DNA from: an uncultured Verrucomicrobiae bacterium
Lineage (GTDB): Bacteria; Verrucomicrobiota; Verrucomicrobiia; Limisphaerales; Palsa-1400
DNA: 64,000 bases
Direction: 5' to 3'
NCBI GenBank assembly: GCA_963702845.1
Contig: OY969763.1
Coordinates: 2,752,001 to 2,816,000, forward strand
Shown here: in pieces, positions 1 to 64,000 of the stretch
Layout: every line of letters begins with the position of its first letter
Position numbering within the stretch: position 1 is the stretch's first letter
Made by a program: the position numbers and the translations under genes
The notes under the pieces: model-generated
What the model saw: the letters and a program-made list of their open reading frames with translations, nothing else
Database searches by the model: none
Told to the model about the DNA's origin: nothing

Positions 1-26
1 ATTTTGGATCGCAAAAAAGCGAGTTC

Positions 27-767
27 GTGACCGTGCAACGTCTTAAAAATAAAACTGCCATCGTTACCGGCGCTGCCCACGGCATCGGCTGCGCCATTGC
101 CGAGGCTTTCTCCAAAGAAGGCGCGTCAGTGTTCGTCCTCGATCTCGACAAAAAAGCAGGACTGGCAACCGCAAAAAAAATTGGCGCGGCGTTTGTTCCT
201 TGCGACGTGTCATCCGCCGCTGCGGTGACGCGTGCCATTAAAGCCGCGACAAATAAGACCGGACGTGTTGACGTGCTCTGCAATAACGCAGCTTACATCG
301 GCCAGTGGCACAACGCCTGCGAATCGTCCGACCAAGAATGGGATAAGTGTTACCGCGTTTCCTTGATGGGCACCGAATATTGCACCCGAGAAGTCTTGCC
401 GTTGATGGTCAAACAAAAATCCGGTTCCATCATCAACATCAGTTCAATTCAAGGGCTGGTCGGTGGCCGCAATTCTGCCGCCTACACCACCATTAAGCAC
501 GCGCTCATCGGGTTCACTCGCAGCGTCGCTTACGATTACGGCACGCAAAACATCCGTTGCAACGCAATTTGTCCGGGGGCGATTCGCACGCGGATTTCGC
601 CGCCTCCCGGGTCCGAATTGCATCAGCGCCAAATCAGCAAAACATTCCTCGGTCGCGTCGGCGAACCGCGCGAGGTCGGGTCCGCGGCGGTTTTTCTCGC
701 GTCCGACGAAGCATCCTACGTCACGGGCGCAGTGCTCGCCGTCGATGGCGGCTGGACGGCAATGTAG
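27..767 (+). CDS. SDR family NAD(P)-dependent oxidoreductase
   Basis: TGAAHGIG Rossmann motif, NNAA, YxxxK (YTTIK), C-terminal VDGG; 246 aa. Confidence 0.95.
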   Translation: MTVQRLKNKTAIVTGAAHGIGCAIAEAFSKEGASVFVLDLDKKAGLATAKKIGAAFVPCDVSSAAAVTRAIKAATNKTGRVDVLCNNAAYIGQWHNACESSDQEWDKCYRVSLMGTEYCTREVLPLMVKQKSGSIINISSIQGLVGGRNSAAYTTIKHALIGFTRSVAYDYGTQNIRCNAICPGAIRTRISPPPGSELHQRQISKTFLGRVGEPREVGSAAVFLASDEASYVTGAVLAVDGGWTAM

Positions 768-1171
768 CTGTGGACCTCTATCACCAGGTCACGGAGTTCA
801 CGCTTCAGTGGATCGACAAACGTCACGGCTCAGCCGCTGACTTTTCTGACCGACATCGAACGCGACATCGGCTGGGCCGCTCGGATGATTGTTTCGGGAC
901 CGCCCGAGTCGTTACGCAACGACTCAACACATCACCAACGAACAACACAAGTTTCTCGTCTACACTTTGAACGAACAAGCCATTCGTCTGTCGCCGGGTG
1001 GGTTTGAAAACACAATCGGTCGATTACGTTTCCGGGTTTCTCGAAGATAGTTCCGAATTTGAGAATATTAGCGTGGATCTCATTTCGCGTGTTGCAGGGC
1101 GAATCGAAGATATGGGGCATCGGCTGCTTCCACCGCGCTAGGGAGAGTGTGGGTCGCGTCTTCGCGTAAGA

Positions 1172-1186
1172 TGGCACAGGCCATGC
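1172..1186 (+). promoter_or_regulatory. candidate sigma-54 (-24/-12) promoter
   Basis: TGGCACAGGCCATGC = TGGCAC-N5-ATGC, with GG-N10-GC spacing, in an intergenic region upstream of a small ORF. Confidence 0.4.
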
Positions 1187-1258
1187 TTGACTCATTGCTG
1201 TTCTTGCCACGTTTTCGGCTCATGGCCGATGAACCAACGTGGACGAGCACGCGAAGAA

Positions 1259-1450
1259 ATGAAAATATCAACAAATCGAGTCTCTGAGTTAACCTGCCGC
1301 TGGGGCAAACCCTGCACATGGTTCGTGAAACCGAAAATGATCACCTCATTGCCAGCGAACGTAGAGCCAATGTCGCAAGCGGATGCCCATCAGTTGCGCA
1401 AAGCGCATCACTCTGCTGCCTTGCGCGCTGTGTTAGCAGCTGCGGCGTGA
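1259..1450 (+). CDS. small hypothetical protein (63 aa; alternative start 1229)
   Basis: ORF MKISTNRVSELTCRWGKPCTW...AAAA fills an otherwise empty gap, ends 5 bp from the ilvA stop and follows a sigma-54-like site. Confidence 0.35.
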   Translation: MKISTNRVSELTCRWGKPCTWFVKPKMITSLPANVEPMSQADAHQLRKAHHSAALRAVLAAAA

Positions 1451-1455
1451 ACGAA

Positions 1456-2679
1456 TCATTTCGGGTCTCCTGATGCAACCGAGATGAAGCCTTCACCTTG
1501 CAGGCGGTTGTGCAGTTCCGTGACGTGGTCCTGATCACGCGTTTCAACGATGCACTCGACGTTCACCGTCGTGATGTCCTCCCCCGCAAACGCACGATCG
1601 TGCGTGATTTCCAAAATGCTCGCGCCGGTATCGGCAACAATTCGCGCCAGTGCCGCAAGCCCGCCGGGTCGGTCGCTGATCGTGGCAGTAAACCGATAGA
1701 GTCGCCCATCTGAAACTAATCCGCGCTCAAGCACTCGTCCGAGAATCGGCGTGTCAATATTGCCACCGGTTAGTGGCAGAACGACATTCTTCCCTTTAAT
1801 TTCCGGCAACGCGCCGCAAAGACACGCGGCCAATGTTGACGCTCCTGCGCCTTCGACGACGGATTTTTCAAGTTCCACGAGTCGCAAAATGGCCAACGAA
1901 ATGTGCCGCTCATGGACAATGACCGTTTTGTCCACGAAATCGCGAGCAATGGCGAAGGCGTTTTTGCCGACCTGGGACACAGCGAGACCATCGGCCAATG
2001 TTGGCCGAACTTTCACGGCAACGGGTTTGCCGGCCTCGACCGCCGCAGTAAAGCTGGCGGCGCGTTTAGGTTCGATGCCGATGATTTTCGCGTTCGGTTT
2101 AAGCGTCCGCATGGCGAGAGCGACGCCGGCGATAAGTCCGGCTCCGCCGATCGGAACGAGAACGAAATCGACATCCGGAACTTGCGCGGCGATTTCAAGG
2201 CCGAGTGTTCCCTGCCCTGCAATGATGTCCAAATCGTCGTAGCCGTTGATGTAGGTGAGTTGCTGCTCGGATCCGAGTTGATCGGCTTTGACGCGGGCTT
2301 CGTCAAGATCGGCGCCACTCAGGATTACCTTTGCACCGAGTTTGCGGCAATTGCTCACTTTAGTAAGCGGCGCGAAAGTTGGCATCACCACGGTTGCAGG
2401 GATACTGAGTCGTTGCGCGTGATACGCCAGAGCTAGGGCATGATTGCCAGCGGAGGCGGCGATGACTCCGTGCGTTTTCTTCTCGGAGGAAAGGAGTGTC
2501 AGGGCATTGGCGGCGCCGCGCTCTTTGAAACTTCCGGTGCGCTGGAGGTATTCGAGTTTGCAATAAATCCTGGCGCCGGTGGCTTCGGATAATGGAATGG
2601 AAAGAGGACAGGGAGTTTGGACGACGTACCCTGCGATTCGTTCGGCCGCTTGTTGGATGTCGGCGAAACTTAGCGACAT
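1456..2679 (-). CDS. ilvA: threonine ammonia-lyase (PLP-dependent, C-terminal ACT domain)
   Basis: KLEYLQRTGSFKERGA PLP-lysine motif, SAGNHA, PIGGAGL, TGGNID, DRPGGL ACT domain. Confidence 0.93.
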   Translation of the reverse strand: MSLSFADIQQAAERIAGYVVQTPCPLSIPLSEATGARIYCKLEYLQRTGSFKERGAANALTLLSSEKKTHGVIAASAGNHALALAYHAQRLSIPATVVMPTFAPLTKVSNCRKLGAKVILSGADLDEARVKADQLGSEQQLTYINGYDDLDIIAGQGTLGLEIAAQVPDVDFVLVPIGGAGLIAGVALAMRTLKPNAKIIGIEPKRAASFTAAVEAGKPVAVKVRPTLADGLAVSQVGKNAFAIARDFVDKTVIVHERHISLAILRLVELEKSVVEGAGASTLAACLCGALPEIKGKNVVLPLTGGNIDTPILGRVLERGLVSDGRLYRFTATISDRPGGLAALARIVADTGASILEITHDRAFAGEDITTVNVECIVETRDQDHVTELHNRLQGEGFISVASGDPK

Positions 2680-2682
2680 GAA

Positions 2683-3504
2683 TCAGTTATCCTTGATTTC
2701 GATGTTGCGATACATCACTTCTGCGCCTTCTTGCTGGAAAAGAATTTTGCCCTGGGTCAAAGGAACCCACTTGCCATTCACGAAGTGTTCGAGATGAGTG
2801 AACCCGTTGTTCAATTTGCCATTGATCAAATATTTCGCGCTGTCACCGCGAACGATCATATCGACAGTGTTCCAACCGTCCTTTTCAAAATCACCCTCGG
2901 CATGATGCACTCGAGCAATGCCTGTAGACACACCTTGTGTGTACGGCACTCCGTCCTTTTTGAAATACGGCTTCGAACTGCTATTGGTTTTCACAACGTG
3001 CGTGGTTCGGTTTGTGACCACCACGTCCGGAAAGGAATTCGTCGTCGCCGGATCCACAGTGGTTTTCATACGGACATAGACCGTAAAAATATCGCCCACA
3101 TCCCCTTCCTGCACCTGGCACTCAATGCTCTTGGGCCAAACGCCGTCCGAACCGATACAATGAAAGAGCACCCCGGCATCACGCTTCGCGTCTACTTTTC
3201 CATCAAATTTTTTCTTACCCCACTTGTATTGGAAGCGCAGATGGTAATTCGAATATTCTTTTTCGGTAATCATGTAGCCGAACTTTTGGCTGCTCCGGTC
3301 CTCGCAATCCTTGTACATGTGCACCATTCCGTCGTGAATGGTGAAGAGATGGTTGGTGTCGTTTTCAAGACGTTTTTGCCCGCTGACAAGATACCAGCCC
3401 GTGAAGTCCGTGCCATTAAAGAGCGGCTTGAAGCCATCGTCGGCTGCGCGGCTTAACAAACAAACGGTGGCAAACGAGATTACGAAAAGGAAACGGGCTT
3501 TCAT
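2683..3504 (-). CDS. DUF1080 (3-keto-disaccharide hydrolase-like) secreted protein
   Basis: signal peptide, FKPLFNGTDFTGW, IECQVQEGDVGD, GKILFQQEGAEVMYRNI; start moved to MKARF (ORF track starts at 3534). Confidence 0.88.
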   Translation of the reverse strand: MKARFLFVISFATVCLLSRAADDGFKPLFNGTDFTGWYLVSGQKRLENDTNHLFTIHDGMVHMYKDCEDRSSQKFGYMITEKEYSNYHLRFQYKWGKKKFDGKVDAKRDAGVLFHCIGSDGVWPKSIECQVQEGDVGDIFTVYVRMKTTVDPATTNSFPDVVVTNRTTHVVKTNSSSKPYFKKDGVPYTQGVSTGIARVHHAEGDFEKDGWNTVDMIVRGDSAKYLINGKLNNGFTHLEHFVNGKWVPLTQGKILFQQEGAEVMYRNIEIKDN

Positions 3505-3540
3505 GGAATGCAAAAGTTTTACCGCAATGCGCAACCTGCG

Positions 3541-3960
3541 TCAAACGCTGGTCACCTCTTTGACCGGCGCGCTGTTCAGACGCGCGCCGCAATTGGAACA
3601 AAAATTCGCGGTGGCGAGCGATTTAGTTCCGCATCCCGAGCACGCGCGTAGTTCGCGAACATGCCGATAGTGAATGATCAAATTGCGGATGTACGGAATC
3701 CACGTGAAGAGGTAGGCAAAGATAAAAACCGAGTCATGCCGCGTCAGCGCGTAGGCGAGGATGATGAGCGATCCGGTCAGGCTCAACCACCAGAATGAAA
3801 CCGGGATGACGACCTGGCGCTTCTTTTCGGTCGCATACCACTGAACGAAGAAGCGGGTGAAGAAAATGAAGTTGCCCAGCCAGCCAATGACTTTCCACAA
3901 GCTCCATTCAATGCCGAGAAACTTTCCGTCGTGCCAGATGAGGTGAGTCAATTGTTCCAT
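3541..3960 (-). CDS. lipid-A-disaccharide synthase N-terminal (LAB_N) membrane protein with C-terminal zinc ribbon
   Basis: IGWLGNFIFFTRFFVQW...EK...VIPVSFWWLSL...YIRNL, followed by CSGC-x10-CSNCG. Confidence 0.88.
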   Translation of the reverse strand: MEQLTHLIWHDGKFLGIEWSLWKVIGWLGNFIFFTRFFVQWYATEKKRQVVIPVSFWWLSLTGSLIILAYALTRHDSVFIFAYLFTWIPYIRNLIIHYRHVRELRACSGCGTKSLATANFCSNCGARLNSAPVKEVTSV

Positions 3961-3963
3961 GGG

Positions 3964-5043
3964 CTATTCCGCGAGCATCTTTTCGACTTTGCCTTTGAGA
4001 TCCTGCCGGGCGTTGATGTCGCGGAGATTGCCTTTTTTATCGATCAGCCACATGGCAGGGATGCTCTCGATACCGAACCGGGTCGAAATTTCGTTCTGCC
4101 ATTGTTTGCCGTCGAAGTACTGCGGCCAATCCATTTTTTTGTCAGCCACGTAGTTCGTCAGCTTGGATTTGTCTTTGTCGAGACTGATGCCGACAATTTC
4201 GAAACCTTTGGGATGCAGTTCAGCATAAGCTTCCTTCACGTGCGGAATTTCAGCGACGCACGGTCCGCACCACGTGGCCCAGAAATCGATCAGCACGACT
4301 TTGCCTTTCATGTTCGAAACATCAACATCGCGGCCATCGACGGCTTTGAACTTGATGTCGACGGGTTTGCCGACGCGATCCATTTTTTCCAACGATTCTT
4401 TCGCAGATCCTTTCGCGGCTTCGGGCGCTACGGAACTGTTGGCCACTTCGGCAAGCAATTGTTTGGCCTTGTCTGGCTCACTTAATCTGGCGAGTTCGAC
4501 GAGCAATTTATACGGTTCACCACTTTTTGGAAATTCCTTCATTACTTCGTGAACCCCATTTTCGAGTTCAGTGTTGAATGCGGTCGTGCCGGCCTCGCCC
4601 TTTTTCTGTGCAGTGCGTACGATTTCGGAGATGCGGACTGTCACACGTTCATCTTCGGATGCGTTAGGGTCGGTGAGTTGAGATTTTTCCAATTTCTCCA
4701 ATCGCGGAAGAGCATTGGTTGCTCCCATGCGTTCGGCCATATTCAACGCGCGCATTTCGAAAAACTTGGCCTGGCTGGCGCGCTTGTCCTGCGGGTATTT
4801 GGTATAGAAATCGTGCGCGAGGTCAGCGGCTTTGAGAAATGCCGGCGCGGCAAAAGCTTTTTGTTCAGCCTCAGTCGGTTGCTTAGTTTGCCATTCCTTC
4901 GGAGGTGTTGGGCGCATGGCTGCCTGCACATCGGCCCAGGCCTTGTCGGCTGCGGGGTCAGCGGCGGGCGCGTCGGCGAATAGATTTACTGTCAGCAAAA
5001 GCATCAGTGCCAAAACCCATCGGCTCAATCGATTCATTGTCAT
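3964..5043 (-). CDS. TlpA-like thiol-disulfide oxidoreductase with N-terminal helical domain
   Basis: signal peptide; GKVVLIDFWATWCGPCVAEIP; GIESIP cis-Pro loop. Confidence 0.92.
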   Translation of the reverse strand: MTMNRLSRWVLALMLLLTVNLFADAPAADPAADKAWADVQAAMRPTPPKEWQTKQPTEAEQKAFAAPAFLKAADLAHDFYTKYPQDKRASQAKFFEMRALNMAERMGATNALPRLEKLEKSQLTDPNASEDERVTVRISEIVRTAQKKGEAGTTAFNTELENGVHEVMKEFPKSGEPYKLLVELARLSEPDKAKQLLAEVANSSVAPEAAKGSAKESLEKMDRVGKPVDIKFKAVDGRDVDVSNMKGKVVLIDFWATWCGPCVAEIPHVKEAYAELHPKGFEIVGISLDKDKSKLTNYVADKKMDWPQYFDGKQWQNEISTRFGIESIPAMWLIDKKGNLRDINARQDLKGKVEKMLAE

Positions 5044-5093
5044 ATTGTAAGGGTGTACTGGTTAGGAAAGATGTTCAAAGTTTATTCGCCATG

Positions 5094-5303
5094 CTAACCG
5101 CCTGCAACGATCTTCACGATTTCCAGCTTATCGCCAGCGCGAAGTTCGCGTTGCGAAAACTGCGACGGCGCAATCGCTTCGCCGTTGTGTTCGACGACTA
5201 CACTGCGCGGGAGCAGGCCTTGAGTGACAAGGAATTGTTCGAGCGTGCATGGAAGTGATGTTGGCACTTCCAATCCGTTTGCGATGACGATGTTGTCGCT
5301 CAT
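5094..5303 (-). CDS. thiS: sulfur carrier protein ThiS
   Basis: 69 aa, MSDNIVIANG...VEHNGE...GDKLEIVKIVAGG with C-terminal GG; ATGA overlap with the thiH stop. Confidence 0.93.
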   Translation of the reverse strand: MSDNIVIANGLEVPTSLPCTLEQFLVTQGLLPRSVVVEHNGEAIAPSQFSQRELRAGDKLEIVKIVAGG

Positions 5304-6490
5304 GCGGTGAGTGCGGCGTCCCAATCTTTCCAAACCGGTTCGTAACCGAGTCGCTGCAACAATGCGGCCATTTCGGCTGCGGAACGTTCGTCGGCGATCT
5401 CGAATTGACCGGTCGCAGGCGTTGCACCCTGCCCGGCCCATTCGCTGGAACCTGCTTCGACGATTCGGCCGCGCACGGTTTGGTGAATGTTTTCTTTGCC
5501 AGCGCCGGTGTATCCGCCGGGTTCGGTGTGACTGCCGGCGCTAATCATGGTGATGCCGAGCGGGATCAGGCCGTCGCGAAGTTTTGCAGGTTCGCGCGTC
5601 GAGAGAACGAGGCCGACGTCGGGCAAAAACAGGCGAAGCGCGCAAACAAGTTGGACGAGTTGCCGGTCGGAAATGTGGCTGAGCGGTTGAAATTCTCCGG
5701 CGCACGGGCGCAAACGAGGCAAGGAAATCGTTAGCTGCGCTTTCCAACATTTCTTCAGGAGATATTCGGCGTGGGCGGCAACACACAAGGCTTCGTAACG
5801 CCAATCGGCCAAGCCATACAATGCGCCGATGCCCAAACGTCGAAAGCCAGCGGCATAGGCGCGTTCGGGAGTTTCGACGCGCCAATCGAAGTTGCGCTTC
5901 GGGCCGGCGGTGTGCATGTCAGCGTAAATTTTTCGATCGTAGGTCTCTTGATAGACCACCAAGCCGTCGGCGCCTGCGGTGACGAGTGGCTCGTATTCGG
6001 CGGTTTCCATCGGGCCGAGTTCGAGCGAGATGCTGGGAATTTGTTCGTGTAACGCCGCGATGCAATCTTTGAGGTAATTGCCGGAAACGAATTTTGGGTG
6101 TTCGCCCGCGACTAACAGAATATTTCGAAAGCCCTGCTCTTGTATCGCGCGCGCTTCGCGGAGGACTTCTTCGACGGAAAGGGTCACACGCAAAATCGCG
6201 TTGTCGCGGGAAAATCCGCAATATTGACAATTGTTGATGCACTCGTTGGAAAGATAGAGCGGGGCGAAGAGGCGGATGACTTTGCCGAAACGTTGACGGG
6301 TCATTGCCTGCGATTTTGAACAGAGCTGTTCAAGTGATTCCTCTGCGGCGGGTGAGATCAGGGTGGCGAAATCGGAAAGGGTGCGCTGTGGCTTAGACAG
6401 AGCGGTGCGGACGTCGGCGACGCTGCAAGTTGCTGACTGTGCTTGCAGCGGTTCGATGGGCAAGGAATTGAATTGGGTGATAAAGGTCAC
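5300..6490 (-). CDS. thiH: 2-iminoacetate synthase ThiH (radical SAM)
   Basis: FAPLYLSNECINNCQYCGF (CxxxCxxC), YQETY, LSTRE, TEPGGY, QFEIADER; coupled to thiS. Confidence 0.95.
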   Translation of the reverse strand: MTFITQFNSLPIEPLQAQSATCSVADVRTALSKPQRTLSDFATLISPAAEESLEQLCSKSQAMTRQRFGKVIRLFAPLYLSNECINNCQYCGFSRDNAILRVTLSVEEVLREARAIQEQGFRNILLVAGEHPKFVSGNYLKDCIAALHEQIPSISLELGPMETAEYEPLVTAGADGLVVYQETYDRKIYADMHTAGPKRNFDWRVETPERAYAAGFRRLGIGALYGLADWRYEALCVAAHAEYLLKKCWKAQLTISLPRLRPCAGEFQPLSHISDRQLVQLVCALRLFLPDVGLVLSTREPAKLRDGLIPLGITMISAGSHTEPGGYTGAGKENIHQTVRGRIVEAGSSEWAGQGATPATGQFEIADERSAAEMAALLQRLGYEPVWKDWDAALTA

Positions 6491-6580
6491 GATGGTCTCG
6501 ACTAAAAAACTGTTCGCATAGGTTTACGTTACAAGGTTGGGGGGTTGCGTCAAACTACATCGGGTTGGCGAGCGGGCGGC

Positions 6581-6620
6581 AACACGGACGCACACGGACT
6601 CGCACCGACGAACACGGATT
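6581..6620. repeat. four tandem 10-bp units (consensus MACACGGACK)
   Basis: AACACGGACG CACACGGACT CGCACCGACG AACACGGATT read directly. Confidence 0.75.
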
Positions 6621-6667
6621 GAAGCGCGGGGCGTCAGTCCAAGCGAAAATGTTTTCATTGCGTTCAT

Positions 6668-6699
6668 AAAGTTAGAGCCTCCTCACGTCGGCTGCTACA
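6668..6699 (-). repeat. GTAG-type REP-like element, copy 1
   Basis: AAAGTTAGAGCCTCCTCACGTCGGCTGCTACA; 31/32 identical to 62031-62062; minus strand reads GTAGC-AGCC..GGCT hairpin. Confidence 0.85.
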
Positions 6700-6711
6700 A
6701 ATGGGTAAAAG

Positions 6712-6756
6712 CGGCGCGCGCGGAGCCGGAACGTCCGGTTCGCCAACGCGCCCTAC
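6712..6756 (-). repeat. GTAGGG-type REP-like hairpin
   Basis: minus strand GTAGGGCGCG...CGCGCCG with an inner GAACCGGA/TCCGGCTC stem; starts right after the terminase stop codon. Confidence 0.65.
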
Positions 6757-6757
6757 A

Positions 6758-8257
6758 TTAATAGCCGACGGTGATTTCCAGGGGTTGATGTTTTTGTTTC
6801 GTGGCGCGCACGGCCAGCGACAGGGACCAGAAGCGGTCGGAGTGGCCGGATTCGCTGTGGTCGGCGGTGAAGCGGGTGTTGCCGCTGCTGGTGGGTTCTT
6901 TTCTAATCGCGCGGAGGTCGGCGCGGATTTCTGGAGAGCTCGGGATTTTTATGGTGCGGTCTTCGAAGGCCATGCGCACGGGATAGGCGAGCTCTTCTTT
7001 CATGGCCTGGGTGAAGGTGATGCCTTCAACTTTGTATTTACCGAATTTTTGTTGGGCGCGTTTGGTGAATTGACGACCGATGCCGGTTTGGTCGATGCAG
7101 CAGCGTTTGACGATGGGGAGGGCTAAGAGTTCGTAGAGGGCGGCTTCTTGTGCTTCGAAGGGTTCTTTTTCGAAAACCTGGATCGCGGCGGTGTGATAGG
7201 TGCTGCCGCGTTTGTCGAGGACCCAGATGACGGTGAGGTCTTTGTCGCGGCCGATGTCGACGCCGATGTAGAGTTCGGAGTCTTTGGAGAGGAGGGAGGG
7301 ATCGCAGGACCAGGATGAGGATTGCGAATTGGGGATTTCGGATTGCGGATTGGAAATATCAGAGGAGGCGGAATGGGAATCATGGGAAGAATGGGAATTA
7401 TGTGGGTATTCGGCGGCGGTGATTAGGTCGTAGCTGAGGAAGGCGCTAGCTTCGTCGGCGGAGATGCACATGTATTCCTGGTTGAAGGTTTCTACGTCGA
7501 TGGCGTCGCGACGTTTGAAGTCGAAGTATTCGGCTTCGTCCATTTGTTGGACGAAATGGTTTTCGGGCAGCGCACACTGAATTTTGAAGAGGCCGCCCTG
7601 GTCGAGAAATCGTTGGAGGGTGATTTTGTGGTAGCTGAATTTTTTCGGGTTGCCGTTGTGTTCGATGTCCATTTGCATCCGATGGAACAACGTGCTGGAA
7701 CCGCGTGGGGTGGAGAATATTTCGATGTCGCCGCCCCAATCGCCGCCGGGCATGGCGATGGAAATGAGTTTCTCCTGCTGTTCGTGGAGAGCCAATTCGT
7801 CGATGATGCGGCTGCCGCGTTTGCCGGCTTGAGCGTCGGGATTTGAAGATAAGGAGTGGATGCGGTTGCCGTTGGCGAAGGTGACGCAGTCTTGGGTGAC
7901 GGATTTGATTAAATTTTTTCCGAAGTTGCCGGCGGAGAGGATGCGATCCCATTTTTCGACGTCTTCGAGGAGGAGGCATGCTTGTTTGGCGTCGCGGCTG
8001 GTGGCCCATGTGTCGCGCCCGGGATTGCCGAAGGCGAGGATGAGGTAGCTGCGAAGGGTGGTGATGTCGGACCAGCCGAACTGACGGCCTTTGACGCAGA
8101 ATTTGCGCGGGGAGGTGTCGTTTATCCAAGCGGCCTGATTGGGAAGTAAATAATGGGCGGGCCGGATTTTCGCTTTGCCGATGTGTTTAGTAGCGGCCTG
8201 TGCGGCGATGGTGTCGAGGTAGTCGTAGAGTGAAGTGATTTGTGAATTGGTTTGCAT
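6758..8257 (-). CDS. phage terminase large subunit, Mu gp28-like (orphan)
   Basis: LLPNQAAW Q-motif, KGRQFGWS Walker A variant, IIDELA Walker B, FSTP, nuclease YIGVDIGRDKD, IDQTGIG, HSDRFWSL. Confidence 0.9.
   Translation of the reverse strand: MQTNSQITSLYDYLDTIAAQAATKHIGKAKIRPAHYLLPNQAAWINDTSPRKFCVKGRQFGWSDITTLRSYLILAFGNPGRDTWATSRDAKQACLLLEDVEKWDRILSAGNFGKNLIKSVTQDCVTFANGNRIHSLSSNPDAQAGKRGSRIIDELALHEQQEKLISIAMPGGDWGGDIEIFSTPRGSSTLFHRMQMDIEHNGNPKKFSYHKITLQRFLDQGGLFKIQCALPENHFVQQMDEAEYFDFKRRDAIDVETFNQEYMCISADEASAFLSYDLITAAEYPHNSHSSHDSHSASSDISNPQSEIPNSQSSSWSCDPSLLSKDSELYIGVDIGRDKDLTVIWVLDKRGSTYHTAAIQVFEKEPFEAQEAALYELLALPIVKRCCIDQTGIGRQFTKRAQQKFGKYKVEGITFTQAMKEELAYPVRMAFEDRTIKIPSSPEIRADLRAIRKEPTSSGNTRFTADHSESGHSDRFWSLSLAVRATKQKHQPLEITVGY
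7320..7408. repeat. 7-bp and 9-bp tandem repeats inserted in frame inside the terminase gene
   Basis: GATTGCG AATTGGG GATTTCG GATTGCG GATTGGA (7320-7354) and ATGGGAATC ATGGGAAGA ATGGGAATT ATGTGGGTA (7373-7408). Confidence 0.8.
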
Positions 8258-8300
8258 AACATCTTTTGGTTTTGGTTGAAAAAAGTTGAAATGGCTGAAC

Positions 8301-9080
8301 TTAGGTTGAACGGCTTTCGGTGCGAGCCGGAGCCAACCATGAGTCCGGCAGGTTGAGGGACGCTTTCACCGCCTGGCGTCCGAATTCGGTTGGGCCGGCC
8401 TCGGCGTCTCCGCGAAGTTTCTCGCGCAGCAGTTTGATGCGGTCGTCGCGTTGGCGATCCAAGGAACGAGTGTGAGTGGCGCGGACGAATTTGAAAAATT
8501 CCAGAGGATCTTTCTGTAATTCTTGTTTGAGAACAATGGGATCGAAGTCGCGCATGATTTGAGCCATGTGCAGGTCGATCAAGCGGCCGTTAACGTAGTT
8601 GGCGCGGTTTTGGCCATTGGCGTCGAGATGGCGAAAGTATTGGTCGGTTTCATCCATCCTAAGTCTGAGGCACTGGAAGCGTTCACGTTCTTCCAACCAA
8701 AGTTTGTAGCCTGATTGTTTCCACATGGAGAGGTTGTTTGATGCGATGCCGGGGTGGCCTTTTTCGGTGACGGATTGGATGATGTTTTTGTACGGGACGT
8801 TGTCGTGCAGGGATTCGTTGATGAAGTCGCGGATGGCGGTGGGGAGCTCGCTGATTTTGCTGCGGTGCGGGCGGTGGCGATGTTTTGGTTTGGGCGCGGT
8901 GGCGGAAGTTGATGGCGATGGCGTGGGTTCAGCCGTCCCTTCGGGACTTATATCGTTCTTCGCTTCACCCCGGCACTCAAGTGCCGGACTAGGTTCAGTT
9001 GTGCCTTCGGCACACAAGATGGTGGCGGCGATTGTTGATTCAGTGTTTGTCGGTTCGGCGGTTGTTGTTTCGGTGTTCAT
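8301..9080 (-). CDS. Mu gp27/DUF3486-like protein, putative terminase small subunit, with disordered N-terminus
   Basis: RSKISELPTAIRDFINESL...PYKNIIQ...NLSMWKQSGY resembles the DUF3486 N-terminus; lies directly upstream of the gp28-like gene; start could be 9116. Confidence 0.7.
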   Translation of the reverse strand: MNTETTTAEPTNTESTIAATILCAEGTTEPSPALECRGEAKNDISPEGTAEPTPSPSTSATAPKPKHRHRPHRSKISELPTAIRDFINESLHDNVPYKNIIQSVTEKGHPGIASNNLSMWKQSGYKLWLEERERFQCLRLRMDETDQYFRHLDANGQNRANYVNGRLIDLHMAQIMRDFDPIVLKQELQKDPLEFFKFVRATHTRSLDRQRDDRIKLLREKLRGDAEAGPTEFGRQAVKASLNLPDSWLAPARTESRST

Positions 9081-9247
9081 ATATCTACTTTTTGAGGATG
9101 AGTGTAACAACGTCACTTGGACAAAGGCTGTCCAAGTGAAAATATTTGTGCAGAAAGTTTGCGAGGGGTGGGAATGGTCCCAATTTGTTTATTAGGAGGA
9201 GGTTGCGCGTATTGTTTTGTCTGAGGGGATGGGAGAAGAGGATTTTT

Positions 9248-9310
9248 GAGCCTCCGATAACGGAACAAATTGTTTTGGCGCACGCTGCCGCGAGCTACGT
9301 CGGCTGCTAC
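9248..9310 (-). repeat. interrupted third copy of the GTAG-type REP-like element
   Basis: GAGCCTCC (9248-9255) and TACGTCGGCTGCTAC (9296-9310) separated by a 40-nt insert. Confidence 0.65.
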
Positions 9311-9319
9311 GAGGTTTTA

Positions 9320-9348
9320 TTGACAGTGCTAAAATCGAGGCATACGGT
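9320..9348 (+). promoter_or_regulatory. candidate sigma-70 promoter (possible cassette promoter)
   Basis: TTGACA, 17-nt spacer, TACGGT (weak -10), facing the cassette genes. Confidence 0.35.
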
Positions 9349-9404
9349 GGGGCTACTGATGAAAGTCGGAAAGTATTCCGACTTTCACGTTCACTTATGA
9401 GATT

Positions 9405-9441
9405 AGGCGGAAAGAAGCAGTATATAATAATATAGTTCGGC
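9405..9441 (+). mobile_element. attI-like integron recombination site
   Basis: AGGCGGAA...TATATAATAATATA-GTTCGGC; the core GTTCGGC lies 11 nt before the first cassette ATG and nearly complements the downstream R'' GCCTAAC. Confidence 0.5.
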
Positions 9442-9452
9442 TACGTGAATCC

Positions 9453-9782
9453 ATGCAGTCTATTGACATTTATATGTATGGCTCGCTCAAGGAGCGTTTC
9501 ACGCAACGGTATCGTGATAGGCTGGGCGAGCTATTAGCGGCGCAGTTGGAGGCTGCCACCGGATTCTCAATAGACAGCAAGCGATTTTTCATCTTTGCGG
9601 TTGGTGACGACTTACAGATTCCAGAACCTGCAGTATTTATTTTGGAAGGAGACCTTATCGGCTCAGACAATTTCTTAGTCGAGGCAGAGATCACTTGGCG
9701 GGAAGGAGAAGACATGCCCATCGAGGCTCGATGGTCTCGGCTAAATGTCCGCGAATTGCGTGAGAGATATGGTGGGCTTTAG
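9453..9782 (+). CDS. hypothetical protein (integron cassette 1)
   Basis: 109-aa ORF between the attI-like site and the attC-like site; AT-richer than flanking genes. Confidence 0.65.
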   Translation: MQSIDIYMYGSLKERFTQRYRDRLGELLAAQLEAATGFSIDSKRFFIFAVGDDLQIPEPAVFILEGDLIGSDNFLVEAEITWREGEDMPIEARWSRLNVRELRERYGGL

Positions 9783-9814
9783 CATATTACCCGACTCGTT
9801 ACTTTGAACCCGTG

Positions 9815-9913
9815 GCCTAACCAGAGCGCTGCAGCGGATCCCGACTCTGAGTTGGGACTGCATTTACAATTCTTTAGTCAGTGGCCCGCCGCCGCTGAGG
9901 TTATGTGTCAGCT
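9815..9913 (+). mobile_element. degenerate attC site
   Basis: R'' GCCTAAC, L'' CGCTGCAGCGG ... L' CCGCTGAGG, R' GTCAGCT (non-consensus); sits between two co-oriented ORFs. Confidence 0.65.
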
Positions 9914-9922
9914 CTTACCTAC

Positions 9923-10252
9923 ATGACGAACGAAGAAAACAAAAAAGTCGAGCGGTGGCATCTTAGACTTGGGCGCGCGAAGTTCCTCCGCCCGGGAATT
10001 TTAATTTTTATGGGCTGCGTTTATGCGTTCGTCTACCTAGCGGTTGCCGGTATGATGTTTGTTCTCGACTGGATCGTTCCGCACCTGCCTTGGATTGAAA
10101 AGCCATATGTCAGTCCAGATCCTCCACCGTTGGTTACTGCTTCCTATTGCGCCAACTTCATTCTAGGAATGATGATTATTGGAGCACTGGTCATTTATTT
10201 TGCAGGACCGGAGCGCCAGATCAAACCGCTATGGCCGAAAAAGAAGATTTAA
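9923..10252 (+). CDS. hypothetical two-TM membrane protein (integron cassette 2)
   Basis: ATG 9 nt after R'; two hydrophobic segments; no attC seen downstream. Confidence 0.65.
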   Translation: MTNEENKKVERWHLRLGRAKFLRPGILIFMGCVYAFVYLAVAGMMFVLDWIVPHLPWIEKPYVSPDPPPLVTASYCANFILGMMIIGALVIYFAGPERQIKPLWPKKKI

Positions 10253-10347
10253 AGAACCTCCCACAAACTGAAGAGACAGATTTTTCACCGTCTCCTCACC
10301 TCCCGAGCCTCTCAATTCAAAACAGCATGTTCGAGGATGAAGGTGTG

Positions 10348-10474
10348 TTGGTTTTTCGGCGGCGCGGCGGTTCACGTTAAGGAGAAATCGATCGGTTTGC
10401 GCCGCGCCGCCGAAAAACCAATAAATCAACGGGTAATGGTCGGGTTCTATAGACATGTCACTCCTACGGAGTTT
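10348..10474. repeat. long palindrome plus terminal REP-like hairpin (MITE/REPIN-like remnant)
   Basis: perfect 22-bp inverted repeat 10348-10369/10400-10421, then CTATAGACATGTC-ACTCC-TAC-GGAGT. Confidence 0.7.
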
Positions 10475-10538
10475 CACGCATATGATTCGCGAGCAGGCAC
10501 TCGTAGTAATTTCCTTCGATACGCTTCGCAAAGAACAC

Positions 10539-12068
10539 TCAATACGCGCTGGCGAAGTGGCGATGTTTTGGAAAAACCGGGCGGAGATTTGTTGAAAGAC
10601 TGTCCTGCAATTCCTGCAATTCTTCGTAAACAGCCACGGCCTTTTTATTCGGCGTTGCCGTTTCGCTCTCGTTGAGTTGCACGAACTCGTCGGTGATTTG
10701 ATTGATTCCAACTTTTTCACCGCGCTGCAATCGCCAGGACCAGAGGGCTTGTAAGGCTGCGCCAAAGGCGGCGCCTTCGGCTACTTTGATGGTGACGACT
10801 TCGGCGTTGAATACATTCGCCATGATTTGACGCCAGAGTTTTGATTTTGCGCCGCCGCCGGTGGCGCGGATTTGTTTGGGCTTGAGGCCAAGTTCGCGTA
10901 GGCGTTGCAGGCCGTAGTTCATGCCGAGGGTAACGCCTTCCATGGCGGCGCGGGCGAAGTGGGGTGCGGTGAATGTTTTTGGGGTTGCGCCGAACCAGAC
11001 GCCGGTGCCGTCGGGAATGTTTGGGGTGCGTTCGCCTTCAAGATATGGGAGCAGCAGCAGACCGTTGCAGCCGGCTGGGGCTTTGGCGGCTTCGGCTTCG
11101 AATTGCGCGTGGGTCATTCCGAAATCGTTGCGGACCATTTCGGTCGCGACGGTCACGTTCATGGTGCAGAGCAACGGGAGCCATCTGTTGGTCGAATCGC
11201 AGAACGCCGCGATTTCGCCTTTGGGATCGATGACTGGTTTGTCGGCACAGGCGTAGATTGTGCCGCTGGTGCCGAAGCTCGCGGTGACTGTGCCTGGACG
11301 TGTGTTGCCGGTGCCGATGGCGCCCATCATGTTGTCGCCGCCACCGGCGCTGACGAGAACGCCGGGTTTTAATCCGAGCGCGCGCGCTGTGCTCGCTTGG
11401 AGCAGGCCGGCGGGTTGATCACTGCCAGCCAGTGGGGGAAGTTTGGCGGCGAGATCGCGATCAATCGCGCGCAACACGGCTTCGGACCATTTGCGCGTTT
11501 TCACATTGAGCAACGCGGTGCCGCTGGCGTCGCCGTATTCCATTTTCTTTTCGCCGGTGAGCCAGAAATTCAAGTAGTCGTGCGGCAACAAAATACTGGC
11601 GAGTCGCGCAAAGTTTTTTGGTTCATGCTTTTTGAGCCAGAGAATTTTTGAAGCGGTGAACCCGGGCAAGACGGCGTTGCCAATTTCGCGAATGGTCGAT
11701 TTGAGTCCACCCAGTTTTGCCATGATTTCGTCGCATTCCTTAGCCGTCGAGGTGTCGCACCAAAGTTTGGCTGGGCGAATGACTTTGCCGGCCTTGTCCA
11801 GCGGAACAAAGCCGTGTTGCTGACCGCTGACGCCAATGGCGACGACTTCGTCACCGCTGGCTTTGGCTTCTTTGAGAGAGGCTTTGATCGCTTTTGAAGT
11901 GGCCGAGACCCACGTGGCTGGATGTTGTTCTTTAGCGCCCGGAGAGAGATTGGGGATTAAGCCGTAGGCCTGAGCGCCGGCACCGAGCACTTTTCCATTG
12001 CGCGCATCAACGACTAAAGCCTTGGTGGATTGAGTCCCACTATCAATTCCCAGCAGCAATGTTCTCAT
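10539..12068 (-). CDS. xylB: xylulokinase (FGGY family)
   Basis: LGIDSGTQSTK, SGQQHG, GDASGT, GGGDN, GTSG, LPYLEGERTP, TGGGAKS; start set at MRTLL. Confidence 0.92.
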   Translation of the reverse strand: MRTLLLGIDSGTQSTKALVVDARNGKVLGAGAQAYGLIPNLSPGAKEQHPATWVSATSKAIKASLKEAKASGDEVVAIGVSGQQHGFVPLDKAGKVIRPAKLWCDTSTAKECDEIMAKLGGLKSTIREIGNAVLPGFTASKILWLKKHEPKNFARLASILLPHDYLNFWLTGEKKMEYGDASGTALLNVKTRKWSEAVLRAIDRDLAAKLPPLAGSDQPAGLLQASTARALGLKPGVLVSAGGGDNMMGAIGTGNTRPGTVTASFGTSGTIYACADKPVIDPKGEIAAFCDSTNRWLPLLCTMNVTVATEMVRNDFGMTHAQFEAEAAKAPAGCNGLLLLPYLEGERTPNIPDGTGVWFGATPKTFTAPHFARAAMEGVTLGMNYGLQRLRELGLKPKQIRATGGGAKSKLWRQIMANVFNAEVVTIKVAEGAAFGAALQALWSWRLQRGEKVGINQITDEFVQLNESETATPNKKAVAVYEELQELQDSLSTNLRPVFPKHRHFASAY

Positions 12069-12113
12069 ATCTGCAATTGATACCAACCGAGGCAAAAAGG
12101 CGCAAACTTTGAC

Positions 12114-12128
12114 TGGCATTTGTTATGC
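12114..12128 (+). promoter_or_regulatory. candidate sigma-54 promoter
   Basis: TGGCATTTGTTATGC with GG-N10-GC spacing, 14 nt before the ATG at 12143. Confidence 0.4.
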
Positions 12129-12142
12129 TTGGCATATCAGGC

Positions 12143-12553
12143 ATGAAAAGGTTCCTCCTCATCGTGGGCGCTGTCGCCATGATTACCGGTTGCGGCTGGG
12201 CTGTGCAGGCCTGGACCGCATTTCAACGAAACGCTAATACCGGTCGTTTCAACGAGGAAATAGACAATTTGTTCTATGCCCTCCAACAATACAAAGAGCA
12301 CATCGGCTCTTACCCAATGGGTAGCAATGGCGAAATCGCTAAATCCCTCATGGGCAACAATCCCAAGAACATGATCATCCTCATCGGCCGCAAACAGCCG
12401 GTGAATTCCAAAGGCGAATTGGTCGATCCCTGGGGAACTCCGCTGCGGATTTATTTCGCCGGCGAAGGCGTTCTCATCCGTTCGGCTGGCCCGAATAAGC
12501 GTTTTGATGACAGCACGGCAGTCACATCTGATGACTACTATCGCTCGAATTAA
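12143..12553 (+). CDS. GspG-like (T2SSG domain) pseudopilin-related protein
   Basis: ALQQY...G-YP, DPWGTP, IRSAGPN...DD motifs; hydrophobic N-terminus but no GFTLxE motif. Confidence 0.75.
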   Translation: MKRFLLIVGAVAMITGCGWAVQAWTAFQRNANTGRFNEEIDNLFYALQQYKEHIGSYPMGSNGEIAKSLMGNNPKNMIILIGRKQPVNSKGELVDPWGTPLRIYFAGEGVLIRSAGPNKRFDDSTAVTSDDYYRSN

Positions 12554-13786
12554 TTAATTCAAGGTTGCGGCTTCGGATTTCGGCAGTTCGATCCAGAAGG
12601 TGCTGCCCTGTCCCGCTGCCGAATCGAAGCCGACCTGACCGCGCATGCGCTCGACACCTTTTTTGACGATGGTGAGATATTCGCGATCGGATCCGGCGAA
12701 AATAAACTGATGTTCTTCGGGCGCGATTCCGAGGCCGTTGTCGTGGACCCAAAGGCGAACAGCGTTGCCGGTCACGCAGCCGCCAATGCGAATGCGCGGG
12801 CGCGAACCTTGCGGACAGAACGTCAATGCGTTCGAAATTAAGTTTTTCAGGACCTGTTCGATGACGGACGCATTCGCAAATATGAAGGGCAAGTTCGCCT
12901 GTATCGTTACTTCCGCCTCTTGCGCTTGGATTTCAGCGCGCATCATGTGTACGGCTGCTTTCGTAACACTGTTTAAATCGAGAATGGCGCAGGTTAATTC
13001 CTCGTGAACAACAGGCGCCGATACAGGCTCAGGTTCAGGCGCACTTTTCACCGGGCGCGGTTTTGGTTCTTTCGGGACGGTCGTGAGTTGTTTTTCGATT
13101 TTGTCCACCTTGGTCGAAAGCTTGTCGACCTTTCGGTTCAGCAGGCGAAATTCGTCGGGCATGATTTCCTGCGGTTCGGGCGCTGACTCAGTGCCGGGCG
13201 GCACGAGGGGAAACAGCGGTTCGGCTTCGATGGCTTTGATCGCGAGCAGGCGCTGTAGCCAGAGGGCGAAAACCAGCGTTAGCACAAATAGCATCGCAGC
13301 AACGCTCACGAACATTGCCGGTTGATTGACCAGACCAGCTAAATACGACGATGACTCCATACATACTAAAACGTGGCCGACGATTTGCCCGCCGCTGGTA
13401 ACCAATCGAAACAAATACAGGGACTGGCCATGGAAGGCATAAGAGTCGACGTCGGGGATGGGAAACTGAAAGTCTCCAGTGCGACTGAACTTCGCGAAGA
13501 CCGTGCCATCGCGAGTATAGATACACGCCGCTTGCATCTGCGGATTTAATTGGCTTCCGAGCAGAACGGTTTGTGCCGACGCCATGTCGTTGGATTGCAG
13601 TGCAACTTGCGCTCGACGCGCGATGATGTCGGCCTCGATCGAGGCGCTTTGAATGGTTCGTTGTTCGGTGGTAAGCGTTCGATACGCGCCGAAAGCAATT
13701 ACGACTAGGCCCAACGCGAAAATACTGGCGAACAAAGCGACGGTGGTCACTTTGCGGCGGGTTGGAATTTCAAAATATGGTCCCAC
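12554..13786 (-). CDS. degenerate sensor histidine kinase (CHASE-like sensor plus HATPase_c; no HisKA)
   Basis: two TM helices flanking a sensor domain (AACIYTRDG), N-box QVLKNLISNA, G1 DNGLGI, GSTFWIELP; H-box and G2 box absent. Confidence 0.8.
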   Translation of the reverse strand: MGPYFEIPTRRKVTTVALFASIFALGLVVIAFGAYRTLTTEQRTIQSASIEADIIARRAQVALQSNDMASAQTVLLGSQLNPQMQAACIYTRDGTVFAKFSRTGDFQFPIPDVDSYAFHGQSLYLFRLVTSGGQIVGHVLVCMESSSYLAGLVNQPAMFVSVAAMLFVLTLVFALWLQRLLAIKAIEAEPLFPLVPPGTESAPEPQEIMPDEFRLLNRKVDKLSTKVDKIEKQLTTVPKEPKPRPVKSAPEPEPVSAPVVHEELTCAILDLNSVTKAAVHMMRAEIQAQEAEVTIQANLPFIFANASVIEQVLKNLISNALTFCPQGSRPRIRIGGCVTGNAVRLWVHDNGLGIAPEEHQFIFAGSDREYLTIVKKGVERMRGQVGFDSAAGQGSTFWIELPKSEAATLN

Positions 13787-13836
13787 AGCTCTGCGCGCTT
13801 GCAGCGCGGGCGAAGACTATATCATTCCAAATTTTT

Positions 13837-14316
13837 TTACCACTTCCCTAAAGAGACGGGCGACGAAAGGCGGTTGCGCAGTTTGACCCACGTAGTATCA
13901 CCTGTATCACCTTCCGGCGTCGCATCCTCTTGCCAGAGGAGCTTATGAACGCGGCGGATCAGAGATTCGGGCGTGAACGGCTTTTGAAAAATATCGGCTG
14001 CTCCAATGAATTTGCGCTTCTGGTGCATCGATTTCTCGTCCGCGACGCCACTGATCAAAAGCAGCTTCGGGCGGGGCACAGTTTTTTGTGGATCGTCTGG
14101 GTGCACGCCGAGGCAAAGGTAAAGTGTATCGCCGTTCATGCCTGGCATAAGCAGGTCTGAAATTATCAGGTCGTAAGGCTTTTTGCTGGCGCGTTCGAAC
14201 GCATCATAAGCGCTCGTCGTCGCCTCAACATCGTACAATCGTGTACTTTGAAGGGTCGATAAAATGCTCTCCGCGATGAGCACCTCGTCATCGACCACCA
14301 AAATTGTCTTCTTCAT
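13837..14316 (-). CDS. single-domain response regulator
   Basis: ILVVDDE, ISDLLMPGMNG (phospho-acceptor Asp), KPF. Confidence 0.92.
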   Translation of the reverse strand: MKKTILVVDDEVLIAESILSTLQSTRLYDVEATTSAYDAFERASKKPYDLIISDLLMPGMNGDTLYLCLGVHPDDPQKTVPRPKLLLISGVADEKSMHQKRKFIGAADIFQKPFTPESLIRRVHKLLWQEDATPEGDTGDTTWVKLRNRLSSPVSLGKW

Positions 14317-14515
14317 TCGGCGACATTAGACGCACATGGGTTCAGTCAAACAGATAGGAGCAGCGCGTGAAACGCTGTAGGATGAACGCACGATCAGCCG
14401 TCGGATTTTGTCCGACAATACGTGCGCAATCGGCACTTTCCACGAGAGTGGGTCAGCTTTTTGTGGTGCTCGCGTCAAGGTTGCAAGCGCATGAGACGAA
14501 ATGGATTATTTTCAA

Positions 14516-14707
14516 ATGCCTGCTAAATCCAAAAAGCAACAGATGGCGGCCGGTGCGGCTTTGGCCGCGAAACGTGGAAAGAGAAGCAAACAAGCGCTGA
14601 AGGGCGCCTCACGCGGGATGGCTCAATCTATGAGCGCGGCCGAATTGCGGAAGCTCGCGAAGACCAAGCGCAGCAAACTGCCGACGAAGAAGCGCTCCCG
14701 TAGGTAA
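14516..14707 (+). CDS. DUF3008 family small basic protein
   Basis: MPAKSKKQQMAAGAALAAKRG...LKGASRGMAQSMS...LAKTKRSKLP. Confidence 0.85.
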   Translation: MPAKSKKQQMAAGAALAAKRGKRSKQALKGASRGMAQSMSAAELRKLAKTKRSKLPTKKRSRR

Positions 14708-14843
14708 GCCAACCGGTTTGCTCTCAATACAAGAAACGTCACGACTGCCGAGACGATGAAGGCATCCTCTCGTCGTTGTCGTTTTGCGCCCACGACGTTT
14801 TTGGCGTTGTCGCACCGCACATTTTTGCTGCTATGTTATTCGC

Positions 14844-16151
14844 GTGCAGATCGTCCAATTGACACCCGGTGCGGGCAAAATGTATTGCGGAGCTTGTTTC
14901 CGCGATAACGCCCTCGTCGCTGCATTGCGGCACCTGGGCCATGATGTGACGATGCTGCCGCTGTATCTGCCACTCACGTTGGACGAAGCTGACGCAACGA
15001 AGGGCGCGCCGATTTTCTACAGCGGCATCAATGTTTATCTGCAACAGAAGTCGGCGGTGTTCCGGTTCGCGCCGAACTGGTTTCATCGTCTGTTTGCATC
15101 TCGCAAGCTACTGGATTTGGCCGCCGGCGCAGCGGCATCGACGCGACCTGACGATGTTGGTGAACTCACGATTTCCATGCTTAAAGGCGAGGACGGTAAG
15201 CAGGCGCGCGAGTTACAGGAATTGATTGCGTGGCTTAAAAATGAGCGCACGGACGTGGTGTCGCTCTCCAATGCGCTGCTCGTCGGCATGGCGCGCCAAA
15301 TCAAACGCACGTTGAACGTGCCGGTGGTCTGTTCGTTGCAGGGCGAAGATGTGTTCCTGAATGCGTTGCCAGACAACGTTCGTGAACGCGCCTGGAACAC
15401 CGCCGCGGAACGCGCTACTGATGTCGATCTATTCATTGCTCCGAGCAATTACTTCGCGAACTTCATGCGCGAACAACTCCGAACTCCCGCGGAAAAAATG
15501 CGAGTTGTTTACAACGGCATTAACATGGAGGGATACGGCGTCGCGAAGCCACGCACCGAGGGCCAACCGGTCACGCTAGGATTTTTCGCTCGCATGTGTC
15601 GCGAGAAAGGACTCCATACGTTGGTGGATGCGTTCATTGAACTGCATCGACGCGGCACTGTTCCGGGTCTTCGGTTGAAAATCGGCGGCAGTTGCGGACC
15701 AGCCGACCGAAAAGTCGTCGATGAACAAAATGAAAAGCTTCGCAAAGCCAACCTTGAGAGCTCAGTGGAGTTTCATCCGAATTTGTCGCGCGAACAAAAA
15801 TTGCAGTTTCTACATTCGCTGACGCTTTTCTCGGTGCCAGCCATGTACGGCGAGGCGTTCGGGCTCTACCTCATCGAAGCGTGGGCAGCTGGGATTCCGG
15901 TGATTCAACCGCGCCACGCTGCTTTTCCTGAACTGCTCGAACAAACGGGTGGCGGAATTCTCTACGATCCAACAAAGCCTGCCGCGCTGGCTGACGCTAT
16001 CGAATCGCTTGCCTTGAATTCGAAAAAAGCGCGCGAACTCGGCGAAACCGGACGCATTGCAGTGAACCAAAAGTTCACCGTCGATCAAATGGCAAAAAAC
16101 GTCGCCAAAGTTTTCAACGAAGTGACGTCAGTTTCCACTCGTAAATTGTAA
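14844..16151 (+). CDS. glycosyltransferase family 4
   Basis: VVYNGI, REKGL, EAFGLYLIEA (ExFG-x4-E); GTG start inferred (ORF track starts at 14784). Confidence 0.9.
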   Translation: MQIVQLTPGAGKMYCGACFRDNALVAALRHLGHDVTMLPLYLPLTLDEADATKGAPIFYSGINVYLQQKSAVFRFAPNWFHRLFASRKLLDLAAGAAASTRPDDVGELTISMLKGEDGKQARELQELIAWLKNERTDVVSLSNALLVGMARQIKRTLNVPVVCSLQGEDVFLNALPDNVRERAWNTAAERATDVDLFIAPSNYFANFMREQLRTPAEKMRVVYNGINMEGYGVAKPRTEGQPVTLGFFARMCREKGLHTLVDAFIELHRRGTVPGLRLKIGGSCGPADRKVVDEQNEKLRKANLESSVEFHPNLSREQKLQFLHSLTLFSVPAMYGEAFGLYLIEAWAAGIPVIQPRHAAFPELLEQTGGGILYDPTKPAALADAIESLALNSKKARELGETGRIAVNQKFTVDQMAKNVAKVFNEVTSVSTRKL

Positions 16152-16172
16152 ATCGTAATCCAAAATCCCGTC

Positions 16173-16622
16173 ATGGCTTACGAATTTAAAGCCGTCCGCC
16201 GCGTAGAATTTGCCGAGACCGACATGGCCGGCATCATGCACTACTCGAACTATTTCCGGTTCATGGAAACAGCCGAGCACGCATTCTTTCGTTCACTTGG
16301 TCTTTCAATTGTAACGAAAGTTGACCCGCCAGTCGGTTGGCCTCGGGTCCATGCCGAGTGCGATTTTCGCATGCCGCTTTATTTCGAAGACGAAATTGAA
16401 GTGCATCTTCTCGTCACAGAAAAGAAATCCAAATCGCTGAGTTACCTTTTCAGGTTCCGAAAACTGAACGCATCACCGGTTATTGAAGTTGCCCATGGCA
16501 AACTGACAGTCGTTTGCGTTCGGCACGAGAAAGACGGCAAAATGGCTGCTTGCAATATTCCGGAGTTTATCGCCGATAAAATCGAGGTTGCGCCCGAGGA
16601 ACTGCTCAACGCAATTCGCTGA
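16173..16622 (+). CDS. acyl-CoA thioesterase (4HBT/YbgC hotdog family)
   Basis: RVEFAETDMAGIMHYSNYFRFME. Confidence 0.92.
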   Translation: MAYEFKAVRRVEFAETDMAGIMHYSNYFRFMETAEHAFFRSLGLSIVTKVDPPVGWPRVHAECDFRMPLYFEDEIEVHLLVTEKKSKSLSYLFRFRKLNASPVIEVAHGKLTVVCVRHEKDGKMAACNIPEFIADKIEVAPEELLNAIR

Positions 16623-16626
16623 AATT

Positions 16627-17220
16627 ATGCACAAAGGACGGCTGGAAGCATTCAGTGACGGCGTCTTCGCAATCATCATCACCATCATGGTGCTCGAGTT
16701 GCGCGCACCCGCCGAGGCTGGTTTCTCGGCGTTGCGTCCCCTGCTCCCTGTTTTCCTCAGCTACATCCTGAGCTTCCTCTACATTGGAATTTATTGGAAC
16801 AACCATCATCACATGTTCCAGGTGACACAACACATCGGCGGCAAAATCCTTTGGGCCAACCTCCACCTGCTCTTCTGGATATCACTATTTCCGTTCGTGA
16901 CCGATTGGCTGGGAAAAAATCATGACGCACCATGGCCGACAGTTCTTTACGGAATTATTCTTTTCATGGCTGCCCTCGCCTATTGGATTTTGCAGATGAC
17001 GATCATCCGGCACCAGGGACCCGACTCCGTGTTAGCGAAAGCGGTCGGTCGCGATTTCAAAGGCAAAAGCTCAATAGTGATTTACGCAATTGCCGTGGCG
17101 CTCGCATTCGTAAATGTGTTCATCTCTCAGCTACTTTTTCTGCTCGTCGCGCTGATGTGGCTCATTCCCGACCGCCGCATCGAACGTCTACAGCCACACA
17201 TTCATGTTGATTCGCATTAA
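16627..17220 (+). CDS. TMEM175 family potassium channel
   Basis: RLEAFSDGVFAIIITIMVLE, YWNNHH, PF motif; six TM segments. Confidence 0.93.
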   Translation: MHKGRLEAFSDGVFAIIITIMVLELRAPAEAGFSALRPLLPVFLSYILSFLYIGIYWNNHHHMFQVTQHIGGKILWANLHLLFWISLFPFVTDWLGKNHDAPWPTVLYGIILFMAALAYWILQMTIIRHQGPDSVLAKAVGRDFKGKSSIVIYAIAVALAFVNVFISQLLFLLVALMWLIPDRRIERLQPHIHVDSH

Positions 17221-19033
17221 AATTTCGTTCGCGCTTTGCATTGCGGCTTTGGTCTGCAATGCAGAACCAATCCCGCGCGCCGGCAAACCAGGTCCACCGA
17301 TGCTTCTCGGCACAAGCGTTATGACCGACGATCAGAATCGCGTCGCTAAATCGATCGGTTTTTCGCATTCGCAAACTGATTCCGATCATCTCACCGTCAA
17401 CGAAACCGCGCCGGGTGTTTGGGATTGGTCACAAGCTGACGCCGGGCTCGCTGCGATGAAAAAGGCCGGCATGGGTTGGCAATACTTCCCGCATTTTCAT
17501 TGGCCGCCCGAGTGGTATCGTAAAACCGACAAGTTCGTGCCCTGCATCGGCCTGCGCACAAAACGCGAACTCGCCGCCATGTCGATCTGGAGTCCGGACA
17601 TCGTGCCGTGGTTTGACGACTGCTACGCCGCTTTAGCGAATCACTACGGAAGCGGGACCTCAAACATGTATGCCATCTACCTCGGTGTTCACGGGGATTT
17701 TGGTGAAACGATCTTTCCGATGGGCTGGCATCCCGACGAAAAGAAACGGTTTGCCGAATCGGCAAGACCCGTTCCTGATTTCTGGTGCGGCGACAACTAC
17801 GCACGAACGAACTTTCAAAACCTTGCCCGCGCGAAATACAAAACTATTTCCAAACTCAACACCGCATGGAACACAACTTTCAAAAATTTCTCCGACCTGT
17901 CCTATCCACCTGCTGCTTTCAATAAAGCCGCGCCGGTCATCGATACCGCTCAATCGCGTCGATACTGGCTGGACTTCGTCCAATGGTATTACGACAGCAT
18001 GACGCGATTCACAGGCGAAGTCTGTCGCATCGCGCGCAAACATTTTCCGAATGCACTGCTCGAATTACCGGTCGGCGGTGGCTCCGAAGATTTGATGTAT
18101 GGCCAGGACACGACTGCGATTCCAAAAATCGCCAAGCGCTACAACGTCCACATCCGCTCCACGCACGGCGGCTTTCAACCCTTCGCGCAAAACTACGCCG
18201 GCATGCTCAAGAAAATCGCTACGCCGTGCAAATTCTACGACGTGCCGCATTGGCTGGAGCCTCCCGGCGCAATTACGCCGGATGGCGAAGTCGCTCGTAT
18301 CATGGAAGCGATCTCTTGTGGAAATTACGGTTTCTGGGATTGGGGCGCGAATCCTTTAACAGCCGCAGATAAATTCCGCGAATACACCAACTATTTCACA
18401 CGAGAACAGCCAGTCGTCGATGTCGCGCTATTCTTCCCCACAACCGACCACCGACTGCATCCACAAACCACTTTCCCGCAGAAACTCCAAACGATCGGCA
18501 GCGAACTTCGTGATGTTATGGACTTTGACATGGTCGACGAAGCCCTGATCGCGGACGGTGTCTTGAAAAAATATCGCGTCCTCGTGTGGATCGAAGGAAC
18601 ATTCATCGAGGAGCAAACGCTCAGCAAAATCCGTGCGTGGGTCAACAAAGGGGGCGTGCTTATTTGGAACGGCACGAACGTTCCGCAAACGGTCGAGGGC
18701 AATACGAACCTCAGCCGTTCCTTAGTGAGTTTGTCCGGCGGAACTCGCCGAGTGGCAAAGGGCTGGTGCGTCAGCTCTGTCTCAGATAAAAACGCGTTCA
18801 AACAACTGGTCCGCACCACCGTTTACAGTCCCAGCGTATTGGAGGCGTCGAAAAAAGACCGCCCCGAAGTCGATGAGGACTACGACGGCGTCTACACAAC
18901 ACTTCTTCGTAACGGTGAATTAATCCTTCACAACTCAACAGCTGAGACGCGCACGAACCGTCTCGGAACCGCAAATATAGTCCTCCCTCCACATTCTCTG
19001 CGTAGCGTCTTGCTGAAACCAACAGCGAACTGA
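17204..19033 (+). CDS. secreted glycoside hydrolase (GH42/GH14-like TIM barrel plus trimerisation-like domain)
   Basis: signal peptide, PGVWDWS, PPEW, GVHGDFGE, KYKTISKLNTAWNTTF, WVNKGGVLI; exact family uncertain. Confidence 0.7.
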   Translation: MLIRIKISFALCIAALVCNAEPIPRAGKPGPPMLLGTSVMTDDQNRVAKSIGFSHSQTDSDHLTVNETAPGVWDWSQADAGLAAMKKAGMGWQYFPHFHWPPEWYRKTDKFVPCIGLRTKRELAAMSIWSPDIVPWFDDCYAALANHYGSGTSNMYAIYLGVHGDFGETIFPMGWHPDEKKRFAESARPVPDFWCGDNYARTNFQNLARAKYKTISKLNTAWNTTFKNFSDLSYPPAAFNKAAPVIDTAQSRRYWLDFVQWYYDSMTRFTGEVCRIARKHFPNALLELPVGGGSEDLMYGQDTTAIPKIAKRYNVHIRSTHGGFQPFAQNYAGMLKKIATPCKFYDVPHWLEPPGAITPDGEVARIMEAISCGNYGFWDWGANPLTAADKFREYTNYFTREQPVVDVALFFPTTDHRLHPQTTFPQKLQTIGSELRDVMDFDMVDEALIADGVLKKYRVLVWIEGTFIEEQTLSKIRAWVNKGGVLIWNGTNVPQTVEGNTNLSRSLVSLSGGTRRVAKGWCVSSVSDKNAFKQLVRTTVYSPSVLEASKKDRPEVDEDYDGVYTTLLRNGELILHNSTAETRTNRLGTANIVLPPHSLRSVLLKPTAN

Positions 19034-19079
19034 TCTCGATTGTCTTTCGCAATTTCAGCAGCGGTGATAAACCAACCGC

Positions 19080-19529
19080 ATGTTCACTCGAATTATTTTC
19101 TTCGTTCTCGTCGCAGGAGGCGGAGCGGCGCTGGCTTTGCAAGCAGCATGGAACGCGCGTTTGCGAATCGCCACCAGCTCACCGGTTCTGACCACGATGA
19201 TCTCGATTGTCGTCACGTTGATTTCGTTAGGCCTGCTTTGGGTCAGCGGTGTCACCGGCCGAGGTTCGATGCCGACGTTTAATTCCATACCGAAGTGGGC
19301 CTGGCTCGGCGGAGTGTGCGCGGCGTATTATTTGATCGCCTCACTCGTTGCGCTTCCCAAACTCGGCGCAACCGCGGTCTTTTCGTTGGTCATCGCCGGC
19401 CAACTAATTACAGCCCTCATTCTGGATTCCACTGGCGCATTTGGCGTTCCCCAACTTGGCCTTGGTTCCACCCGCATCATCGGCATCGTCCTACTTCTCG
19501 CCGGTGTCGTTTTGATCCAAAAAACGTAA
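19080..19529 (+). CDS. DMT family transporter (YdcZ/DUF606-like)
   Basis: QAAWNARL, PKWAWLGG, LGAT, GQL...LD..G.FG; five TM segments. Confidence 0.88.
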   Translation: MFTRIIFFVLVAGGGAALALQAAWNARLRIATSSPVLTTMISIVVTLISLGLLWVSGVTGRGSMPTFNSIPKWAWLGGVCAAYYLIASLVALPKLGATAVFSLVIAGQLITALILDSTGAFGVPQLGLGSTRIIGIVLLLAGVVLIQKT

Positions 19530-19546
19530 TCACTCACCCAAAAAAC

Positions 19547-20548
19547 TCAGAACCACTTCTTCCGTTTGAAATACCAATAGGTCGCGGCGGTGGACACGAC
19601 CATCAATCCAAACGCGAACAAATACCCGTGTTTCCAATGGTATTCAGGCATTTGTTCGCTGAAATTCATTCCATACCACGTGCCGATCAACGTCAATGGC
19701 GTGGTGATCAAAGTGATCATCGTCAGCAGTTTCATCACCTCGCCCGTTTCGTTCGATGACATGCTCAAGTAGACCTGCAGGATGCCCGTGAGCGAATCCG
19801 CATAGCCCTGCGCCAGTTCACTCATGTGAAAAAGACTGTCATAAACGTCTCGATAGTATGGCACCAGGTGCGGTCGAATCAGCTTGAACTCCCCATGCGC
19901 GAACCGCGCCAACACCTCGCGTTGCGGCCCCATGATTTGCCGCAGGTGGCCAACCTCCTTTTTGATCTGGAGTAATTTGTCCAACACCGAGCGCGTCGGT
20001 TTATGGAGTGCTTGCTGTTCGAGCTCTGAAATTTCACTCGCCAACTCGTCCAGCGCCGGCTTGTAGTTCTCCACCAATCCATCAAGCAACACATGCGCGA
20101 CGCGATCGGGCGCACGTGCCGGTTGACCGGTTCCGCGCAAGCACCGATCCTCTGTCAAATTCACGGGCTTCAGCGGCACGTCGTGGTAGGTAACGAGAAA
20201 GTTTTTCCCGAGAAAAAAGTCTAGCTCACTTGTGGCAAACACGCCGTTTTGCCGGCTGTAATCAACAGCGTGGATGACGATAAACAAGTACTGGCAAAAG
20301 AGGTCGCCTTCTTTGGGAACGTATTCCTCGACTTTCGGCGAAGGACTCGGGGCCACACAATCTTCAATCGACAGCGGATGAAAATGAAACACGTTCTCGA
20401 GAATGCTCTTCGTCTCTTCGGCTGTTGCCTTCTCCAAATCGACCCACAGAAAAAGATTCGTGTCCGCGAGCAAGGTCGGCATCAAGAACAAGTCGATATT
20501 TGTGCTGTGCAGCCGACCCTGGGTTGTGAAAGCGAACGAGCGAATCAT
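19547..20548 (-). CDS. corA: CorA magnesium/cobalt transporter
   Basis: FHPLSIED, YRDVYD, YGMNF signature, MPEY; two C-terminal TM segments. Confidence 0.93.
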   Translation of the reverse strand: MIRSFAFTTQGRLHSTNIDLFLMPTLLADTNLFLWVDLEKATAEETKSILENVFHFHPLSIEDCVAPSPSPKVEEYVPKEGDLFCQYLFIVIHAVDYSRQNGVFATSELDFFLGKNFLVTYHDVPLKPVNLTEDRCLRGTGQPARAPDRVAHVLLDGLVENYKPALDELASEISELEQQALHKPTRSVLDKLLQIKKEVGHLRQIMGPQREVLARFAHGEFKLIRPHLVPYYRDVYDSLFHMSELAQGYADSLTGILQVYLSMSSNETGEVMKLLTMITLITTPLTLIGTWYGMNFSEQMPEYHWKHGYLFAFGLMVVSTAATYWYFKRKKWF

Positions 20549-20628
20549 GCTTTTTTCGTCTGGAGTGGGATGTTAAAGGCCCAACCCGCAGACGCAAGCG
20601 CGTTCCCCAATTCCACTCCCGATGCCGA

Positions 20629-23310
20629 TCACGGCTGCGATGCACCACTGTCACCCAGGAAAACGCGACCATACTGCCGATTGCTCGAGAAGAACCCGCC
20701 ACCGCTGTTTTGCTTCTGCAGCACGACGCCCTGGTAGAACCCTGTCCGCTTGGTCGAAGGATCAGTAAATCTTCCTGAAAATCGGCCGTTCGCGGTCAGG
20801 AATGTCAGCGTAAACACATTCGTGTTCGGCGTCGTAAACGAAGCCCTGTTTCGCGCATCCAACGTCAACGTATCGCTAAACGTCTGGGTCAGCGGACCGC
20901 CATCGACCTCCAATGCCGCGTTACTTAAAGCCAAAATCGGCGTTCCGGAATGTGGCACGTGATAAACAGAACCAACTACTGAAACATCCTCACTGAACAA
21001 CAGCTTCGTTGTTGACGATTTTTCCCAATGAATCGTTCCCTGCACGTCACTATCGCTCGACCCATTGGGCGTCAAGGTCAGCCAACCAAACGCCGTCCCG
21101 CCGCCAGAGGTAAAATAAAACGGAACACTTCCGTCGGCTGCCAGAGATGTCACTTGGACGGTCGATGTTCCGTCCGCAAGCGTTCCGGAAATCATTACTG
21201 AGCCGGAGTTCAGTGCAGAAATTGTTAGAAATCCATAACCCGACGGCGCTCCCGTTCCCGCATCGCCCTGCACCAAGACAGTATATAATCCGGTGTAACT
21301 TGTCGCCGGATGCCGTGCGTCGAAAGGAGTTTTGTTCGCGGCCACGGTCGAAGTTGAAATTCCATCGCTGACAGTTCCTTCGATCGTTCGCCCATCGGTA
21401 ATCTGCAAATTAAGCTTCAAAGCAGGTATCGTTTTGCCGCGGGACAGCGTTACGGCCGAAGTCAGGGCCACGTTGAAGCGCCCGCTGAATGAATACGTTG
21501 TTCCGCGCCACATTGCTCGCGCAGTGTAAGTGCCGTTATTGACCAACGTGATAGAAACCGTTCCCGCCGTCGCGGCCGCAGGAGCGTCGGGGTTGAACGC
21601 CAATCCCCGGTAAACACCCGCGAGCGGAATGAAAGGATTCGGCGCAAACGTCGCTTGCAACGCCGCCCCTCGATCCATCGTGAATGTCACAGTTGGACTC
21701 GACGACGTCACGCTGCCGCTCCAACTGTCGAACACAAATCCAGCCTTTGGAGTAGCCGTCAGCGTGTAAATACTTCCGGCCGTCAGCATCGAGTTGTTGA
21801 GATTCGGCGCCACCGTTCCGTTTCCGTCAGTCGTCACGACCAACGGCGTCTTGCCTGGATGGAATAAATATCGCGTCAATGAGGCTGTGTTGCCGAATGT
21901 ATCCGTCGCGGAGAATACAGCGACGTTCGTTCCCGGCAACAACGTTGCCGTTGCAGACCAATCCGTTGTGCCGGTGACGTCCACCGGTTGATCGTTGATC
22001 GTCACCGAGACACTCGCCACTCCATTTGAGTCACTGGCCGTTCCCGACATGGTCAGAGTCGTACCTGTGATCTTGTTCAGACTTTCATCGGGCGTCGTGA
22101 CCACCAGATTGGGCGGGACGTGATCTTCAGGTTGAATCGTCGGATACAGGCGCACGACCCCACTTCGAGAAAAACCATCAACGGTGCTAAATCCGCCAGA
22201 GACGAGAATCTTTCCGTCGGGCTGGACAAACATCGACCATGCATAATTGTCGACGTCCACTTTGAAACTTTCGTCCAAAGAACCATCCGGATTCAACCGA
22301 GCAACACTCGTCCGAGGCACGTTATCGACATAGCCGAAATATCCACACAACAAAATCTTCCCGTCCGATTGCAATCGAACCATTTCCGTCTTGTCGTTGG
22401 CAATCCCGAGGAAACTGGTATCGAACGACCCATCAGCGTTCAACCGCGCGATGTCTTGCTGAAAGATTTTCTGAACGCTTTCAGAATGTCCGCAAATTAT
22501 ATATTTCCCATTCGGCAGCGGAATCGCCGAGTAGACCGCCGTAGCATCACCGATATTAGGATTAAACGACGGATCCGCACTCCCGTCCGGATTAACGATC
22601 GCCATACGGCTGTGATCGGCATGGTTATAGTGATCAAACCAACCCGTCACAATGAACCGCCCACCATCCAAAAGCGTCAGCGACCGTCCCCATGTGTTCA
22701 GGTCATCACCAACATTAAACGAAGTGTCCAACGAGCCGTTGCTGTTCAATCGCGCGAGGCCGGTAATTCTCGTGCCATTATAGTTAGTGAAGTTTCCGGT
22801 AATAAGAATTTTCCCGTCATTCTGAACAGCCGTGGCAAAAATAAACGGATTCGGATTACCGTCGATCGCCACCCCAAGCGTCCCCGACGCGCCTGTGCCC
22901 GGATCGAACGACGTGTCGAGGCTGCCGTCAGGATTAAGCCGTGCAATCAAATTACGCGATTCGGCTCCCACTGCATTGAAGAAACCACCAATGACAATTT
23001 TGCCATCCGGCTGCAACGCCATCGTGCGCACTCGATAGGACGGTTGAGCAGAAAACGTGTTGTCGATGCTCCCATCGGAATTCAACCGCACCATGTAGCC
23101 GTGCGGCGTGCCGTTGAAGTGCGTGAAACTTCCGGAGAGCAGAATTTTACCATCCGGCTGTGCGATGACCGTTTCAGCAAGAGCATCAGTGCCGCTTCCT
23201 GGATTGAAAGATGTGTCCACGAGCGAAGACGCGCGCACACTCAAAGACAAACAACACAGCGTCATCAAGACGGCCCGTCCGACCTTGCCACAACTCAGAT
23301 TGGTCCACAT
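20629..23310 (-). CDS. secreted delta-60 repeat protein with Ig-like, InlB B-repeat-like and C-terminal beta domains
   Basis: repeated QPDGKI..GxF / RLNxDGSLDTSF units, then GTASDSNGV Ig-like domain and LTATPKAGFVFDSWSG. Confidence 0.88.
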   Translation of the reverse strand: MWTNLSCGKVGRAVLMTLCCLSLSVRASSLVDTSFNPGSGTDALAETVIAQPDGKILLSGSFTHFNGTPHGYMVRLNSDGSIDNTFSAQPSYRVRTMALQPDGKIVIGGFFNAVGAESRNLIARLNPDGSLDTSFDPGTGASGTLGVAIDGNPNPFIFATAVQNDGKILITGNFTNYNGTRITGLARLNSNGSLDTSFNVGDDLNTWGRSLTLLDGGRFIVTGWFDHYNHADHSRMAIVNPDGSADPSFNPNIGDATAVYSAIPLPNGKYIICGHSESVQKIFQQDIARLNADGSFDTSFLGIANDKTEMVRLQSDGKILLCGYFGYVDNVPRTSVARLNPDGSLDESFKVDVDNYAWSMFVQPDGKILVSGGFSTVDGFSRSGVVRLYPTIQPEDHVPPNLVVTTPDESLNKITGTTLTMSGTASDSNGVASVSVTINDQPVDVTGTTDWSATATLLPGTNVAVFSATDTFGNTASLTRYLFHPGKTPLVVTTDGNGTVAPNLNNSMLTAGSIYTLTATPKAGFVFDSWSGSVTSSSPTVTFTMDRGAALQATFAPNPFIPLAGVYRGLAFNPDAPAAATAGTVSITLVNNGTYTARAMWRGTTYSFSGRFNVALTSAVTLSRGKTIPALKLNLQITDGRTIEGTVSDGISTSTVAANKTPFDARHPATSYTGLYTVLVQGDAGTGAPSGYGFLTISALNSGSVMISGTLADGTSTVQVTSLAADGSVPFYFTSGGGTAFGWLTLTPNGSSDSDVQGTIHWEKSSTTKLLFSEDVSVVGSVYHVPHSGTPILALSNAALEVDGGPLTQTFSDTLTLDARNRASFTTPNTNVFTLTFLTANGRFSGRFTDPSTKRTGFYQGVVLQKQNSGGGFFSSNRQYGRVFLGDSGASQP

Positions 23311-23369
23311 TTGTTACCTTTTGCTAATTGGTTATGTAATTGTTAACTGGTCGATTGGTTCAGATGTAA

Positions 23370-24796
23370 TCAGTGCGCTTGCAAACGATAAAGCCGTGCG
23401 TTGTTGGTCGCAGTCGCGTCCGAAAGTATTTGGATCGTGCCATCACCTACCGTCGTCGAAACATCAGTCCAATTCGGCGCCGACACCGACGATTTGCATT
23501 GCAGAACTGTACGTAACGTCGTTGACCGTCGCGATGGATGCGCTGTAGGTGTTTCCGCTTCGTTGCGGGCCGAGCAACATCGGCCCAGCATTCAAACGCG
23601 CGATACCCGCGCGCGAAATTCCATCCACTGTATAAGAGCCGCCGCCAAAGAGAATTTTCCCGCTCGGCAGAACGCAGTTATACCAGACGTAATTGTCAAA
23701 ATTCGCGAAGAACGAACGATCCAAAGTGCCGTCAGGATTTAATCGAGCGACACTGCTGACCCCGACACCGTCAGCTAGCGAGAAATAACCAGACATAATG
23801 ATCTTACCGTCCGACTGCAAACGAATCGTTTCCACCTTGTCATTGGCGGAGCCGTGAAACGTCTAGATCGTAGGAGCCGTTGCTGTTTAGGCGCGCAATT
23901 TCGTTCGTAAAATAGTTACTCGTATTCTCGCAGTGGCCGGCGACGATGTATTGTCCGTTCGCCAACTGCACACAGGTGTAAACGGCTGTCAGATCCCCGA
24001 AGTTCGGAGTAAATGTGCTATCAGCGCTGCCATCCGGATTAACTCGCACCATTCGATTAAACCCCTGGCTATTATAACTGGTGAACCACCCGGTGATGAT
24101 GATTTGGTTGTTCGATTGCACGAGCAGCGATCGGCCCCATGAACCGCCGTTAAGACCGCCGCCCACATTGAACGTCACATCAAGAGTGCCATTAGTGGTC
24201 AATCTCGCGATTCCATTGCGACCAACTCCGTTGAACGTCGTGAAGTTCCCTGTAAAGAGAACTTTCCCGTCGGGCTGCAGCGCCGTGTAGAAGACAAATG
24301 GCGATGGATTTCCGTTAATTGCGGTCCCCAATGAACCTGATGCCCCGTTGCCCGGGTCGAAGCTGTAGTCCAGGCTGCCGTCGGAATTTAATCGCGCAAT
24401 TAAGTTCCGCGACTGTCCCTCGACGTTGTTGAAGTATCCACCTATAACTATTTTACCGTCTTTTTGCAATGACATCGTGCGAACCCAGTAGCCCACACCA
24501 GCAGAGAAACTGCTGTCGATCGTACCGTCCGCATTTAACCGGGCGATGTACGATTTCTGTTCGCCATTAAACTGCGTGAAGTTACCGCAAATAAGAATTT
24601 TCCCGTCCGGCTGTGGCACAATCTGTTCAACGAGACCGCCGTCTATTCCTCCACCCCCGCTGTTGAAAGACAAATCAACTAACGGAGAGTTGGGCTGCGT
24701 CGACTGCGATTGACCAAAGGCAGAACTCCCACTCCAACCTACAATAACAAGCCCCCAAATCACGAGCGCGCGTTGCGCCAAAAGTCCAACCCTCAT
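23370..24796 (-). pseudogene. delta-60 repeat protein, split by two +1 frameshifts (about 23863 and 23505)
   Basis: ORFs 23840-24796, 23464-23835 and 23370-23591 join into one protein (GSYDL/TFHGSANDKVET; DVTY/VLQCKS); may be sequencing error. Confidence 0.8.
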
Positions 24797-24826
24797 TCTA
24801 ACTCCCTCCCTTATCTCACTTCACGT

Positions 24827-27800
24827 TTATGCTGCTCGCACCGCAACCTGAGGCGCAGACCCATCTTGCGCCTTCATCAGTTGCTGCACCAACAGCACCG
24901 CAAAATCTTTAACTGTGGAGTGCTCAAAAAATTGTCCCGCGCTGATATCCACTCCGAACTGCGCGCAAACTCGCGACACGACCTGGATGGCTAACAACGA
25001 ATGCCCGCCAAGCTGCAGGAAATTGTCCGTGATCCCAACGCGATCGATGTGCAATACGTCACGCCAAATCTCCGCCAGCATGGATTCAAATGGCGTGCGT
25101 GGAGCGACGTATTCACGTGCGGCGTCACGCTGTAATGTTCCGGGGTCAGGTAGATTCTTGCGGTCGATTTTTCCGTTTGGCGTCAGCGGCAAACGTTGTA
25201 ATTCCACGCAAACCGACGGAACCATTTGCGCCGGCAATGTCCGCTCGAGGAACTCGCGCAAATCCGCAGAGCTCGGTTTGGCGGTCTCCAGACCTTGGCA
25301 CCCAGTAGCCGACGAGCTGTTTACTGCCGGAGCGATCATTTTTCGCGGTCACCACCGCAGATGCAACTGCCGAATGACGGCTCAGCGCATTTTCAATTTC
25401 ACTGAGTTCGATGCGGAACCCGCGAATCTTGACCTGCTGGTCGCGACGTCCGCTATAAAGAAAGTGCCCGCGTTGGTTTTCGGATCCGGCAACCACCGTC
25501 CCACATCACCAGTTCGATACAAACGTGCACCTTGCTTTAATGGATTCGGAACAAATTTCTCGGCCGTCAGTTCGTCTCGTTTGAAATATCCACGCGCCAG
25601 ACCATCGCCGCCGATGCAAATTTCACCTTCGCTGCCGGTCGGCGCCAGATTCGAGTGTGAATCCAGAATATAAACGTCCGTGTTCGCAATGGGTTCGCCA
25701 ATGGGCATCGCTTCCGCTTCAAGCGATTGCGCTTCATCAGCAGCCGTCACGCGATGAACCGTGGACCAAATCGTCGTTTCGGTCGGCCCATACATGTTCC
25801 ACAATTCGCCACAGCGCGGGAGCAATTGCTCCGCAAGCATCGGCGGCAATGCTTCGCCGCCGCACAAAACTTTCAGTCGCTTACTGCCCTTCCAACCCGT
25901 TTCGATCAAGCCCCGCCAAGTCGTCGGTGTCGCCTGCATTGCCGTTGCACCGCACGATTGCATCAGTGCGCCCAGCGCTGAAAAATCCGTCACCGTTTTC
26001 GAAGGCGCAATAACGACGCGCGCACCAACCGTAAGAGGCAACAACAGTTCGAGCCCCGCGATATCGAATGAAATAGTTGTGACCGCGAGTAAGATATCCT
26101 CCGGCGAAATACCAGGCCGATCGTGCATCGAGCTAAGAAGTTCACCAGCGCGCGATGTGAAATCTCAGTGCCCTTCGGCTTTCCGGTCGAACCAGACGTA
26201 TAAATGACATACGCCAGCGCATCCAGGTCGCTGTTATGTCGGTGCGTGGCGGTTTCACTTTGCAACCTCAAGAACGCATCTGCACACACCACCTTCGCGC
26301 CCGTCGCCGCGATAGCATCGCAGAATTTCTCCTGCGTAATAATTGCCGTCAGTTCGGCGTCCTCGCACATGTAGGCAAGTCGCTCCTTCGGGAAACTTGG
26401 GTCAAGCGGCACATAAGCCGCGCCGCTCTTCAGCACAGCCAACACGCTCACGAGCATTTCCAACGAACGCTCACATTGAATTCCAATGCGCTTCCCCAGA
26501 CCCGCTCCTAGCCGTTGCAAGCGAGCGGCCAGGTTATGCGCATCACGATCCAATTCGTGATAAGTCAGCGCCTTGTTTTCGAAAACCACTGCCACGGCGT
26601 TGGGCGTTTTTTTGGCCTGTGCTTCAAACAATTCGTGTGCACTAACATTCGGAATTGGATTCGTCGTGTTATTCCACTCTTCGACAAGGCGCGCGTGTTC
26701 CGCGGCAGGCAGCAACGAAATAGTTTCGTACGACTCGTCGGCATTGCGTGCCATTGACGCCAGCGCATTCGAATAGTAGTCGCACATCAAGCTGAATCTG
26801 TTCCGCGCAGAAAAGATTCGGGTTGTAATCAAAATGCATCTGCAACTCGGAGGCACTGGCATCGAGCATGAACGTTGCGTAGAACGTGAAATTGTTCGCC
26901 TCGAAATAATAATCTTCCAGGAACGTGCGTTCGCCGTATCCAGGAATGTCGTGATAGACGTGGAACTGCACAAAATCGAAAGCTGTTTCAAACAACGCGT
27001 GACCACCGGCCAATTGCTGGATTTCCGACAGCGGGCAGCGACGATTCGGCAGCAACTCTTTTTCCGCCGCGAACGTTTTGCCCCGATGAGTTCTTTCCAA
27101 CTGACCTCCACCAACTCCGACGCGCAGCGGAATCGTATTCAAAAACAGCCCAATGATTTTTTCGCCATCGACCGATTGCGGACGGCCGTTGCTGACCAAG
27201 CCGGTCAAAACGTCTGCCTGTCCGGTCAACGCACTCATCACGCGACAATGCGCCGCGAGCAAAACGGTCCGCAACGGCACGCCCAGCGCATGCGCGAGTC
27301 GCTGCAGGCCTTCAAACACATCTTTCGGGAAAATGATTTCTGGCCCGCGCGTTTGTTCACGCCCACCGGCACGCATCGCTTTCGGCCAACGCGGCAGCAT
27401 TTGCACAGGTGCTTCTTTCAGTTTCTGATTCCAGAAGTAGCGCGTTGAGTCGCTGTTGATTGCTTCCTGTTCGAGCGCAACAAAGTCGCGATAGGTCGAC
27501 TTCGGCGAAGCGATGGCCGTAGGTTTCCCTTCCAGCCAACCGGCGTAATCCTGGAACAACTCCGTCAACATCGCAGCCAGGCTCCATCCATCCATGATGA
27601 TATGGTGGAAACTAACCACGATTTGAAAGGCTTGGTCCGTATAACGCTGGATGTGCAATCGCATCATCGGTGCGACTGCCCAATCGAATGGACGGCGCTT
27701 CTCCGTTTCGACCCATTTAACCAACCGTTCCCGTTGATCATCAGCGCTGAATGTTCGCAAGTCTTCGATACTGATATCCGGCTGCGCTGACCGACGAAGC

Positions 27801-29921
27801 AGTTGCAGCGGACGCGAATATTTTGCCAGATCAAACGACGTCCTGAAAATCGGATGTCGTTGGACCAACAGACGCACTGACTCGCGCAATGCCGCATCAT
27901 CAAACGCCATGTTGATCCGGAAGCTAAAGACATCGTGGAAGATCGCGGAGGTCGGATCGTAGTCACTGTGGAACACCATTCCGACCTGCAATTGTGTCAT
28001 CGGATATGCGTCTTCCAAATCCAGCCGGCAACTTCGCCCGATCACTTTCCACGACCAGCGCAAATTTTTCCTTCGTCTGCTGTGCAGCCGTCGAACGCTT
28101 TTCAATCTTCGTCCCCGTAGCTAATTCGCGAATTGTTGGTTTCTCAAACAGGTCTTCGAGCGAAATGTTCAGCCCTTCTTCACCGGCGCGCACAAGCACA
28201 CGGATACTCCGGATTGAGTCGCCGCCGAGTTCGAAGAAGTTATCGTTTACACCGACGTCTTTAAGTCCGAGCACGTCCTGCCAAACTTGCGCGAGAGCTT
28301 TTTCCTCAGCAGTTTGCGGTGCGATGTATTCCTGCGCTAACGTGGGCCGCTGTGAATCGGGCTCTGGCAACGATTTCCAATCGATTTTGCCGTTCAACGT
28401 CAGAGGTAACGCATCGACGAATACGAAGGCTGACGGAATCATGTATTCCGGCAACTGCCGCCCCAACCAACCACGCAGTTCTGATGTCGACACCGTCGCT
28501 TCACCGTTTCGTTTCAAAGCCACGTAAGCAACGAGCCGTTGTTGGTCACCATCGGCTTTGGCCGCCACAGCGCCTTCGCGCACACCTGGATGCTGCAACA
28601 ACACCGTTTGGATTTCCTCCAGCTCGATGCGGAACCCGCGAATCTTGACCTGTTGATCTTTGCGTCCGAGATATTCCAGATCGCCATCCGGCAGGCGACG
28701 GGCCAAATCGCCGGAGCGATAAAGGCGCGCATGCGATTGGCTTGAGAATGGATTCGACACGAATTTTTGTGCCGTCAGCTCCGGTCGCTTCAGATATCCC
28801 GAAGCCACACCAGCGCCGCCCACGCAAATCTCGCCGGGACACCCATTCGGCACCGGTTGCAAATTGTCGTCCAACAAAAACAATTCGAGATCGGGAATCG
28901 GAACGCCGATGACACTGCCGAGTTTTACGTCGAGGTCCTTCTGACGAATTGGACGATATGTCACGTGCACCGTCGTTTCCGTGATGCCGTACATGTTCAC
29001 CAGCGTTGGCTGTTGGTCACCATGGCGCGCAAACCATGGCGCGAGGCTTTGCAGCGGCAACGCTTCGCCGCCGAAAATTACGTGGCGCAAATGCAGGTTG
29101 CGTCCGGCTGATTTGGTCTGAGCGAATTCTTCTTCGACATGGATGAGATTACGAAACGCCGACGGCGTTTGATTTAAAACCGTCACACCTTCGCGTTCGA
29201 GCAGTTCATAGAATTCACTGGGCGAACGGCTCACCAGATACGGAACCACGACCAATCGTCCGCCATAGAGCAGCGCGCCCCAGATTTCCCACACTGAGAA
29301 ATCGAAGGCGTAGGAGTGGAATAAAGTCCACACATCACTGCTGTCGAACCGATACCATTGATCGGTTTGTGTGAACAGTCGAAGGACGTTGTGGTGAGTG
29401 ACACGAACGCCCTTTGGTTTTCCTGTCGAGCCTGACGTGTAGATTATGTACGCGATGTCTTCGCCAGAGGTTTTGGCCTCAGGGTTTTCTGCCGGTTCGC
29501 GCTCAATCGCATCTTTATCGAGGTCGAGACAGATGACGCGTGCCGATGTCTCAGGCAGCGATTTCGCTAGCGCACTTTGAGTGAGAACGACGGGTGCTTC
29601 GGCGTCTTCGAGCATGAAGGCCTGACGCTGCTGCGGATAGGCCAAGTCGATCGGGACATAAGCGCCGCCCGCCTTTAGAACGGCGGCGATGCTGACGACC
29701 ATCTCGACCGAGCGATCAAGGAATAAGGCGACGTGCGTTCCGGATTTAACTCCGGCGCGACGCAGATAGTGCGCGAGTTGGTTCGCGCGCTGATTCAGTT
29801 CGCTATAAGTAAGGCTTTGTCCATCGCAGCTAACTGCAATGCTCTCGGGCCTCGCCGCTACTTGCGCTTCCAATGCCCCTTGTATCGAAGTCGACTCACA
29901 AAACTGCTTCACGCCCCCCAT
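24827..29921 (-). pseudogene. bimodular NRPS A-T-C-A-T interrupted by about seven indels (possibly intact in vivo)
   Basis: A1 YTSGSTGKPKG/YGITE/YRSGD, T1 GGDSI, C HHIIMDG, A2 YTSGSTGKPKG/YGPTE/YRTGD, T2 GGHSL, spread over five or more overlapping ORFs; no TE. Confidence 0.88.
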
Positions 29922-30132
29922 CGTAGAGATTGGGCAACGCCTTTAGAATCAGGGTGAGGCAGTGATTATGCCTTCGCGTTTTCCCCCACTGCGGCGTGCA
30001 AATCTTCGCTAGTTCGCACACACAGGAACACGCATCGAGATGTTTCACCCACCGTCAGAGGAAACCACGATTCGGAATCACCGTTTAATATGTCAAAGAA
30101 CTTCGCCGACGTCTGACGGCACAACGGCACGC

Positions 30133-30306
30133 TCACTTGCTCGCCGTTTTCAAAGAAAGCAGGTACGGCACAGAGCGATTACCGGCGGTGAGGCGAGCGA
30201 GGGCGTCGCGGGTACGAGGGGTATCACTGCGTCCGGCGGCGAGGACGACTGACCAACGGGTGGTGACGAAGACTGTTTTCCTGAGAGCCGGTGAGGTGGA
30301 AGTCAT
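30133..30306 (-). pseudogene. truncated N-terminus of an ECF-type RNA polymerase sigma factor (57 aa)
   Basis: hand translation MTSTSPALRKTVFVTTRWSVVLAAGRSDTPRTRDALARL...; the FxTTRWSxV motif is typical of PVC-group ECF sigmas; region 2 is missing. Confidence 0.7.
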
Positions 30307-30358
30307 GGATCACCTCCTTGCGTCGAACTGGTGCTCCAATCAGAAGTAAGCAAACGGT

Positions 30359-30402
30359 CTCCTCTCCCCCGCCCTCTCCTTCTTTTTGGGAGGAGAGGGA
30401 GA
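30359..30402. repeat. CCCTCTCC...GGAGAGGG palindromic intergenic element
   Basis: CCCTCTCCT (30372-30380) pairs with AGGAGAGGG (30391-30399), preceded by CCTCTCCCCC; downstream of recQ. Confidence 0.65.
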
Positions 30403-30437
30403 AGTAGTCGTGACCGGGGTAGTCAGGTTGCGATTCA

Positions 30438-32270
30438 TTAGTCGGCAAAGATTTGCTTGGCGCTGAATTGGAGGTGGGTTGAGATCTCGTTCATGAACGC
30501 GCGACCGAATTCGTCGAGTTTTTTGTCACCTACGCCACTGATTTGGCTGAATGCGATGGCGTCGGTTGGGTAGTCGCGCGCCATTTGGCGCAGTGAGACG
30601 TCGGAGAAAACGATGTAAGATGGAACGTTGAGTTCGTCGGCAAGGCGTCGGCGGAGCTGGCGGAGCTTCTCGAACAGCGCCTCATCACAACTGATGTCCC
30701 CTACCCTCGATGCCTTTTGTTTTGTTGCGACGGCAATTGGTTTGGTGAGGACGACTTTCCGGCGCTCGCGCAAAAGAGCCCGGCCTTCTTCGGTCACTTC
30801 AACGACGTTAAATTTGTCCATACGCTGACGCAGGTAGCCGAGACGAATTAATTCTCGTCCGATGGCCTGCCATTCCGGGAGTTTGTGTTCGGAACCGATG
30901 TCGAACGTAGAAATTTTTTCATGTCCCCATTTTTTGACTGATTCGGTCTCGTGACCTGTCAGCACGTCGAGGACGTGACGCAGACCTGTGGTGAACCCGC
31001 TGCGCTCCTGAATGCGATAGACGCATGAGAGGACTTTTTGCGCGGCGATAGTGCCGTCAAATGTGTCGCGTGGAGAGAGGCAATTGTCGCAACCGCCGCA
31101 GTTTTCTTGTGCGAAGGTCTCGCCGAAATATTCGAGCAACGACCGACGACGGCAGCCGGAGGATTCGGCGTAGTGGACTATTTGCTGCAACTGCTCGCGG
31201 GCGATGACTTGTTCTTCAGGTGGGCGTTCGTCGATGAACTGGCTGTATTTCACGATGTCGCCGGCGCTGAAATAAAGATGGCATTCGCCGGGCAAACCAT
31301 CGCGACCGGCGCGGCCGGTTTCCTGGTAGTAACCCTCAATATTTTTCGGCAGATCGTGATGGATAACGAAACGGACGTTCGGTTTGTTGATGCCCATGCC
31401 GAAGGCGATCGTGGCGCACATGACGCGGGTTTGATCGCGCAGGAATGATTCCTGATGTTTGGCGCGTTCGTCATTGGCTAATCCGGCGTGATACGGTTTA
31501 GCGGCGATTTTATTTTCGCGCAGTTTTTCAGCAACTGTCTCGGTGGTTTTACGGGCCTGACAGTAAATGATGCCGCTGTCGTTCGGACGGGATTTCAGGA
31601 AATCGAGTATCTGTTCGAAGGTTTTAGACTTCGGGAATATGCGATAGGTCAGGTTCGGACGATTGAAACTGGCGACGTAGCAACTTGGTTCGTGCAGCTT
31701 GAGTTGAGTGACGATGTCGCTGCGCACGCGCGTTGTTGCAGTTGCAGTGAGGGCAAGGAAAGGAACTTTGGGGAATAATTCGCGGAGTTGTGCGAGCTTT
31801 CGATATTCGGGACGGAAGTCGTGGCCCCACTCGCTGATGCAATGGGCTTCGTCGATAGCAATCAGGTTGACGTTCCATTCCTGCAGGTCGCGCAGGAAGC
31901 CGACGAGCATGAGGCGCTCGGGGGCGACGTAGAGCAAACGATAGTGGCCCATGCGCAATTTGCTTAGGCGCTCGCGAGATTCACTGGCTTCTACCGAGGA
32001 ATTCAGGAACGTCGCTGCAATACCGCTCGCTTGCAGAGCGTCGACCTGGTCTTTCATCAGGGCGATCAAAGGAGAGACAACCAGCACGAGGCCGGGACGG
32101 ATCAGGGCCGGCATTTGGAAGCAGAGGGATTTGCCGCCGCCGGTGGGGAGCAACGCGAAAACGTCTTTGCCGGCCAGGACGTCGGTGATGATTTCTTGCT
32201 GGAGCGGGCGGAATCCCGAGAATCCGAAGTATTGTTTGAGTAGCTTGAGCCAGTTCGCGTCCGCGGTCAT
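30438..32270 (-). CDS. recQ: ATP-dependent DNA helicase RecQ
   Basis: LPTGGGKS, DEAHCISEWGHDFRP, ATIAFGMG, QETGRAGRDG, Zn-binding CRR...CGGCDNC, RQC and HRDC domains; start set at MTADAN. Confidence 0.97.
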   Translation of the reverse strand: MTADANWLKLLKQYFGFSGFRPLQQEIITDVLAGKDVFALLPTGGGKSLCFQMPALIRPGLVLVVSPLIALMKDQVDALQASGIAATFLNSSVEASESRERLSKLRMGHYRLLYVAPERLMLVGFLRDLQEWNVNLIAIDEAHCISEWGHDFRPEYRKLAQLRELFPKVPFLALTATATTRVRSDIVTQLKLHEPSCYVASFNRPNLTYRIFPKSKTFEQILDFLKSRPNDSGIIYCQARKTTETVAEKLRENKIAAKPYHAGLANDERAKHQESFLRDQTRVMCATIAFGMGINKPNVRFVIHHDLPKNIEGYYQETGRAGRDGLPGECHLYFSAGDIVKYSQFIDERPPEEQVIAREQLQQIVHYAESSGCRRRSLLEYFGETFAQENCGGCDNCLSPRDTFDGTIAAQKVLSCVYRIQERSGFTTGLRHVLDVLTGHETESVKKWGHEKISTFDIGSEHKLPEWQAIGRELIRLGYLRQRMDKFNVVEVTEEGRALLRERRKVVLTKPIAVATKQKASRVGDISCDEALFEKLRQLRRRLADELNVPSYIVFSDVSLRQMARDYPTDAIAFSQISGVGDKKLDEFGRAFMNEISTHLQFSAKQIFAD

Positions 32271-32416
32271 GGTGGCAGGAGTTAAGCGGAGAGGAGAGGG
32301 AAATGCGAGCAGATAGGTGAACCAGAGAAACTTCAAACTTCAAAAAAGCTTCAATATCCAAGCACGAGCCAAACTGCGTTCGGCGTTATGTTCTATCCAA
32401 TCGTGCGATCGCAATT

Positions 32417-32455
32417 CAAAAGCGCCAGAGGACTGGCGCAGTCCAAAAGCTTCGC
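32417..32455. repeat. REP-like palindrome (GCGCCAG-AGGA-CTGGCGC type)
   Basis: CAAAAGCGCCAGAGGACTGGCGCAGTCCAAAA, 7-bp stem, intergenic. Confidence 0.65.
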
Positions 32456-32467
32456 AATTTCGGCGCG

Positions 32468-32920
32468 TTAGTTGGTCGCCGTGACGCGAGGGGGGGCGTT
32501 GGTGCCGTCTTTGCGATTTGGATGCGCTTTGAGCAGATCGTTGAATTTTTTCTGCTGTTCGGGAGTGAGTTCTTGGCGCATTTCTTCGCGGACACGGCGC
32601 ATTTCATCGCGCATTTGTGGAGAGATTTGTTGCCAGAGCGGACGGGTCCGATCGAGGCTGTCGTGCATGACTTTGTCGATTTTCTGGCGTTGTTCCGGAG
32701 TGAGATCGAGTTGCCGATCCATTTTGTCCAGGAACTCTTTGCGTTGTAATTGCCATGGTGGCGCGCCGGGTGGTGCCGATGCATTTTTAGCTCCAGCCGA
32801 CGAATGGTCGACTCGCGCAGCGCGCGGATGGGCAGTCTTGACCTTAACGACGAGACCGCCGGTCACGACACCGCAACCAAAGATGATCATGGTCGCGAGT
32901 ATGACCTTCCAAGGACTCAC
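32468..32920 (-). CDS. periplasmic Spy/CpxP-like protein (LTxxQ motifs)
   Basis: N-terminal TM; LDLTPEQ and ELTPEQ motifs; third gene of the ECF operon. Confidence 0.75.
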   Translation of the reverse strand: MSPWKVILATMIIFGCGVVTGGLVVKVKTAHPRAARVDHSSAGAKNASAPPGAPPWQLQRKEFLDKMDRQLDLTPEQRQKIDKVMHDSLDRTRPLWQQISPQMRDEMRRVREEMRQELTPEQQKKFNDLLKAHPNRKDGTNAPPRVTATN

Positions 32921-33225
32921 CAGGCCGCGTCCTCAACGTGCTGATTCAGCCCGGCGTAAACGGCCGTTTCGAGATCCTGGGAAAGATCGCCGGTGTCGTT
33001 TGTTGCCAAGTGTGAAAATGACCACACGCCACAGAGCATGGTAATAGCGACGCAGGAGAGTGCGGCGCGCCAGAGGGGTTGCGCCCAAACCGCCCAGATG
33101 TTCAGGGGTGAATGCCCAAGCAGATTCGCCATTACGCGTTTTTCAAAGCAATACGGGACACTTTGCGACGGCGGATTAGCCTTCGCAGCGCTCATCAGTT
33201 TGGTTTGCAGGGCCTCTAAATTCAT
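32917..33225 (-). CDS. putative anti-sigma factor (single TM)
   Basis: VPYCFEKRVMA followed by a TM segment; directly downstream of the ECF sigma; overlaps the next gene by 4 nt. Confidence 0.7.
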   Translation of the reverse strand: MNLEALQTKLMSAAKANPPSQSVPYCFEKRVMANLLGHSPLNIWAVWAQPLWRAALSCVAITMLCGVWSFSHLATNDTGDLSQDLETAVYAGLNQHVEDAAW

Positions 33226-33275
33226 TTCAAAAAGTTAGACGGTTTCGGTTTCATCGGGGTTACACCGAAACCAAG

Positions 33276-33851
33276 CTACAAATATTTCTCTTTGGTCATT
33301 TTAGCCAAGATTTTTTTCATTTCGGCCCGAGCACGAAAAGCCCGCACTTTAACCAACGGGACGGACCAGCCGGTTAACTCGGCAATTTCTTTCACGGAAC
33401 GATCTTCGATTTCCAATAGTGTTATAATCAGACGCGCTGGCGGAGACAATTGTTCCATGACGCGGCCGATTAATTGTTTCGCGGCATCAGCGTGGTCACT
33501 GGCGCCGTCCGGCTCGACTTTGAAACGCTCTAGCCAATCGGTTTCGGGTTCGCTTAGTTCAGTGAATGCGGTTTCGCGATTGCGCTGGTGGGCACGGAGA
33601 AAATCGTAGCAAGTGCGGACCGCGAGGCGCATTAACCAATGTTCAAAAGGTGCTTCAGCGCGGAAACTGCCGAGTTTTTGGAAAGCTTTGATGAAAACCT
33701 CCTGAACAATATCTTCCACTTCGCTGTCACGGCGAGCGTAACGGCGCGCCGTGGCGAAAATGCGTGGCTGATATTTCTGAATCAGCGGCTCGAAACTGGC
33801 CGAGTCGCCCTTGAGGACGGCTGCGATCAGCTCCGCATCGGTCTTATCCAC
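33276..33851 (-). CDS. ECF RNA polymerase sigma factor
   Basis: DIVQEVFIKAF, FEHWLMRLA, SVKEIAELTGWS...KVRAFRAR; GTG start inferred. Confidence 0.92.
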   Translation of the reverse strand: MDKTDAELIAAVLKGDSASFEPLIQKYQPRIFATARRYARRDSEVEDIVQEVFIKAFQKLGSFRAEAPFEHWLMRLAVRTCYDFLRAHQRNRETAFTELSEPETDWLERFKVEPDGASDHADAAKQLIGRVMEQLSPPARLIITLLEIEDRSVKEIAELTGWSVPLVKVRAFRARAEMKKILAKMTKEKYL

Positions 33852-33900
33852 GCCGAGATTAAGGATTAAGAGGCAGCAATTAAGAAGGAAAAAGTGCGCC

Positions 33901-34452
33901 TCAAACGAGGTGGAGTTCCGGTTCGGGAATTTCCTGGCCCGAGTAGTCGAGCTTGCCGTCAATCATTCGCGCGGCACTGGTGAACGGATGTTCCTGGCTG
34001 GAGGTCTTGCCAAGGATGTGAATAACGGTGACACCCCGCGCTTTGAGGTAGTCGGCAATCAGTGCACGATGACAACGCCACCAAACGGCTTCGGCGCACG
34101 TGATAACGGTGCGCTTCTGCTCGGCGAGAGTCATCAAACGTTCGACTCCGCTTTGGAACGTGGGCGTCATCATGAAATCGGCATAACCGCGGAAGGATTC
34201 GTTGCGCCAGGCAGTATTTGGAGAATCGAGGCTTGGGCGTCGTCGACCGCCGAGTTCGGCGAAGTGATGATATTCGATGCCCGATCTTTTCATCGATTTG
34301 AACAACTCCATCTGGCTGAATTGAGGAAATCGACGCGAAACGGCAAAGCGGCGAACATCCGCTAACGCTTCAATATCGTAAGCCTGCAACAGTTCCAAAA
34401 ACTCCTCGGCAGAACGGCGCGAGTGACCAATTGTCCAGATTTCCTGGCTCAT
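33901..34452 (-). CDS. DUF488 family protein
   Basis: IWTIGHS, DVRRF, LGGRR, CAEAVWWRCHR. Confidence 0.92.
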   Translation of the reverse strand: MSQEIWTIGHSRRSAEEFLELLQAYDIEALADVRRFAVSRRFPQFSQMELFKSMKRSGIEYHHFAELGGRRRPSLDSPNTAWRNESFRGYADFMMTPTFQSGVERLMTLAEQKRTVITCAEAVWWRCHRALIADYLKARGVTVIHILGKTSSQEHPFTSAARMIDGKLDYSGQEIPEPELHLV

Positions 34453-34535
34453 ACCCGTCGGTAATATACGCCAGAACGAGCCAAAGCAAACGGGTCGTTG
34501 CCCGCGCGCTAGTTTTCGGCTTCACTTAAACGTCG

Positions 34536-35159
34536 ATGAAATTTGAGCCGTTGCCGCGTTCATTTTATTTGCCGTCCGCCGAGGTGGTTGCGCCAAGATT
34601 GTTGGGGCATTGGTTAGTGAGGCGCTCGCCACGCGGGTTGATGGCGGGACGGATTGTTGAAACAGAAGCGTATTTAATCGCCGATCCGGCGAGCCACGGA
34701 TATGTAGGCGAAACGGCGCGCAATCGTGTGATGTATGGCCCGCCGGGCTTTGTCTACGTTTACCTGATTTATGGTAATTACTTTTGTTTCAATACGGTGT
34801 GCCTCGCGAAAGGGAAAGCTGAGGCGGTACTGGTTCGTGCGGTTGAAGCCGAAATGGGCGAGGACTTGATGCGGGTGAATCGGGCGGTCCAACACGTCGA
34901 GCAACTCACAAATGGGCCAGGGAAACTTTGCGATGCGATGGAAATTACGCGCGAGCTCGATGGGGCTGATTTGTGCAGCGCTTACTCGGCGGTGTTTGTT
35001 GCACGAAATTTCGACTTGGCAGAATACCTGGCTGAACGTGGGCCAATGGTGACGACGACACGAATCGGGCTTACGAAAGCAGCGGAATTGCCACTTAGAT
35101 TTTATTTGGACAAAAGCAGGTTTATTTCGAAGCGAGTCCCAAAACCCCGCGCAAAGTGA
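34536..35159 (+). CDS. DNA-3-methyladenine glycosylase (MPG/AAG family)
   Basis: GRIVETEAY, YVYLIYG, AVLVRA, NGPGKL, RIG. Confidence 0.93.
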   Translation: MKFEPLPRSFYLPSAEVVAPRLLGHWLVRRSPRGLMAGRIVETEAYLIADPASHGYVGETARNRVMYGPPGFVYVYLIYGNYFCFNTVCLAKGKAEAVLVRAVEAEMGEDLMRVNRAVQHVEQLTNGPGKLCDAMEITRELDGADLCSAYSAVFVARNFDLAEYLAERGPMVTTTRIGLTKAAELPLRFYLDKSRFISKRVPKPRAK

Positions 35160-35164
35160 ACAGT

Positions 35165-36124
35165 TCAGTTTGCCGGGGCTGGAACTTTTACCGAGCGCCC
35201 GGCCATCCATTTTGCGGTCGCTTTCATCAAGCCGATGGAAATCATCACGGTGATATGTCCGGAATGGCGGCGCCAAATTTCTGGTTCGCCCCAGGCCTGC
35301 CACAAGTCTTCGACCGTTTCCGCAGGAACAAAACGATCGTAGGTGGCTTCGACGATGAGAATGTTTTGTTTGGCTATTCGCGGGCGGTGGTTGTCCAGAT
35401 TGAACGGCGCCAGATCCATTTTTGCGCCGCGTAGGGCACGGCGAATCGGCGCGACGAAAGCGGTTTCGGCAATCATCCTGTCCATGCGTGCGACGGGCGT
35501 GACCAAAACCGCGGAATGAAATTGTTCGTCGTGACAAACGGTCAGACCAGCGAGCCAGCCACCGAGTGAAATTCCCCAAAGGCTTACCTGCTCGCACCCC
35601 TGCTCTTTCAACCACTCGCGGAGCGCGCGAATGTCGGCGATCGCTTGTTGCGTGGCTTGCACGGTGCGAAGAACGTCGTCGGAGATGAAATTGCGCACGG
35701 CCGCGGGCGGCGCGGGACGACGTTGAAAATGGTAAGGCAATTCCAGAATCACACAGTTCATTCCGATGCGATTAAACTGCCGAGCGAGGAAAGGAAACCG
35801 GAACCGATAGCTGATATCGTCGTTCCATCCGTGCAGCAGGATCACGGTAGGTTTGGACGTCCAGGAATTTCGACAGCGAAAAATCCGGCCGTAAACGACG
35901 TTGTTTTGCACGAACGGAGTTTGGATCGCCGACCGGAACTCGAATCGTCCGTTAGATGCAAAGATAAGCTTGGGCGCGCTGACTTCCGGCGCAAAAAAGT
36001 TCTCACTGTTTATCAACGCTTCGGCGGCGGCGAGCTGCGGATTACACCCCGTCGGAGCGGGCATGCGCGCTGCTGCTGAGCGAATCACCCACGAATCCAG
36101 CAATTTGCAAACTAATGCGTTCAC
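35165..36124 (-). CDS. alpha/beta hydrolase
   Basis: LLHGW, LPYHFQR, GISLGG nucleophile elbow, DRFVP, GH; GTG start inferred. Confidence 0.85.
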   Translation of the reverse strand: MNALVCKLLDSWVIRSAAARMPAPTGCNPQLAAAEALINSENFFAPEVSAPKLIFASNGRFEFRSAIQTPFVQNNVVYGRIFRCRNSWTSKPTVILLHGWNDDISYRFRFPFLARQFNRIGMNCVILELPYHFQRRPAPPAAVRNFISDDVLRTVQATQQAIADIRALREWLKEQGCEQVSLWGISLGGWLAGLTVCHDEQFHSAVLVTPVARMDRMIAETAFVAPIRRALRGAKMDLAPFNLDNHRPRIAKQNILIVEATYDRFVPAETVEDLWQAWGEPEIWRRHSGHITVMISIGLMKATAKWMAGRSVKVPAPAN

Positions 36125-36190
36125 GTGACAGTTTCGAAAAAACAAAAAGCGGGTTGTATTCAACCCATTTAACATTCTATACCAGCAGCG

Positions 36191-36910
36191 ATGATAAACA
36201 AAATGTTTGGGCACACATTGCTCATCGGACTTGTTCTCGGATGTAGCGCAGGGTGCGCCACGAAAGCGTCCTCAGGAGAAGTAGAAGTGGCGCCTGCCCG
36301 ACGGCCAGGCGGCGAAGTGGTTCAGTCGGGTCGCACGAATAGTTGGTCGGCGGATTGGAAGCCGTTGTTCGATGGGAAATCGTTGCGTAATTGGGCGACC
36401 ACGGATTTTGCGGGCGGCATCGAAGCGACGGTCGAGAAAGGCGCGATTCAGATTGAGGCCGGTGCGGAGTTGAGCGGCATCACGTGGACCAATGGATCGC
36501 TTCCAAAGACAAACTACGAACTCGCGCTGGATGCGATGAAGGTGCAGGGCAGCGATTTTTTCTGTGGCCTGACGTTCCCGGTGCGGAATTCGTTTTGTAG
36601 TTTGATCCTTGGTGGCTGGGGCGGATCGGTCGTCGGATTGTCGAGTATTGATGGACTGGACGCGTCTGAGAATGAAACGACGAAGTCGCTCTATTTCGCG
36701 CCGGATAAGTGGTGCCATGTGCGGGTGCGCGTCACGGATAAAAAAATTGAAACGTGGATCGATAACGATTTGATTATTGATGTGCCAATTGAAAACCGAG
36801 AGATCGCAATGCGCTTCGGCGAGATTTATAAGTCGAAGCCGCTTGGGATTGCGACATACACAACAAGCTCTGCGATCAAGAACATCCAACTACGTCTGGT
36901 GAACCCGTGA
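36191..36910 (+). CDS. DUF1080 domain protein, probable lipoprotein
   Basis: lipobox-like SAGC, WKPLFDGKSLRNW, GSDFFCGLTFPV, GGWGG. Confidence 0.85.
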   Translation: MINKMFGHTLLIGLVLGCSAGCATKASSGEVEVAPARRPGGEVVQSGRTNSWSADWKPLFDGKSLRNWATTDFAGGIEATVEKGAIQIEAGAELSGITWTNGSLPKTNYELALDAMKVQGSDFFCGLTFPVRNSFCSLILGGWGGSVVGLSSIDGLDASENETTKSLYFAPDKWCHVRVRVTDKKIETWIDNDLIIDVPIENREIAMRFGEIYKSKPLGIATYTTSSAIKNIQLRLVNP

Positions 36911-37512
36911 TGAAAGCTCCCGAAGAAGGCAGTCTGATTCTGACCGTTTCGATTCTTGAGCGGCTGAAAATCGCCGGGGTATTTCCGAAGGAACAGGCGG
37001 TTGAAGTGGAACTTGGCAGCGGCGATGGCTCGTTCCTGATGCAGTACGCGGCGTTGCATCCAGAGCACAATTTTATTGGGCTCGAGCGGTTGCTTGGGCG
37101 GTTGCGAAAAATTGACCGGAAAGGAAGGCGCGCTGGTTTGCAGAACCTGAGGGCGGTGAGGTTGGAAGCGTCCTATTTTCTCCAATATGTGTTACCGAAG
37201 GATTCTATTTCCGCGATTCACATTTATTTTCCCGATCCCTGGCCGAAACGGAAACATCGCAAGAATCGATTAATTCAAACGGGCTTTTCGGAATTGTGTG
37301 CTGGTGTTTTGACGACGGATGGACGGGTGTATCTGCGGACTGATGATGCCGATTATTTCAAGCAGATGCAGGAAGTGTTCGGAGCGTCTCCGTTGTTCCG
37401 ACAAATTGAGACACCCGAATCGTTAAGCTCAGTTTTGACGGATTTCGAACGCGGTTTCCTCATTCGTGGTGTGCAAACAAATCGCGCCGCGTTTGAACTT
37501 ACACGTCGATAA
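36907..37512 (+). CDS. trmB: tRNA (guanine-N7)-methyltransferase
   Basis: ELGSGDG, YFPDPWPKRKH, RTD, TDFE. Confidence 0.95.
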   Translation: MMKAPEEGSLILTVSILERLKIAGVFPKEQAVEVELGSGDGSFLMQYAALHPEHNFIGLERLLGRLRKIDRKGRRAGLQNLRAVRLEASYFLQYVLPKDSISAIHIYFPDPWPKRKHRKNRLIQTGFSELCAGVLTTDGRVYLRTDDADYFKQMQEVFGASPLFRQIETPESLSSVLTDFERGFLIRGVQTNRAAFELTRR

Positions 37513-37942
37513 CCGGACCGTCGTCGTTTGAGCGACGAGGCGGAGGAGGAGGCTCCGAAGGGCGTTGAAAGCGGACGCGCGAGCGGCCGGTGCCGGTCAG
37601 CGAATTTAAAATGAGTGTGGTCAAACTGATGACCAGTCCGCCCCAGAACGCCGCGCCAAAGCCTTGCACGTGGAAATGATTTTCGCCGAGGAGCGCGCTC
37701 ACGGCCATGAGTAATAACGCATTGATGACTAGCGAAAACAGACCAAGTGTCACAATCATCAGCGGAAAAGTTAAGAACATCATGATCGGCCGAATGAATG
37801 CATTCAGAAATCCGAGCAACAATGTGGCGACCATGAGGTCGATCGGTTGATTATAATCGATCCCCTTCACAATTTTCGTCGCAACAAGGACTGCGAGCGT
37901 CGTGATAATCCAGCCAAACAAAAATGATTTAACGCGAGACAT
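37499..37942 (-). CDS. YvlD-like / phage holin 4 family membrane protein
   Basis: LNAFIRP...LTFPL..VTLGLF..VINA, GFGAAFWG. Confidence 0.88.
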   Translation of the reverse strand: MSRVKSFLFGWIITTLAVLVATKIVKGIDYNQPIDLMVATLLLGFLNAFIRPIMMFLTFPLMIVTLGLFSLVINALLLMAVSALLGENHFHVQGFGAAFWGGLVISLTTLILNSLTGTGRSRVRFQRPSEPPPPPRRSNDDGPVIDV

Positions 37943-37995
37943 CTTTTCTCGATGAAAAGATTCAGCACCATCGGTGGTAACACAAGCACGATTTA

Positions 37996-38030
37996 GAAAA
38001 CAAAAAGCCGACCCGTAATTCGGCCGGCTT
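37996..38030 (-). terminator. rho-independent terminator
   Basis: minus strand AAGCCGGCC/GGTCGGCTT stem followed by TTTGTTTT, 14 nt after the stop at 38045. Confidence 0.7.
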
Positions 38031-38044
38031 GTGATTGCGACCTG

Positions 38045-38891
38045 TTATTGCGCAACTCCGGCGCCGACTAATCCTTCGCTAATAACACTTCCGTCCTGCG
38101 CGACGGTGATTTGATATTGCTGATTGTCTTTCATATACAACCCACGGTAACCAACTCGGCCATCGGGGTTCGTGATTTGTTGGACTATGTCAATATGCGC
38201 ATAGCCGGTGCGATCGAGCATCGGTTTTTGCACAGACCAACCGAGGTCTTGAAACGCTAAATTGCCGGTAACTTGTCCGGTTTGCGTGCTCGCGGCCGCG
38301 GCAGCGTTTGAATTGGCGGGGACATTGGCACCGGCGGCTTCGTTTACAGTTGCGCCCTGCAGGAGCCCGCCACTTTCCGTCACGATTACATGCTGTGACG
38401 ATGAGCCCGGCGCCTGAATGAGCGCGTCATAAACAGGGCCCCGGTAAATGCCTTGCACCACAGATGTGATGTCGCCACCGGCGGCTTCCGCCAAGACCGA
38501 CTGTTGCACGATCGCCGGAAGTTGCTGGAATCGAATAGTTCGGGCATCGTTGAGTGGGTCGGCGATCAGACCGCCGTCACCGCTGAGCACAGATCCGTTC
38601 GATGTAAATTGAAGCGTCTGAACCCCTCCGTATTGCACTAAAGTCACGCGGTATGCCGGGCCAGAGTATGTTACCTCGTTCAACGCCTGCTACCACGCCA
38701 CCGCCGGCCTGCGAACGAATTATTTGTTGAACATTGGCCGGTAGTTGGTTAAACCGAACTGAGGTCCGGCCTGTGATCGCCACAGGTCGGCCTAGAACTG
38801 ATCCTCCAATGGTGATGACCTGCGCCTGAAGTCCAATGGATGGGAGCAACAATCCCAATCCAACCACGCTGCTCACGAAAATCTTTTTCAT
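38045..38891 (-). pseudogene. secreted protein with three FxxLP..VQ (PepSY/BLIP-like) repeats; one +1 frameshift near 38671
   Basis: ORFs 38577-38891 and 38045-38683 join as VERG/TYSGPAY, matching repeat 2 VVQGIYRGPVY; GGAGG RBS upstream. Confidence 0.7.
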
Positions 38892-38994
38892 TATTCCTCC
38901 TGCTTAATATCGGCCCTGAATTCAACACGGCTACCTCGGGGAAAAACGCATTTCACAATAAGATTTAAGCTGGGGTGGTGAAAATCGCTTAGGA

Positions 38995-39031
38995 AAAATA
39001 AAAAAGGCGTCCCGCTTTTGCGGGACGCCTT
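38995..39031 (-). terminator. rho-independent terminator
   Basis: perfect 12-bp stem AAGGCGTCCCGC/GCGGGACGCCTT with a U-tract on the minus strand, just after the giant gene. Confidence 0.88.
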
Positions 39032-39047
39032 GTGAATTAGTCGTTAA

Positions 39048-42000
39048 TTACGGGTGGTTTGAGAACACAGCCGTATTGGTCCGTCCAAGCGACATGGTGA
39101 AGGTCAATGGATTGGCCAGTTGATCAGCCAATGGGCCAGTGCTGTCTGACACGGTCCATTTCTGGAAGGTTATGCCTCTGCCGATTGGCGTGGCCTTTAT
39201 TGTGTAATTGTGGCCCACCGCCAGCACCGCTGTGTTGGTCGGGTTGCCCCAGTTCTTCGAGGTCGCATCGGTCACCGAGGTGATCCGGCCAGTCCCGCTG
39301 GTCGCCAGGGTCAGCGCTTGTGGATTGGCAATGAAGAACATGTGCGTGCCCTTCGTGGTCGTGCTCGTGTTGCCGTCCGAGTCCGTCGCCAGGCCCCAGA
39401 AGATGTTGGTTCCATCTACCATGCTCACGTGCGAGAGGAAGAATGCCGGCTTGCCGGCTGCGGTGTTCGTTGCCGTCAGGTCGGTCACCTTCTTCACGAA
39501 TGTCGCCGGGAACACCGCCTGATTGACGGCGTTGCTGACCCAGGCTGACACGATCAAACCTTTATCCACTGCCTTGCCGAGGAAGTCGACATCAGGCGCG
39601 TGATTGGTTCCGGTCGGATCAACTGGAACGTCATTAGTGGTCAACGCGTGTTTGGCTGCCATGTCCGTTGGCTTCAACAAGAGCACCACTTTGGGAACTT
39701 CAGTGTCTTGAGTGACCGTCAGGGAGAGACTGGCTGTGCCACCTGTCGGCGAGTTGTTGCTCACCACGCAGGAGTAGACCGCTGTGTTAGCGGTCTGAAC
39801 ATCCACCAGCGAGTAGGTCGAGGTGGTTGCGCCGCTGATGGCATTGCCGTTCTTGTTCCATTGATAGCTCAGGGTCTGATTGAGCGCACCCTTAGTCACT
39901 TTGGCTACCATGGTGTAGTTGAAACCAGCCAGCAACGTCTTGCTGGGCGGAGCAATTTTCACCAAAGGCGCGTCGTAGACCGTCAGAGTCGCGCTGATGC
40001 TGGTTGCGCCTGAATGGAGCGAGTTGGTCACGGTGCAGTAATAGGAGCCGCCATTGGCCGCGTTAGCTACGTTGTTGATGCTAAGCGTGGCGTTGGTCAC
40101 AGCCGGGATGGTCGCGCTCTTGACCATCTTCTTGGGTGTCGTGGTGCCGTTCTTAACGAAGTACCATTGATAGGTTAACGGGCCAGTTCCACCAGCAGTG
40201 ATGCTGAATGTAATGTTGCTCTTGGTGGTGGCGACCACGTTGACGGGCTGGATGTTGACCGCAGGATCGTTCACGGAGACTACTGCGGCAGTGGTCGATT
40301 GCGTTATGTTATTCGCGGTTACCGCGCAGACGTAGCTGCCACTGTCAGCACCGGTCACATCGGTTTTGCTGTAGATGGCATTGGTTGCACCATCGATGGC
40401 GATGTTGTCCTTGCTCCATTGATAGGTTGCATCCAAGCCAGTCGCAACGACAGTCAATGTAAGAGTCGTGCCAGCGTTGATGGTTTGACCAACTGGCTGC
40501 CCGATAATACCCGGTCCGCACGCGTTAACAGCAACGATAGCTACTGCGCTTGTTACTGAACCGCTGGTTCCAGTCACCACTACGGCGAATCTGCCGGCTG
40601 ATAACGCGTCGACATTAGTGAAACACAAGGTGCTGTTCGTCGCATCTGTGATCGCTGTCCCGTTCGCGTCAGGAGTGAACCATTGATATGTCAGCGCGTC
40701 GGAGCTGGTGGCAACAACGGCAAGGCAGGTGCCTCCGCCGCAATTCACGGTAGTGTTCTGAGGATTCACAACAATGAATGGGTCAATGACAACCAGCGTT
40801 GCGGTCGCGCTTGCTGTGCTGTCGGCATTGTTCGCGGTGACCGTATAACTTCCCGCATCCGAATCCTGCAGGTTGGTGATAGTCAGAGAGGCGGAGGTCG
40901 CACCAACGATGGTGGTGCCGTTATCGGTGACAGGGTTGCCGTCTTTGATCCAGCTATAGGTGAATGGAGCAGTGCCGTTCGCCACGACTGTGAAGACAGT
41001 GGTTTGGGCGAAACCGTTGGTGGCGTTATCCGGGCCGGTTAAAGCAACGGGATCGATAACGGTCAACGACGCAGCGAAGCTGGTCGGCGATCCATCAGGG
41101 CCGGTGACGACGCAGCTATATGCGCCAGTGTCGCCGGATGTCACCGAGGCGATCGTTGTTGATGCCGCAGTTTCGCCGGAAATCGGGTTGTTGTCTTTCA
41201 GCCATTGGTAGGTGAGTCCGGTGCCGATGGCAGTGACACTGAACGTGGCGCTATGACCGGTGGCACGAGTGAGGCTGACAGGATTTGCAGTGATGACAGG
41301 ATCCTGAACGGTGAGGGTCGCGGCTGCCGTGGTGGCGGGAGTACCGGAACCGGAAACGGTACAAGTGAAGGAACCTTCGTCGCCTTGCAACACGCCGTTG
41401 ATGGAGAGCGCGGCTGTGTGGGTGCCAGAATAACTCGCGCCGCTGGCCCCGGCCCCGTCGATCAGAGGTGTTCCGTTAAGGGACCAGGCGTAGGTGAGTG
41501 TTCCGGAGCCAGTCGCAATGCAGGCGAAGCCGATGTTATCACCGGCGTTGGCCGAAACGTTCGCGGGCGATGTCACGACCAGCGGATCGTTGACGGTCAA
41601 TATCGCAGTGCTCGATGCGGAGCTGGCTTCGTTGGTGACGGCAATGGTGTAGCTGCCGTGATCTGCAAAAGCTACACCGGTCAATGTTAAGCTGGGGGTG
41701 CTCGATCCGCTGACGATGCCGCCATCGGTGAGGTTAACACCATTTTTCTTCCACTTGTAGGTGATTGTGCCGCCGCCGGTCGCGGTCGCACTGAAGGTTA
41801 CGGTATCTCCATAGTTTGCAGTAGCGCTCGCCGGAGGGCTGGTGATGGTGACGCCGTCAATCACGGTGAGGGTGGCCGAGTTCGTCACAGAGCTCGGAAT
41901 GGCGTCACTCACGACGACCGTGTAGGTATCGATATCAGCAGCGGAAGCGCCAGTAATGGTCAGCGCGGAGGTGGTTGCACCGACGATATTGCCGCCATTG

Positions 42001-45000
42001 CTGAGAGGAGTCCCACCTTTTGACCATTGATAGGTGAATGGCGCGTCGCCGGTTACAGCAATCGTGAACACGGCATTGGCGCCGGTCGCGACTGTCTTAT
42101 TCGCAGGAGCCGTCGCTGTGATAACGGGCGCCTGAACGGGACCAAAGCGGACGCCGCGCAGTAATTGATTAGGGCCGGCAGTCGATAACACGGTCGGCGT
42201 TGAACCGGAACCGCCATCAACAATGCGAACGAGACTGTTCGCCTGCGCCGCTGCTGTCGTTGCATAGAGAATCGCGCCAGTTACACCGGTGCCCCAGCTC
42301 GTGTTCGCGCTCCAATCTACCGTCAAACAACGAGCGCCATTGGTGCCCCCGGGTAGCGCTTGCAAAGTGTAAGCGTAGGTCCAGCCGCCGGAGGGGCTGT
42401 TGGTGTCGTAGCGTTCGATGCCACCCTTTTGAGAACCATCGTAGGTGCGGTCATCCGCGATGAAGACGGTTTTCAAATCTGGACTGACGGCGAAGTCCTG
42501 GAAGTTGGTGCCGTTCAACGGAGCCAGGAGCAACGATGAATTGGTACTGCCGTTCGCTGCGATTTTCGGCAAGCCCGCGCATACGTTCAGACCAACACTG
42601 CCGGAAGTATCGCAGTATACCAGATTGCCACCGACAATATCGACGCAGTGCGGACCAGCACCGCTGCTCGACGAAATACCCGGAACGCCGCCGCCATTCG
42701 AATAGCTCGCTCCCCACTGCACATACTTAACACCCGCGCTTCCGGCCGCGCCGGCCGTCCAGAAATTCGTTAAGCCGTCGTCCGAAACTGCCGCGCGTAC
42801 GAATTGATTTCCGCCGTTATTGATCCCTTTGTTCGTATACGTTAGCGCGTAGTACCCAAGTGCATTGACAGCACCGATGGCGCGGATCGCGCTGCTACCA
42901 TTATTGACGTTAAAGTTCGTCGACGGATACGCGACGTTGTAACCAATAAAGTTGATATAATTGGTGTTGGCCGAGCGCGTCAGAACGCTCTCGAAGATTC
43001 CATCCGACGATCCCATCGTCAGTAGCATGACATTTGTCCCAGTCGGCACTCCTTGGATGGATTGGTCAGTGCCGAACGCGGAGGTCGGCGTGTCGGGAAT
43101 CATGATCGTGCTGACATATCCACCACTGGTATCAAACTGATCAAGGTAAAGGGTGTTGCCAATGGTCGCGTTCAACGTCTGTGAACCGTCGCCGACGCGT
43201 GCGACAATCAGGTTTGCTGAGGACATTCGCAGGTAATCGGTCGAGACATTCAACGTGCCACTCGCCGTCGCCGGGATTCCAGCAGCATTATTCACGGTCA
43301 CAGCGTAAGTTCCCGCGTCACTCGTCTGAATACTGCTCAGCGTTAACACGCTTGTCGTTTGACCTAGAAGGTTATTGCCATTGTGCGTCCAGGAATAGGT
43401 GAAGGGCGATGTCCCGGTTGCGCTCGCTACAAACGCGAGGTGATCGCCGACTCTTTGTGTTCGCGTCGCTGGAGTTACGGAAACCGACGCTGGAACATTA
43501 ACCGTCAGGATGGCACTGCTACTGGTTGCGGTAGCGGTGCTAGCAGCGCTGGTAACTCTAACACTATAACTGCCAGCGTCCGTTGTTTGAGCGCCTGAGA
43601 TTGTAATTACCGAGGTCGCCGCGCCAGAAATCGAGCCGCCGTTGTTAAGCTGGTTGGCGCCCTTATACCACTGATAGTTCAGCGTGGGCGACCCGTTTGC
43701 GGTGACACTGAAATTAGCCGTATTGCCGAGTACCACAGCAGTTGAGGAAGGTGGTGTAACGACGTACGGATCATTCACCGTCAGCACTGCTGAGCTTGAA
43801 GTACTACCCGCTGTGTCGGTAATCAAAACCGTGTAACTGCCTGCATCTTGATAATTGACGCCTGAAATTGTCAGCGCCGAGGTCGTGGCACCCGAAACCG
43901 TCGCGCCCGAGCCGGAGATGCTGGCGCCATTGCTCAAGTTATTCGCACCCAGTTGCCATTGATACGACAAGCCAGTCGCGCCGGCCGCCGAAACGGTGAA
44001 TTTGGCGGTTTGGCCATAGTTGACGTTCGTATTGGCTGGCGGGGTGACAACACCCGGATCCGTAACTGTCAATGAAACGGTTGAACTGGTAACACTCGCA
44101 CCATAGACGTTCGACACCACACACGTGAACGTTTCACCACTGTCGGCTATTTGCGCGTTCCCGATCGTCAAATTAGCTGATTGTGATCCGGAAATAGTCG
44201 CACCCGTTGCACTTGGACTTGCGCCGTCAGTCAGGTTCGCTCCATTCATCTTCCATTGGTAGGTTACCGGCTGGCTGCCGTTCGCTGTCACCGAGAAGTT
44301 TGCCGATCCGGTGGGATACGTAACCTGCGGCGTCGGCTGCGAGGAAATGGAAGGATCAGAAACTGTAATGACTGCAGGCGAGCTGGTGATGGAAGAAATC
44401 GCATCTGTGGCAATAGCGGTGTAACTAGCCGAATCCTGTGAAGTTACTCCAGCGATTGTCAGTGAGGCTGTTTGCGAGCCAGAGACAACCGCGCCGTCAG
44501 GCAAGGTGCTGTCGGTGAGGTTCACACCATTGCGTTGCCACTGGTAACCGTTCATCGTAATACCACCGGCAACCGCCTTGGCACTGAGCGTCACGGTAGT
44601 GCCCAATGCGTAGGTACCCGAAGCAGGTTGGTTGGTGAACTCAGGGCCGCCGGTGACATATGCCCACGTCGTTCCCATGCGCATACTTCCTATCACAACG
44701 CCATTCGTTGGAGTGCTGTTGGCACCGCGTGCCAACATAAACCAACCTGCCGCGTTGGTAAGAATTCCGCCGCCGTTTGGAACCAGATGATTCACCAATT
44801 CGGTTGGCGGTGTGGCTATGCCGAATGAAGCTGTCGGCGGATCAACCCACAAACGCATCCAGTCATTTGTTACCGTGTTGGAAGTATTAGTTCCGCCAAA
44901 TTCATAGCTCATAACCACGAAATAAGTCGTGTTGCTGATCATGTATCCGTTGTTATTCGGGATTGGCGAGGCCAGCAAATTCGTGGATTTGGCGGCGGTA

Positions 45001-45635
45001 CCGAAGCCGCCACTGCTGTCACCCCAACCAATCTGGAATGCATTTGTCCCAATGTTGCTCCCATTAACGTTATTACTACTCGCCCAGAAAAACCGCGCGG
45101 TATTACCATTGACAGAGCCGTTGAACGTTTGTGTCACTTGTCCGCTTGGCACCATCCCCATCAGATATATACCTGACCCAGCAGCATTCGCGGTCGGAAG
45201 ACTCATTAGAAACGACACGTAAACTTTGTTGGTCGTACTGGTGTTCGACGGCGGATATACGACTTTGCTGAAATTGAGCGTCGCTCCAGGACCATTGCTG
45301 CTGCTACTTCCGATGTTCGGCAAGAATGCGCATTGATTCGGCTCGGGGAATCCGGAGGGAATCTGCGAAACACCGAGCGCGTTGGTGTAATGCAGGGTAA
45401 TATTGGTGATTGAGACCGGTAATTTGGTAGCGGCAGGGCTGCCGGCAAACCAGAACTCTCCCATGCCGTTCGTCTGGTTAGCCAATTGCGCTTTGTTGGT
45501 GTAACTGGTGGTTGCCGACCAACCGTTGGTATCGCCGACCGTGGAGTTTGTTATGCTGACAAACGGTTCGTATGTAGGAAACGCGAATAGCGTCGGCGCG
45601 ATCGCCAGCGCCAGTAAGGTGAGGGTCTTTTTCAT
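39048..45635 (-). CDS. giant secreted immunoglobulin-repeat surface protein (about 2195 aa)
   Basis: signal peptide MKKTLTLL, more than ten Ig I-set-like repeats (YQW..NG, D.GSY.V), one RVGDG domain, C-terminal InlB B-repeat-like domain. Confidence 0.88.
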   Translation of the reverse strand: MKKTLTLLALAIAPTLFAFPTYEPFVSITNSTVGDTNGWSATTSYTNKAQLANQTNGMGEFWFAGSPAATKLPVSITNITLHYTNALGVSQIPSGFPEPNQCAFLPNIGSSSSNGPGATLNFSKVVYPPSNTSTTNKVYVSFLMSLPTANAAGSGIYLMGMVPSGQVTQTFNGSVNGNTARFFWASSNNVNGSNIGTNAFQIGWGDSSGGFGTAAKSTNLLASPIPNNNGYMISNTTYFVVMSYEFGGTNTSNTVTNDWMRLWVDPPTASFGIATPPTELVNHLVPNGGGILTNAAGWFMLARGANSTPTNGVVIGSMRMGTTWAYVTGGPEFTNQPASGTYALGTTVTLSAKAVAGGITMNGYQWQRNGVNLTDSTLPDGAVVSGSQTASLTIAGVTSQDSASYTAIATDAISSITSSPAVITVSDPSISSQPTPQVTYPTGSANFSVTANGSQPVTYQWKMNGANLTDGASPSATGATISGSQSANLTIGNAQIADSGETFTCVVSNVYGASVTSSTVSLTVTDPGVVTPPANTNVNYGQTAKFTVSAAGATGLSYQWQLGANNLSNGASISGSGATVSGATTSALTISGVNYQDAGSYTVLITDTAGSTSSSAVLTVNDPYVVTPPSSTAVVLGNTANFSVTANGSPTLNYQWYKGANQLNNGGSISGAATSVITISGAQTTDAGSYSVRVTSAASTATATSSSAILTVNVPASVSVTPATRTQRVGDHLAFVASATGTSPFTYSWTHNGNNLLGQTTSVLTLSSIQTSDAGTYAVTVNNAAGIPATASGTLNVSTDYLRMSSANLIVARVGDGSQTLNATIGNTLYLDQFDTSGGYVSTIMIPDTPTSAFGTDQSIQGVPTGTNVMLLTMGSSDGIFESVLTRSANTNYINFIGYNVAYPSTNFNVNNGSSAIRAIGAVNALGYYALTYTNKGINNGGNQFVRAAVSDDGLTNFWTAGAAGSAGVKYVQWGASYSNGGGVPGISSSSGAGPHCVDIVGGNLVYCDTSGSVGLNVCAGLPKIAANGSTNSSLLLAPLNGTNFQDFAVSPDLKTVFIADDRTYDGSQKGGIERYDTNSPSGGWTYAYTLQALPGGTNGARCLTVDWSANTSWGTGVTGAILYATTAAAQANSLVRIVDGGSGSTPTVLSTAGPNQLLRGVRFGPVQAPVITATAPANKTVATGANAVFTIAVTGDAPFTYQWSKGGTPLSNGGNIVGATTSALTITGASAADIDTYTVVVSDAIPSSVTNSATLTVIDGVTITSPPASATANYGDTVTFSATATGGGTITYKWKKNGVNLTDGGIVSGSSTPSLTLTGVAFADHGSYTIAVTNEASSASSTAILTVNDPLVVTSPANVSANAGDNIGFACIATGSGTLTYAWSLNGTPLIDGAGASGASYSGTHTAALSINGVLQGDEGSFTCTVSGSGTPATTAAATLTVQDPVITANPVSLTRATGHSATFSVTAIGTGLTYQWLKDNNPISGETAASTTIASVTSGDTGAYSCVVTGPDGSPTSFAASLTVIDPVALTGPDNATNGFAQTTVFTVVANGTAPFTYSWIKDGNPVTDNGTTIVGATSASLTITNLQDSDAGSYTVTANNADSTASATATLVVIDPFIVVNPQNTTVNCGGGTCLAVVATSSDALTYQWFTPDANGTAITDATNSTLCFTNVDALSAGRFAVVVTGTSGSVTSAVAIVAVNACGPGIIGQPVGQTINAGTTLTLTVVATGLDATYQWSKDNIAIDGATNAIYSKTDVTGADSGSYVCAVTANNITQSTTAAVVSVNDPAVNIQPVNVVATTKSNITFSITAGGTGPLTYQWYFVKNGTTTPKKMVKSATIPAVTNATLSINNVANAANGGSYYCTVTNSLHSGATSISATLTVYDAPLVKIAPPSKTLLAGFNYTMVAKVTKGALNQTLSYQWNKNGNAISGATTSTYSLVDVQTANTAVYSCVVSNNSPTGGTASLSLTVTQDTEVPKVVLLLKPTDMAAKHALTTNDVPVDPTGTNHAPDVDFLGKAVDKGLIVSAWVSNAVNQAVFPATFVKKVTDLTATNTAAGKPAFFLSHVSMVDGTNIFWGLATDSDGNTSTTTKGTHMFFIANPQALTLATSGTGRITSVTDATSKNWGNPTNTAVLAVGHNYTIKATPIGRGITFQKWTVSDSTGPLADQLANPLTFTMSLGRTNTAVFSNHP

Positions 45636-45658
45636 ACTGGTTTTTTGGGATGTCCCCA

Positions 45659-45684
45659 TCAGGCTGAATACCGATTCAGCCTGA
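45659..45684. other. intergenic 11-bp hairpin (possible mRNA processing or stability element)
   Basis: TCAGGCTGAAT-ACCG-ATTCAGCCTGA between the two giant genes; no U-tract directly after it. Confidence 0.55.
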
Positions 45685-45737
45685 AGGCGTAGTTTTGGTT
45701 TTAGGGTCTTGGTTTTGAGACTCAGGGTTACTGGGAA

Positions 45738-48700
45738 CTACGGAATCGTAATCGTGTAAAACTGCTGTTTGAATGCAGGAGCGTTAGTATCGGTAAAACT
45801 GTCGGCGCCCCCAGTGAAGGCTCCGTTGGCCAACAAAGTCCAAGTCGATGTAATCGGTTTCAGCGCGACGTTGGTACTGCCCCACACCCGGTAGCTGCTG
45901 CCGGCGGTTCCGCTGAAATTAAGTTGCACCGTTTTGTCAGGGTTCACGACCACGGGACTCGTGCCACCGCCACCGAATTGCGAGAAGACAACTGTTAAAG
46001 CCCCAGCGGTGCTCGTGGCAGAACCGCTCGGATTTGGATTGCTGACAATCACGCTGAAATTGTCGCTTGAATCACCCACTGCGACATGGCTTACGGTCAA
46101 GACCGCGCTGGTGGATCCTGAAATGATTGCGCCGGTGCCTGATGGACTCGGGCCGTCGGTTAATGGATTGCCGTTGCGTTGCCACTGATATGTAAACGGT
46201 CCGCCCGCAGCAGAAACGGTAAAGGTCGCGCTCGTACCGACACCGGCAGTTACATTTTGTGGTGGAGTCACGATGGTCACGCCCGCCGGACCAGGACCGA
46301 AACGCATGCCGCGATACAATTGGTTCGGGCCCGCTGCCGCAAGGACCGTCCCAGTCGACCCAGGACCATTGTCAACAATTCGGACAATGCGATTTGTCGA
46401 TGCTTCCGACGTGGTCGCATAAATGACGGCGCCATTGACGCTTGGTCCCCAGCTTCCGCTGGCGCTGTAATCGACGACGATGCAGCGCGCGCCCCCCAAA
46501 GAATTGCCACCCGTCGCAAGTGTATAGGACAGGACGTAAGTTCCGCCGACATTGTCCCAGCGTTCGATTCCGCCATAACCCGCGCCGGTGGTGTAATTTT
46601 CGTCATCCGCGATATAAACCGTCGCCACGTCCGGGCTGATTGAAAAGTCGTTAGGGCTCGCCGTCGGCCCCACGTTGATAACCAACGTCGGGGTAGCCGT
46701 AGTGTTGGGCAAACCTGTCAACGCATTCAATCCAGTCATGCCGTTATCACCAACGTCGGTAAACGCAAGGTTACCATGCGGCGTGATGTCAACGACGCGA
46801 GTTCCGGACAAGCCGCCGGCAATCGCAGTGGTTGCCCCGCCGTTGTGCAGGTACTTCATGCCTGCAACGGTGCTCGCCGAACCTGTCGTCCAGAACTGGC
46901 TAATGCCATCAGATGATACAGCGCAACGGAATTGCGTGCTGGCGTTGTAGAGCCCCACGTTGGTAATTGCCAGGGAATAGGCGCCGTAGGCGTCGACCGC
47001 AGCCATGCCACGGACCGTGCCGGCATTTCCATTGCCATAGCCAACGCCGGTCGGTCCATTATAGGGCTGCGATACGTTGAATCCGGACAAGTTCAAATAA
47101 CTGGCGTTTTGTGACAACGTCATCACGTTTTCGGTCAACGCATCCGAACCACCAGCACCGATCAGCGCATTGGGCAACGTGTCCGGGATCATGATCGTGT
47201 TGACGTACGTGCCGTTGGGTTTGAATTGATCGAGATAAATGGTGTTCCCTGTAAAACTGCTCAATCCCTGTGAGCCGTCGCCGACGCGCACTGCGACAAT
47301 GTTCGTTGGATAGAGATTCTGCAAACCAGAGGTGACGGTCAATGTCGCCGAGTTGGTTACTGAGCCGTTCGGAGTTGTAATCCTCACGGCATAAGTTCCC
47401 GAATCGGAAGTTTGGATGTTGCTCAGCGCAAGAACGTTGTTCGTTCCGGAAATCGGCGAGCCATTCTTCGTCCAGGAGTAAGTAAATGGCGGAGTCCCGA
47501 GTGCCACGACTGTAAAAGCCATGTGATCACCGGCAGTTTCGACGCGCGATTGCAACGGGGTCAGCACCACCGGCGGCGCCGCGATGACGGAAACGACCGC
47601 AACCTGGCTGGTCGCACCGCTCGGCAGCGGATCACTGACGACGACGGAATAGCTGCCAGAATCAGAAGTTTGGGCGTTGGTGATCGAAAGGACGGAGTCG
47701 GTCGCGCCTGAGAGATTAACTCCGTTCTTTTTCCATTGATATGAGAACGGAGCATCACCAGTTGCGGCGACGCTCAGGCTGACGGTCTGCGCGACGAAGT
47801 TGGTTTGGGTTTGCGGCTGTGTGGTAATCTGTATAGGCACTGCCACGGGGCCAAAACGCACACCGCGCAAAATCTGGTTGGGTCCGGCTGCGGTCAGGAC
47901 ACTCGCGGCTGAACCTGAGCCGTTATCGACAATTTTAACGAGGCTATTATTTTTGCCCGAAGTGGTCGCGTAGATGATTGCGCCGTTGACACCAGGTCCC
48001 CATACCGTATTCGCGCTAAAATCAACAGTCATACAAGAAGCACCGTTTGTTCCCGCGCCCGACGCCAGAGTGTAACTATAGGTCCATCCACCGGAGGCGC
48101 TGTTCGTGTCCCAACGTTGGATTCCGCCCGCTTGCGTGCCGTCATAAACGCGATCATCCGCGATATAGATCGTTTGCAGATCCGGGCTCGCTGCAAAATC
48201 AACGGGACTGCCGCCCTGATTGAGAACCAGTGTTGATGCTACTGTTCCACTAGTTGGTTTAGGCAATCCATTGAAAGCATTAAGACCGATATTGTTAGTT
48301 GAATCTGTAAAGACGACATTGCCGCCGACGATGTCTACCACGCGAGTGCCAGGACCGCTGCCTGAAAGCCCGGGCACGCCGCTTCCTGTGGCATAGCTCG
48401 CAACACCGACCTGCACATACTTGAGCCCTCCTGAACTTGCCGCACCTGTCGTCCAGAAATCTACCAGCCCATCGTCTGAAACAGCGGAGCGAATGAATTG
48501 ACTGCCGCCGGAATAAAGGCCGAAATTGGTGTAAGCCAATTGGTAATAACCAATGGCATTCACCGCACCGATGCCGCGAATATCTGCCGTGCCGTTAATC
48601 GGATTGGCGACAGCGGGGATGGATACATTGTAAGCTGCAAAATTAAGGTATTGTTGATTGGCAGAACGGGTCAGCACATTTTCGTAAAACGCATCAGCTC

Positions 48701-51230
48701 CCGCGCCAAGCGCGCTCAACATCACGTTCTGGCCGATGTTCACACCGGCAATCGATTGCGACCCGAACGATGCCGTTGGCGCGTCTGGAATCATAATGGT
48801 GCTGACGTAACTACCGTCAGTCTGGAACTGGTCGAGATAAAGCGTGTTTCCAGTGGTGTTGTTCAAACTTTGCGCGCCGTCACCTACTCGCGATACGATC
48901 AGATTGTTCGTCTGCAAGCGGATCAAATTCGTAACGACGTTCAACGTCGCGCTCGCGCTCGGACCTGTTCCAGCCGCGTTGCTGATCGTGACTGAATAAG
49001 TTCCAGCACTGCCAAGTTGGATATTTGCCAAATTCAGCGCGCTCGAGGTTTGACTTGGGATGGCCGTTCCGTTCTGTGACCACGTATATGAGAACGGGCC
49101 GGTGCCGGAAGCAGTTACTACAATAGCAAGATGGTCTCCGACGCGTTGGGTGCGCGTGGCGGGGAAAATAGAACTGATTGTCGCAGGCACAACCGCTGTG
49201 AAAACAGCATTGCTGCTGGTGACAACCTGGCCGCTCGGACCAGAAACAGTCACTGAATAGGTTCCTGAATCAGCGACAGTCGCAGTAGAAATAGTGAGAG
49301 TCGCTGCTGTCGAACCGGAAAGTGTCGAGCCATTTCCAGTGTCGCCGTTTGCTAAGGGAGTCGCTCCTTTGAACCACTGGTATGTCGGGGTCGGCGAGCC
49401 CGCCACCGTAACTGACAAATTGCCAGTCGTCCCCGCCGCAACGCTGGAGGAAACCGGCTGCGTAACAATGTAAGGGTCGTTAACCGTCAATGTTGCTGGG
49501 GAACTTGTGGCGGAATGCGGCTGCGAATCCCCGTGGTTGTTGGTTACGACGCAACTGTAACTGGTCTGGTCTGTATAAGCGACACTGCTCAACGTTAGTG
49601 TGGCGGTTTTTGTCCCAGTCACTGTGCCGCCGCCACCAGTTGGCGCGCCTTCAGCGAGGTTTACGCCATTGGCCTGCCATTGATAGCTAAACGGTGCCGT
49701 TCCACCGGCAATGATACTGAACCCAGCAGTCTGCCCGTAATTCACCGTGACATTCGTAGGCTGGCTCGTAACGACCGGATCTTGCACCACCAGAACCGCG
49801 TCGGAACTGGTCACTGAACCGCCCAAGGTATTGTTAACGACAACCGAGTAAGACGCCGAATCCGCAGTGGTGACATGTAAAAGTGTCAGCGTGGCGCTTT
49901 GCGACCCAACGATATGAGTCCCATTGTCGGCCAGATTGGAGCCGTTGATACGCCATTGATAAGTTATTCCTGTGCCATAAGCAGTAACACCAATGATGGC
50001 ATTTTGGCCTGTAGGAACATTTTGACTGGGAGGTTGCACGGCGATGTAAGGATCATTGACCGTGATCACCGCCACCGAACTGGTAATAGAAAAATTATTG
50101 ATCGGAGTGCTGGCAACGACCGAATAACTGTCGGCATCATGTGCCTGAGTTACGCCGGTAAGAGTCAAAACCGCCGTTTTTGCGCCGGACACATTCCCGC
50201 CGTTGCTCATTGGGGTTGCGCCCTTATACCACTGATAAGAAAGCGCCGTGCCGGAGGATGCCACACCGACTTTGATAACCGCGTTGCTCCCGGCGTTGAC
50301 GACCTGGTTTGTAGGCTGGTTAGTGATAGAGGCACCGCCGGTCACGTAAGCCCAGGTATCGCCAATACGAAATTCTCCGATGACAGTAGTCTTGGGAGCG
50401 GTCGTGAAGGCATTACCGAGCAAAAACCGAAAAATAGTTGGCGTGGCGCCAATCCCGTTTCCGTTAACAAACATTGTCGGTGCCGGTGCGGTTGCGGAAG
50501 CGAACGTTGTCGACGAAGGGTTGACCCAGCACGCGCCAGTCGCAGTGGCAGTGCTGGAATTGGTTATGTACTGCATCACGACAAAAACGACTTCATTGGT
50601 CGAGTGAGTCACAGGACTGCCGCCGGAAGTTTCGAACGAATAAGCGGTAGTGGAACTATTGGCGACGGCGAGTTGGTAGTGTTGGTTGTCGGCGCCTTGT
50701 CTCAACGCAAGCTTTCCAGCGAGTGAGGACGGAGTATTTGCCTGAGAAGTATTGCCGTTGTTGGCGTCATTGAACGCAGTGACCCAGGGAAGGGCACTTG
50801 TTGCCGTAGACGCGGGGAGCGAACTGGCGTCGGCGACTTGAAGGAGATAGGATACAAAAACGTTGGTGAATCCCCCGCTCCCTTTTTGAATCACTAAACC
50901 CGCGCCCGGCGCGTTGACATTTGTCAACACCACGGCTTTGCCGGAAGGCGCTGGAAACCCAGCGGGGAAACCGCCGTAAGTAAGATTGCTGTTGGCAACT
51001 CTCACAAAATTGGCACCGGGACTTGTGGTGGTATTAATCCCGAACCAAATATCGCCGTTAATGTTAGTTTGGCCGCCCACGTTGGGGGAATTGGTTCCGC
51101 CTAGAGGCGAGCCGGCGAGATACAAACTTCCACCGCCAGCGCTAGCATCAGAAAATTGGTCAAACGTTGGGTAACAAACCGCGACTGAAGCGGAGCTTAA
51201 CAGCAGTGATAGGATAAATAATTTCTTCAT
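45738..51230 (-). CDS. giant secreted immunoglobulin-repeat surface protein (1830 aa)
   Basis: signal peptide, Ig repeats, two RVGDG domains, C-terminal GSTN...W...FTDTN...FY domain. Confidence 0.9.
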   Translation of the reverse strand: MKKLFILSLLLSSASVAVCYPTFDQFSDASAGGGSLYLAGSPLGGTNSPNVGGQTNINGDIWFGINTTTSPGANFVRVANSNLTYGGFPAGFPAPSGKAVVLTNVNAPGAGLVIQKGSGGFTNVFVSYLLQVADASSLPASTATSALPWVTAFNDANNGNTSQANTPSSLAGKLALRQGADNQHYQLAVANSSTTAYSFETSGGSPVTHSTNEVVFVVMQYITNSSTATATGACWVNPSSTTFASATAPAPTMFVNGNGIGATPTIFRFLLGNAFTTAPKTTVIGEFRIGDTWAYVTGGASITNQPTNQVVNAGSNAVIKVGVASSGTALSYQWYKGATPMSNGGNVSGAKTAVLTLTGVTQAHDADSYSVVASTPINNFSITSSVAVITVNDPYIAVQPPSQNVPTGQNAIIGVTAYGTGITYQWRINGSNLADNGTHIVGSQSATLTLLHVTTADSASYSVVVNNTLGGSVTSSDAVLVVQDPVVTSQPTNVTVNYGQTAGFSIIAGGTAPFSYQWQANGVNLAEGAPTGGGGTVTGTKTATLTLSSVAYTDQTSYSCVVTNNHGDSQPHSATSSPATLTVNDPYIVTQPVSSSVAAGTTGNLSVTVAGSPTPTYQWFKGATPLANGDTGNGSTLSGSTAATLTISTATVADSGTYSVTVSGPSGQVVTSSNAVFTAVVPATISSIFPATRTQRVGDHLAIVVTASGTGPFSYTWSQNGTAIPSQTSSALNLANIQLGSAGTYSVTISNAAGTGPSASATLNVVTNLIRLQTNNLIVSRVGDGAQSLNNTTGNTLYLDQFQTDGSYVSTIMIPDAPTASFGSQSIAGVNIGQNVMLSALGAGADAFYENVLTRSANQQYLNFAAYNVSIPAVANPINGTADIRGIGAVNAIGYYQLAYTNFGLYSGGSQFIRSAVSDDGLVDFWTTGAASSGGLKYVQVGVASYATGSGVPGLSGSGPGTRVVDIVGGNVVFTDSTNNIGLNAFNGLPKPTSGTVASTLVLNQGGSPVDFAASPDLQTIYIADDRVYDGTQAGGIQRWDTNSASGGWTYSYTLASGAGTNGASCMTVDFSANTVWGPGVNGAIIYATTSGKNNSLVKIVDNGSGSAASVLTAAGPNQILRGVRFGPVAVPIQITTQPQTQTNFVAQTVSLSVAATGDAPFSYQWKKNGVNLSGATDSVLSITNAQTSDSGSYSVVVSDPLPSGATSQVAVVSVIAAPPVVLTPLQSRVETAGDHMAFTVVALGTPPFTYSWTKNGSPISGTNNVLALSNIQTSDSGTYAVRITTPNGSVTNSATLTVTSGLQNLYPTNIVAVRVGDGSQGLSSFTGNTIYLDQFKPNGTYVNTIMIPDTLPNALIGAGGSDALTENVMTLSQNASYLNLSGFNVSQPYNGPTGVGYGNGNAGTVRGMAAVDAYGAYSLAITNVGLYNASTQFRCAVSSDGISQFWTTGSASTVAGMKYLHNGGATTAIAGGLSGTRVVDITPHGNLAFTDVGDNGMTGLNALTGLPNTTATPTLVINVGPTASPNDFSISPDVATVYIADDENYTTGAGYGGIERWDNVGGTYVLSYTLATGGNSLGGARCIVVDYSASGSWGPSVNGAVIYATTSEASTNRIVRIVDNGPGSTGTVLAAAGPNQLYRGMRFGPGPAGVTIVTPPQNVTAGVGTSATFTVSAAGGPFTYQWQRNGNPLTDGPSPSGTGAIISGSTSAVLTVSHVAVGDSSDNFSVIVSNPNPSGSATSTAGALTVVFSQFGGGGTSPVVVNPDKTVQLNFSGTAGSSYRVWGSTNVALKPITSTWTLLANGAFTGGADSFTDTNAPAFKQQFYTITIP

Positions 51231-51277
51231 AGGGTCAAAAGGGTATGTGTAGTGATGAAAAAAATTAGGGTAATGAG

Positions 51278-52150
51278 TTACAAGCCAGAAGTTGTGTTCA
51301 GGGAAACAGTTGTATGTTCAACAATCCAAATTGCGTCGGGATTGTTCGGGACGCTTTTAGGAGTTGCATTCCAAAATGCCTGAGTTTGCCAATGTTTTCC
51401 TTCAACATGGCCGTCAGCGAAAGAAAAGCCGCAGGTCTTACCGTGGGTGCTGCTTGGCCAATCCTGGACGGTGAGACTGCCGTAATTGGCCGGGAGGTAC
51501 ATCAACACCTCGAAGAAATCGTCGTTAATCGAACTCGGTAGTTCATCGACAAACACAAATGAATCGGACGGTTTGCGAATCTGGGTGATTTTGTCGTACC
51601 ACCAAAATTGGTTCGAATTGATACTGCCAGGATTGCCATAGCCATGCATGTAGTTGTTCATGGAGATACTGCGAACGCGGAATGTGCCGGCTGGATTGCC
51701 CGGATCAGCGGGGCATCGGTAAGCGTTCACGTTCTTGATCCATGGTCCCAACAGTGATTGTTTGAGAATGTCTGCATTCTGCGCCTGCGGCAGAGTGTCA
51801 ACCCGGCCCCAGGCCCAGCAGCTATTTGTCGTATTGTTTATCCACGGCAGTTGATTGAAACCGACATTGGGCACCAATTGTTGACGGTACTCATCAGCGT
51901 AGATAATCCACGCAAGCTGGCACTGCTTGAGGTTGTTTTTGCAGTAGGTGAGCTGTGCTTTGCGTTTAGCGTTGGCCAGCGTGGGAAGGAGCATCGAGGC
52001 CAGAATTGCGATGATTGCAATAACAACGAGTAACTCAATGAGGGTGAAACCTTCTAACCGGGCGATGCGTATCAGTCGCATATTTGACAAGGAAATGGGC
52101 TTAGAGCGAAGGTGCCCAGCCGCAGATGGATTGTCAATTAGTTTTTTCAC
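51278..52150 (-). CDS. prepilin-type N-terminal cleavage/methylation protein with H-X9-DG domain
   Basis: [46 protein letters not shown]; true start may be 52081. Confidence 0.92.
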
Positions 52151-52239
52151 TTTCGAAATAAATAGCTTTTTGAAAGCTATTTTAATTAAGTAATACGGGT
52201 CTGGGTTCTTTTTAGGGTTAGTTACCTAATCGCAATTTT

Positions 52240-53454
52240 TTACTTCGCCAATGGTTTCCACTCATGCACGGCGAGCGCCGCCGCACCAAGGGCGCCGTTA
52301 AAGGTTCCCAAGGTTGAATTGACCACTCTCGGAGGACCCGCCAAAGGCGCGAATGTCGCCAATTGTGTGTTCAAACGGTCGAGAAACTGGTCTCCAAAGG
52401 CGGTCAAACCGCCGGCGAGAATGATGATTTCGGGGTTGAATGCGCAGCTCAACTGGTTGAGTGCCAGGCCAAAAGTCTGAGCAGCACCATCAAGCACGGC
52501 GAGGACTTCGCGATCGCCCGCTTGCGCGGCCAAAACGAGTTCTTTGATGGGGACGTCGTTGCTCGGGTGAGCAGGCGCAGTTCCGGCCCGACGCGAATTT
52601 ACGACGGCAGCGAAGGAAGCGATTTCCTCCAGACGCCCAAAACCGGCGTTGCCGGAGTGGCCGTTCGTTTTCGTCAATGCACAGGGCCACTCACCAATTT
52701 CACCAGCGCGATTGTGGCCGCCTTGCAGGACTTCGCCGTTGACGATAATACCAGCGCCGACGCCGCTGCGAATGCCGAGGCAAATAAAATTGGATAGTCC
52801 CCTGCCCTGTCCGAACCACAGTTCGGCGAGGGCCATGGTGCGGATGTTGTTTTCGAGGAATACAGGAACTTTAAATTTGTCGTTAAGGCGCTGGACCAAT
52901 GGGACGTTTTCCCAACCCTTGATGTGTTTGTATTTTTTGGCAACGCCGGTGGCTGGATCGATGACGCCGGGAACGCCAACGCCAATGGCCAGCAACGGCC
53001 TCGGGTCGTCCAGAGCAACTTCCTGAATCGCACATTCGATCTTGCGGAGAATATCTTCTACTGAATCTGATCGAGCAATGGTGCCGTGAAATTCTTTGAC
53101 CGGTTTTTGGGAAAAGTCGACCGAAACGGCCATGATATTGCGCGCTTCGAAATCGACGCCGATGAAGCGTCCCCCGTGAGGATTCAGTGCGAGAATAGTG
53201 GGGGGTCGGCCAGACTCCCGTTCGGTGGCTTTGCCTTCGAAAAGATACCCTTCTTCAACAAGGTGATCGACATAGATACCAACCGTGGAGGGGGCGAGAT
53301 TCAGCCCGCGTGCGAGTTCCACTCGAGACAACCCTTCACGAGTACGCACGCGACGGAGCAAGTCGGCCTGCTGCAACGCTATGCTGCCGTGCTTGATCTT
53401 GAAACGCCCCATCCGGCGTGTGCGCTCGTTTTTTGATTTGATCACTGGAGCCAT
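52240..53454 (-). CDS. ROK family transcriptional regulator (NagC/XylR-like)
   Basis: HTH SRVELARGLNLAPSTV, GRPP, GVGVPG, ENNIR..ALAE..FG, GEIG; start moved from the ORF track position 53841. Confidence 0.92.
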   Translation of the reverse strand: MAPVIKSKNERTRRMGRFKIKHGSIALQQADLLRRVRTREGLSRVELARGLNLAPSTVGIYVDHLVEEGYLFEGKATERESGRPPTILALNPHGGRFIGVDFEARNIMAVSVDFSQKPVKEFHGTIARSDSVEDILRKIECAIQEVALDDPRPLLAIGVGVPGVIDPATGVAKKYKHIKGWENVPLVQRLNDKFKVPVFLENNIRTMALAELWFGQGRGLSNFICLGIRSGVGAGIIVNGEVLQGGHNRAGEIGEWPCALTKTNGHSGNAGFGRLEEIASFAAVVNSRRAGTAPAHPSNDVPIKELVLAAQAGDREVLAVLDGAAQTFGLALNQLSCAFNPEIIILAGGLTAFGDQFLDRLNTQLATFAPLAGPPRVVNSTLGTFNGALGAAALAVHEWKPLAK

Positions 53455-53458
53455 ATAA

Positions 53459-54253
53459 TCACAAACCCGTTGGGGGCCAAAGACTACATTTGTCTCCAGC
53501 CTGCTGTCCTGAATCTCCGGTCCCGCGGGCGGAATCGGGGTAATCGCACCACAAATTGCCGGCGTAATTCGTCGTATCGCGCAGGAACTGGAAGACTTGA
53601 TAAAACTCCACGTGCCCGTCAAACGCCGTAATGATGCATCCCTTCTTACTGTGAAAAGTCCCCGGGCCTTCACCTGTTTTCGGCGTGCTGCTTGCGTCAT
53701 TCCAATTGCCCGGCTTTGTGGGGTCAGGTTCCCACATGCAAAATGCAGTCGCAGGTTTGAAGTCGCCCAACCGATGCGTTCCGGCCAAACCCGACCCAGC
53801 AATCGCCTGGGGCTTGGAATGCCACCCCATAACCGCGCCATTCATCACGTAAGTAGATAGCCGATTGCCGCGGGTCGCCCAAAGCGTGTTATTCGTTGCG
53901 TCTGCCGGACACTGGTAAACCTTGTAATTCCTTGTGTAGGCAATTAATTGCCCGCCGCTATAGGCTAATTGAGGTGGAGCAGACGGAACGGGTGGCGCGT
54001 TGTTGCTTGGCGCATAAAGCCAGCCGGGGTTGGCTGTTCCCCAATTCGGCCAAACCATGCGATCCCGGTAATCTCCCGAATACATAGTGAAGGACACGGA
54101 AATCTGTTTGCAATTGTTTCGGCATTGGGTTGCCAACGCGCTCTGTTTAGCCCTGGCTAAAGCAGGCAACAACATCGATGCAAGAATGGCAATAATTGCG
54201 ATAACCACCAACAATTCGATTAGTGTAAAACCAGTTTTTTTGTGGGTAGGCAT
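53459..54253 (-). CDS. prepilin-type N-terminal cleavage/methylation protein (H-X10-DG variant)
   Basis: [47 protein letters not shown]. Confidence 0.92.
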
Positions 54254-54329
54254 GCGCTTTAGACGACTTAATTGGGATACTTTCTACGGTGATACGCCGA
54301 TTTCAAAAAAAGTCAATTAGACAACGCCC

Positions 54330-56675
54330 TTATTGTTTGGCGACGTCGGAATGGCGGACATGCAGGAGCACGGGAAGGGAGGTCGGGTTACCAGCTTGTT
54401 TTGCCTGGATGTAGAAGAGACGGTCGGTGTCAGACACCCACTTGGCTGCTTTCAGGAAAATCTGACGGTGGGTTTCGTTGGCGGGAATGAGCACGCCGCT
54501 CAAACCGATGTTATCGACGATGACGCCGTGCGGAAGATTTTCGGCGGTGAAGGTGGCAATATCGTCAAAGCCCGTGCGCCGCACTTTCAACCAAACCGGG
54601 ATAATCTGGCCCGGCGCGATTGTGATATCCTGCGGCGGATCGGCAATCGTGCGAACGACGAAGTTAGTGGAGGACTCGGAGTAAGGTTCGGCAGCGACGA
54701 TCATTTGCGCCTTGTCACCAATTTTGATTTTTTCGAAGCGGTTGACGTCTTTAACCATTACCTTCCCGGCGACCTTGGTTTTGGCGGTAACTTTCAATTG
54801 CGCCAGTGTTTCAGGCTTCGGTTCAACGGCATTTGTCGCGGCATTGATTGTTCCGCGCGCTTCCAAATGGCCGGCCTGAATTGTTAACGGTGTCGAAACT
54901 TTGAAACCGGCGGGTACGTTTTGGAAGTCGATGACAATGTCGTTGTCAAAGCCGTCAATGCGATCGACTGCGACCGAGAATTGCTGACCGGAGCCCGGGC
55001 TGATCGTCGGACTCGTCTCTTTCAAAGTCACTTTGAAATCCGGGCGCGATTCGCGGACGGTCAGGCGATAGGCGAATCGTTCGCCATAATAACCGCGCGT
55101 GTCGGTAACCCGCACAAGATATTCGCCATCGGCGGGGGCAACAAACTGCAATCGTGAATCTGTGCCGAGTTCCCGCTCACCGTCATCGTCATTGGCGTAA
55201 AGGATCGGAAATACCGGCAGACCGTTTGCCACGAGCTTTTCTCCAGAGGGGTGAGCCTCGACGATATAACAAGGCGCGTCCAAGGCATGCGCTGACGCGC
55301 TGCTGTCAAAGTAATCGCGTCGCTTACCGCCAGATTGATACAACTGAAAACCAGAGTCGGGACCCTCCGGCATCCGGAAGATTTTGCAAACCTCGCCGCC
55401 CATATATAGATACTGGTTCAACTCCATTTCCTGCCAGTTCTCGACCCGAATGTCTGGTGAGCGTGAATCGATATCCTTGAAAGTGATGGCTGAATCTCGA
55501 ACGGCCTGCAGTTGGACGCGCTCCACTGGCTTGCCGTCGCCATATAAGACTTCGATTTTCGTATCGATCGGCGAACCGCGACGGCTTGCATCCGTCTCGA
55601 TGATGAGTGACTGCCCTGCTGCGGCTTTGAAACGGTATAAATCGGCATCGCTACCACTCGCAGACCAGATACGACCAGAAATGGTTCCGGGCACTGGAAT
55701 TTGAGTTGCCTGACTCGGCGTGTCGTTTGGTTCAACTTCGACCAACTCGGGCCCGTCTGTCGCAAGGAGTTTCAAGCTACGGCGCACTCGAAATTTTGCC
55801 ATGTCGACCGGCAGGTCCATCTCGCCCGCTTTCGTCGGTTTTACGTGCACCTTGGCTTCGTGCAGGTTGTAGCCGATGAGTTGAATGTCGTGGTCCTGGT
55901 TGACGGCGGTGCTCAACGGATACATGCCGACGACCACCGGCAATTCACCAATGGTCAAACGATAGGTATGCTCTGGAGAACCGGTTGCGGTTGTGTCTTT
56001 GATTTGAACCTTGTAACGGCCGGTCTTCGGTGCAGTGAAAGCGATCAATGGTTCAGGGCCGTCGAAACCGCTGTTCGCCTCAATCAACGTTCCATGCGGA
56101 TCAAATAAAGCGATCATGGCGTCGGCTTTGGAGCCGATGCTCGTCGTGCTCAAATCCAGAACCAACGATTGCCCTGCCCGCGCTTCGAATTGCACTTCGT
56201 CGAGATTGCCCGCGGGATTGATTGCTCCCCAATAGGCGACGGGAAGCTTCAGCGTTTTGGTGTTAGTCACCTCTTGCGCCTGGGGAATATCGTCGACGTA
56301 TAGTTTTACCTTGGCGCTTTCACCCTTCGCGTTCACGACCGAGATATCGTAAGCGCCACGGTGTAAATCTGAAGCAGCTTTGACCATGATCCACGCTTCG
56401 GTGGTATCTTCATCTGATTCGCCGTCGAGTTTCGCGACGAGATTTGAGTTGCCTGTTTTTACTTCGGTGAGATCAACGAAATTGGTGCCGATTAATCTGA
56501 CGCGTGTTTCGATTCCGTTCTGAACACCACGAGGTTCAAAGCGTGTGATGTCCGGTTTTTCGCCGATAACTTTCGGCTTCTGCATCTTTTTTGCTTTCTT
56601 CGGTGCAGCTATCGCCACAGAGCCGATCGCGCAAACGAGCAGCAGCAGCAAAACGTATTTCAAAGCTCGCAACAT
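54330..56675 (-). CDS. PPC (pre-peptidase C-terminal) domain protein of the DUF1501 cluster
   Basis: signal peptide, EVEPNDT, DADLYRF, GSPIDT, YRLTV repeats. Confidence 0.8.
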   Translation of the reverse strand: MLRALKYVLLLLLVCAIGSVAIAAPKKAKKMQKPKVIGEKPDITRFEPRGVQNGIETRVRLIGTNFVDLTEVKTGNSNLVAKLDGESDEDTTEAWIMVKAASDLHRGAYDISVVNAKGESAKVKLYVDDIPQAQEVTNTKTLKLPVAYWGAINPAGNLDEVQFEARAGQSLVLDLSTTSIGSKADAMIALFDPHGTLIEANSGFDGPEPLIAFTAPKTGRYKVQIKDTTATGSPEHTYRLTIGELPVVVGMYPLSTAVNQDHDIQLIGYNLHEAKVHVKPTKAGEMDLPVDMAKFRVRRSLKLLATDGPELVEVEPNDTPSQATQIPVPGTISGRIWSASGSDADLYRFKAAAGQSLIIETDASRRGSPIDTKIEVLYGDGKPVERVQLQAVRDSAITFKDIDSRSPDIRVENWQEMELNQYLYMGGEVCKIFRMPEGPDSGFQLYQSGGKRRDYFDSSASAHALDAPCYIVEAHPSGEKLVANGLPVFPILYANDDDGERELGTDSRLQFVAPADGEYLVRVTDTRGYYGERFAYRLTVRESRPDFKVTLKETSPTISPGSGQQFSVAVDRIDGFDNDIVIDFQNVPAGFKVSTPLTIQAGHLEARGTINAATNAVEPKPETLAQLKVTAKTKVAGKVMVKDVNRFEKIKIGDKAQMIVAAEPYSESSTNFVVRTIADPPQDITIAPGQIIPVWLKVRRTGFDDIATFTAENLPHGVIVDNIGLSGVLIPANETHRQIFLKAAKWVSDTDRLFYIQAKQAGNPTSLPVLLHVRHSDVAKQ

Positions 56676-56676
56676 A

Positions 56677-58017
56677 TTATTTCTTTGAAAGCTTCGCGTT
56701 GTGGTCGGTTGAGATATGAATATCCAGAGGCTTGCCACTGAGATCATAGAACGCAACGGTGCCATCCAGTCGGCCTAAAGCGATTTTGTCGGAGGAAACG
56801 AAATCCAAGGCAGGAGCCCAGTCAGGTTGTTTTTCGAGCAGGACGCGTTCGCGCATGCCGCTGAAGTTCCAAATTTTGACGGTGCGATCGTCGGCCGTGG
56901 AAGCGAGCACCTGCCCGTCGGAGGAAAACGCGAGGTGCAGGATGGCGCCCTCGTGCGCGAACTTGGATTCGAGGATGGGATTGGTCGTCTCCGCCGCGTT
57001 GTCGCTGATCTGCCAGGTGCGAATGCGGCTATCAACGCCGCCGGCCACGAGTTTCTTGCCGTCGGGAGTGAAGGCGACGGTGTACACATCCTTCAAGGGT
57101 TGCGAGAGCGTGTCGCGGCGATTACCGGTCGCGACGTCCCAAAGTTTTACGGTTCGATCACCACTCGCGCTGGCAAGGATTTTGCCGTCTGGTCGAAACG
57201 CCAGGCCATAAACGCAGCCGTTATGGCCTGATAACGTTTTGAGTTCCTTGCCAGTCACGACATCCCACAGCTTGATTTTTTGGTCGTAGCTGCCGCTGGC
57301 CAGAATTTTTCCGTCAGGTGAAAGCGCGATTGAATAGATGGCGTCCTTGTGTCCCTTCAAAGTTCGGACGAGGGAACCATCAGCAACCTTCCAGATTTTT
57401 ATTTCGCCGAAACGCGAGTCCTCACCGGCGGCGGCGTAGATACGATGTCCGTGAGCTGAAGCGACCAATGCATTGACGTTGCCGTGGTGCCCCGAAAGTG
57501 TGCGAATCAACGAACCGTTTTCCACGGAACACAACTGAACTTCGCCGTAGCGTCCTAACGCAAAGAGCGAAGAATTCGGGATATGCACAATCGCATTCAC
57601 TGGATTGCGCGGCGCGACCTTTGGTTTGATTTCAGGAACGTTGAGCTCTTTAACGATTGCTGCCGCTGGTGGTTTTGCGCCCGCATCGATCCATGCTTTG
57701 ATCGCGGCGATTTCTTCAAGGTCGAGCTTTTTGCGTTTCTTCGGCGGCATGACGAGCGTCTTGCCGTCCTTGCTGGTTTTGCCCTCGACCATTTTTACCA
57801 ACAAACTGTCACTGCTTTTACCCGGCACAATGGCGGCGCCGTTCTCGCCGCCCTTCATCAAGCCTTCGTAGTTTTCCAAAACGAGTTTCGCTTCGGGTTC
57901 TTTGGATTCGTGGCAATCGAGGCAGTATTTGGAAAAGATAGCGTCGACGGCGACGTAATCCGGAGCCGCCACCGCAGATAGCGCAAGACTGAACAAAAAT
58001 AAAAACGCTGCGCGCAT
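56677..58017 (-). CDS. planctomycete cytochrome c domain plus WD40 repeat protein
   Basis: CLDCH, MPP, IKAWIDAGA, then GH...SPDG..LASGS.D..IKLWD repeats. Confidence 0.9.
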   Translation of the reverse strand: MRAAFLFLFSLALSAVAAPDYVAVDAIFSKYCLDCHESKEPEAKLVLENYEGLMKGGENGAAIVPGKSSDSLLVKMVEGKTSKDGKTLVMPPKKRKKLDLEEIAAIKAWIDAGAKPPAAAIVKELNVPEIKPKVAPRNPVNAIVHIPNSSLFALGRYGEVQLCSVENGSLIRTLSGHHGNVNALVASAHGHRIYAAAGEDSRFGEIKIWKVADGSLVRTLKGHKDAIYSIALSPDGKILASGSYDQKIKLWDVVTGKELKTLSGHNGCVYGLAFRPDGKILASASGDRTVKLWDVATGNRRDTLSQPLKDVYTVAFTPDGKKLVAGGVDSRIRTWQISDNAAETTNPILESKFAHEGAILHLAFSSDGQVLASTADDRTVKIWNFSGMRERVLLEKQPDWAPALDFVSSDKIALGRLDGTVAFYDLSGKPLDIHISTDHNAKLSKK

Positions 58018-58018
58018 A

Positions 58019-60475
58019 TCAATGGTTGAACAAGAATTCCCTGCTGCTCAACAGCGCCCAATATATGTCTTCAACGACCGGCCGAACCTCGTCCGGTTTT
58101 GTCGTTTCGAGAGCGGAGATGAGTTTCTTTTTCTCCGGCTCGGTTGGATACCGACAGAGCGCGCTCAAATACGCGTGGTCCAACATTGTTTGCGGCGACG
58201 TTTTCTTGCTCAACAACTTGCCGATCTCGTTGTTCTTTGCCTCGAGCTTCTTGTTGATCGTGTCGCCGTTACAAACGTGCAAGACCTGCGAAATGCTCGG
58301 GTCAGCGGTGCGTTCGCATTCGCAGGTGATACTGCGATCGGGACGGCCAAAGGTTTTGAGGAAATACGAATCCACTCGAGTATCGGGCAACTGCATCGCG
58401 CGCCAGCCTTTCGGGAACGGCACGGCCTGACCGCCGAAGTCTGCCGTGCTGCCCGTGAAGCTCGATGAATCATAAGTGTCCGTCACTTGCGAGACGGCGT
58501 CCAACAGCACTTCAGCCATCAGCCGACGCGGATAGTAACGCGAATAGAACCGGGTATCGGCAACGTTCTCCGGCAACGCCTCGCTGGAGCGCTGATAGGT
58601 TTCGGACTGCAGAATGGTCCGCATCAAAATTTTAAGGTCAAACTTTTGGTCGCTCAGGAACTTTGCTGTTGCTGACAAAAGTTTTTCGTTACTGGCCGGA
58701 TTGGTGACCCGCAAATCATCGACTGCTTCAATAATGCCCACGCCGAAAAAGTTCGCCCAAACGCGGTTGACGATCGCTCGCGCGAAATACGGATTGTCGC
58801 GAGAGACGAGCCAATCCGCTAAATGCTGGCGGCGATCTTCGGGCGAATCGATCGGAACGGGCGTGCCGTCCAGCGGTGTAGGAACTTGTGGTTTGCCGGT
58901 CAAAGGCTGCACGAGATCCCCATCCGGAACCGTATAAACCACTGCTTCACCATCGCCATTGCCACTCTTGGCGCGAACACGTGCGTAAAGGTTCGCGAAC
59001 TTATAATATTGGTCGTTCGTCCACTTTTCCATCGGATGGTTGTGACACTTCGCGCACGCGACCGACATCCCGAGAAACGCTTGCGACGTGGTTTCGGCCA
59101 AAGATTTAGGGTCGTCATGCAAAACGTAGAAATTGCCGGCGCCGTTTTGGAAAGTGCTGCCGGTCGCGGTCACGATCTTGCGCGCGAACTCGTCCCAATG
59201 CGTGTTGGCGGTCACGTTCTCGCGAATCCAATTATAGTAAGACCACATCGCCGCTGGTTTCAGCTTCTTGGTGCTGACGAGCAACAGGTCCGACCATTTG
59301 TGCGACCAATAATCAACAAACTCCGGACGTTGCAACAAGCGGTCGATCAGTTGATCGCGTTTTTTGGAAGATTTGTCGGCCAAGAAATCGCGCGTTTCTT
59401 TTTCAGTGGGCAGAACGCCAATGGTATCGAGGTAAGCGCGACGAATAAACTCCGTGTCCGTGCATTTCGGTGACGGCGGAATATTCAGGCTACGGAGCTT
59501 TTCATTTACGAGATCATCGATGAAATTGCGCCGCTTGGCCTGGGTAAACACACGCGAAGGAATTTGGTTTGTGAACGGGACTGTGACGGTCGCCGCGGCG
59601 ATGCGGCTCAAATACCAGGCGGTGATCGCGCCTTCCCCATTTCCGATGACCTTCACATGTCCTTCATCATCGACCTGCGTCACGCTTCCGTTTGCAGCGT
59701 TAAATTTCGCCCAATGCGTCACGTCTTCGGTGTGGCCGTCGCTGAACGATGCGACAACCATCAGTTGCTGCGCGTCACCGTTCCTCAGCACGACAGAGCT
59801 CGGGATGATTTCGATTTTCTCAATGCGCGGATCTTCGGGTTTGGGCCCCGGCGTTCCAGAAGCAATCCAATCGGCGATGACGCGATAGTCGATCGAATCA
59901 ACGTCGAAGCGCTTGCCGCCTTTGTGTGGAACGGCGGAGGTCGGTTTCAACAACATCAGGCTGCGGCCGGGATCGCTTGGAATGACGCGGCGGCCTAAAG
60001 CGGAACGAGTCAAAGTCAAAAAATCTCCTTCATTATCATAGCCGCGCAGAGAGAGCTTGAATCCGTTTTGTCCGGCAGCGGCACCGTGGCAGGCGCCCGA
60101 GCTGCATCCGGCTTTGGCAAGGACCGGTTGGACGTGGTTGCGGAAACTCCATTCGAAAGGCTTTTCCATGCCGACGACGGTGATGTCCACCGACGCCTTT
60201 CCAGCTTTTAAAGTAACCGTTGCTTTGCCGTTGCCGACCGGAATCGCCACCCCGTTCTCCACTTTGACAACCTTCGGATTATTGGAGACAAAAACCGCAT
60301 TGGTAATTTCGCCGACGTTTTGTTTGCCTTGCACTTTTTCAGCAATCAACCGTTGATGGGCAGCTTGACCGTGCAACGTGATTTTTCGCGGAAGGATTTC
60401 GATCGTGTCGGACGCACGCGCGACAAGCCCAACGAAGAGCAACGCACAAAATAAGAAATGACGAGACATAACCAC
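58019..60475 (-). CDS. DUF1549/DUF1553 domain protein with Ig-like (Big_2) domains
   Basis: SFRNHVQPVL..GCSSGACHG, FIRRAYLD..G.LPT, CAKCHNHP, NRVWANFFG.G, EFLFNH. Confidence 0.92.
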   Translation of the reverse strand: MVMSRHFLFCALLFVGLVARASDTIEILPRKITLHGQAAHQRLIAEKVQGKQNVGEITNAVFVSNNPKVVKVENGVAIPVGNGKATVTLKAGKASVDITVVGMEKPFEWSFRNHVQPVLAKAGCSSGACHGAAAGQNGFKLSLRGYDNEGDFLTLTRSALGRRVIPSDPGRSLMLLKPTSAVPHKGGKRFDVDSIDYRVIADWIASGTPGPKPEDPRIEKIEIIPSSVVLRNGDAQQLMVVASFSDGHTEDVTHWAKFNAANGSVTQVDDEGHVKVIGNGEGAITAWYLSRIAAATVTVPFTNQIPSRVFTQAKRRNFIDDLVNEKLRSLNIPPSPKCTDTEFIRRAYLDTIGVLPTEKETRDFLADKSSKKRDQLIDRLLQRPEFVDYWSHKWSDLLLVSTKKLKPAAMWSYYNWIRENVTANTHWDEFARKIVTATGSTFQNGAGNFYVLHDDPKSLAETTSQAFLGMSVACAKCHNHPMEKWTNDQYYKFANLYARVRAKSGNGDGEAVVYTVPDGDLVQPLTGKPQVPTPLDGTPVPIDSPEDRRQHLADWLVSRDNPYFARAIVNRVWANFFGVGIIEAVDDLRVTNPASNEKLLSATAKFLSDQKFDLKILMRTILQSETYQRSSEALPENVADTRFYSRYYPRRLMAEVLLDAVSQVTDTYDSSSFTGSTADFGGQAVPFPKGWRAMQLPDTRVDSYFLKTFGRPDRSITCECERTADPSISQVLHVCNGDTINKKLEAKNNEIGKLLSKKTSPQTMLDHAYLSALCRYPTEPEKKKLISALETTKPDEVRPVVEDIYWALLSSREFLFNH

Positions 60476-60477
60476 GG

Positions 60478-61854
60478 CTAGAACAGTTCGTTGATTGGTT
60501 GCGTCCCAAAATCGACGACCGGGAACGGCCGCGACTGCGGTCCAGGCAGCTTAGTTTCCAGATCAACGCCTACAGATTTGAGGATGGTCGCGACGACTTC
60601 AGACGGTTTCACGGGCCGCTCGGTTGGATATGCACCAATGTCGTCGCTCTTGCCGACGACACGACCGCCTTTCACCCCACCACCGGCAAAATTGATTGTC
60701 CAACATTGCGGCCAGTGATCGCGACCGCCGGCCGGGTTTACTTTTGGCGTGCGACCGAATTCGGCGAGGCAGGCGATCATCGTCTTATCCAACATGCCGC
60801 GCTGGAACAAATCTTCGAGCAGCGCCGTGTAGCCCTGGTCATACATCGGCGCGACGATGTCTTTCATTCCAGCAATGGACGTGAAGGGTTTCGAGCCGTG
60901 AATATCCCACGTGATTTCATCGAACACGGTGATGAACGTGTTGATGGTGACGAAACGCACGCCGCGTTCGACAAGACGGCGAGCGAGCAAACAACTTTGG
61001 CCAAATCGCGTCATGCCATAACGATCACGGACTTTTTGCGGTTCTTTCTCGAGGTCAAATGCCTCGCGCGCCTTGCTGCTCGTCATCAGGCGATAGGCCG
61101 ACGCGAAGTTTGTATCCATCAACTGCGCGTTCGGGCTGGCTTCGAAATTCTTCACCGCATCGTCAACCACCTGGCGCAATTCGCGACGGCGTTCGAGGCG
61201 GGCTTCGCCAATTTCGGTCGGCGGCAAAAGATCTGGAACTTTGAAACCTTTCTTCGAAGGGTCAGCATTCAGCACGAATGGGTCAAATGACTTGCCGAGG
61301 AACCCGGCGTCCTGGCCATGCGGCATGTTTCCGCCGGTCGGGCCCATCGGCTCGGGCAGAATAATATTGGCAGGCAACTCGTTACGGCGGCCTTTCAAAA
61401 ACTCCAACGCGCACCCGACATGCGGCGTATTAACTCCGCCCGTAAATAACCGCCCTGTCTGCATCAACTGATGCCCACCATCGTGCACCGCCGGACCGGT
61501 GTGATAACAACTGCGCACCAGCGAAAATTTGTCGGCGTGTTTGGCGTGGAGCGGGAAAATCTCTGAAATCTGAATGTCCGGATTGTTCGTCCTGATCGGC
61601 TTGAATGGCCCGCGAATTTCCGCTGGCGCATCCGGTTTCATATCCCACGTATCGATCTGGCTGGGCGCGCCGAGATTAAAAATCATGATGCACGAACGAT
61701 CGTCATTTCCCTTAGGTGCGGCGCCCATCGCCTGAAGTTCCGCAAACTTCGATAGCGATAATCCAATCGCGCCCAGCGTGCCGACCTGAAGGAAGTCGCG
61801 ACGGGTTATTCCGTCGCAAGTCGTGATCGAACCTCTGCCGGTGAACTTGAGCAT
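60478..61854 (-). CDS. DUF1501 domain protein (Tat-type signal)
   Basis: ITRRDFL, GAPSQIDTWDMKP, ARRLVERGV, WDIH, EFGRTP, GRDHW. Confidence 0.93.
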   Translation of the reverse strand: MLKFTGRGSITTCDGITRRDFLQVGTLGAIGLSLSKFAELQAMGAAPKGNDDRSCIMIFNLGAPSQIDTWDMKPDAPAEIRGPFKPIRTNNPDIQISEIFPLHAKHADKFSLVRSCYHTGPAVHDGGHQLMQTGRLFTGGVNTPHVGCALEFLKGRRNELPANIILPEPMGPTGGNMPHGQDAGFLGKSFDPFVLNADPSKKGFKVPDLLPPTEIGEARLERRRELRQVVDDAVKNFEASPNAQLMDTNFASAYRLMTSSKAREAFDLEKEPQKVRDRYGMTRFGQSCLLARRLVERGVRFVTINTFITVFDEITWDIHGSKPFTSIAGMKDIVAPMYDQGYTALLEDLFQRGMLDKTMIACLAEFGRTPKVNPAGGRDHWPQCWTINFAGGGVKGGRVVGKSDDIGAYPTERPVKPSEVVATILKSVGVDLETKLPGPQSRPFPVVDFGTQPINELF

Positions 61855-62030
61855 ACGATTATAGACGTAACATCGGACAAAAATATTTGGGCTGCATTTT
61901 AAAAATATCTCTTTCTTGAAATGATTCAATCGCAATCAGTAGTGTCGCGGCCTGTCGGGCGGGACAGATTACTTGCGATTACCTCTGATTACTTCTGATT
62001 ACCTCTTTCGTGTTTTTTCGATTTTCCATA

Positions 62031-62062
62031 AAAGTTAGAGCCTCCTTACGTCGGCTGCTACA
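62031..62062 (-). repeat. GTAG-type REP-like element, copy 2
   Basis: AAAGTTAGAGCCTCCTTACGTCGGCTGCTACA; 31/32 identical to 6668-6699. Confidence 0.85.
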
Positions 62063-62074
62063 TTAGTATAACGA

Positions 62075-62101
62075 CGGACGAAACGGCGTGATCGTCCCTA
62101 C
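62075..62101 (-). repeat. GTAGGG-type REP-like hairpin
   Basis: minus strand GTAG-GGACGA-TCACGCCGTT-TCGTCC-G. Confidence 0.7.
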
Positions 62102-62195
62102 CTGGAAGACATATGCTGGACGGTGTTTTCATGGATCGAGATTACTTGCGATTACCTGTGATTACTTCTGATTACCTTTTTTCATATTTTTCACG

Positions 62196-63590
62196 TCAAA
62201 AACCACGGAGCCTGACTTGGTGGACCTTCTGTGGTTGGGTTGCGATCATGTAACGGAGTGCGTCGGCGGCATCGTCGCCGCCGACACCGGTTTCGTCGGG
62301 ATCGGTTTTCAGGACGTCTTCCGGTCGGTTAGGGTCGCTTTGCAACGTAGGGAGGCAATCGATCAGACGCGAGCAGCGGCGATGGAAAAAGAGTGTTGGT
62401 TTGAGCTTTCCTTCTTCATCGCCGAGACGTTTGAGGATGGCAGCCCAGCCGTTCAGGCGCTCCATATTGGCCTGGCGCATAGAAATTCCCAGTTGCCGGT
62501 ATTGCGATGCAATCGTTGTGCCGTCGCTTTGTTTGCCGAAGATATCAGCGCCTGCGACGAACCTTGCGAGGTTAATCGAATAGCGTTCGTTGAGTCCCAA
62601 GTGATGCCGTTTGAGCATGGCTTTGATCGCCTCTGCGTGACGTTCCGGAATCCAATTACGCGCGGCGTGCTCGTCGACGATGAAGATGTTGTTGTCACTG
62701 TCGCGGCAACCGAGCAGGACGACGGTATAGTGGGTGAAGCCGTAATCAAGCGCAGCGAACCATTCGACGGCGCGGCGGTCGTCGAACTCGTCGATGACGT
62801 GCAATTCCCGGCGGAAGTTGGTGAAGAATTGGCCGGCCTTGATGTCCCAGTCGCCATCCAGCCACGCGCGCCGTTGCCAACCGGTGAGAGAGCCAAGAGC
62901 ATCTTTATATCCGGCGTTGACGAAAGAATTGTCGTTAACGGTCGCTGGGATGAAGCGTGTCTGCTTCTCCTCGCCGCGTTGAAATGGAACGACGTATTTA
63001 GACCGATACCATGCGTGGCCGACACCTCCGGGATTGGTGGTGGAATAGATGCGAGGTCGCCAGCCGGTTTTTGAGGTGCGGTTGCAGGTGCAGATGTCCA
63101 GGAATTTGCGGCTGGTCAGGGTGGTGGCTTCTTCAATGCCTATGACGTCGTATTCGAGCCCTAGATATTTATCGATGTCGTTTTCGTTTTGAAAATGACC
63201 GATGATGATACGTGAGCCGTTTTCGAACGTGAGAACGCCTCGAGTGGTGCTGAACTCGTGGTTGAGCCTGAGGAGAAGACGGCGGCGCAGGTCTTCGAAG
63301 TTTTCGAGGTTGGATTTGCCGACTTTGCGCAGGAGCAAACATTTGAGGCCGGGGAAGCGTTGGCAGTCATCGGTGCCCATCTGAGCGATGAGCCAATGAG
63401 ATTTGCCACCGCCACGCGCACCGCCGAAGCCGATGGAGGTTGGGCCGGTTGCAAGATCGCAAAGGCGCGCGGCGGCACTGGCGGCGAGTTGTTTGGGCTG
63501 AAGTATCACGCCGGCGTTGATGAAGTGCCTTAGCTGATCCGGTGGGCAACCTGCTTCAGTGGCTAAGTTGATGTAGTGTTCGGGAGACAT
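62196..63590 (-). CDS. phage terminase large subunit, PBSX/Terminase_6-like (no portal gene downstream)
   Basis: Q-motif LQPKQ, Walker A GGARGGGKS, Walker B IGIEEA, STTNPGG, nuclease ALDYG and DDAADALRY. Confidence 0.92.
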   Translation of the reverse strand: MSPEHYINLATEAGCPPDQLRHFINAGVILQPKQLAASAAARLCDLATGPTSIGFGGARGGGKSHWLIAQMGTDDCQRFPGLKCLLLRKVGKSNLENFEDLRRRLLLRLNHEFSTTRGVLTFENGSRIIIGHFQNENDIDKYLGLEYDVIGIEEATTLTSRKFLDICTCNRTSKTGWRPRIYSTTNPGGVGHAWYRSKYVVPFQRGEEKQTRFIPATVNDNSFVNAGYKDALGSLTGWQRRAWLDGDWDIKAGQFFTNFRRELHVIDEFDDRRAVEWFAALDYGFTHYTVVLLGCRDSDNNIFIVDEHAARNWIPERHAEAIKAMLKRHHLGLNERYSINLARFVAGADIFGKQSDGTTIASQYRQLGISMRQANMERLNGWAAILKRLGDEEGKLKPTLFFHRRCSRLIDCLPTLQSDPNRPEDVLKTDPDETGVGGDDAADALRYMIATQPQKVHQVRLRGF

Positions 63591-63635
63591 TTGGAAAGAA
63601 AAGTGCCAAGTGATGAGTGATGAGTTTTACTGCAT

Positions 63636-64000
63636 CTAATTTTGGAAATGGGTGCCGTTTGAATTAGCCGTCGCGAGTGGTGGTGGAGGTGGTGGGCAGA
63701 TTTTATTGAGGGCGGCGAGGAGTTCGTTCTGTATGGGTGATAGTGCAGGGCGATCGTCGTCAGTCGTTGGGCTTTGCAGGGCCGAACGGGACATTTTGGA
63801 ACCGATACTCAGGGCGCGCGACAGTTCGGAGATGCGGAATTTTTCGAGGTCGCGATCACCGAAATTTTCGAGGCAACATCGCACCACGTTGAGGAGTTTT
63901 TGTGCGTCTTCCCATTCCTGCTCGCGGTATTCAGCGGTGCGTTTGGCCCAATCAGCAGCAGCTTTCCGAGCCGCTTCTGTTTCAGCCTGCGCTTCCTGTT
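63636..64000 (-). CDS. partial helical protein, putative terminase small subunit (5' end outside the window)
   Basis: frame open to the window edge (QEAQAETEAARKAAADWAKRTAEYREQEWE...); directly upstream of the large terminase. Confidence 0.55.
   Translation of the reverse strand, partial: QEAQAETEAARKAAADWAKRTAEYREQEWEDAQKLLNVVRCCLENFGDRDLEKFRISELSRALSIGSKMSRSALQSPTTDDDRPALSPIQNELLAALNKICPPPPPPLATANSNGTHFQN

Follow-up and report, generated by a model that had tools for sequence, protein, structure and literature searches.

Stand-alone terminase gene pairs in a Verrucomicrobiae chromosome share a promoter palindrome with WYL-type regulator and DNA-repair genes

The window (i.e., the whole 64,000-nucleotide stretch of the chromosome of an uncultured soil Verrucomicrobiae bacterium that was analysed) contains, in the midst of ordinary genes, two pairs of small (TerS) and large (TerL) terminase subunit genes, raising the question of whether such pairs are the debris of decayed phages or packaging modules that have been kept. 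Our tentative reading, to which we assign a probability of roughly 45%, is that they are phage- or island-derived packaging cassettes that have persisted and become part of a WYL-type DNA-damage regulon. An earlier proposal of a host-maintained module, made in a first-pass annotation of the window, finds partial support.

Two terminase pairs of different descent

The terminase genes of the window, and the two small ORFs that take up the remainder of the 4-kb accessory segment (thiH to xylB) around pair A, are as follows:

6758..8257, minus strand: terL-A, large terminase of the Mu gp28-like lineage (Terminase_6N/6C), 499 aa, intact
8301..9080, minus strand: terS-A, small-terminase-like, 259 aa from the first ATG past the promoter
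9453..10252, plus strand: two small ORFs of 109 and 115 aa, no family match
62196..63590, minus strand: terL-B, large terminase of the capsid-island lineage (Terminase_3/6N, GGARGGGKS P-loop), 464 aa, intact
63636..64000, minus strand: terS-B, the C-terminal 120 codons present in the window (phrog_6299, E 1e-20)

TerL-A matched Terminase_6C (E 6e-22), Terminase_6N (3e-5) and phrog_5909 (terminase large subunit; E 6e-34), and its open frame retains three Asp blocks, an IDE/LDE motif and a K-x-R-Q-x-G-W-S/T motif, which may be regarded as a deviant form of Walker A comparable to that of lambda gpA. A family search with TerS-A itself (for which a longer frame with a GTG start, reaching 9116, is an alternative) returned no matches; it is nevertheless probably a small terminase judging from its paralogues, to which it is 36–39% identical and of which five of the eight aligned match Phage_Mu_Gp27. 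The Mu-like packaging module consists of gp27 (TerS), gp28 (TerL), the gp29 portal and gpF. Pair A belongs to the same sequence lineage and probably descends from a Mu-like (gp27/gp28-type) prophage, but is devoid of the portal, gpF and the remainder of that module, and no portal or capsid genes were found adjoining it.

TerL-B, in turn, matched Terminase_3 (3e-7), Terminase_6N (4e-7) and phrog_2 (6e-29), and keeps an open frame in which the GGARGGGKS motif, a Walker B motif (DVIGIEEAT) and the acidic blocks of the nuclease are all present. The whole terS-B gene encodes 260 aa and extends past the window to ~64418, where it is followed by a 156-aa ORF and then sucA, cinA and fur, and no portal or capsid genes adjoin pair B even when this region beyond the window edge is included. 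Its sequence points to descent from the ~23-kb tail-less capsid-forming islands discussed below. Family matches and paralogues thus bore out what the first-pass annotation had described, i.e., two small and large terminase pairs of different lineages (Terminase_6C/phrog_5909 versus Terminase_3/phrog_2), both with intact TerL frames and ATPase and nuclease motifs, and neither accompanied by portal or capsid genes.

Terminase loci and capsid-forming islands in the chromosome

Based on longest-ORF gene calls, the chromosome carries ca. 15 terL loci (eight type-A and seven full-length type-B), so that the window pairs are two among many rather than a special twin set. According to neighbour annotation, at least seven of the 15 (A1w and B1w, i.e., window pairs A and B, and A3, A4, A6, A8 and B7) are bare TerS+TerL pairs, and five (B2–B6) reside within ~23-kb tail-less capsid-forming islands. 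Island B6 encodes an excisionase, RusA, an exonuclease, a primase-helicase, TerS, TerL, a portal, a scaffold, a major head protein, an adaptor and an integrase, and yielded no tail gene matches. The five island head genes exist in exactly five copies, confined to the islands, and TerS/TerL in seven copies plus fragments. The census further returned one HK97-type capsid, two Phage_portal and five DUF4055 portal matches, and none to Portal_Mu in G000, G001 and G002; the Portal_Mu search was negative in its control genomes as well, which leaves its sensitivity uncertain. Since the island head genes are confined to the islands and bare pairs make up seven of the 15 loci, keeping exactly TerS+TerL does not appear random in this genome. 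This earlier claim also gains from the synteny of pair B and the shared upstream operator (see below), and is tempered by the existence of decayed forms.

Such decayed forms are central to a competing account, in which the loci are ordinary late products of prophage and island decay without present function, with terL simply standing out as the phage gene that is longest and easiest to recognise, and with its DNA-damage promoter being a relic of ancestral induction circuitry. We regard this as plausible yet rather unlikely. A graded series of remnants (broken terL, isolated terS, C-terminal fragments of terL and scraps of replication genes) speaks for it: terL carries a stop codon in A5 and is split in A8, one locus has only terS, and in another terS is accompanied by a terL stub of 25 codons. 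On the other hand, 6/8 type-A and 7/7 type-B loci have an open terL frame that retains the catalytic motifs, type-A loci retain TerS in seven of eight cases versus a portal in only two, and the foreign DNA at bare loci stops within ~100–330 nt of the terL stop codon.

Repeats downstream of the terminase pairs

Both pairs are followed by short non-coding repeats:

6711..6756, minus strand: GTAGGG plus GC-rich hairpin, locus A; REP-like family, DNA fold energy –15.7 kcal/mol
6668..6699, unstranded: 32-bp REP-like element, locus A; minus strand reads TGTAGCAGCCGACG...
6582..6618, unstranded: period-10 array, locus A; 3.7 copies of unit ACACGGACGC
62140..62177, unstranded: GATTAC period-10 array, locus B, proximal copy, within a 54-nt direct repeat
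62073..62101, minus strand: GTAGGG plus short hairpin, locus B; weak, –4.9 kcal/mol
62031..62062, unstranded: 32-bp REP-like element, locus B
61967..62006, unstranded: GATTAC period-10 array, locus B, distal copy, ~30 nt before the start of the DUF1501 gene

The locus A hairpin starts straight after the terL-A stop codon, and the 54-nt direct repeat of locus B is kept in the sister species. The first-pass annotation had read these repeats as a common kit marking a shared module. Its components do occur at both loci, with the 32-bp elements identical at 31 of 32 bases, but the array units are unlike (ACACGGACGC versus GATTACTTCT), the orthologous locus B spacer of the sister genome G002 misses the 32-bp element, and the repeats are dispersed genome-wide. 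The 32-bp element has 42 copies (≤7 mismatches; 63 nhmmer matches at E<0.01), frequently arranged as inverted pairs, the GTAGGG hairpins constitute a second family (GTAG plus GC-stem; 33 pattern matches), and GATTAC arrays occupy 11 places, two of which are in locus B. REP/REPIN elements are associated with RAYT (IS200-like Y1) transposases, the usual driver of GTAG-type REPs. Both local families resemble them in beginning with GTAG plus a stem, in their tens of intergenic copies and in their inverted pairs, and the genome has seven Y1_Tnp (IS200/Y1 transposase) matches. The 32-bp and GTAGGG elements are ordinary REP-like intergenic repeats and not terminase-specific, and as generic repeat DNA do not sustain the argument for a common module. 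Even so, the 32-bp family is enriched beside terL, adjoining 4/15 terL loci versus 45 of the 2313 genes that encode 300 aa or more (binomial P 1.7e-4), an accumulation that slack DNA would show and that fits the decay account.

Self-mobile cassettes, with the RNase-H-like nuclease of TerL acting as transposase and the 32-bp repeats as ends, are very improbable and largely refuted. While these elements flank terL-A4 (inverted) and adjoin A1w, A6 and B1w, and cassette sites differ among sister genomes, the repeats lie away from any terL at over 60 sites, are absent from the G002 orthologue of B1w, sit between terS and terL in A4 and A6, and would have their usual driver in the IS200/Y1 transposases. 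Moreover, homology among paralogues is confined to the terL coding limits, without common ends or target duplications.

A palindromic promoter shared by both cassettes

Upstream of terS-A, the following element was identified:

9095..9145, minus strand: promoter/operator of terS-A, palindrome at 9114–9138 plus extended –10-like sequence

The 25-bp palindrome reads CACTTGGACA-N5-TGTCCAAGTG and is followed by TTGTTACACT (extended –10-like), with the terS-A ATG 33 nt further; its terS-B counterpart lies outside the window, at ~64443–64467. The combination of palindrome and extended –10 occurs at 28 genome sites versus none in a reversed control. It points at terS of A1w, A2, A3, B1w and B7 and at the A8 operon, so that one promoter type is common to both window cassettes and four others, and further at two terS-only remnants and one TerS-B-like gene. 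The same palindrome lies 16–20 nt ahead of the start of all four full-length HTH-WYL-WCX genes, and precedes an imuB-like IMS gene, an NAD-ligase and an Mfd-like ORF; no sites were found near the two lexA-like genes. Among genomes of the genus, the site likewise lies before terS-A-like, WYL and imuA-like genes, and the G002 orthologue of B1w keeps the palindrome arms, with the spacer changed from GTCTT to GCCGT. Because several loci have this DNA-damage-type control site in common, the terminase loci may be kept packaging modules rather than dead phage scraps. The palindrome is absent from island-borne terS genes, and the regulon link could therefore have been inherited from phage regulatory regions.

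For the WYL regulator BrxR, the binding site upstream of its own gene consists of 11-bp inverted repeats separated by a 5-bp spacer (PMC9122601), a geometry matched here by the palindrome with 10-bp arms and a 5-bp spacer just upstream of the HTH-WYL-WCX genes. Like the palindrome regulon, those of PafBC (PMC6789036) and DriD (PMC9186387, PMC10853764) include DNA-repair genes; however, the PafBC site is described as non-palindromic (PMC6789036). No published WYL-type regulon with terminase genes turned up in our literature search.

WYL regulators typically govern defence islands (PMC9122601), which together with the WYL-type operator of the cassettes would suit packaging interference, in which terminases kept by the host and induced via a WYL regulator upon infection would act as decoys or defences that compete for, or cut, the DNA or portals of incoming phages or satellites. 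The many divergent TerS variants (20–39% identical within type A) would be expected under diversifying pressure on specificity. Nevertheless, we consider interference improbable: TerL and TerS match no PADLOC models, no known defence genes were seen beside the window cassettes, and a regulon with repair genes (imuB-like, ligase, Mfd-like) better fits a DNA-damage response.

Still less probable is a scattered gene-transfer agent in which the A5 locus, i.e., the single type-A head locus (prohead protease, capsid, connector and portal), gives heads and dispersed type-A cassettes give terminases. With its own terL broken by a stop codon, packaging at A5 would need TerL in trans, and the A5 head genes share a general host promoter type with terS of A4, A6 and A7, loci that have it in place of the palindrome, a point against the regulon reading. 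That promoter, however, also precedes aconitase, a release factor, acs and thiG and is therefore no regulon marker, and window pair A has the palindrome promoter instead.

Conservation and selection in relatives

The two sister genomes, G001 and G002, are MAGs that are 67–73% complete. G002 keeps the order DUF1501-arrays-terL-terS, and its TerL-B is 90.7% identical at the protein level, with a dN/dS of 0.11 at dS 0.51 (cf. 0.04 for a neighbour gene and 0.07–0.08 for island-borne terL pairs). Cassette B has thus been held at one site under purifying selection since the two species split, with constraint near that of island-borne copies, which argues against mere decay. Pair A behaved differently, so that the conservation in sister genomes asked for by the first-pass annotation was found for one pair only. 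The xylB-thiH site of G001 lacks pair A and contains 2.4 kb of different DNA instead, and no orthologue was found, the best G002 copies being 70–73% identical in protein and at other loci, versus ~90% for the housekeeping neighbours of pair A. Type-A paralogue pairs are relaxed compared to B (dN/dS 0.27–0.38). Moreover, beside relatives of pair A outside the genus, 42 of 60 tested terL-downstream ORFs are Portal_Mu, Phage_Mu_F or other portal/head genes, so that its homologues do tend to lie in prophage-type surroundings, counter to the earlier host-maintained reading. All three observations on pair A favour the decay account, whereas three terL copies from one Verrucomicrobiales MAG (L095, L096 and L100) oppose it, showing a dN/dS of 0.08–0.10 without an adjoining head gene. 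Given that the cassettes are intact and that B has stayed in place under purifying selection, they do not resemble plain debris.

A possible role for retained packaging cassettes

In the reading of retained, regulon-wired cassettes, two unrelated mobile-element lineages would have left the window pairs as stand-alone TerS-TerL packaging cassettes. A WYL-type regulator would bind the 25-bp palindrome, and DNA damage or infection would turn the regulon on, so that cassettes would be expressed at the time when procapsids are being made by resident islands or prophages. The fast-diverging TerS of a cassette might then pick the DNA that its TerL would pack into the borrowed procapsids. If true, this would amount to self-serving, GTA- or lateral-transduction-like transfer.

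Local islands B2–B6, the lineage from which pair B stems, resemble known capsid-forming islands (PMC10085698; bioRxiv 10.1101/2025.02.11.637232): they carry integrase, replication, TerS/TerL, portal, scaffold, capsid and adaptor genes and yielded no tail gene matches. Window pair B, in contrast, comprises TerS and TerL only; lacking integrase, replication and head genes, it is not such an island and must borrow capsids and tails if it is to package DNA. RcGTA-type agents differ from the local cassettes in having a conserved head-tail cluster, and the local genome carries many divergent copies of which one cassette only is syntenic. The likeness to these agents lies in phage-derived packaging genes within the chromosome, in an apparently host-type regulon, and in at least one local locus that is vertically inherited under purifying selection.

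Two intact terminase pairs among housekeeping genes

The first-pass annotation of the window (bases 2,752,001–2,816,000 of a closed 6.03-Mb chromosome) had described two intact terminase pairs of different lineages with no portal gene beside them, and this core observation held up against Pfam and PHROG profiles, motifs and flanking genes. The features concerned are the following (window coordinates).

5300–6490: thiH, on the downstream side of terL-A
6758–8257, minus strand: terL-A, 499 aa (Terminase_6C, 6e-22; Terminase_6N, 3e-5; phrog_5909, 6e-34)
60478–61935: DUF1501 gene, on the downstream side of terL-B
62196–63590, minus strand: terL-B, 464 aa (Terminase_3, 3e-7; Terminase_6N, 4e-7; phrog_2, 6e-29)

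By Pfam, PHROG and motifs, both gene products are large terminase subunits, each combining a packaging ATPase (Walker A/B) with an RNase-H-like nuclease, and no paralogue departs from the others in the motif columns of either activity. A terS-like partner gene lies directly upstream of each terL. While terS-B is identified as a small terminase by this position and its phrog_6299 match (E 1e-20), terS-A yielded no match of its own to Phage_Mu_Gp27 (PF11985) or a TerS PHROG, and a profile of its paralogues gave nothing meaningful against PDB sequences (best E 0.09). It is, nevertheless, 36–39% identical to its paralogues, of which five of the eight aligned match PF11985 (best E 1e-6), and the TerS proteins of the type-A (Mu gp28-like) loci A6 and A7 match phrog_426.

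Using our own ORF calls (a simple longest-first rule), pair A was found to be flanked by thiH, a redoxin gene and xylB, and pair B by the DUF1501 gene, PSD1 and sucA. Pfam detected no portal or capsid family on ORFs within ~6.5 kb either side of the two pairs, and no prophage gene block (integrase, replication, head, tail, lysis) was encountered at either. The reservation that portal and head genes might lie just past the window edge was dispelled, as that side holds nothing but the remainder of terS-B, a 156-aa ORF without a match, and then sucA, cinA and fur.

Two local sequence features were also seen around pair A. A Ser/His/Asn-rich low-complexity insert (window 7300–7390; TerL-A residues ~290–320) sits between the ATPase and nuclease domains and is common to pair A, its paralogue A2 and one copy in the sister species G002 only. 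Moreover, a perfect 22-bp inverted repeat (window 10348–10421) between the convergent xylB gene and a 115-aa ORF is probably a two-way terminator at the edge of an accessory segment.

A chromosome-wide census of terminase loci

The two pairs do not form a special twin set: whole-chromosome searches with each TerL revealed eight type-A and seven full-length type-B (capsid-island lineage) places, so that the window pairs are two among 15 terL places, seven of which are bare pairs. When ~19 kb was taken around each place and Pfam was run on the 257 ORFs within ~6.5 kb of terL, bare TerS+TerL amid housekeeping genes was found for pairs A and B themselves and at A3, A4, A6, A8 and B7. Of the remaining type-A places, A2 consists of TerS, TerL and a portal gene followed by hom/thrC, A5 of prohead protease, capsid, connector and portal genes and, after them, a terL interrupted by an in-frame TAG, and A7 of TerS, TerL and a 637-aa ORF without a match; the terL of A8 is split into two frames. 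Genome-wide, there was one match to an HK97-type capsid, two to Phage_portal (A2 and A5) and five to the DUF4055 portal (all in the islands B2–B6), so that A2, A5 and B2–B6 account for every portal and capsid match of the genome. Portal_Mu gave no match in the studied genome or in the sister-species assemblies G001 and G002, and none in control genomes either, so that the sensitivity of this profile is unproven. Retention in this chromosome is biased toward TerS+TerL. TerS diverges far faster than TerL throughout; within type A, identity is 20–39% vs. 44–74%.

As to their wider surroundings, HEAT-repeat genes recur beside A2, A4, B5 and B6, and beside two terminase loci of another MAG (L095 and L096), in the first of which the repeats and an ECF-type sigma factor are joined in one gene. 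Near the bare pair B7, the second gene upstream is a collagen-repeat/Peptidase_S74 (tail-fibre-like) gene (L033:11923–13482) beside nuoH-L.

Capsid islands and Mu-like modules as source lineages

The terL genes of B2–B6 lie in related elements, of which the ~23-kb B6 island reads, in PHROG order, excisionase, RusA, exonuclease, primase-helicase, TerS and TerL, followed by ~6 kb of small opposite-strand ORFs and then portal, scaffold, major head protein, structural protein, head-tail adaptor and integrase, with a host sigma factor after the integrase. The PHROG scan of this island returned no tail gene. In a tblastn census with all B6 ORFs, every head gene occurred in exactly these five islands, while TerS/TerL of the B lineage occurred in those five, in two stand-alone copies and in fragments. 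Island B6 resembles cf-PICIs (integrase, replication, TerS/TerL, portal/capsid/adaptor, no tail match), from which window pair B differs in comprising TerS+TerL only.

The TerL search also returned one internal piece and five short pieces (36–67 aa; genome 398731, 397792, 3447102, 1543223 and 3667425) of the extreme TerL-B C-terminus, the latter ending at the last residues. Between terL and the portal gene, B2–B6 carry a variable block of 5–16 kb, made up of small ORFs on the opposite strand, and the 3′ end of terL may serve as the point at which this block inserts or recombines.

To place type A, we retrieved 80 related loci of other species and ran Pfam on the first ORF of 200 aa or more after terL (n = 60). 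Since 42 of these 60 were Portal_Mu, Phage_portal, Phage_portal_3, Phage_Mu_F or Mu-like_Pro, the type-A lineage is elsewhere part of a Mu-like head module, a result that counts against a host-maintained module in the case of pair A. (A phmmer search with five local portal seeds found portals in 5 of 65 loci with enough flank; these seeds were too narrow, and Pfam was used instead.)

Conservation and selection

On contig C284 of G002, the DUF1501 gene, two downstream repeat arrays, terL and terS occur in the same order as at pair B, with homology lost ~100 nt upstream of a palindrome preceding terS (see below). Nei-Gojobori estimates were made on gene pairs, the two sister genomes being fragmentary MAGs.

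Divergence of pair B and its neighbour from G002.
terL-B: protein identity 90.7%, dN/dS 0.11, dS 0.51
DUF1501: protein identity 93.2%, dN/dS 0.04, dS 0.92
terS-B: protein identity 67%, dN/dS 0.25, dS 0.93

Cassette B (i.e., the stand-alone TerS+TerL pair) is hence syntenic in the sister species and under purifying selection, with a terL dN/dS well away from the value near 1 that would have spoken against a maintained module; island-borne terL pairs gave 0.07–0.08.

Pair A fared differently, since the expectation that it would be kept at the same site was contradicted by contig C438 of G001, on which xylB and thiH are separated by 2.4 kb of unrelated DNA without terS or terL. At ~1500–2050 of this contig, two small ORFs that look toxin-antitoxin-like by eye occupy the place of terS-terL, and accessory DNA seems to collect preferentially at the xylB–thiH site. 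The nearest G002 copies (70–73% protein identity; dN/dS 0.27–0.38) stand beside orthologues of other genes of the studied genome (~90% identical). In yet another Verrucomicrobiales MAG, three terL genes on separate contigs (L095, L096 and L100), none with an adjoining head gene, share ~89% DNA identity exactly over terL, with dN/dS of 0.08–0.10; these could be strain variants binned together.

In a tree of 91 TerL-A sequences (FastTree only), pair A, A2, A3, A4, A6 and same-genus copies form one clade (SH-like support 86–93), in which a portal adjoins A2 only, and A7 sits on a very long branch.

These data bear on two rival accounts. That the pairs are plain debris is unlikely but deserves serious weight: the head-module relatives of type A, the interrupted terL genes of A5 and A8 and the empty site in G001 would suit it, and the constraint on cassette B would not. 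Inert cassettes would still make the locus a clean case of biased prophage decay. As to gene transfer agents, whose phage-derived genes are passed on vertically under purifying selection, the syntenic, constrained pair B (dN/dS 0.11) and the absence of pair A from its site in G001 point in different directions, as far as two fragmentary sister genomes go; that the pairs are parts of a scattered gene transfer agent we consider quite improbable.

Repeats downstream of the two terL genes

Both pairs had been credited with the same downstream non-coding kit, consisting of a GTAGGG hairpin, a 32-bp element and period-10 arrays. The repeats are indeed present and the 32-bp family is enriched beside terL (4 of 15 loci vs. 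45 of 2313 long genes, P 1.7e-4), but the notion of a shared kit is undercut by the many genomic copies, by array units that differ between the loci and by the situation at pair B in G002. Allowing up to 7 mismatches, 42 copies of the 32-bp element (6668–6699 and 62031–62062 in the window) were counted, frequently paired at short distance in inverted orientation; a profile gave 63 matches at E<0.01, and the stem varies compensatorily (GAGCC...GGCTC vs. GAGAC...GTCTC). The GTAGGG hairpins belong to a second family with GTAG and a GC stem. Both are REP-like repeats, showing GTAG with an imperfect palindrome, many intergenic copies, inverted pairs and Y1 transposase genes in the genome (seven IS200/Y1 matches).

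The period-10 arrays are real at both loci, with units unrelated between A and B. GATTAC/GTAATC arrays occur at 11 places in the genome (including genome 4505444), with one run of at least 9 units, and those at terL-B (61967–62006 and 62140–62177) form a 54-nt direct repeat kept in G002. Since the orthologous G002 spacer has both arrays and lacks the 32-bp element, the latter arrived later and independently. We infer that its enrichment at terL reflects repeats gathering in slack DNA.

The 32-bp repeats were also considered as transposon ends and rejected, as the copies resemble one another no further than the limits of the terL coding sequence and the repeat is missing from the G002 orthologue. 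No shared ends or target-site duplications bounding the cassette were found either, and a terminase acting as a transposase is hardly credible.

A shared palindrome upstream of terS

When paralogues were compared, a short stretch immediately ahead of terS proved to be conserved. It is a perfect palindrome, CACTTGGACA-N5-TGTCCAAGTG, followed by ACnTTGnTAnnnT (extended -10-like) and, 19–40 nt further on, the ATG. The chromosome contains 28 such sites vs. none for the reversed control, with sites oriented by spacer and -10 box and the promoter read by consensus.

Palindrome sites and the genes behind them.
Window 9114–9138: before terS of pair A
~443 nt past the window end: before terS of pair B
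A2 and A3: before terS
B7: before terS, with one small ORF between
A8: before an operon ending in terS-terL
Further site: before a terS-A without terL
Further site: before a terS-A remnant, then a 25-codon terL stub
Further site: before a TerS-B-like gene
Genome 1186239 (L067): before an imuA-like ORF, then an IMS (imuB-like) gene and a 1051-aa ORF
L063: before an 80-aa ORF, then NAD-ligase adenylation-domain frames (genome ~41000–42051)
Further site: before a ~1,120-aa ORF with Mfd-like helicase motifs (judged by eye)

The terS genes of both window pairs thus share this palindrome as a predicted operator. All four full-length HTH-WYL-WCX regulator genes (WYL and WCX domains detected) likewise have it 16–20 nt ahead of their start; three of them flank islands B2, B3 and B6 and the fourth is chromosomal, with homologues in 37 of 41 related genomes. 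The imuA-like/IMS/1051-aa arrangement is kept behind the palindrome in G001 as well (L206), and looks like an imuA-imuB-dnaE2 mutagenesis cassette (dnaE2 being putative) under a WYL-type operator rather than LexA. LexA itself is an unlikely candidate for the factor behind the palindrome, since neither of the two lexA-like genes (1.99 Mb) has a site nearby. At L063, the adenylation domain of the NAD-dependent DNA ligase is split over two frames, which may reflect a frameshift, a pseudogene or an additional copy of the ligase.

The palindrome hardly occurs outside the genus. At up to one mismatch, it is present 27 times in the studied genome; G002 has 18 sites and G001 four, and in both it precedes terS-A-like, WYL and imuA-like genes. 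The cassette B orthologue in G002 has intact arms and a changed spacer, a pattern that would be expected of an operator bound by a dimer. Among 41 genomes, one of another genus (G022) has nine sites with another spacer, three have one each and 34 have none. Because six of the nine G022 sites are without a match to the TerS/WYL reference set, the link between terminases and palindrome is shown within the genus only.

Upstream of its own gene, the WYL regulator BrxR recognizes inverted repeats of 11 bp separated by 5 bp (PMC9122601), and another WYL factor, PafBC, drives the mycobacterial DNA-damage regulon (PMC6789036). The present arrangement resembles a BrxR/DriD/PafBC-like regulon in having an HTH-WYL-WCX regulator and an inverted repeat at its own and target promoters, including terS of both window pairs. 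The placement of the palindrome and these parallels lead us to infer a regulon responding to DNA damage or infection under WYL control, with a predicted operator, which would include six terminase cassettes of both lineages.

Possible function of the cassettes

We favor the reading that these are retained, regulated TerS-TerL cassettes, at a probability of roughly 0.45. A WYL regulator would bind the predicted operator, and damage or infection would switch the cassettes on when islands or prophages are induced, upon which TerS would select DNA and TerL would fill procapsids supplied in trans. The chromosome has head genes that could act in trans, with five island sets available to type B and a single head locus to type A; the borrowing of capsids is the weakest part of this reading. 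Packaging interference, in which the orphan pairs would hinder phage packaging, could make use of the same intact enzymes and the same predicted switch; PADLOC matched none of the four terminase proteins (two TerL, two TerS) and none of the small ORFs, and we hold packaging interference to be improbable.

A more specific version of the retained-cassette reading, which we regard as doubtful, is that of 'packaging-only' satellites of satellites: a WYL switch would respond to damage, a private, rapidly evolving TerS would mark nearby chromosomal DNA and TerL would load it into procapsids of resident tail-less islands or Mu-like phages, with the cassettes and the DNA around them spreading by transduction and homologous recombination and never encoding a capsid, integrase or replicon.

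Each component is of a familiar type (Mu-like terminases, cf-PICI-like islands, REP repeats and WYL regulators), while full-text literature searches found no description of bare TerS-TerL cassettes, many per genome, in a WYL/DNA-damage regulon. If the cassettes work, they would represent minimal capsid exploitation, in which only the DNA-choosing and -pumping enzyme is kept and timed by the host damage response, and would add a further layer beneath phage satellites and gene transfer agents; they could also account for 'orphan' terminases that annotators usually dismiss as prophage junk. The predicted 25-bp operator and WYL regulator moreover offer a concrete, testable regulon joining DNA repair, island regulators and packaging genes in Verrucomicrobiales, whose damage response is little studied.

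A second, general promoter type

Instead of the palindrome, A4, A6, A7 and the head genes of A5 carry the general promoter type of the genome, i.e., TTTCCCT repeats, CCCTACAnTTTTTGAC, a 17-nt spacer and a -10 box, of which ~31 examples were found genome-wide (e.g., L164–L193), ~13 of them with a conserved ~70-nt leader (GCGTAGCTACTTTATGGCATCATCGG...). This motif (TTTCCCT repeats with TTGAC) was considered as a special phage-gene promoter and rejected, since among 27 downstream ORFs scanned it fronts ordinary genes too, including those for aconitase, release factor, acetyl-CoA synthetase (acs), ThiG (thiG) and sulfite reductase, as well as a DnaB-like gene.

Follow-up and report, generated by a model that had tools for sequence, protein, structure and literature searches.

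An intact terminase gene pair maintained by purifying selection among host genes of an uncultured Verrucomicrobiae bacterium

Adjacent genes for a terminase small subunit (terS) and large subunit (terL), here called copy A, lie among ordinary host genes at one end of the window, i.e., the 64,000-nucleotide stretch analysed (assembly GCA_963702845.1, contig OY969763.1, positions 2,752,001 to 2,816,000). Comparison with a second species of the genus shows that the pair is intact and passed on vertically, and that purifying selection constrains it about as strongly as the terL genes of capsid islands. On balance, we favour the reading that copy A is a terminase operon retained from a capsid island or phage and probably induced by DNA damage. 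An intact, selected pair that has a promoter box in common with recA suggests that the cell keeps, and switches on, a packaging enzyme without a virus.

The copy A genes and their inheritance

The original prediction placed a second terminase module at this end of the window, and that count stands, the first module being a terL gene with a terS-like open reading frame (ORF) before it (Table 1). It had also called the large subunit intact. The reading frame of terL-A is free of stops and its product scores above the curated Pfam cut-offs for Terminase_3 (30.5 bits, cut-off 23.2) and Terminase_6N (30.3 bits, cut-off 22), as a phage terminase large subunit should, and matches PHROG 2 'terminase large subunit' at E 5.7e-29; a PDB sequence search gave no match at E 1e-3. 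The Walker A/B, TNPG and acidic nuclease motifs, described as complete, are all kept in an alignment with 11 relatives. They comprise GGARGGGKSH and YDVIGIEEAT, which we take to be Walker A and Walker B, STTNPGG, presumably the ATPase coupling motif, and the acidic positions of ALDYGF, VDEHA and GGDDAADALRY, which we assign to the nuclease.

Table 1. Features of the two terminase modules and the DNA next to copy A, in window coordinates.
Feature	Position	Strand	Details and basis
terS 3' part, copy A	63636..64000	(-)	last 120 codons and stop; phrog_6299
terS-terL spacer, copy A	63591..63635	(-)	45 bp, CTCATCA x2; sequence reading
terL, terminase large subunit, copy A	62196..63590	(-)	464 aa, intact; Pfam and PHROG matches, motifs
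GTAATC cluster 1, four units at 10-bp spacing	62140..62175	(-)	directly after terL-A stop
GTAATC cluster 2, four units at 10-bp spacing	61967..62002	(-)	upstream of DUF1501 gene
DUF1501 gene, first of downstream host operon (context only)	60478..61854	(-)	Pfam E 7e-102
25-bp palindrome, TACACT 7 nt downstream, heads first module	9114..9138	(-)	palindrome search
terS-like ORF of first module, 259 aa from ATG	8301..9080	(-)	position upstream of terL
terL of first module (stranded; family 2), 499 aa	6758..8257	(-)	Terminase_6C E 6e-22; phrog_5909

Upstream of terL-A, an ORF described as helical with a poly-Pro tail (63636-63998) runs open into the window edge. The whole gene, at genome positions 2815636-2816418 on the minus strand with its start at window-equivalent position 64418, encodes 260 aa from ATG and is terS, matching phrog_6299 'terminase small subunit' at E 1e-20, so terL-A does have a small-subunit gene as its neighbour. 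The tail is the C-terminus CPPPPPPL, which is not kept in the sister species G002. The heptamer run noted in the spacer between the two genes consists of CTCATCA twice in tandem and is judged trivial, and no Shine-Dalgarno-like sequence was seen there by eye. In the 4-5 kb around terS-A a tRNA scan found none and an Rfam scan (E up to 1) gave a single sub-threshold sRNA match only. A sequencing-run search with window positions 61900-64000 returned no RNA run, and eight DNA runs that each contain at most 0.10 of the words.

The same-genus genome G002 has an identical DUF1501-terL-terS order at the same junction, compared on the DUF1501 side since its contig stops about 1 kb upstream of terS. 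Between these two species, which differ by dS 0.5-1.0, terL-A and its syntenic ortholog share 91% aa identity, and by a simple Nei-Gojobori count on this one species pair dN/dS is 0.110 for terL-A (0.108 in the ATPase half, 0.112 in the nuclease half) and 0.125 for the terS-A core, against 0.068 (B-C) and 0.082 (D-E) for pairs of island copies. The DUF1501 orthologs are 82-96% identical in five relatives, and no terminase lies upstream of them in any of the four genomes of other genera compared. No family-1 terL, the family of which copy A is one of seven copies in this genome, was found in G009 or G015. Purifying selection alone does not name a function for the pair. The first reading of the window did not predict this selection, nor the shared promoter box or the number of such pairs.

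Surroundings of copy A and the other terL loci

The pair has host genes to either side, in agreement with the expectation of host genes in place of a portal. The upstream side had been cut by the window edge, and inspection of the contig beyond it found host genes, with no phage genes directly upstream. There, about 1.1 kb without family matches is followed by sucA, cinA, fur, cytochrome/DUF1501 genes and ATP synthase, and genes for portal, capsid, integrase or replication are absent from the first 18 kb. Across the window plus these 18 kb, copy A is accompanied by none of the portal, capsid, tail, lysis, replication or integrase genes of a prophage. It has no portal and major capsid gene of its own beside the terminase, as a capsid island would, and no structural head-tail cluster, as a gene transfer agent (GTA) would, and no homologs of island proteins (including portal, capsid and primase) were found near it. 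Within the 1.1-kb gap lie two terL 3'-end fragments together with repeats that otherwise occur downstream of island terLs, which makes it look like the scar of earlier elements. Three small ORFs between terS-A and sucA, from gene calls made by a simple longest-ORF rule, have no family match.

On the downstream side, the repeats and DUF1501 operon noted earlier are in place, with two GTAATC clusters, the DUF1501 gene and a PSCyt2/PSD1 gene following it; cluster 2 is also kept in G002. The clusters are a dispersed Shine-Dalgarno-like repeat and not terminase-specific, since the genome has 13 such sites, mostly directly before an ATG. A P1-like pac site was considered for them and rejected, because the start codons that most sites precede are unrelated and the units read as tandem Shine-Dalgarno-like sequences. 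The RNA fold of the terL-DUF1501 intergenic region is no better than that of shuffled sequences (z = +1.33), and no terminator-like site was called after terL-A in the part scanned.

Copy A is one of 15 terL loci in the genome, which fall into three families. Five of these (B-F) sit in islands where portal and major capsid genes, their identities confirmed, lie 4-15 kb downstream of terL, and seven (eight counting x1) are in host-like DNA, mostly as terS-like/terL pairs. A portal gene lies within 16 kb of terL at seven of the 15 loci (B-F, b and e) and none does so at another seven (A, G, a_win, c, d, f and x2); x1 is ambiguous in this respect. The terL-A product is 65-69% identical to those of the islands, and terS-A is distantly related to theirs. 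The proposed terL phylogeny places copy A with other stranded copies and outside the clade of island-borne terLs, a 58-member clade (SH-aLRT 98) that excludes terL-A; the eight closest IMG/VR contigs are all island-type and nearer copy D than copy A. Fragments of terL C-termini are also scattered elsewhere in the genome.

The window's first module has a radical-SAM gene on one side and an FGGY kinase gene on the other. Its terL belongs to family 2, which has six loci in the genome, one of them broken by a TAG. Its terS-like ORF has no match in family profile searches; homologs of this ORF lie upstream of six of the eight family-2/3 terLs, and that of copy c matches Phage_Mu_Gp27. In other genomes, A-type stranded pairs adjoin nuoA, ppdK or two-component genes.

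A palindromic promoter box

Twenty-four nucleotides upstream of the terS-A start codon, outside the window at window-equivalent positions 64443-64467, lies a 25-bp palindrome, CACTTGGAC-N7-GTCCAAGTG, with a -10-like hexamer (TAnnnT) 7 nt downstream. The genome contains 29 sites of this palindrome, 25 with exact stems, 22 with an identical spacer and 24 with TAnnnT at +7. Nine head terS units, namely that of copy A and eight further ones (terS or terS-terL) drawn from three terminase families, three head repair units (the recA operon, ligA and mfd), and three stand 19 nt before the ATG of WYL regulator genes whose products have WYL and WCX domains; the other 14 boxed units fall outside the terminase, WYL and repair groups. 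The genome has four WYL genes, the fourth with a degenerate, opposite-facing copy of the box 15 nt before its ATG. The WYL proteins are 330-391 aa long. In three resident capsid islands the box precedes the island's own WYL gene, and no box was found within 8 kb upstream of island copies D and E or of copies d, e, f and x1.

As judged from the relatives compared, the box is genus-wide. There are 18 sites in G002 and four in G001, none in G003 and none in the reversed control. In G002 and G001 the box again stands upstream of recA, thrS, WYL, DUF3631 and terS genes, and its stems are kept at the orthologous terS-A site in G002. Outside the genus, a search allowing up to four changes found no palindrome among the other-genera loci compared (L023-L182), all six matches being loci of G000 and G002, and the hairpins that precede terS in other genomes are different ones. 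The palindrome is not read as a LexA box, as the genome has only two short LexA_DNA_bind frames, both at 1.99 Mb and without the palindrome there. On the opposite strand the box scores as a terminator-like hairpin with a T-run. It is unusually uniform for a binding site, and it could alternatively be a recently spread promoter cassette.

The box has what is expected of a WYL regulon, i.e., a motif common to recA and repair genes that is kept at the relatives' orthologs, and HTH-WYL-WCX regulators linked to that motif. PafBC (PMC6789036) and DdaA (PMC12392091) are described as WYL activators with palindromic recA-promoter motifs, DriD as the activator of a WYL-type DNA-damage regulon (PMC9186387), and the DdaA regulon as coupling the DNA-damage response with anti-phage genes (PMC12392091). 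The likeness lies in the recA/repair-gene motif and in regulators that themselves stand behind it. However, the DdaA motif is CGWCA-N5-TGWCG, which differs from the palindrome found here, and in this genome terminase genes stand behind a third of the sites.

Interpretation and biological meaning

In our preferred reading, terS followed 45 bp later by terL would be the remnant of the packaging module of a capsid island or phage, whose other genes would have been lost before the two species of the genus diverged. By analogy, the box is a candidate docking site for a WYL activator of the DriD/PafBC/DdaA type, and if it is such a site the operon would be damage-induced, presumably simultaneously with the resident capsid islands. 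With less confidence, we suggest that TerS-A may bind DNA at or near its own gene and that TerL-A, which closely resembles the island terLs in its portal-facing C-terminus, may pump DNA into island-made capsids. Chromosomal DNA next to the locus could then be exported, in the manner of a gene transfer agent or of lateral transduction; alternatively, the pair could compete with island and phage packaging.

Comparison with known systems places copy A between several of them. It has the TerS and TerL of a pac-type tailed-phage terminase, in the same order and with ATPase and nuclease motifs intact, but without nearby phage genes and inherited with the host chromosome. The Verrucomicrobiota capsid islands are similar in terL sequence, and three of them use the same box, but portal and major capsid genes lie downstream of the island terLs and not of copy A. 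A GTA of the RcGTA type is a head-tail structural cluster; copy A likewise consists of packaging genes of phage origin that the host lineage has kept, with vertical inheritance and purifying selection seen in the one species pair, in what may be a host-type regulon, but its locus keeps the terminase only and the capsids would come from separate, probably mobile, islands. In lateral transduction of Staphylococcus aureus, an intact prophage packages in situ from its pac site before excising. A chromosomal terS-terL pair co-oriented with downstream host genes could, by analogy, start one-way headful packaging, although no prophage occupies the copy A site. Purifying selection on defective-prophage genes is reportedly common (Bobay, Touchon and Rocha are said to have found this in 2014), and those genes would likewise be vertically inherited remnants with low dN/dS. 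The difference is that here one kind of two-gene unit has survived repeatedly together with its promoter, at 7-8 loci that represent three terminase families.

A functionless leftover of a dead prophage or island, merely not yet erased, is suggested by the host genes on both sides, the upstream scar with its terL fragments and island-type repeats, the terL C-terminal fragments elsewhere and the family-2 copy broken by TAG. We nevertheless regard it as decidedly improbable, since both genes are intact in two species at the dS given above, dN/dS (0.11-0.125) is near that of the island copies with both terL domains equally constrained, every catalytic motif is kept and the box stems persist at the orthologous site. 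The pair could instead be a small selfish module copying itself around the chromosome, given many dispersed pairs in unrelated host contexts within one genome, and given a 66-69-bp repeat that flanks copy x2 in inverted orientation and has five of its 11 copies near terL loci. Yet the copies are old (the closest pairs have 74-87% aa identity, most 23-69%), homology between them ends at the gene ends, family-2/3 pairs have no common terminal repeats or target duplications that we could see, copy A occupies the same junction in two species, and the unit has no transposase or integrase, which together make such a module very improbable.

A damage-made terminase might also act against phages or islands, stealing capsids or cutting concatemers and so lowering their yield. 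This fits the box common to copy A, WYL regulators and island operons, the intact nuclease domain of terL-A and the DdaA regulon, which joins the damage response to anti-phage genes (PMC12392091). Against it, none of the seven proteins compared matches a PADLOC defence model (0 families at E 0.01), a literature search found no defence system that uses a terS-terL pair, and the word 'terminase' occurs 0 times in the review PMC8987985. We consider it unlikely, and sequence data alone do not separate such a device from the preferred reading. That the pair belongs to a larger working element with unrecognised genes is barely credible. The three unmatched ORFs before sucA and the longest-ORF gene calls leave some room for such an element, but the gap is only about 1.1 kb and made up of repeats and terL fragments, ordinary host families fill the remaining 18 kb upstream and 50 kb downstream, and no homolog of portal, capsid, primase or other island proteins is there.

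Extending the preferred reading to the whole genome, the seven or eight stranded terS-terL operons may be damage-induced, host-kept packaging starters, from which adjoining chromosome would be packaged one-way and headful into island capsids. We put this forward tentatively, as a possibility of rather low probability. If true, it would amount to a distributed GTA-like system, with only the terminases and their WYL-controlled promoters belonging to the host.

Lone terminase genes are usually dismissed as prophage debris. Copy A is a lone terminase demonstrably kept by selection and one of at least seven stranded loci, from three families, in a single genome. A search of literature listings and abstracts yielded no relevant account of orphan or domesticated terminases. 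If our reading holds, the bacterium keeps the DNA-packaging enzyme of dead viruses on its own and fires it during DNA damage, which would offer a route to chromosomal gene transfer via borrowed capsids or a new form of interference with phages and satellites, and would extend WYL-type damage regulons to the Verrucomicrobiota and to the control of mobile elements.

The terS-terL pair of copy A and its flanks

Copy A, the terminase pair at the window end, has the intact large subunit gene (terL) that had been claimed for it. Its 464-aa ORF is free of stops (all genes were called by a simple longest-ORF rule, with no gene finder), scores above the curated cut-offs of Pfam Terminase_3 and Terminase_6N in a profile search, and matches PHROG 2 'terminase large subunit' (E 5.7e-29). 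In an alignment with 11 relatives, the stretches GGARGGGKSH, YDVIGIEEAT and STTNPGG and the acidic positions in ALDYGF, VDEHA and GGDDAADALRY are intact, which we take to be the ATPase and nuclease motifs, respectively. The window edge truncates the upstream ORF, described earlier as helical with a poly-Pro tail; in full, as taken from the genome, the gene is 260 aa counted from the ATG and is a small subunit gene, terS (phrog_6299 'terminase small subunit', E 1e-20). Its C-terminal poly-Pro tail is real but is absent as a conserved feature in the sister species. The heptamer run reported in the 45-bp terS-terL spacer is CTCATCA, occurring twice.

Downstream of terL are two clusters, each of four GTAATC units at 10-bp spacing, and then a host operon (DUF1501, PSCyt2/PSD1 and WD40 genes), in agreement with the original observation. 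The upstream side was out of its view; on the single 6.03-Mb contig, of which the window covers positions 2752001-2816000 (G000:C1), this side holds approximately 1.1 kb without a family match, beyond which lie sucA, cinA and fur along with cytochrome, DUF1501 and ATP synthase genes. Neither a tRNA nor an above-threshold Rfam family came up in scans around terS, and the ORFs between the window's two terminase modules belong to ordinary host families. With host families on both sides and no phage genes directly upstream, the pair is stranded on both sides. The 1.1-kb terS-sucA gap carries two terL 3'-end fragments in the same orientation, as well as repeats that recur downstream of the terLs of capsid islands and at about 40 other genomic places, and it resembles a scar left by earlier elements.

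The GTAATC-type 10-bp unit (GGAGGTAATC / GAAGTAATC) forms tandem arrays at 13 sites, most of them immediately ahead of start codons and one with about nine units; these arrays look like stacked Shine-Dalgarno-like sequences. Between the two clusters after terL sits a stretch related to a 66-69-bp repeat (GGTAGGGACGATCGCGCGGTTCGCGG...), which flanks the terL of another locus (x2) in inverted orientation and has five of its 11 genomic copies near terL loci. Elsewhere in the window, two giant ORFs are packed with immunoglobulin I-set/Ig_3 repeats.

Coordinates of features in the window and genome
Feature	Coordinates	Strand	Description
terL, copy A	window 62196-63590	minus	
Box before terS, copy A	window-equivalent 64443-64467		outside window
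First terminase module	window 6758-9138		family-2 terL (6758-8257), terS-like ORF and palindrome box, between radical-SAM/BATS gene and FGGY kinase gene
Giant ORFs	window 39048-51230	minus	2203 and 1830 aa
Tandem 10-bp units	window 61967-62002, 62140-62175; genome 4505444-4505529		
terS-sucA gap	genome 2816530-2817621 (L009:2530-3621)		
66-69-bp repeat	genome 5838241-5838309, 5840075-5840140		around x2
66-69-bp repeat	genome 4753758-4753845		x1
Island B	genome 1717049-1732453		
Island C	genome 4284360-4295523		
Copy G pair	genome 6002575-6005197 (L010)		
L053 pair	L053:505-12501		another genome
Collagen-repeat ORF	genome 6005503-7065 (L010:17923-19485)		520 aa
Locus e	genome 5241332-5249134 (L186)		
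Split ligase ORFs	genome 40374-41554 (L190)		187 and 206 aa

Stranded and island terminases

The genome carries seven full-length terLs of this family (copies A-G; 54-69% identity to copy A) and five C-terminal fragments. Copies B-F have further genes in common, including a 548-aa portal (PDB 'Portal protein', E 1.5e-43) and a 335-aa major capsid protein (E about 1e-74), both located 4-15 kb downstream of terL; a similar gap is seen in relatives and in seven of the eight closest IMG/VR contigs. None of these common genes was found at copies A and G, the latter being a terS-terL pair directly upstream of nuoH-J-K-L-M. The phylogeny proposed earlier, run on 68 terLs, places 58 island-type sequences in one clade (SH-aLRT 98), outside of which, on longer branches, fall copy A with its ortholog in the same-genus genome G002, copy G, and two pairs from other genomes, L053 (followed by nuoA-B-C-D...M) and L064 (between two-component and glycosyltransferase genes). 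Another such pair, left out of the tree, has ppdK and further host genes behind it (G174:C34). No portal or capsid homolog was found in the available flanks of these last three pairs, and the catalytic motifs of such terLs outside this genome are all kept wherever aligned.

Copy G and L053 thus adjoin NADH dehydrogenase operons in different genomes; the L053 terL is 53% identical to G and 71% to A. Alone upstream of the G operon is an ORF that combines collagen triple-helix repeats with a Peptidase_S74 chaperone domain, as is typical of phage tail fibres. Between terL and portal, islands B-F hold a variable 4-15 kb block, mostly of small opposite-strand ORFs, and in B and C the terL 3' end recurs within this block, which suggests that cargo may turn over at an anchor at the terL end.

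The window's first module belongs to a second terL family of six loci, and a third family has two. The best match of the first module in G002 is 71% identical, with no clear ortholog seen. Between the contexts of these eight loci only terL is common, plus a 220-270-aa upstream ORF in six (at copy c matching Mu Gp27), and the flanks are housekeeping genes (purH, dnaK, folD, gltB, hom-thrC-lysC). At copy b a portal still follows terL. In locus e, an HK97-type capsid, a gp6-like connector and a portal precede a terL broken by TAG, the sole clearly broken one among the 15, and gcvH comes after it. Across all 15 terL loci, seven have a portal within 16 kb and seven have none, with x1 in neither count. 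Random decay would be expected to leave random pieces; instead, the terminase is the usual survivor, mostly with a terS-like gene.

Retention and selection of the pair

A 5165-bp contig of G002 is collinear with this genome from DUF1501 through terL to terS, intergenic repeats included, and stops about 1 kb upstream of terS; both terminase genes are intact in it. For this one species pair, a simple estimator (Nei-Gojobori, own script) gave a terL dN/dS of 0.110 (dS 0.51), similar in the ATPase (0.108) and nuclease (0.112) halves, and a value of 0.125 for the conserved core of terS and 0.62 for its disordered N-terminus. The neighbouring DUF1501 gene gave 0.024 (dS 0.98), and the island terL pairs B-C and D-E gave 0.068 and 0.082. 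No terminase lies upstream of the DUF1501-operon orthologs in any of the four fetched genomes of other genera, in two of which (G009, G015) no terL of this family was found. Taken together, the synteny, low dN/dS and terminase-less junction indicate that the pair was gained in the genus ancestor, that any genes once downstream of terL had gone by the time the two species diverged, and that the pair has been constrained since. Neutral debris, a selfish mobile pair and part of an unrecognised larger element are each disfavoured as explanations of copy A, being countered by the selection data, by copy age and end-structure, and by the host-gene flanks, respectively.

A shared box and its possible role

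The box CACTTGGAC-CGTCTTT-GTCCAAGTG lies 24 nt upstream of the copy A terS ATG, with TAGGGT 7 nt after it. There are 29 such sites in the genome, against a chance expectation, by our own estimate, of ~0.01 with ≤1 mismatch, and a reversed-pattern control search returned none. The 9-bp arms are exact in 25/29 and the spacer is AGCCTTT in 22/29; TAnnnT follows exactly 7 nt downstream in 24/29, and an ATG 5-26 nt later in all. Nine boxes stand before terS units (A, the G operon, the window's first module, b, c, the x2 operon and three terS-only ORFs), three before the WYL+WCX regulator genes of islands F, B and C, three before repair units (mfd, and the recA operon and ligA, in both of which a short ORF comes first) and 14 before genes of other or unknown kind, among them thrS and one for a DUF3631 protein; the fourth WYL gene is preceded by a degenerate copy. 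Copy A is thus a selected, intact terS-terL operon behind a box common to recA, WYL genes and other terminase units. Behind one box, at genome 40374-41554, two adjacent ORFs each hold part of the adenylation domain of an NAD-dependent DNA ligase, which could be a frameshift or an artefact of the longest-ORF rule.

G002 has 18 box sites and G001, also of the genus, four; none was found in G003, of another genus. In 15 box loci fetched from these relatives, the box stands before recA (98% identical), thrS, one WYL gene, two DUF3631 genes, three terS-like genes and the ortholog of the copy A terS-terL pair; the remaining six had no match in the query set. That orthologous genes keep the box speaks for a regulon and against a dispersed repeat. 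WYL activators that respond to DNA damage and bind palindromic motifs in recA promoters are established, with DdaA (PMC12392091) and PafBC (PMC6789036) as examples; DriD (PMC9186387) is a further WYL activator of a DNA-damage regulon. By analogy, as the box is common to recA and WYL genes, we infer that operon A is probably damage-inducible through a WYL activator. Several points speak against this: the box sequence varies unusually little, its other strand scores as a terminator-like hairpin, and copies D, E, d, e, f and x1 have no box within 8 kb upstream.

In literature covered at listing or abstract level, we found no report of stand-alone selected terminase pairs or of terminases in a damage regulon, a review on the exaptation of mobile elements says nothing of terminases, and none of seven proteins searched matched a PADLOC model. 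Under damage induction, the pair would be co-induced with the resident capsid islands. More tentatively, TerL-A, whose C-terminal 60 residues are very close to those of island terLs, might attach to the portals of the islands and load their capsids with DNA that TerS-A selects. This DNA could be the neighbouring chromosome, with a lateral-transduction or GTA-like outcome, or the pair could instead act by spoiling the packaging of islands or phages; the same sequence data fit both. We file the pair as a domesticated prophage remnant or GTA-like exaptation.
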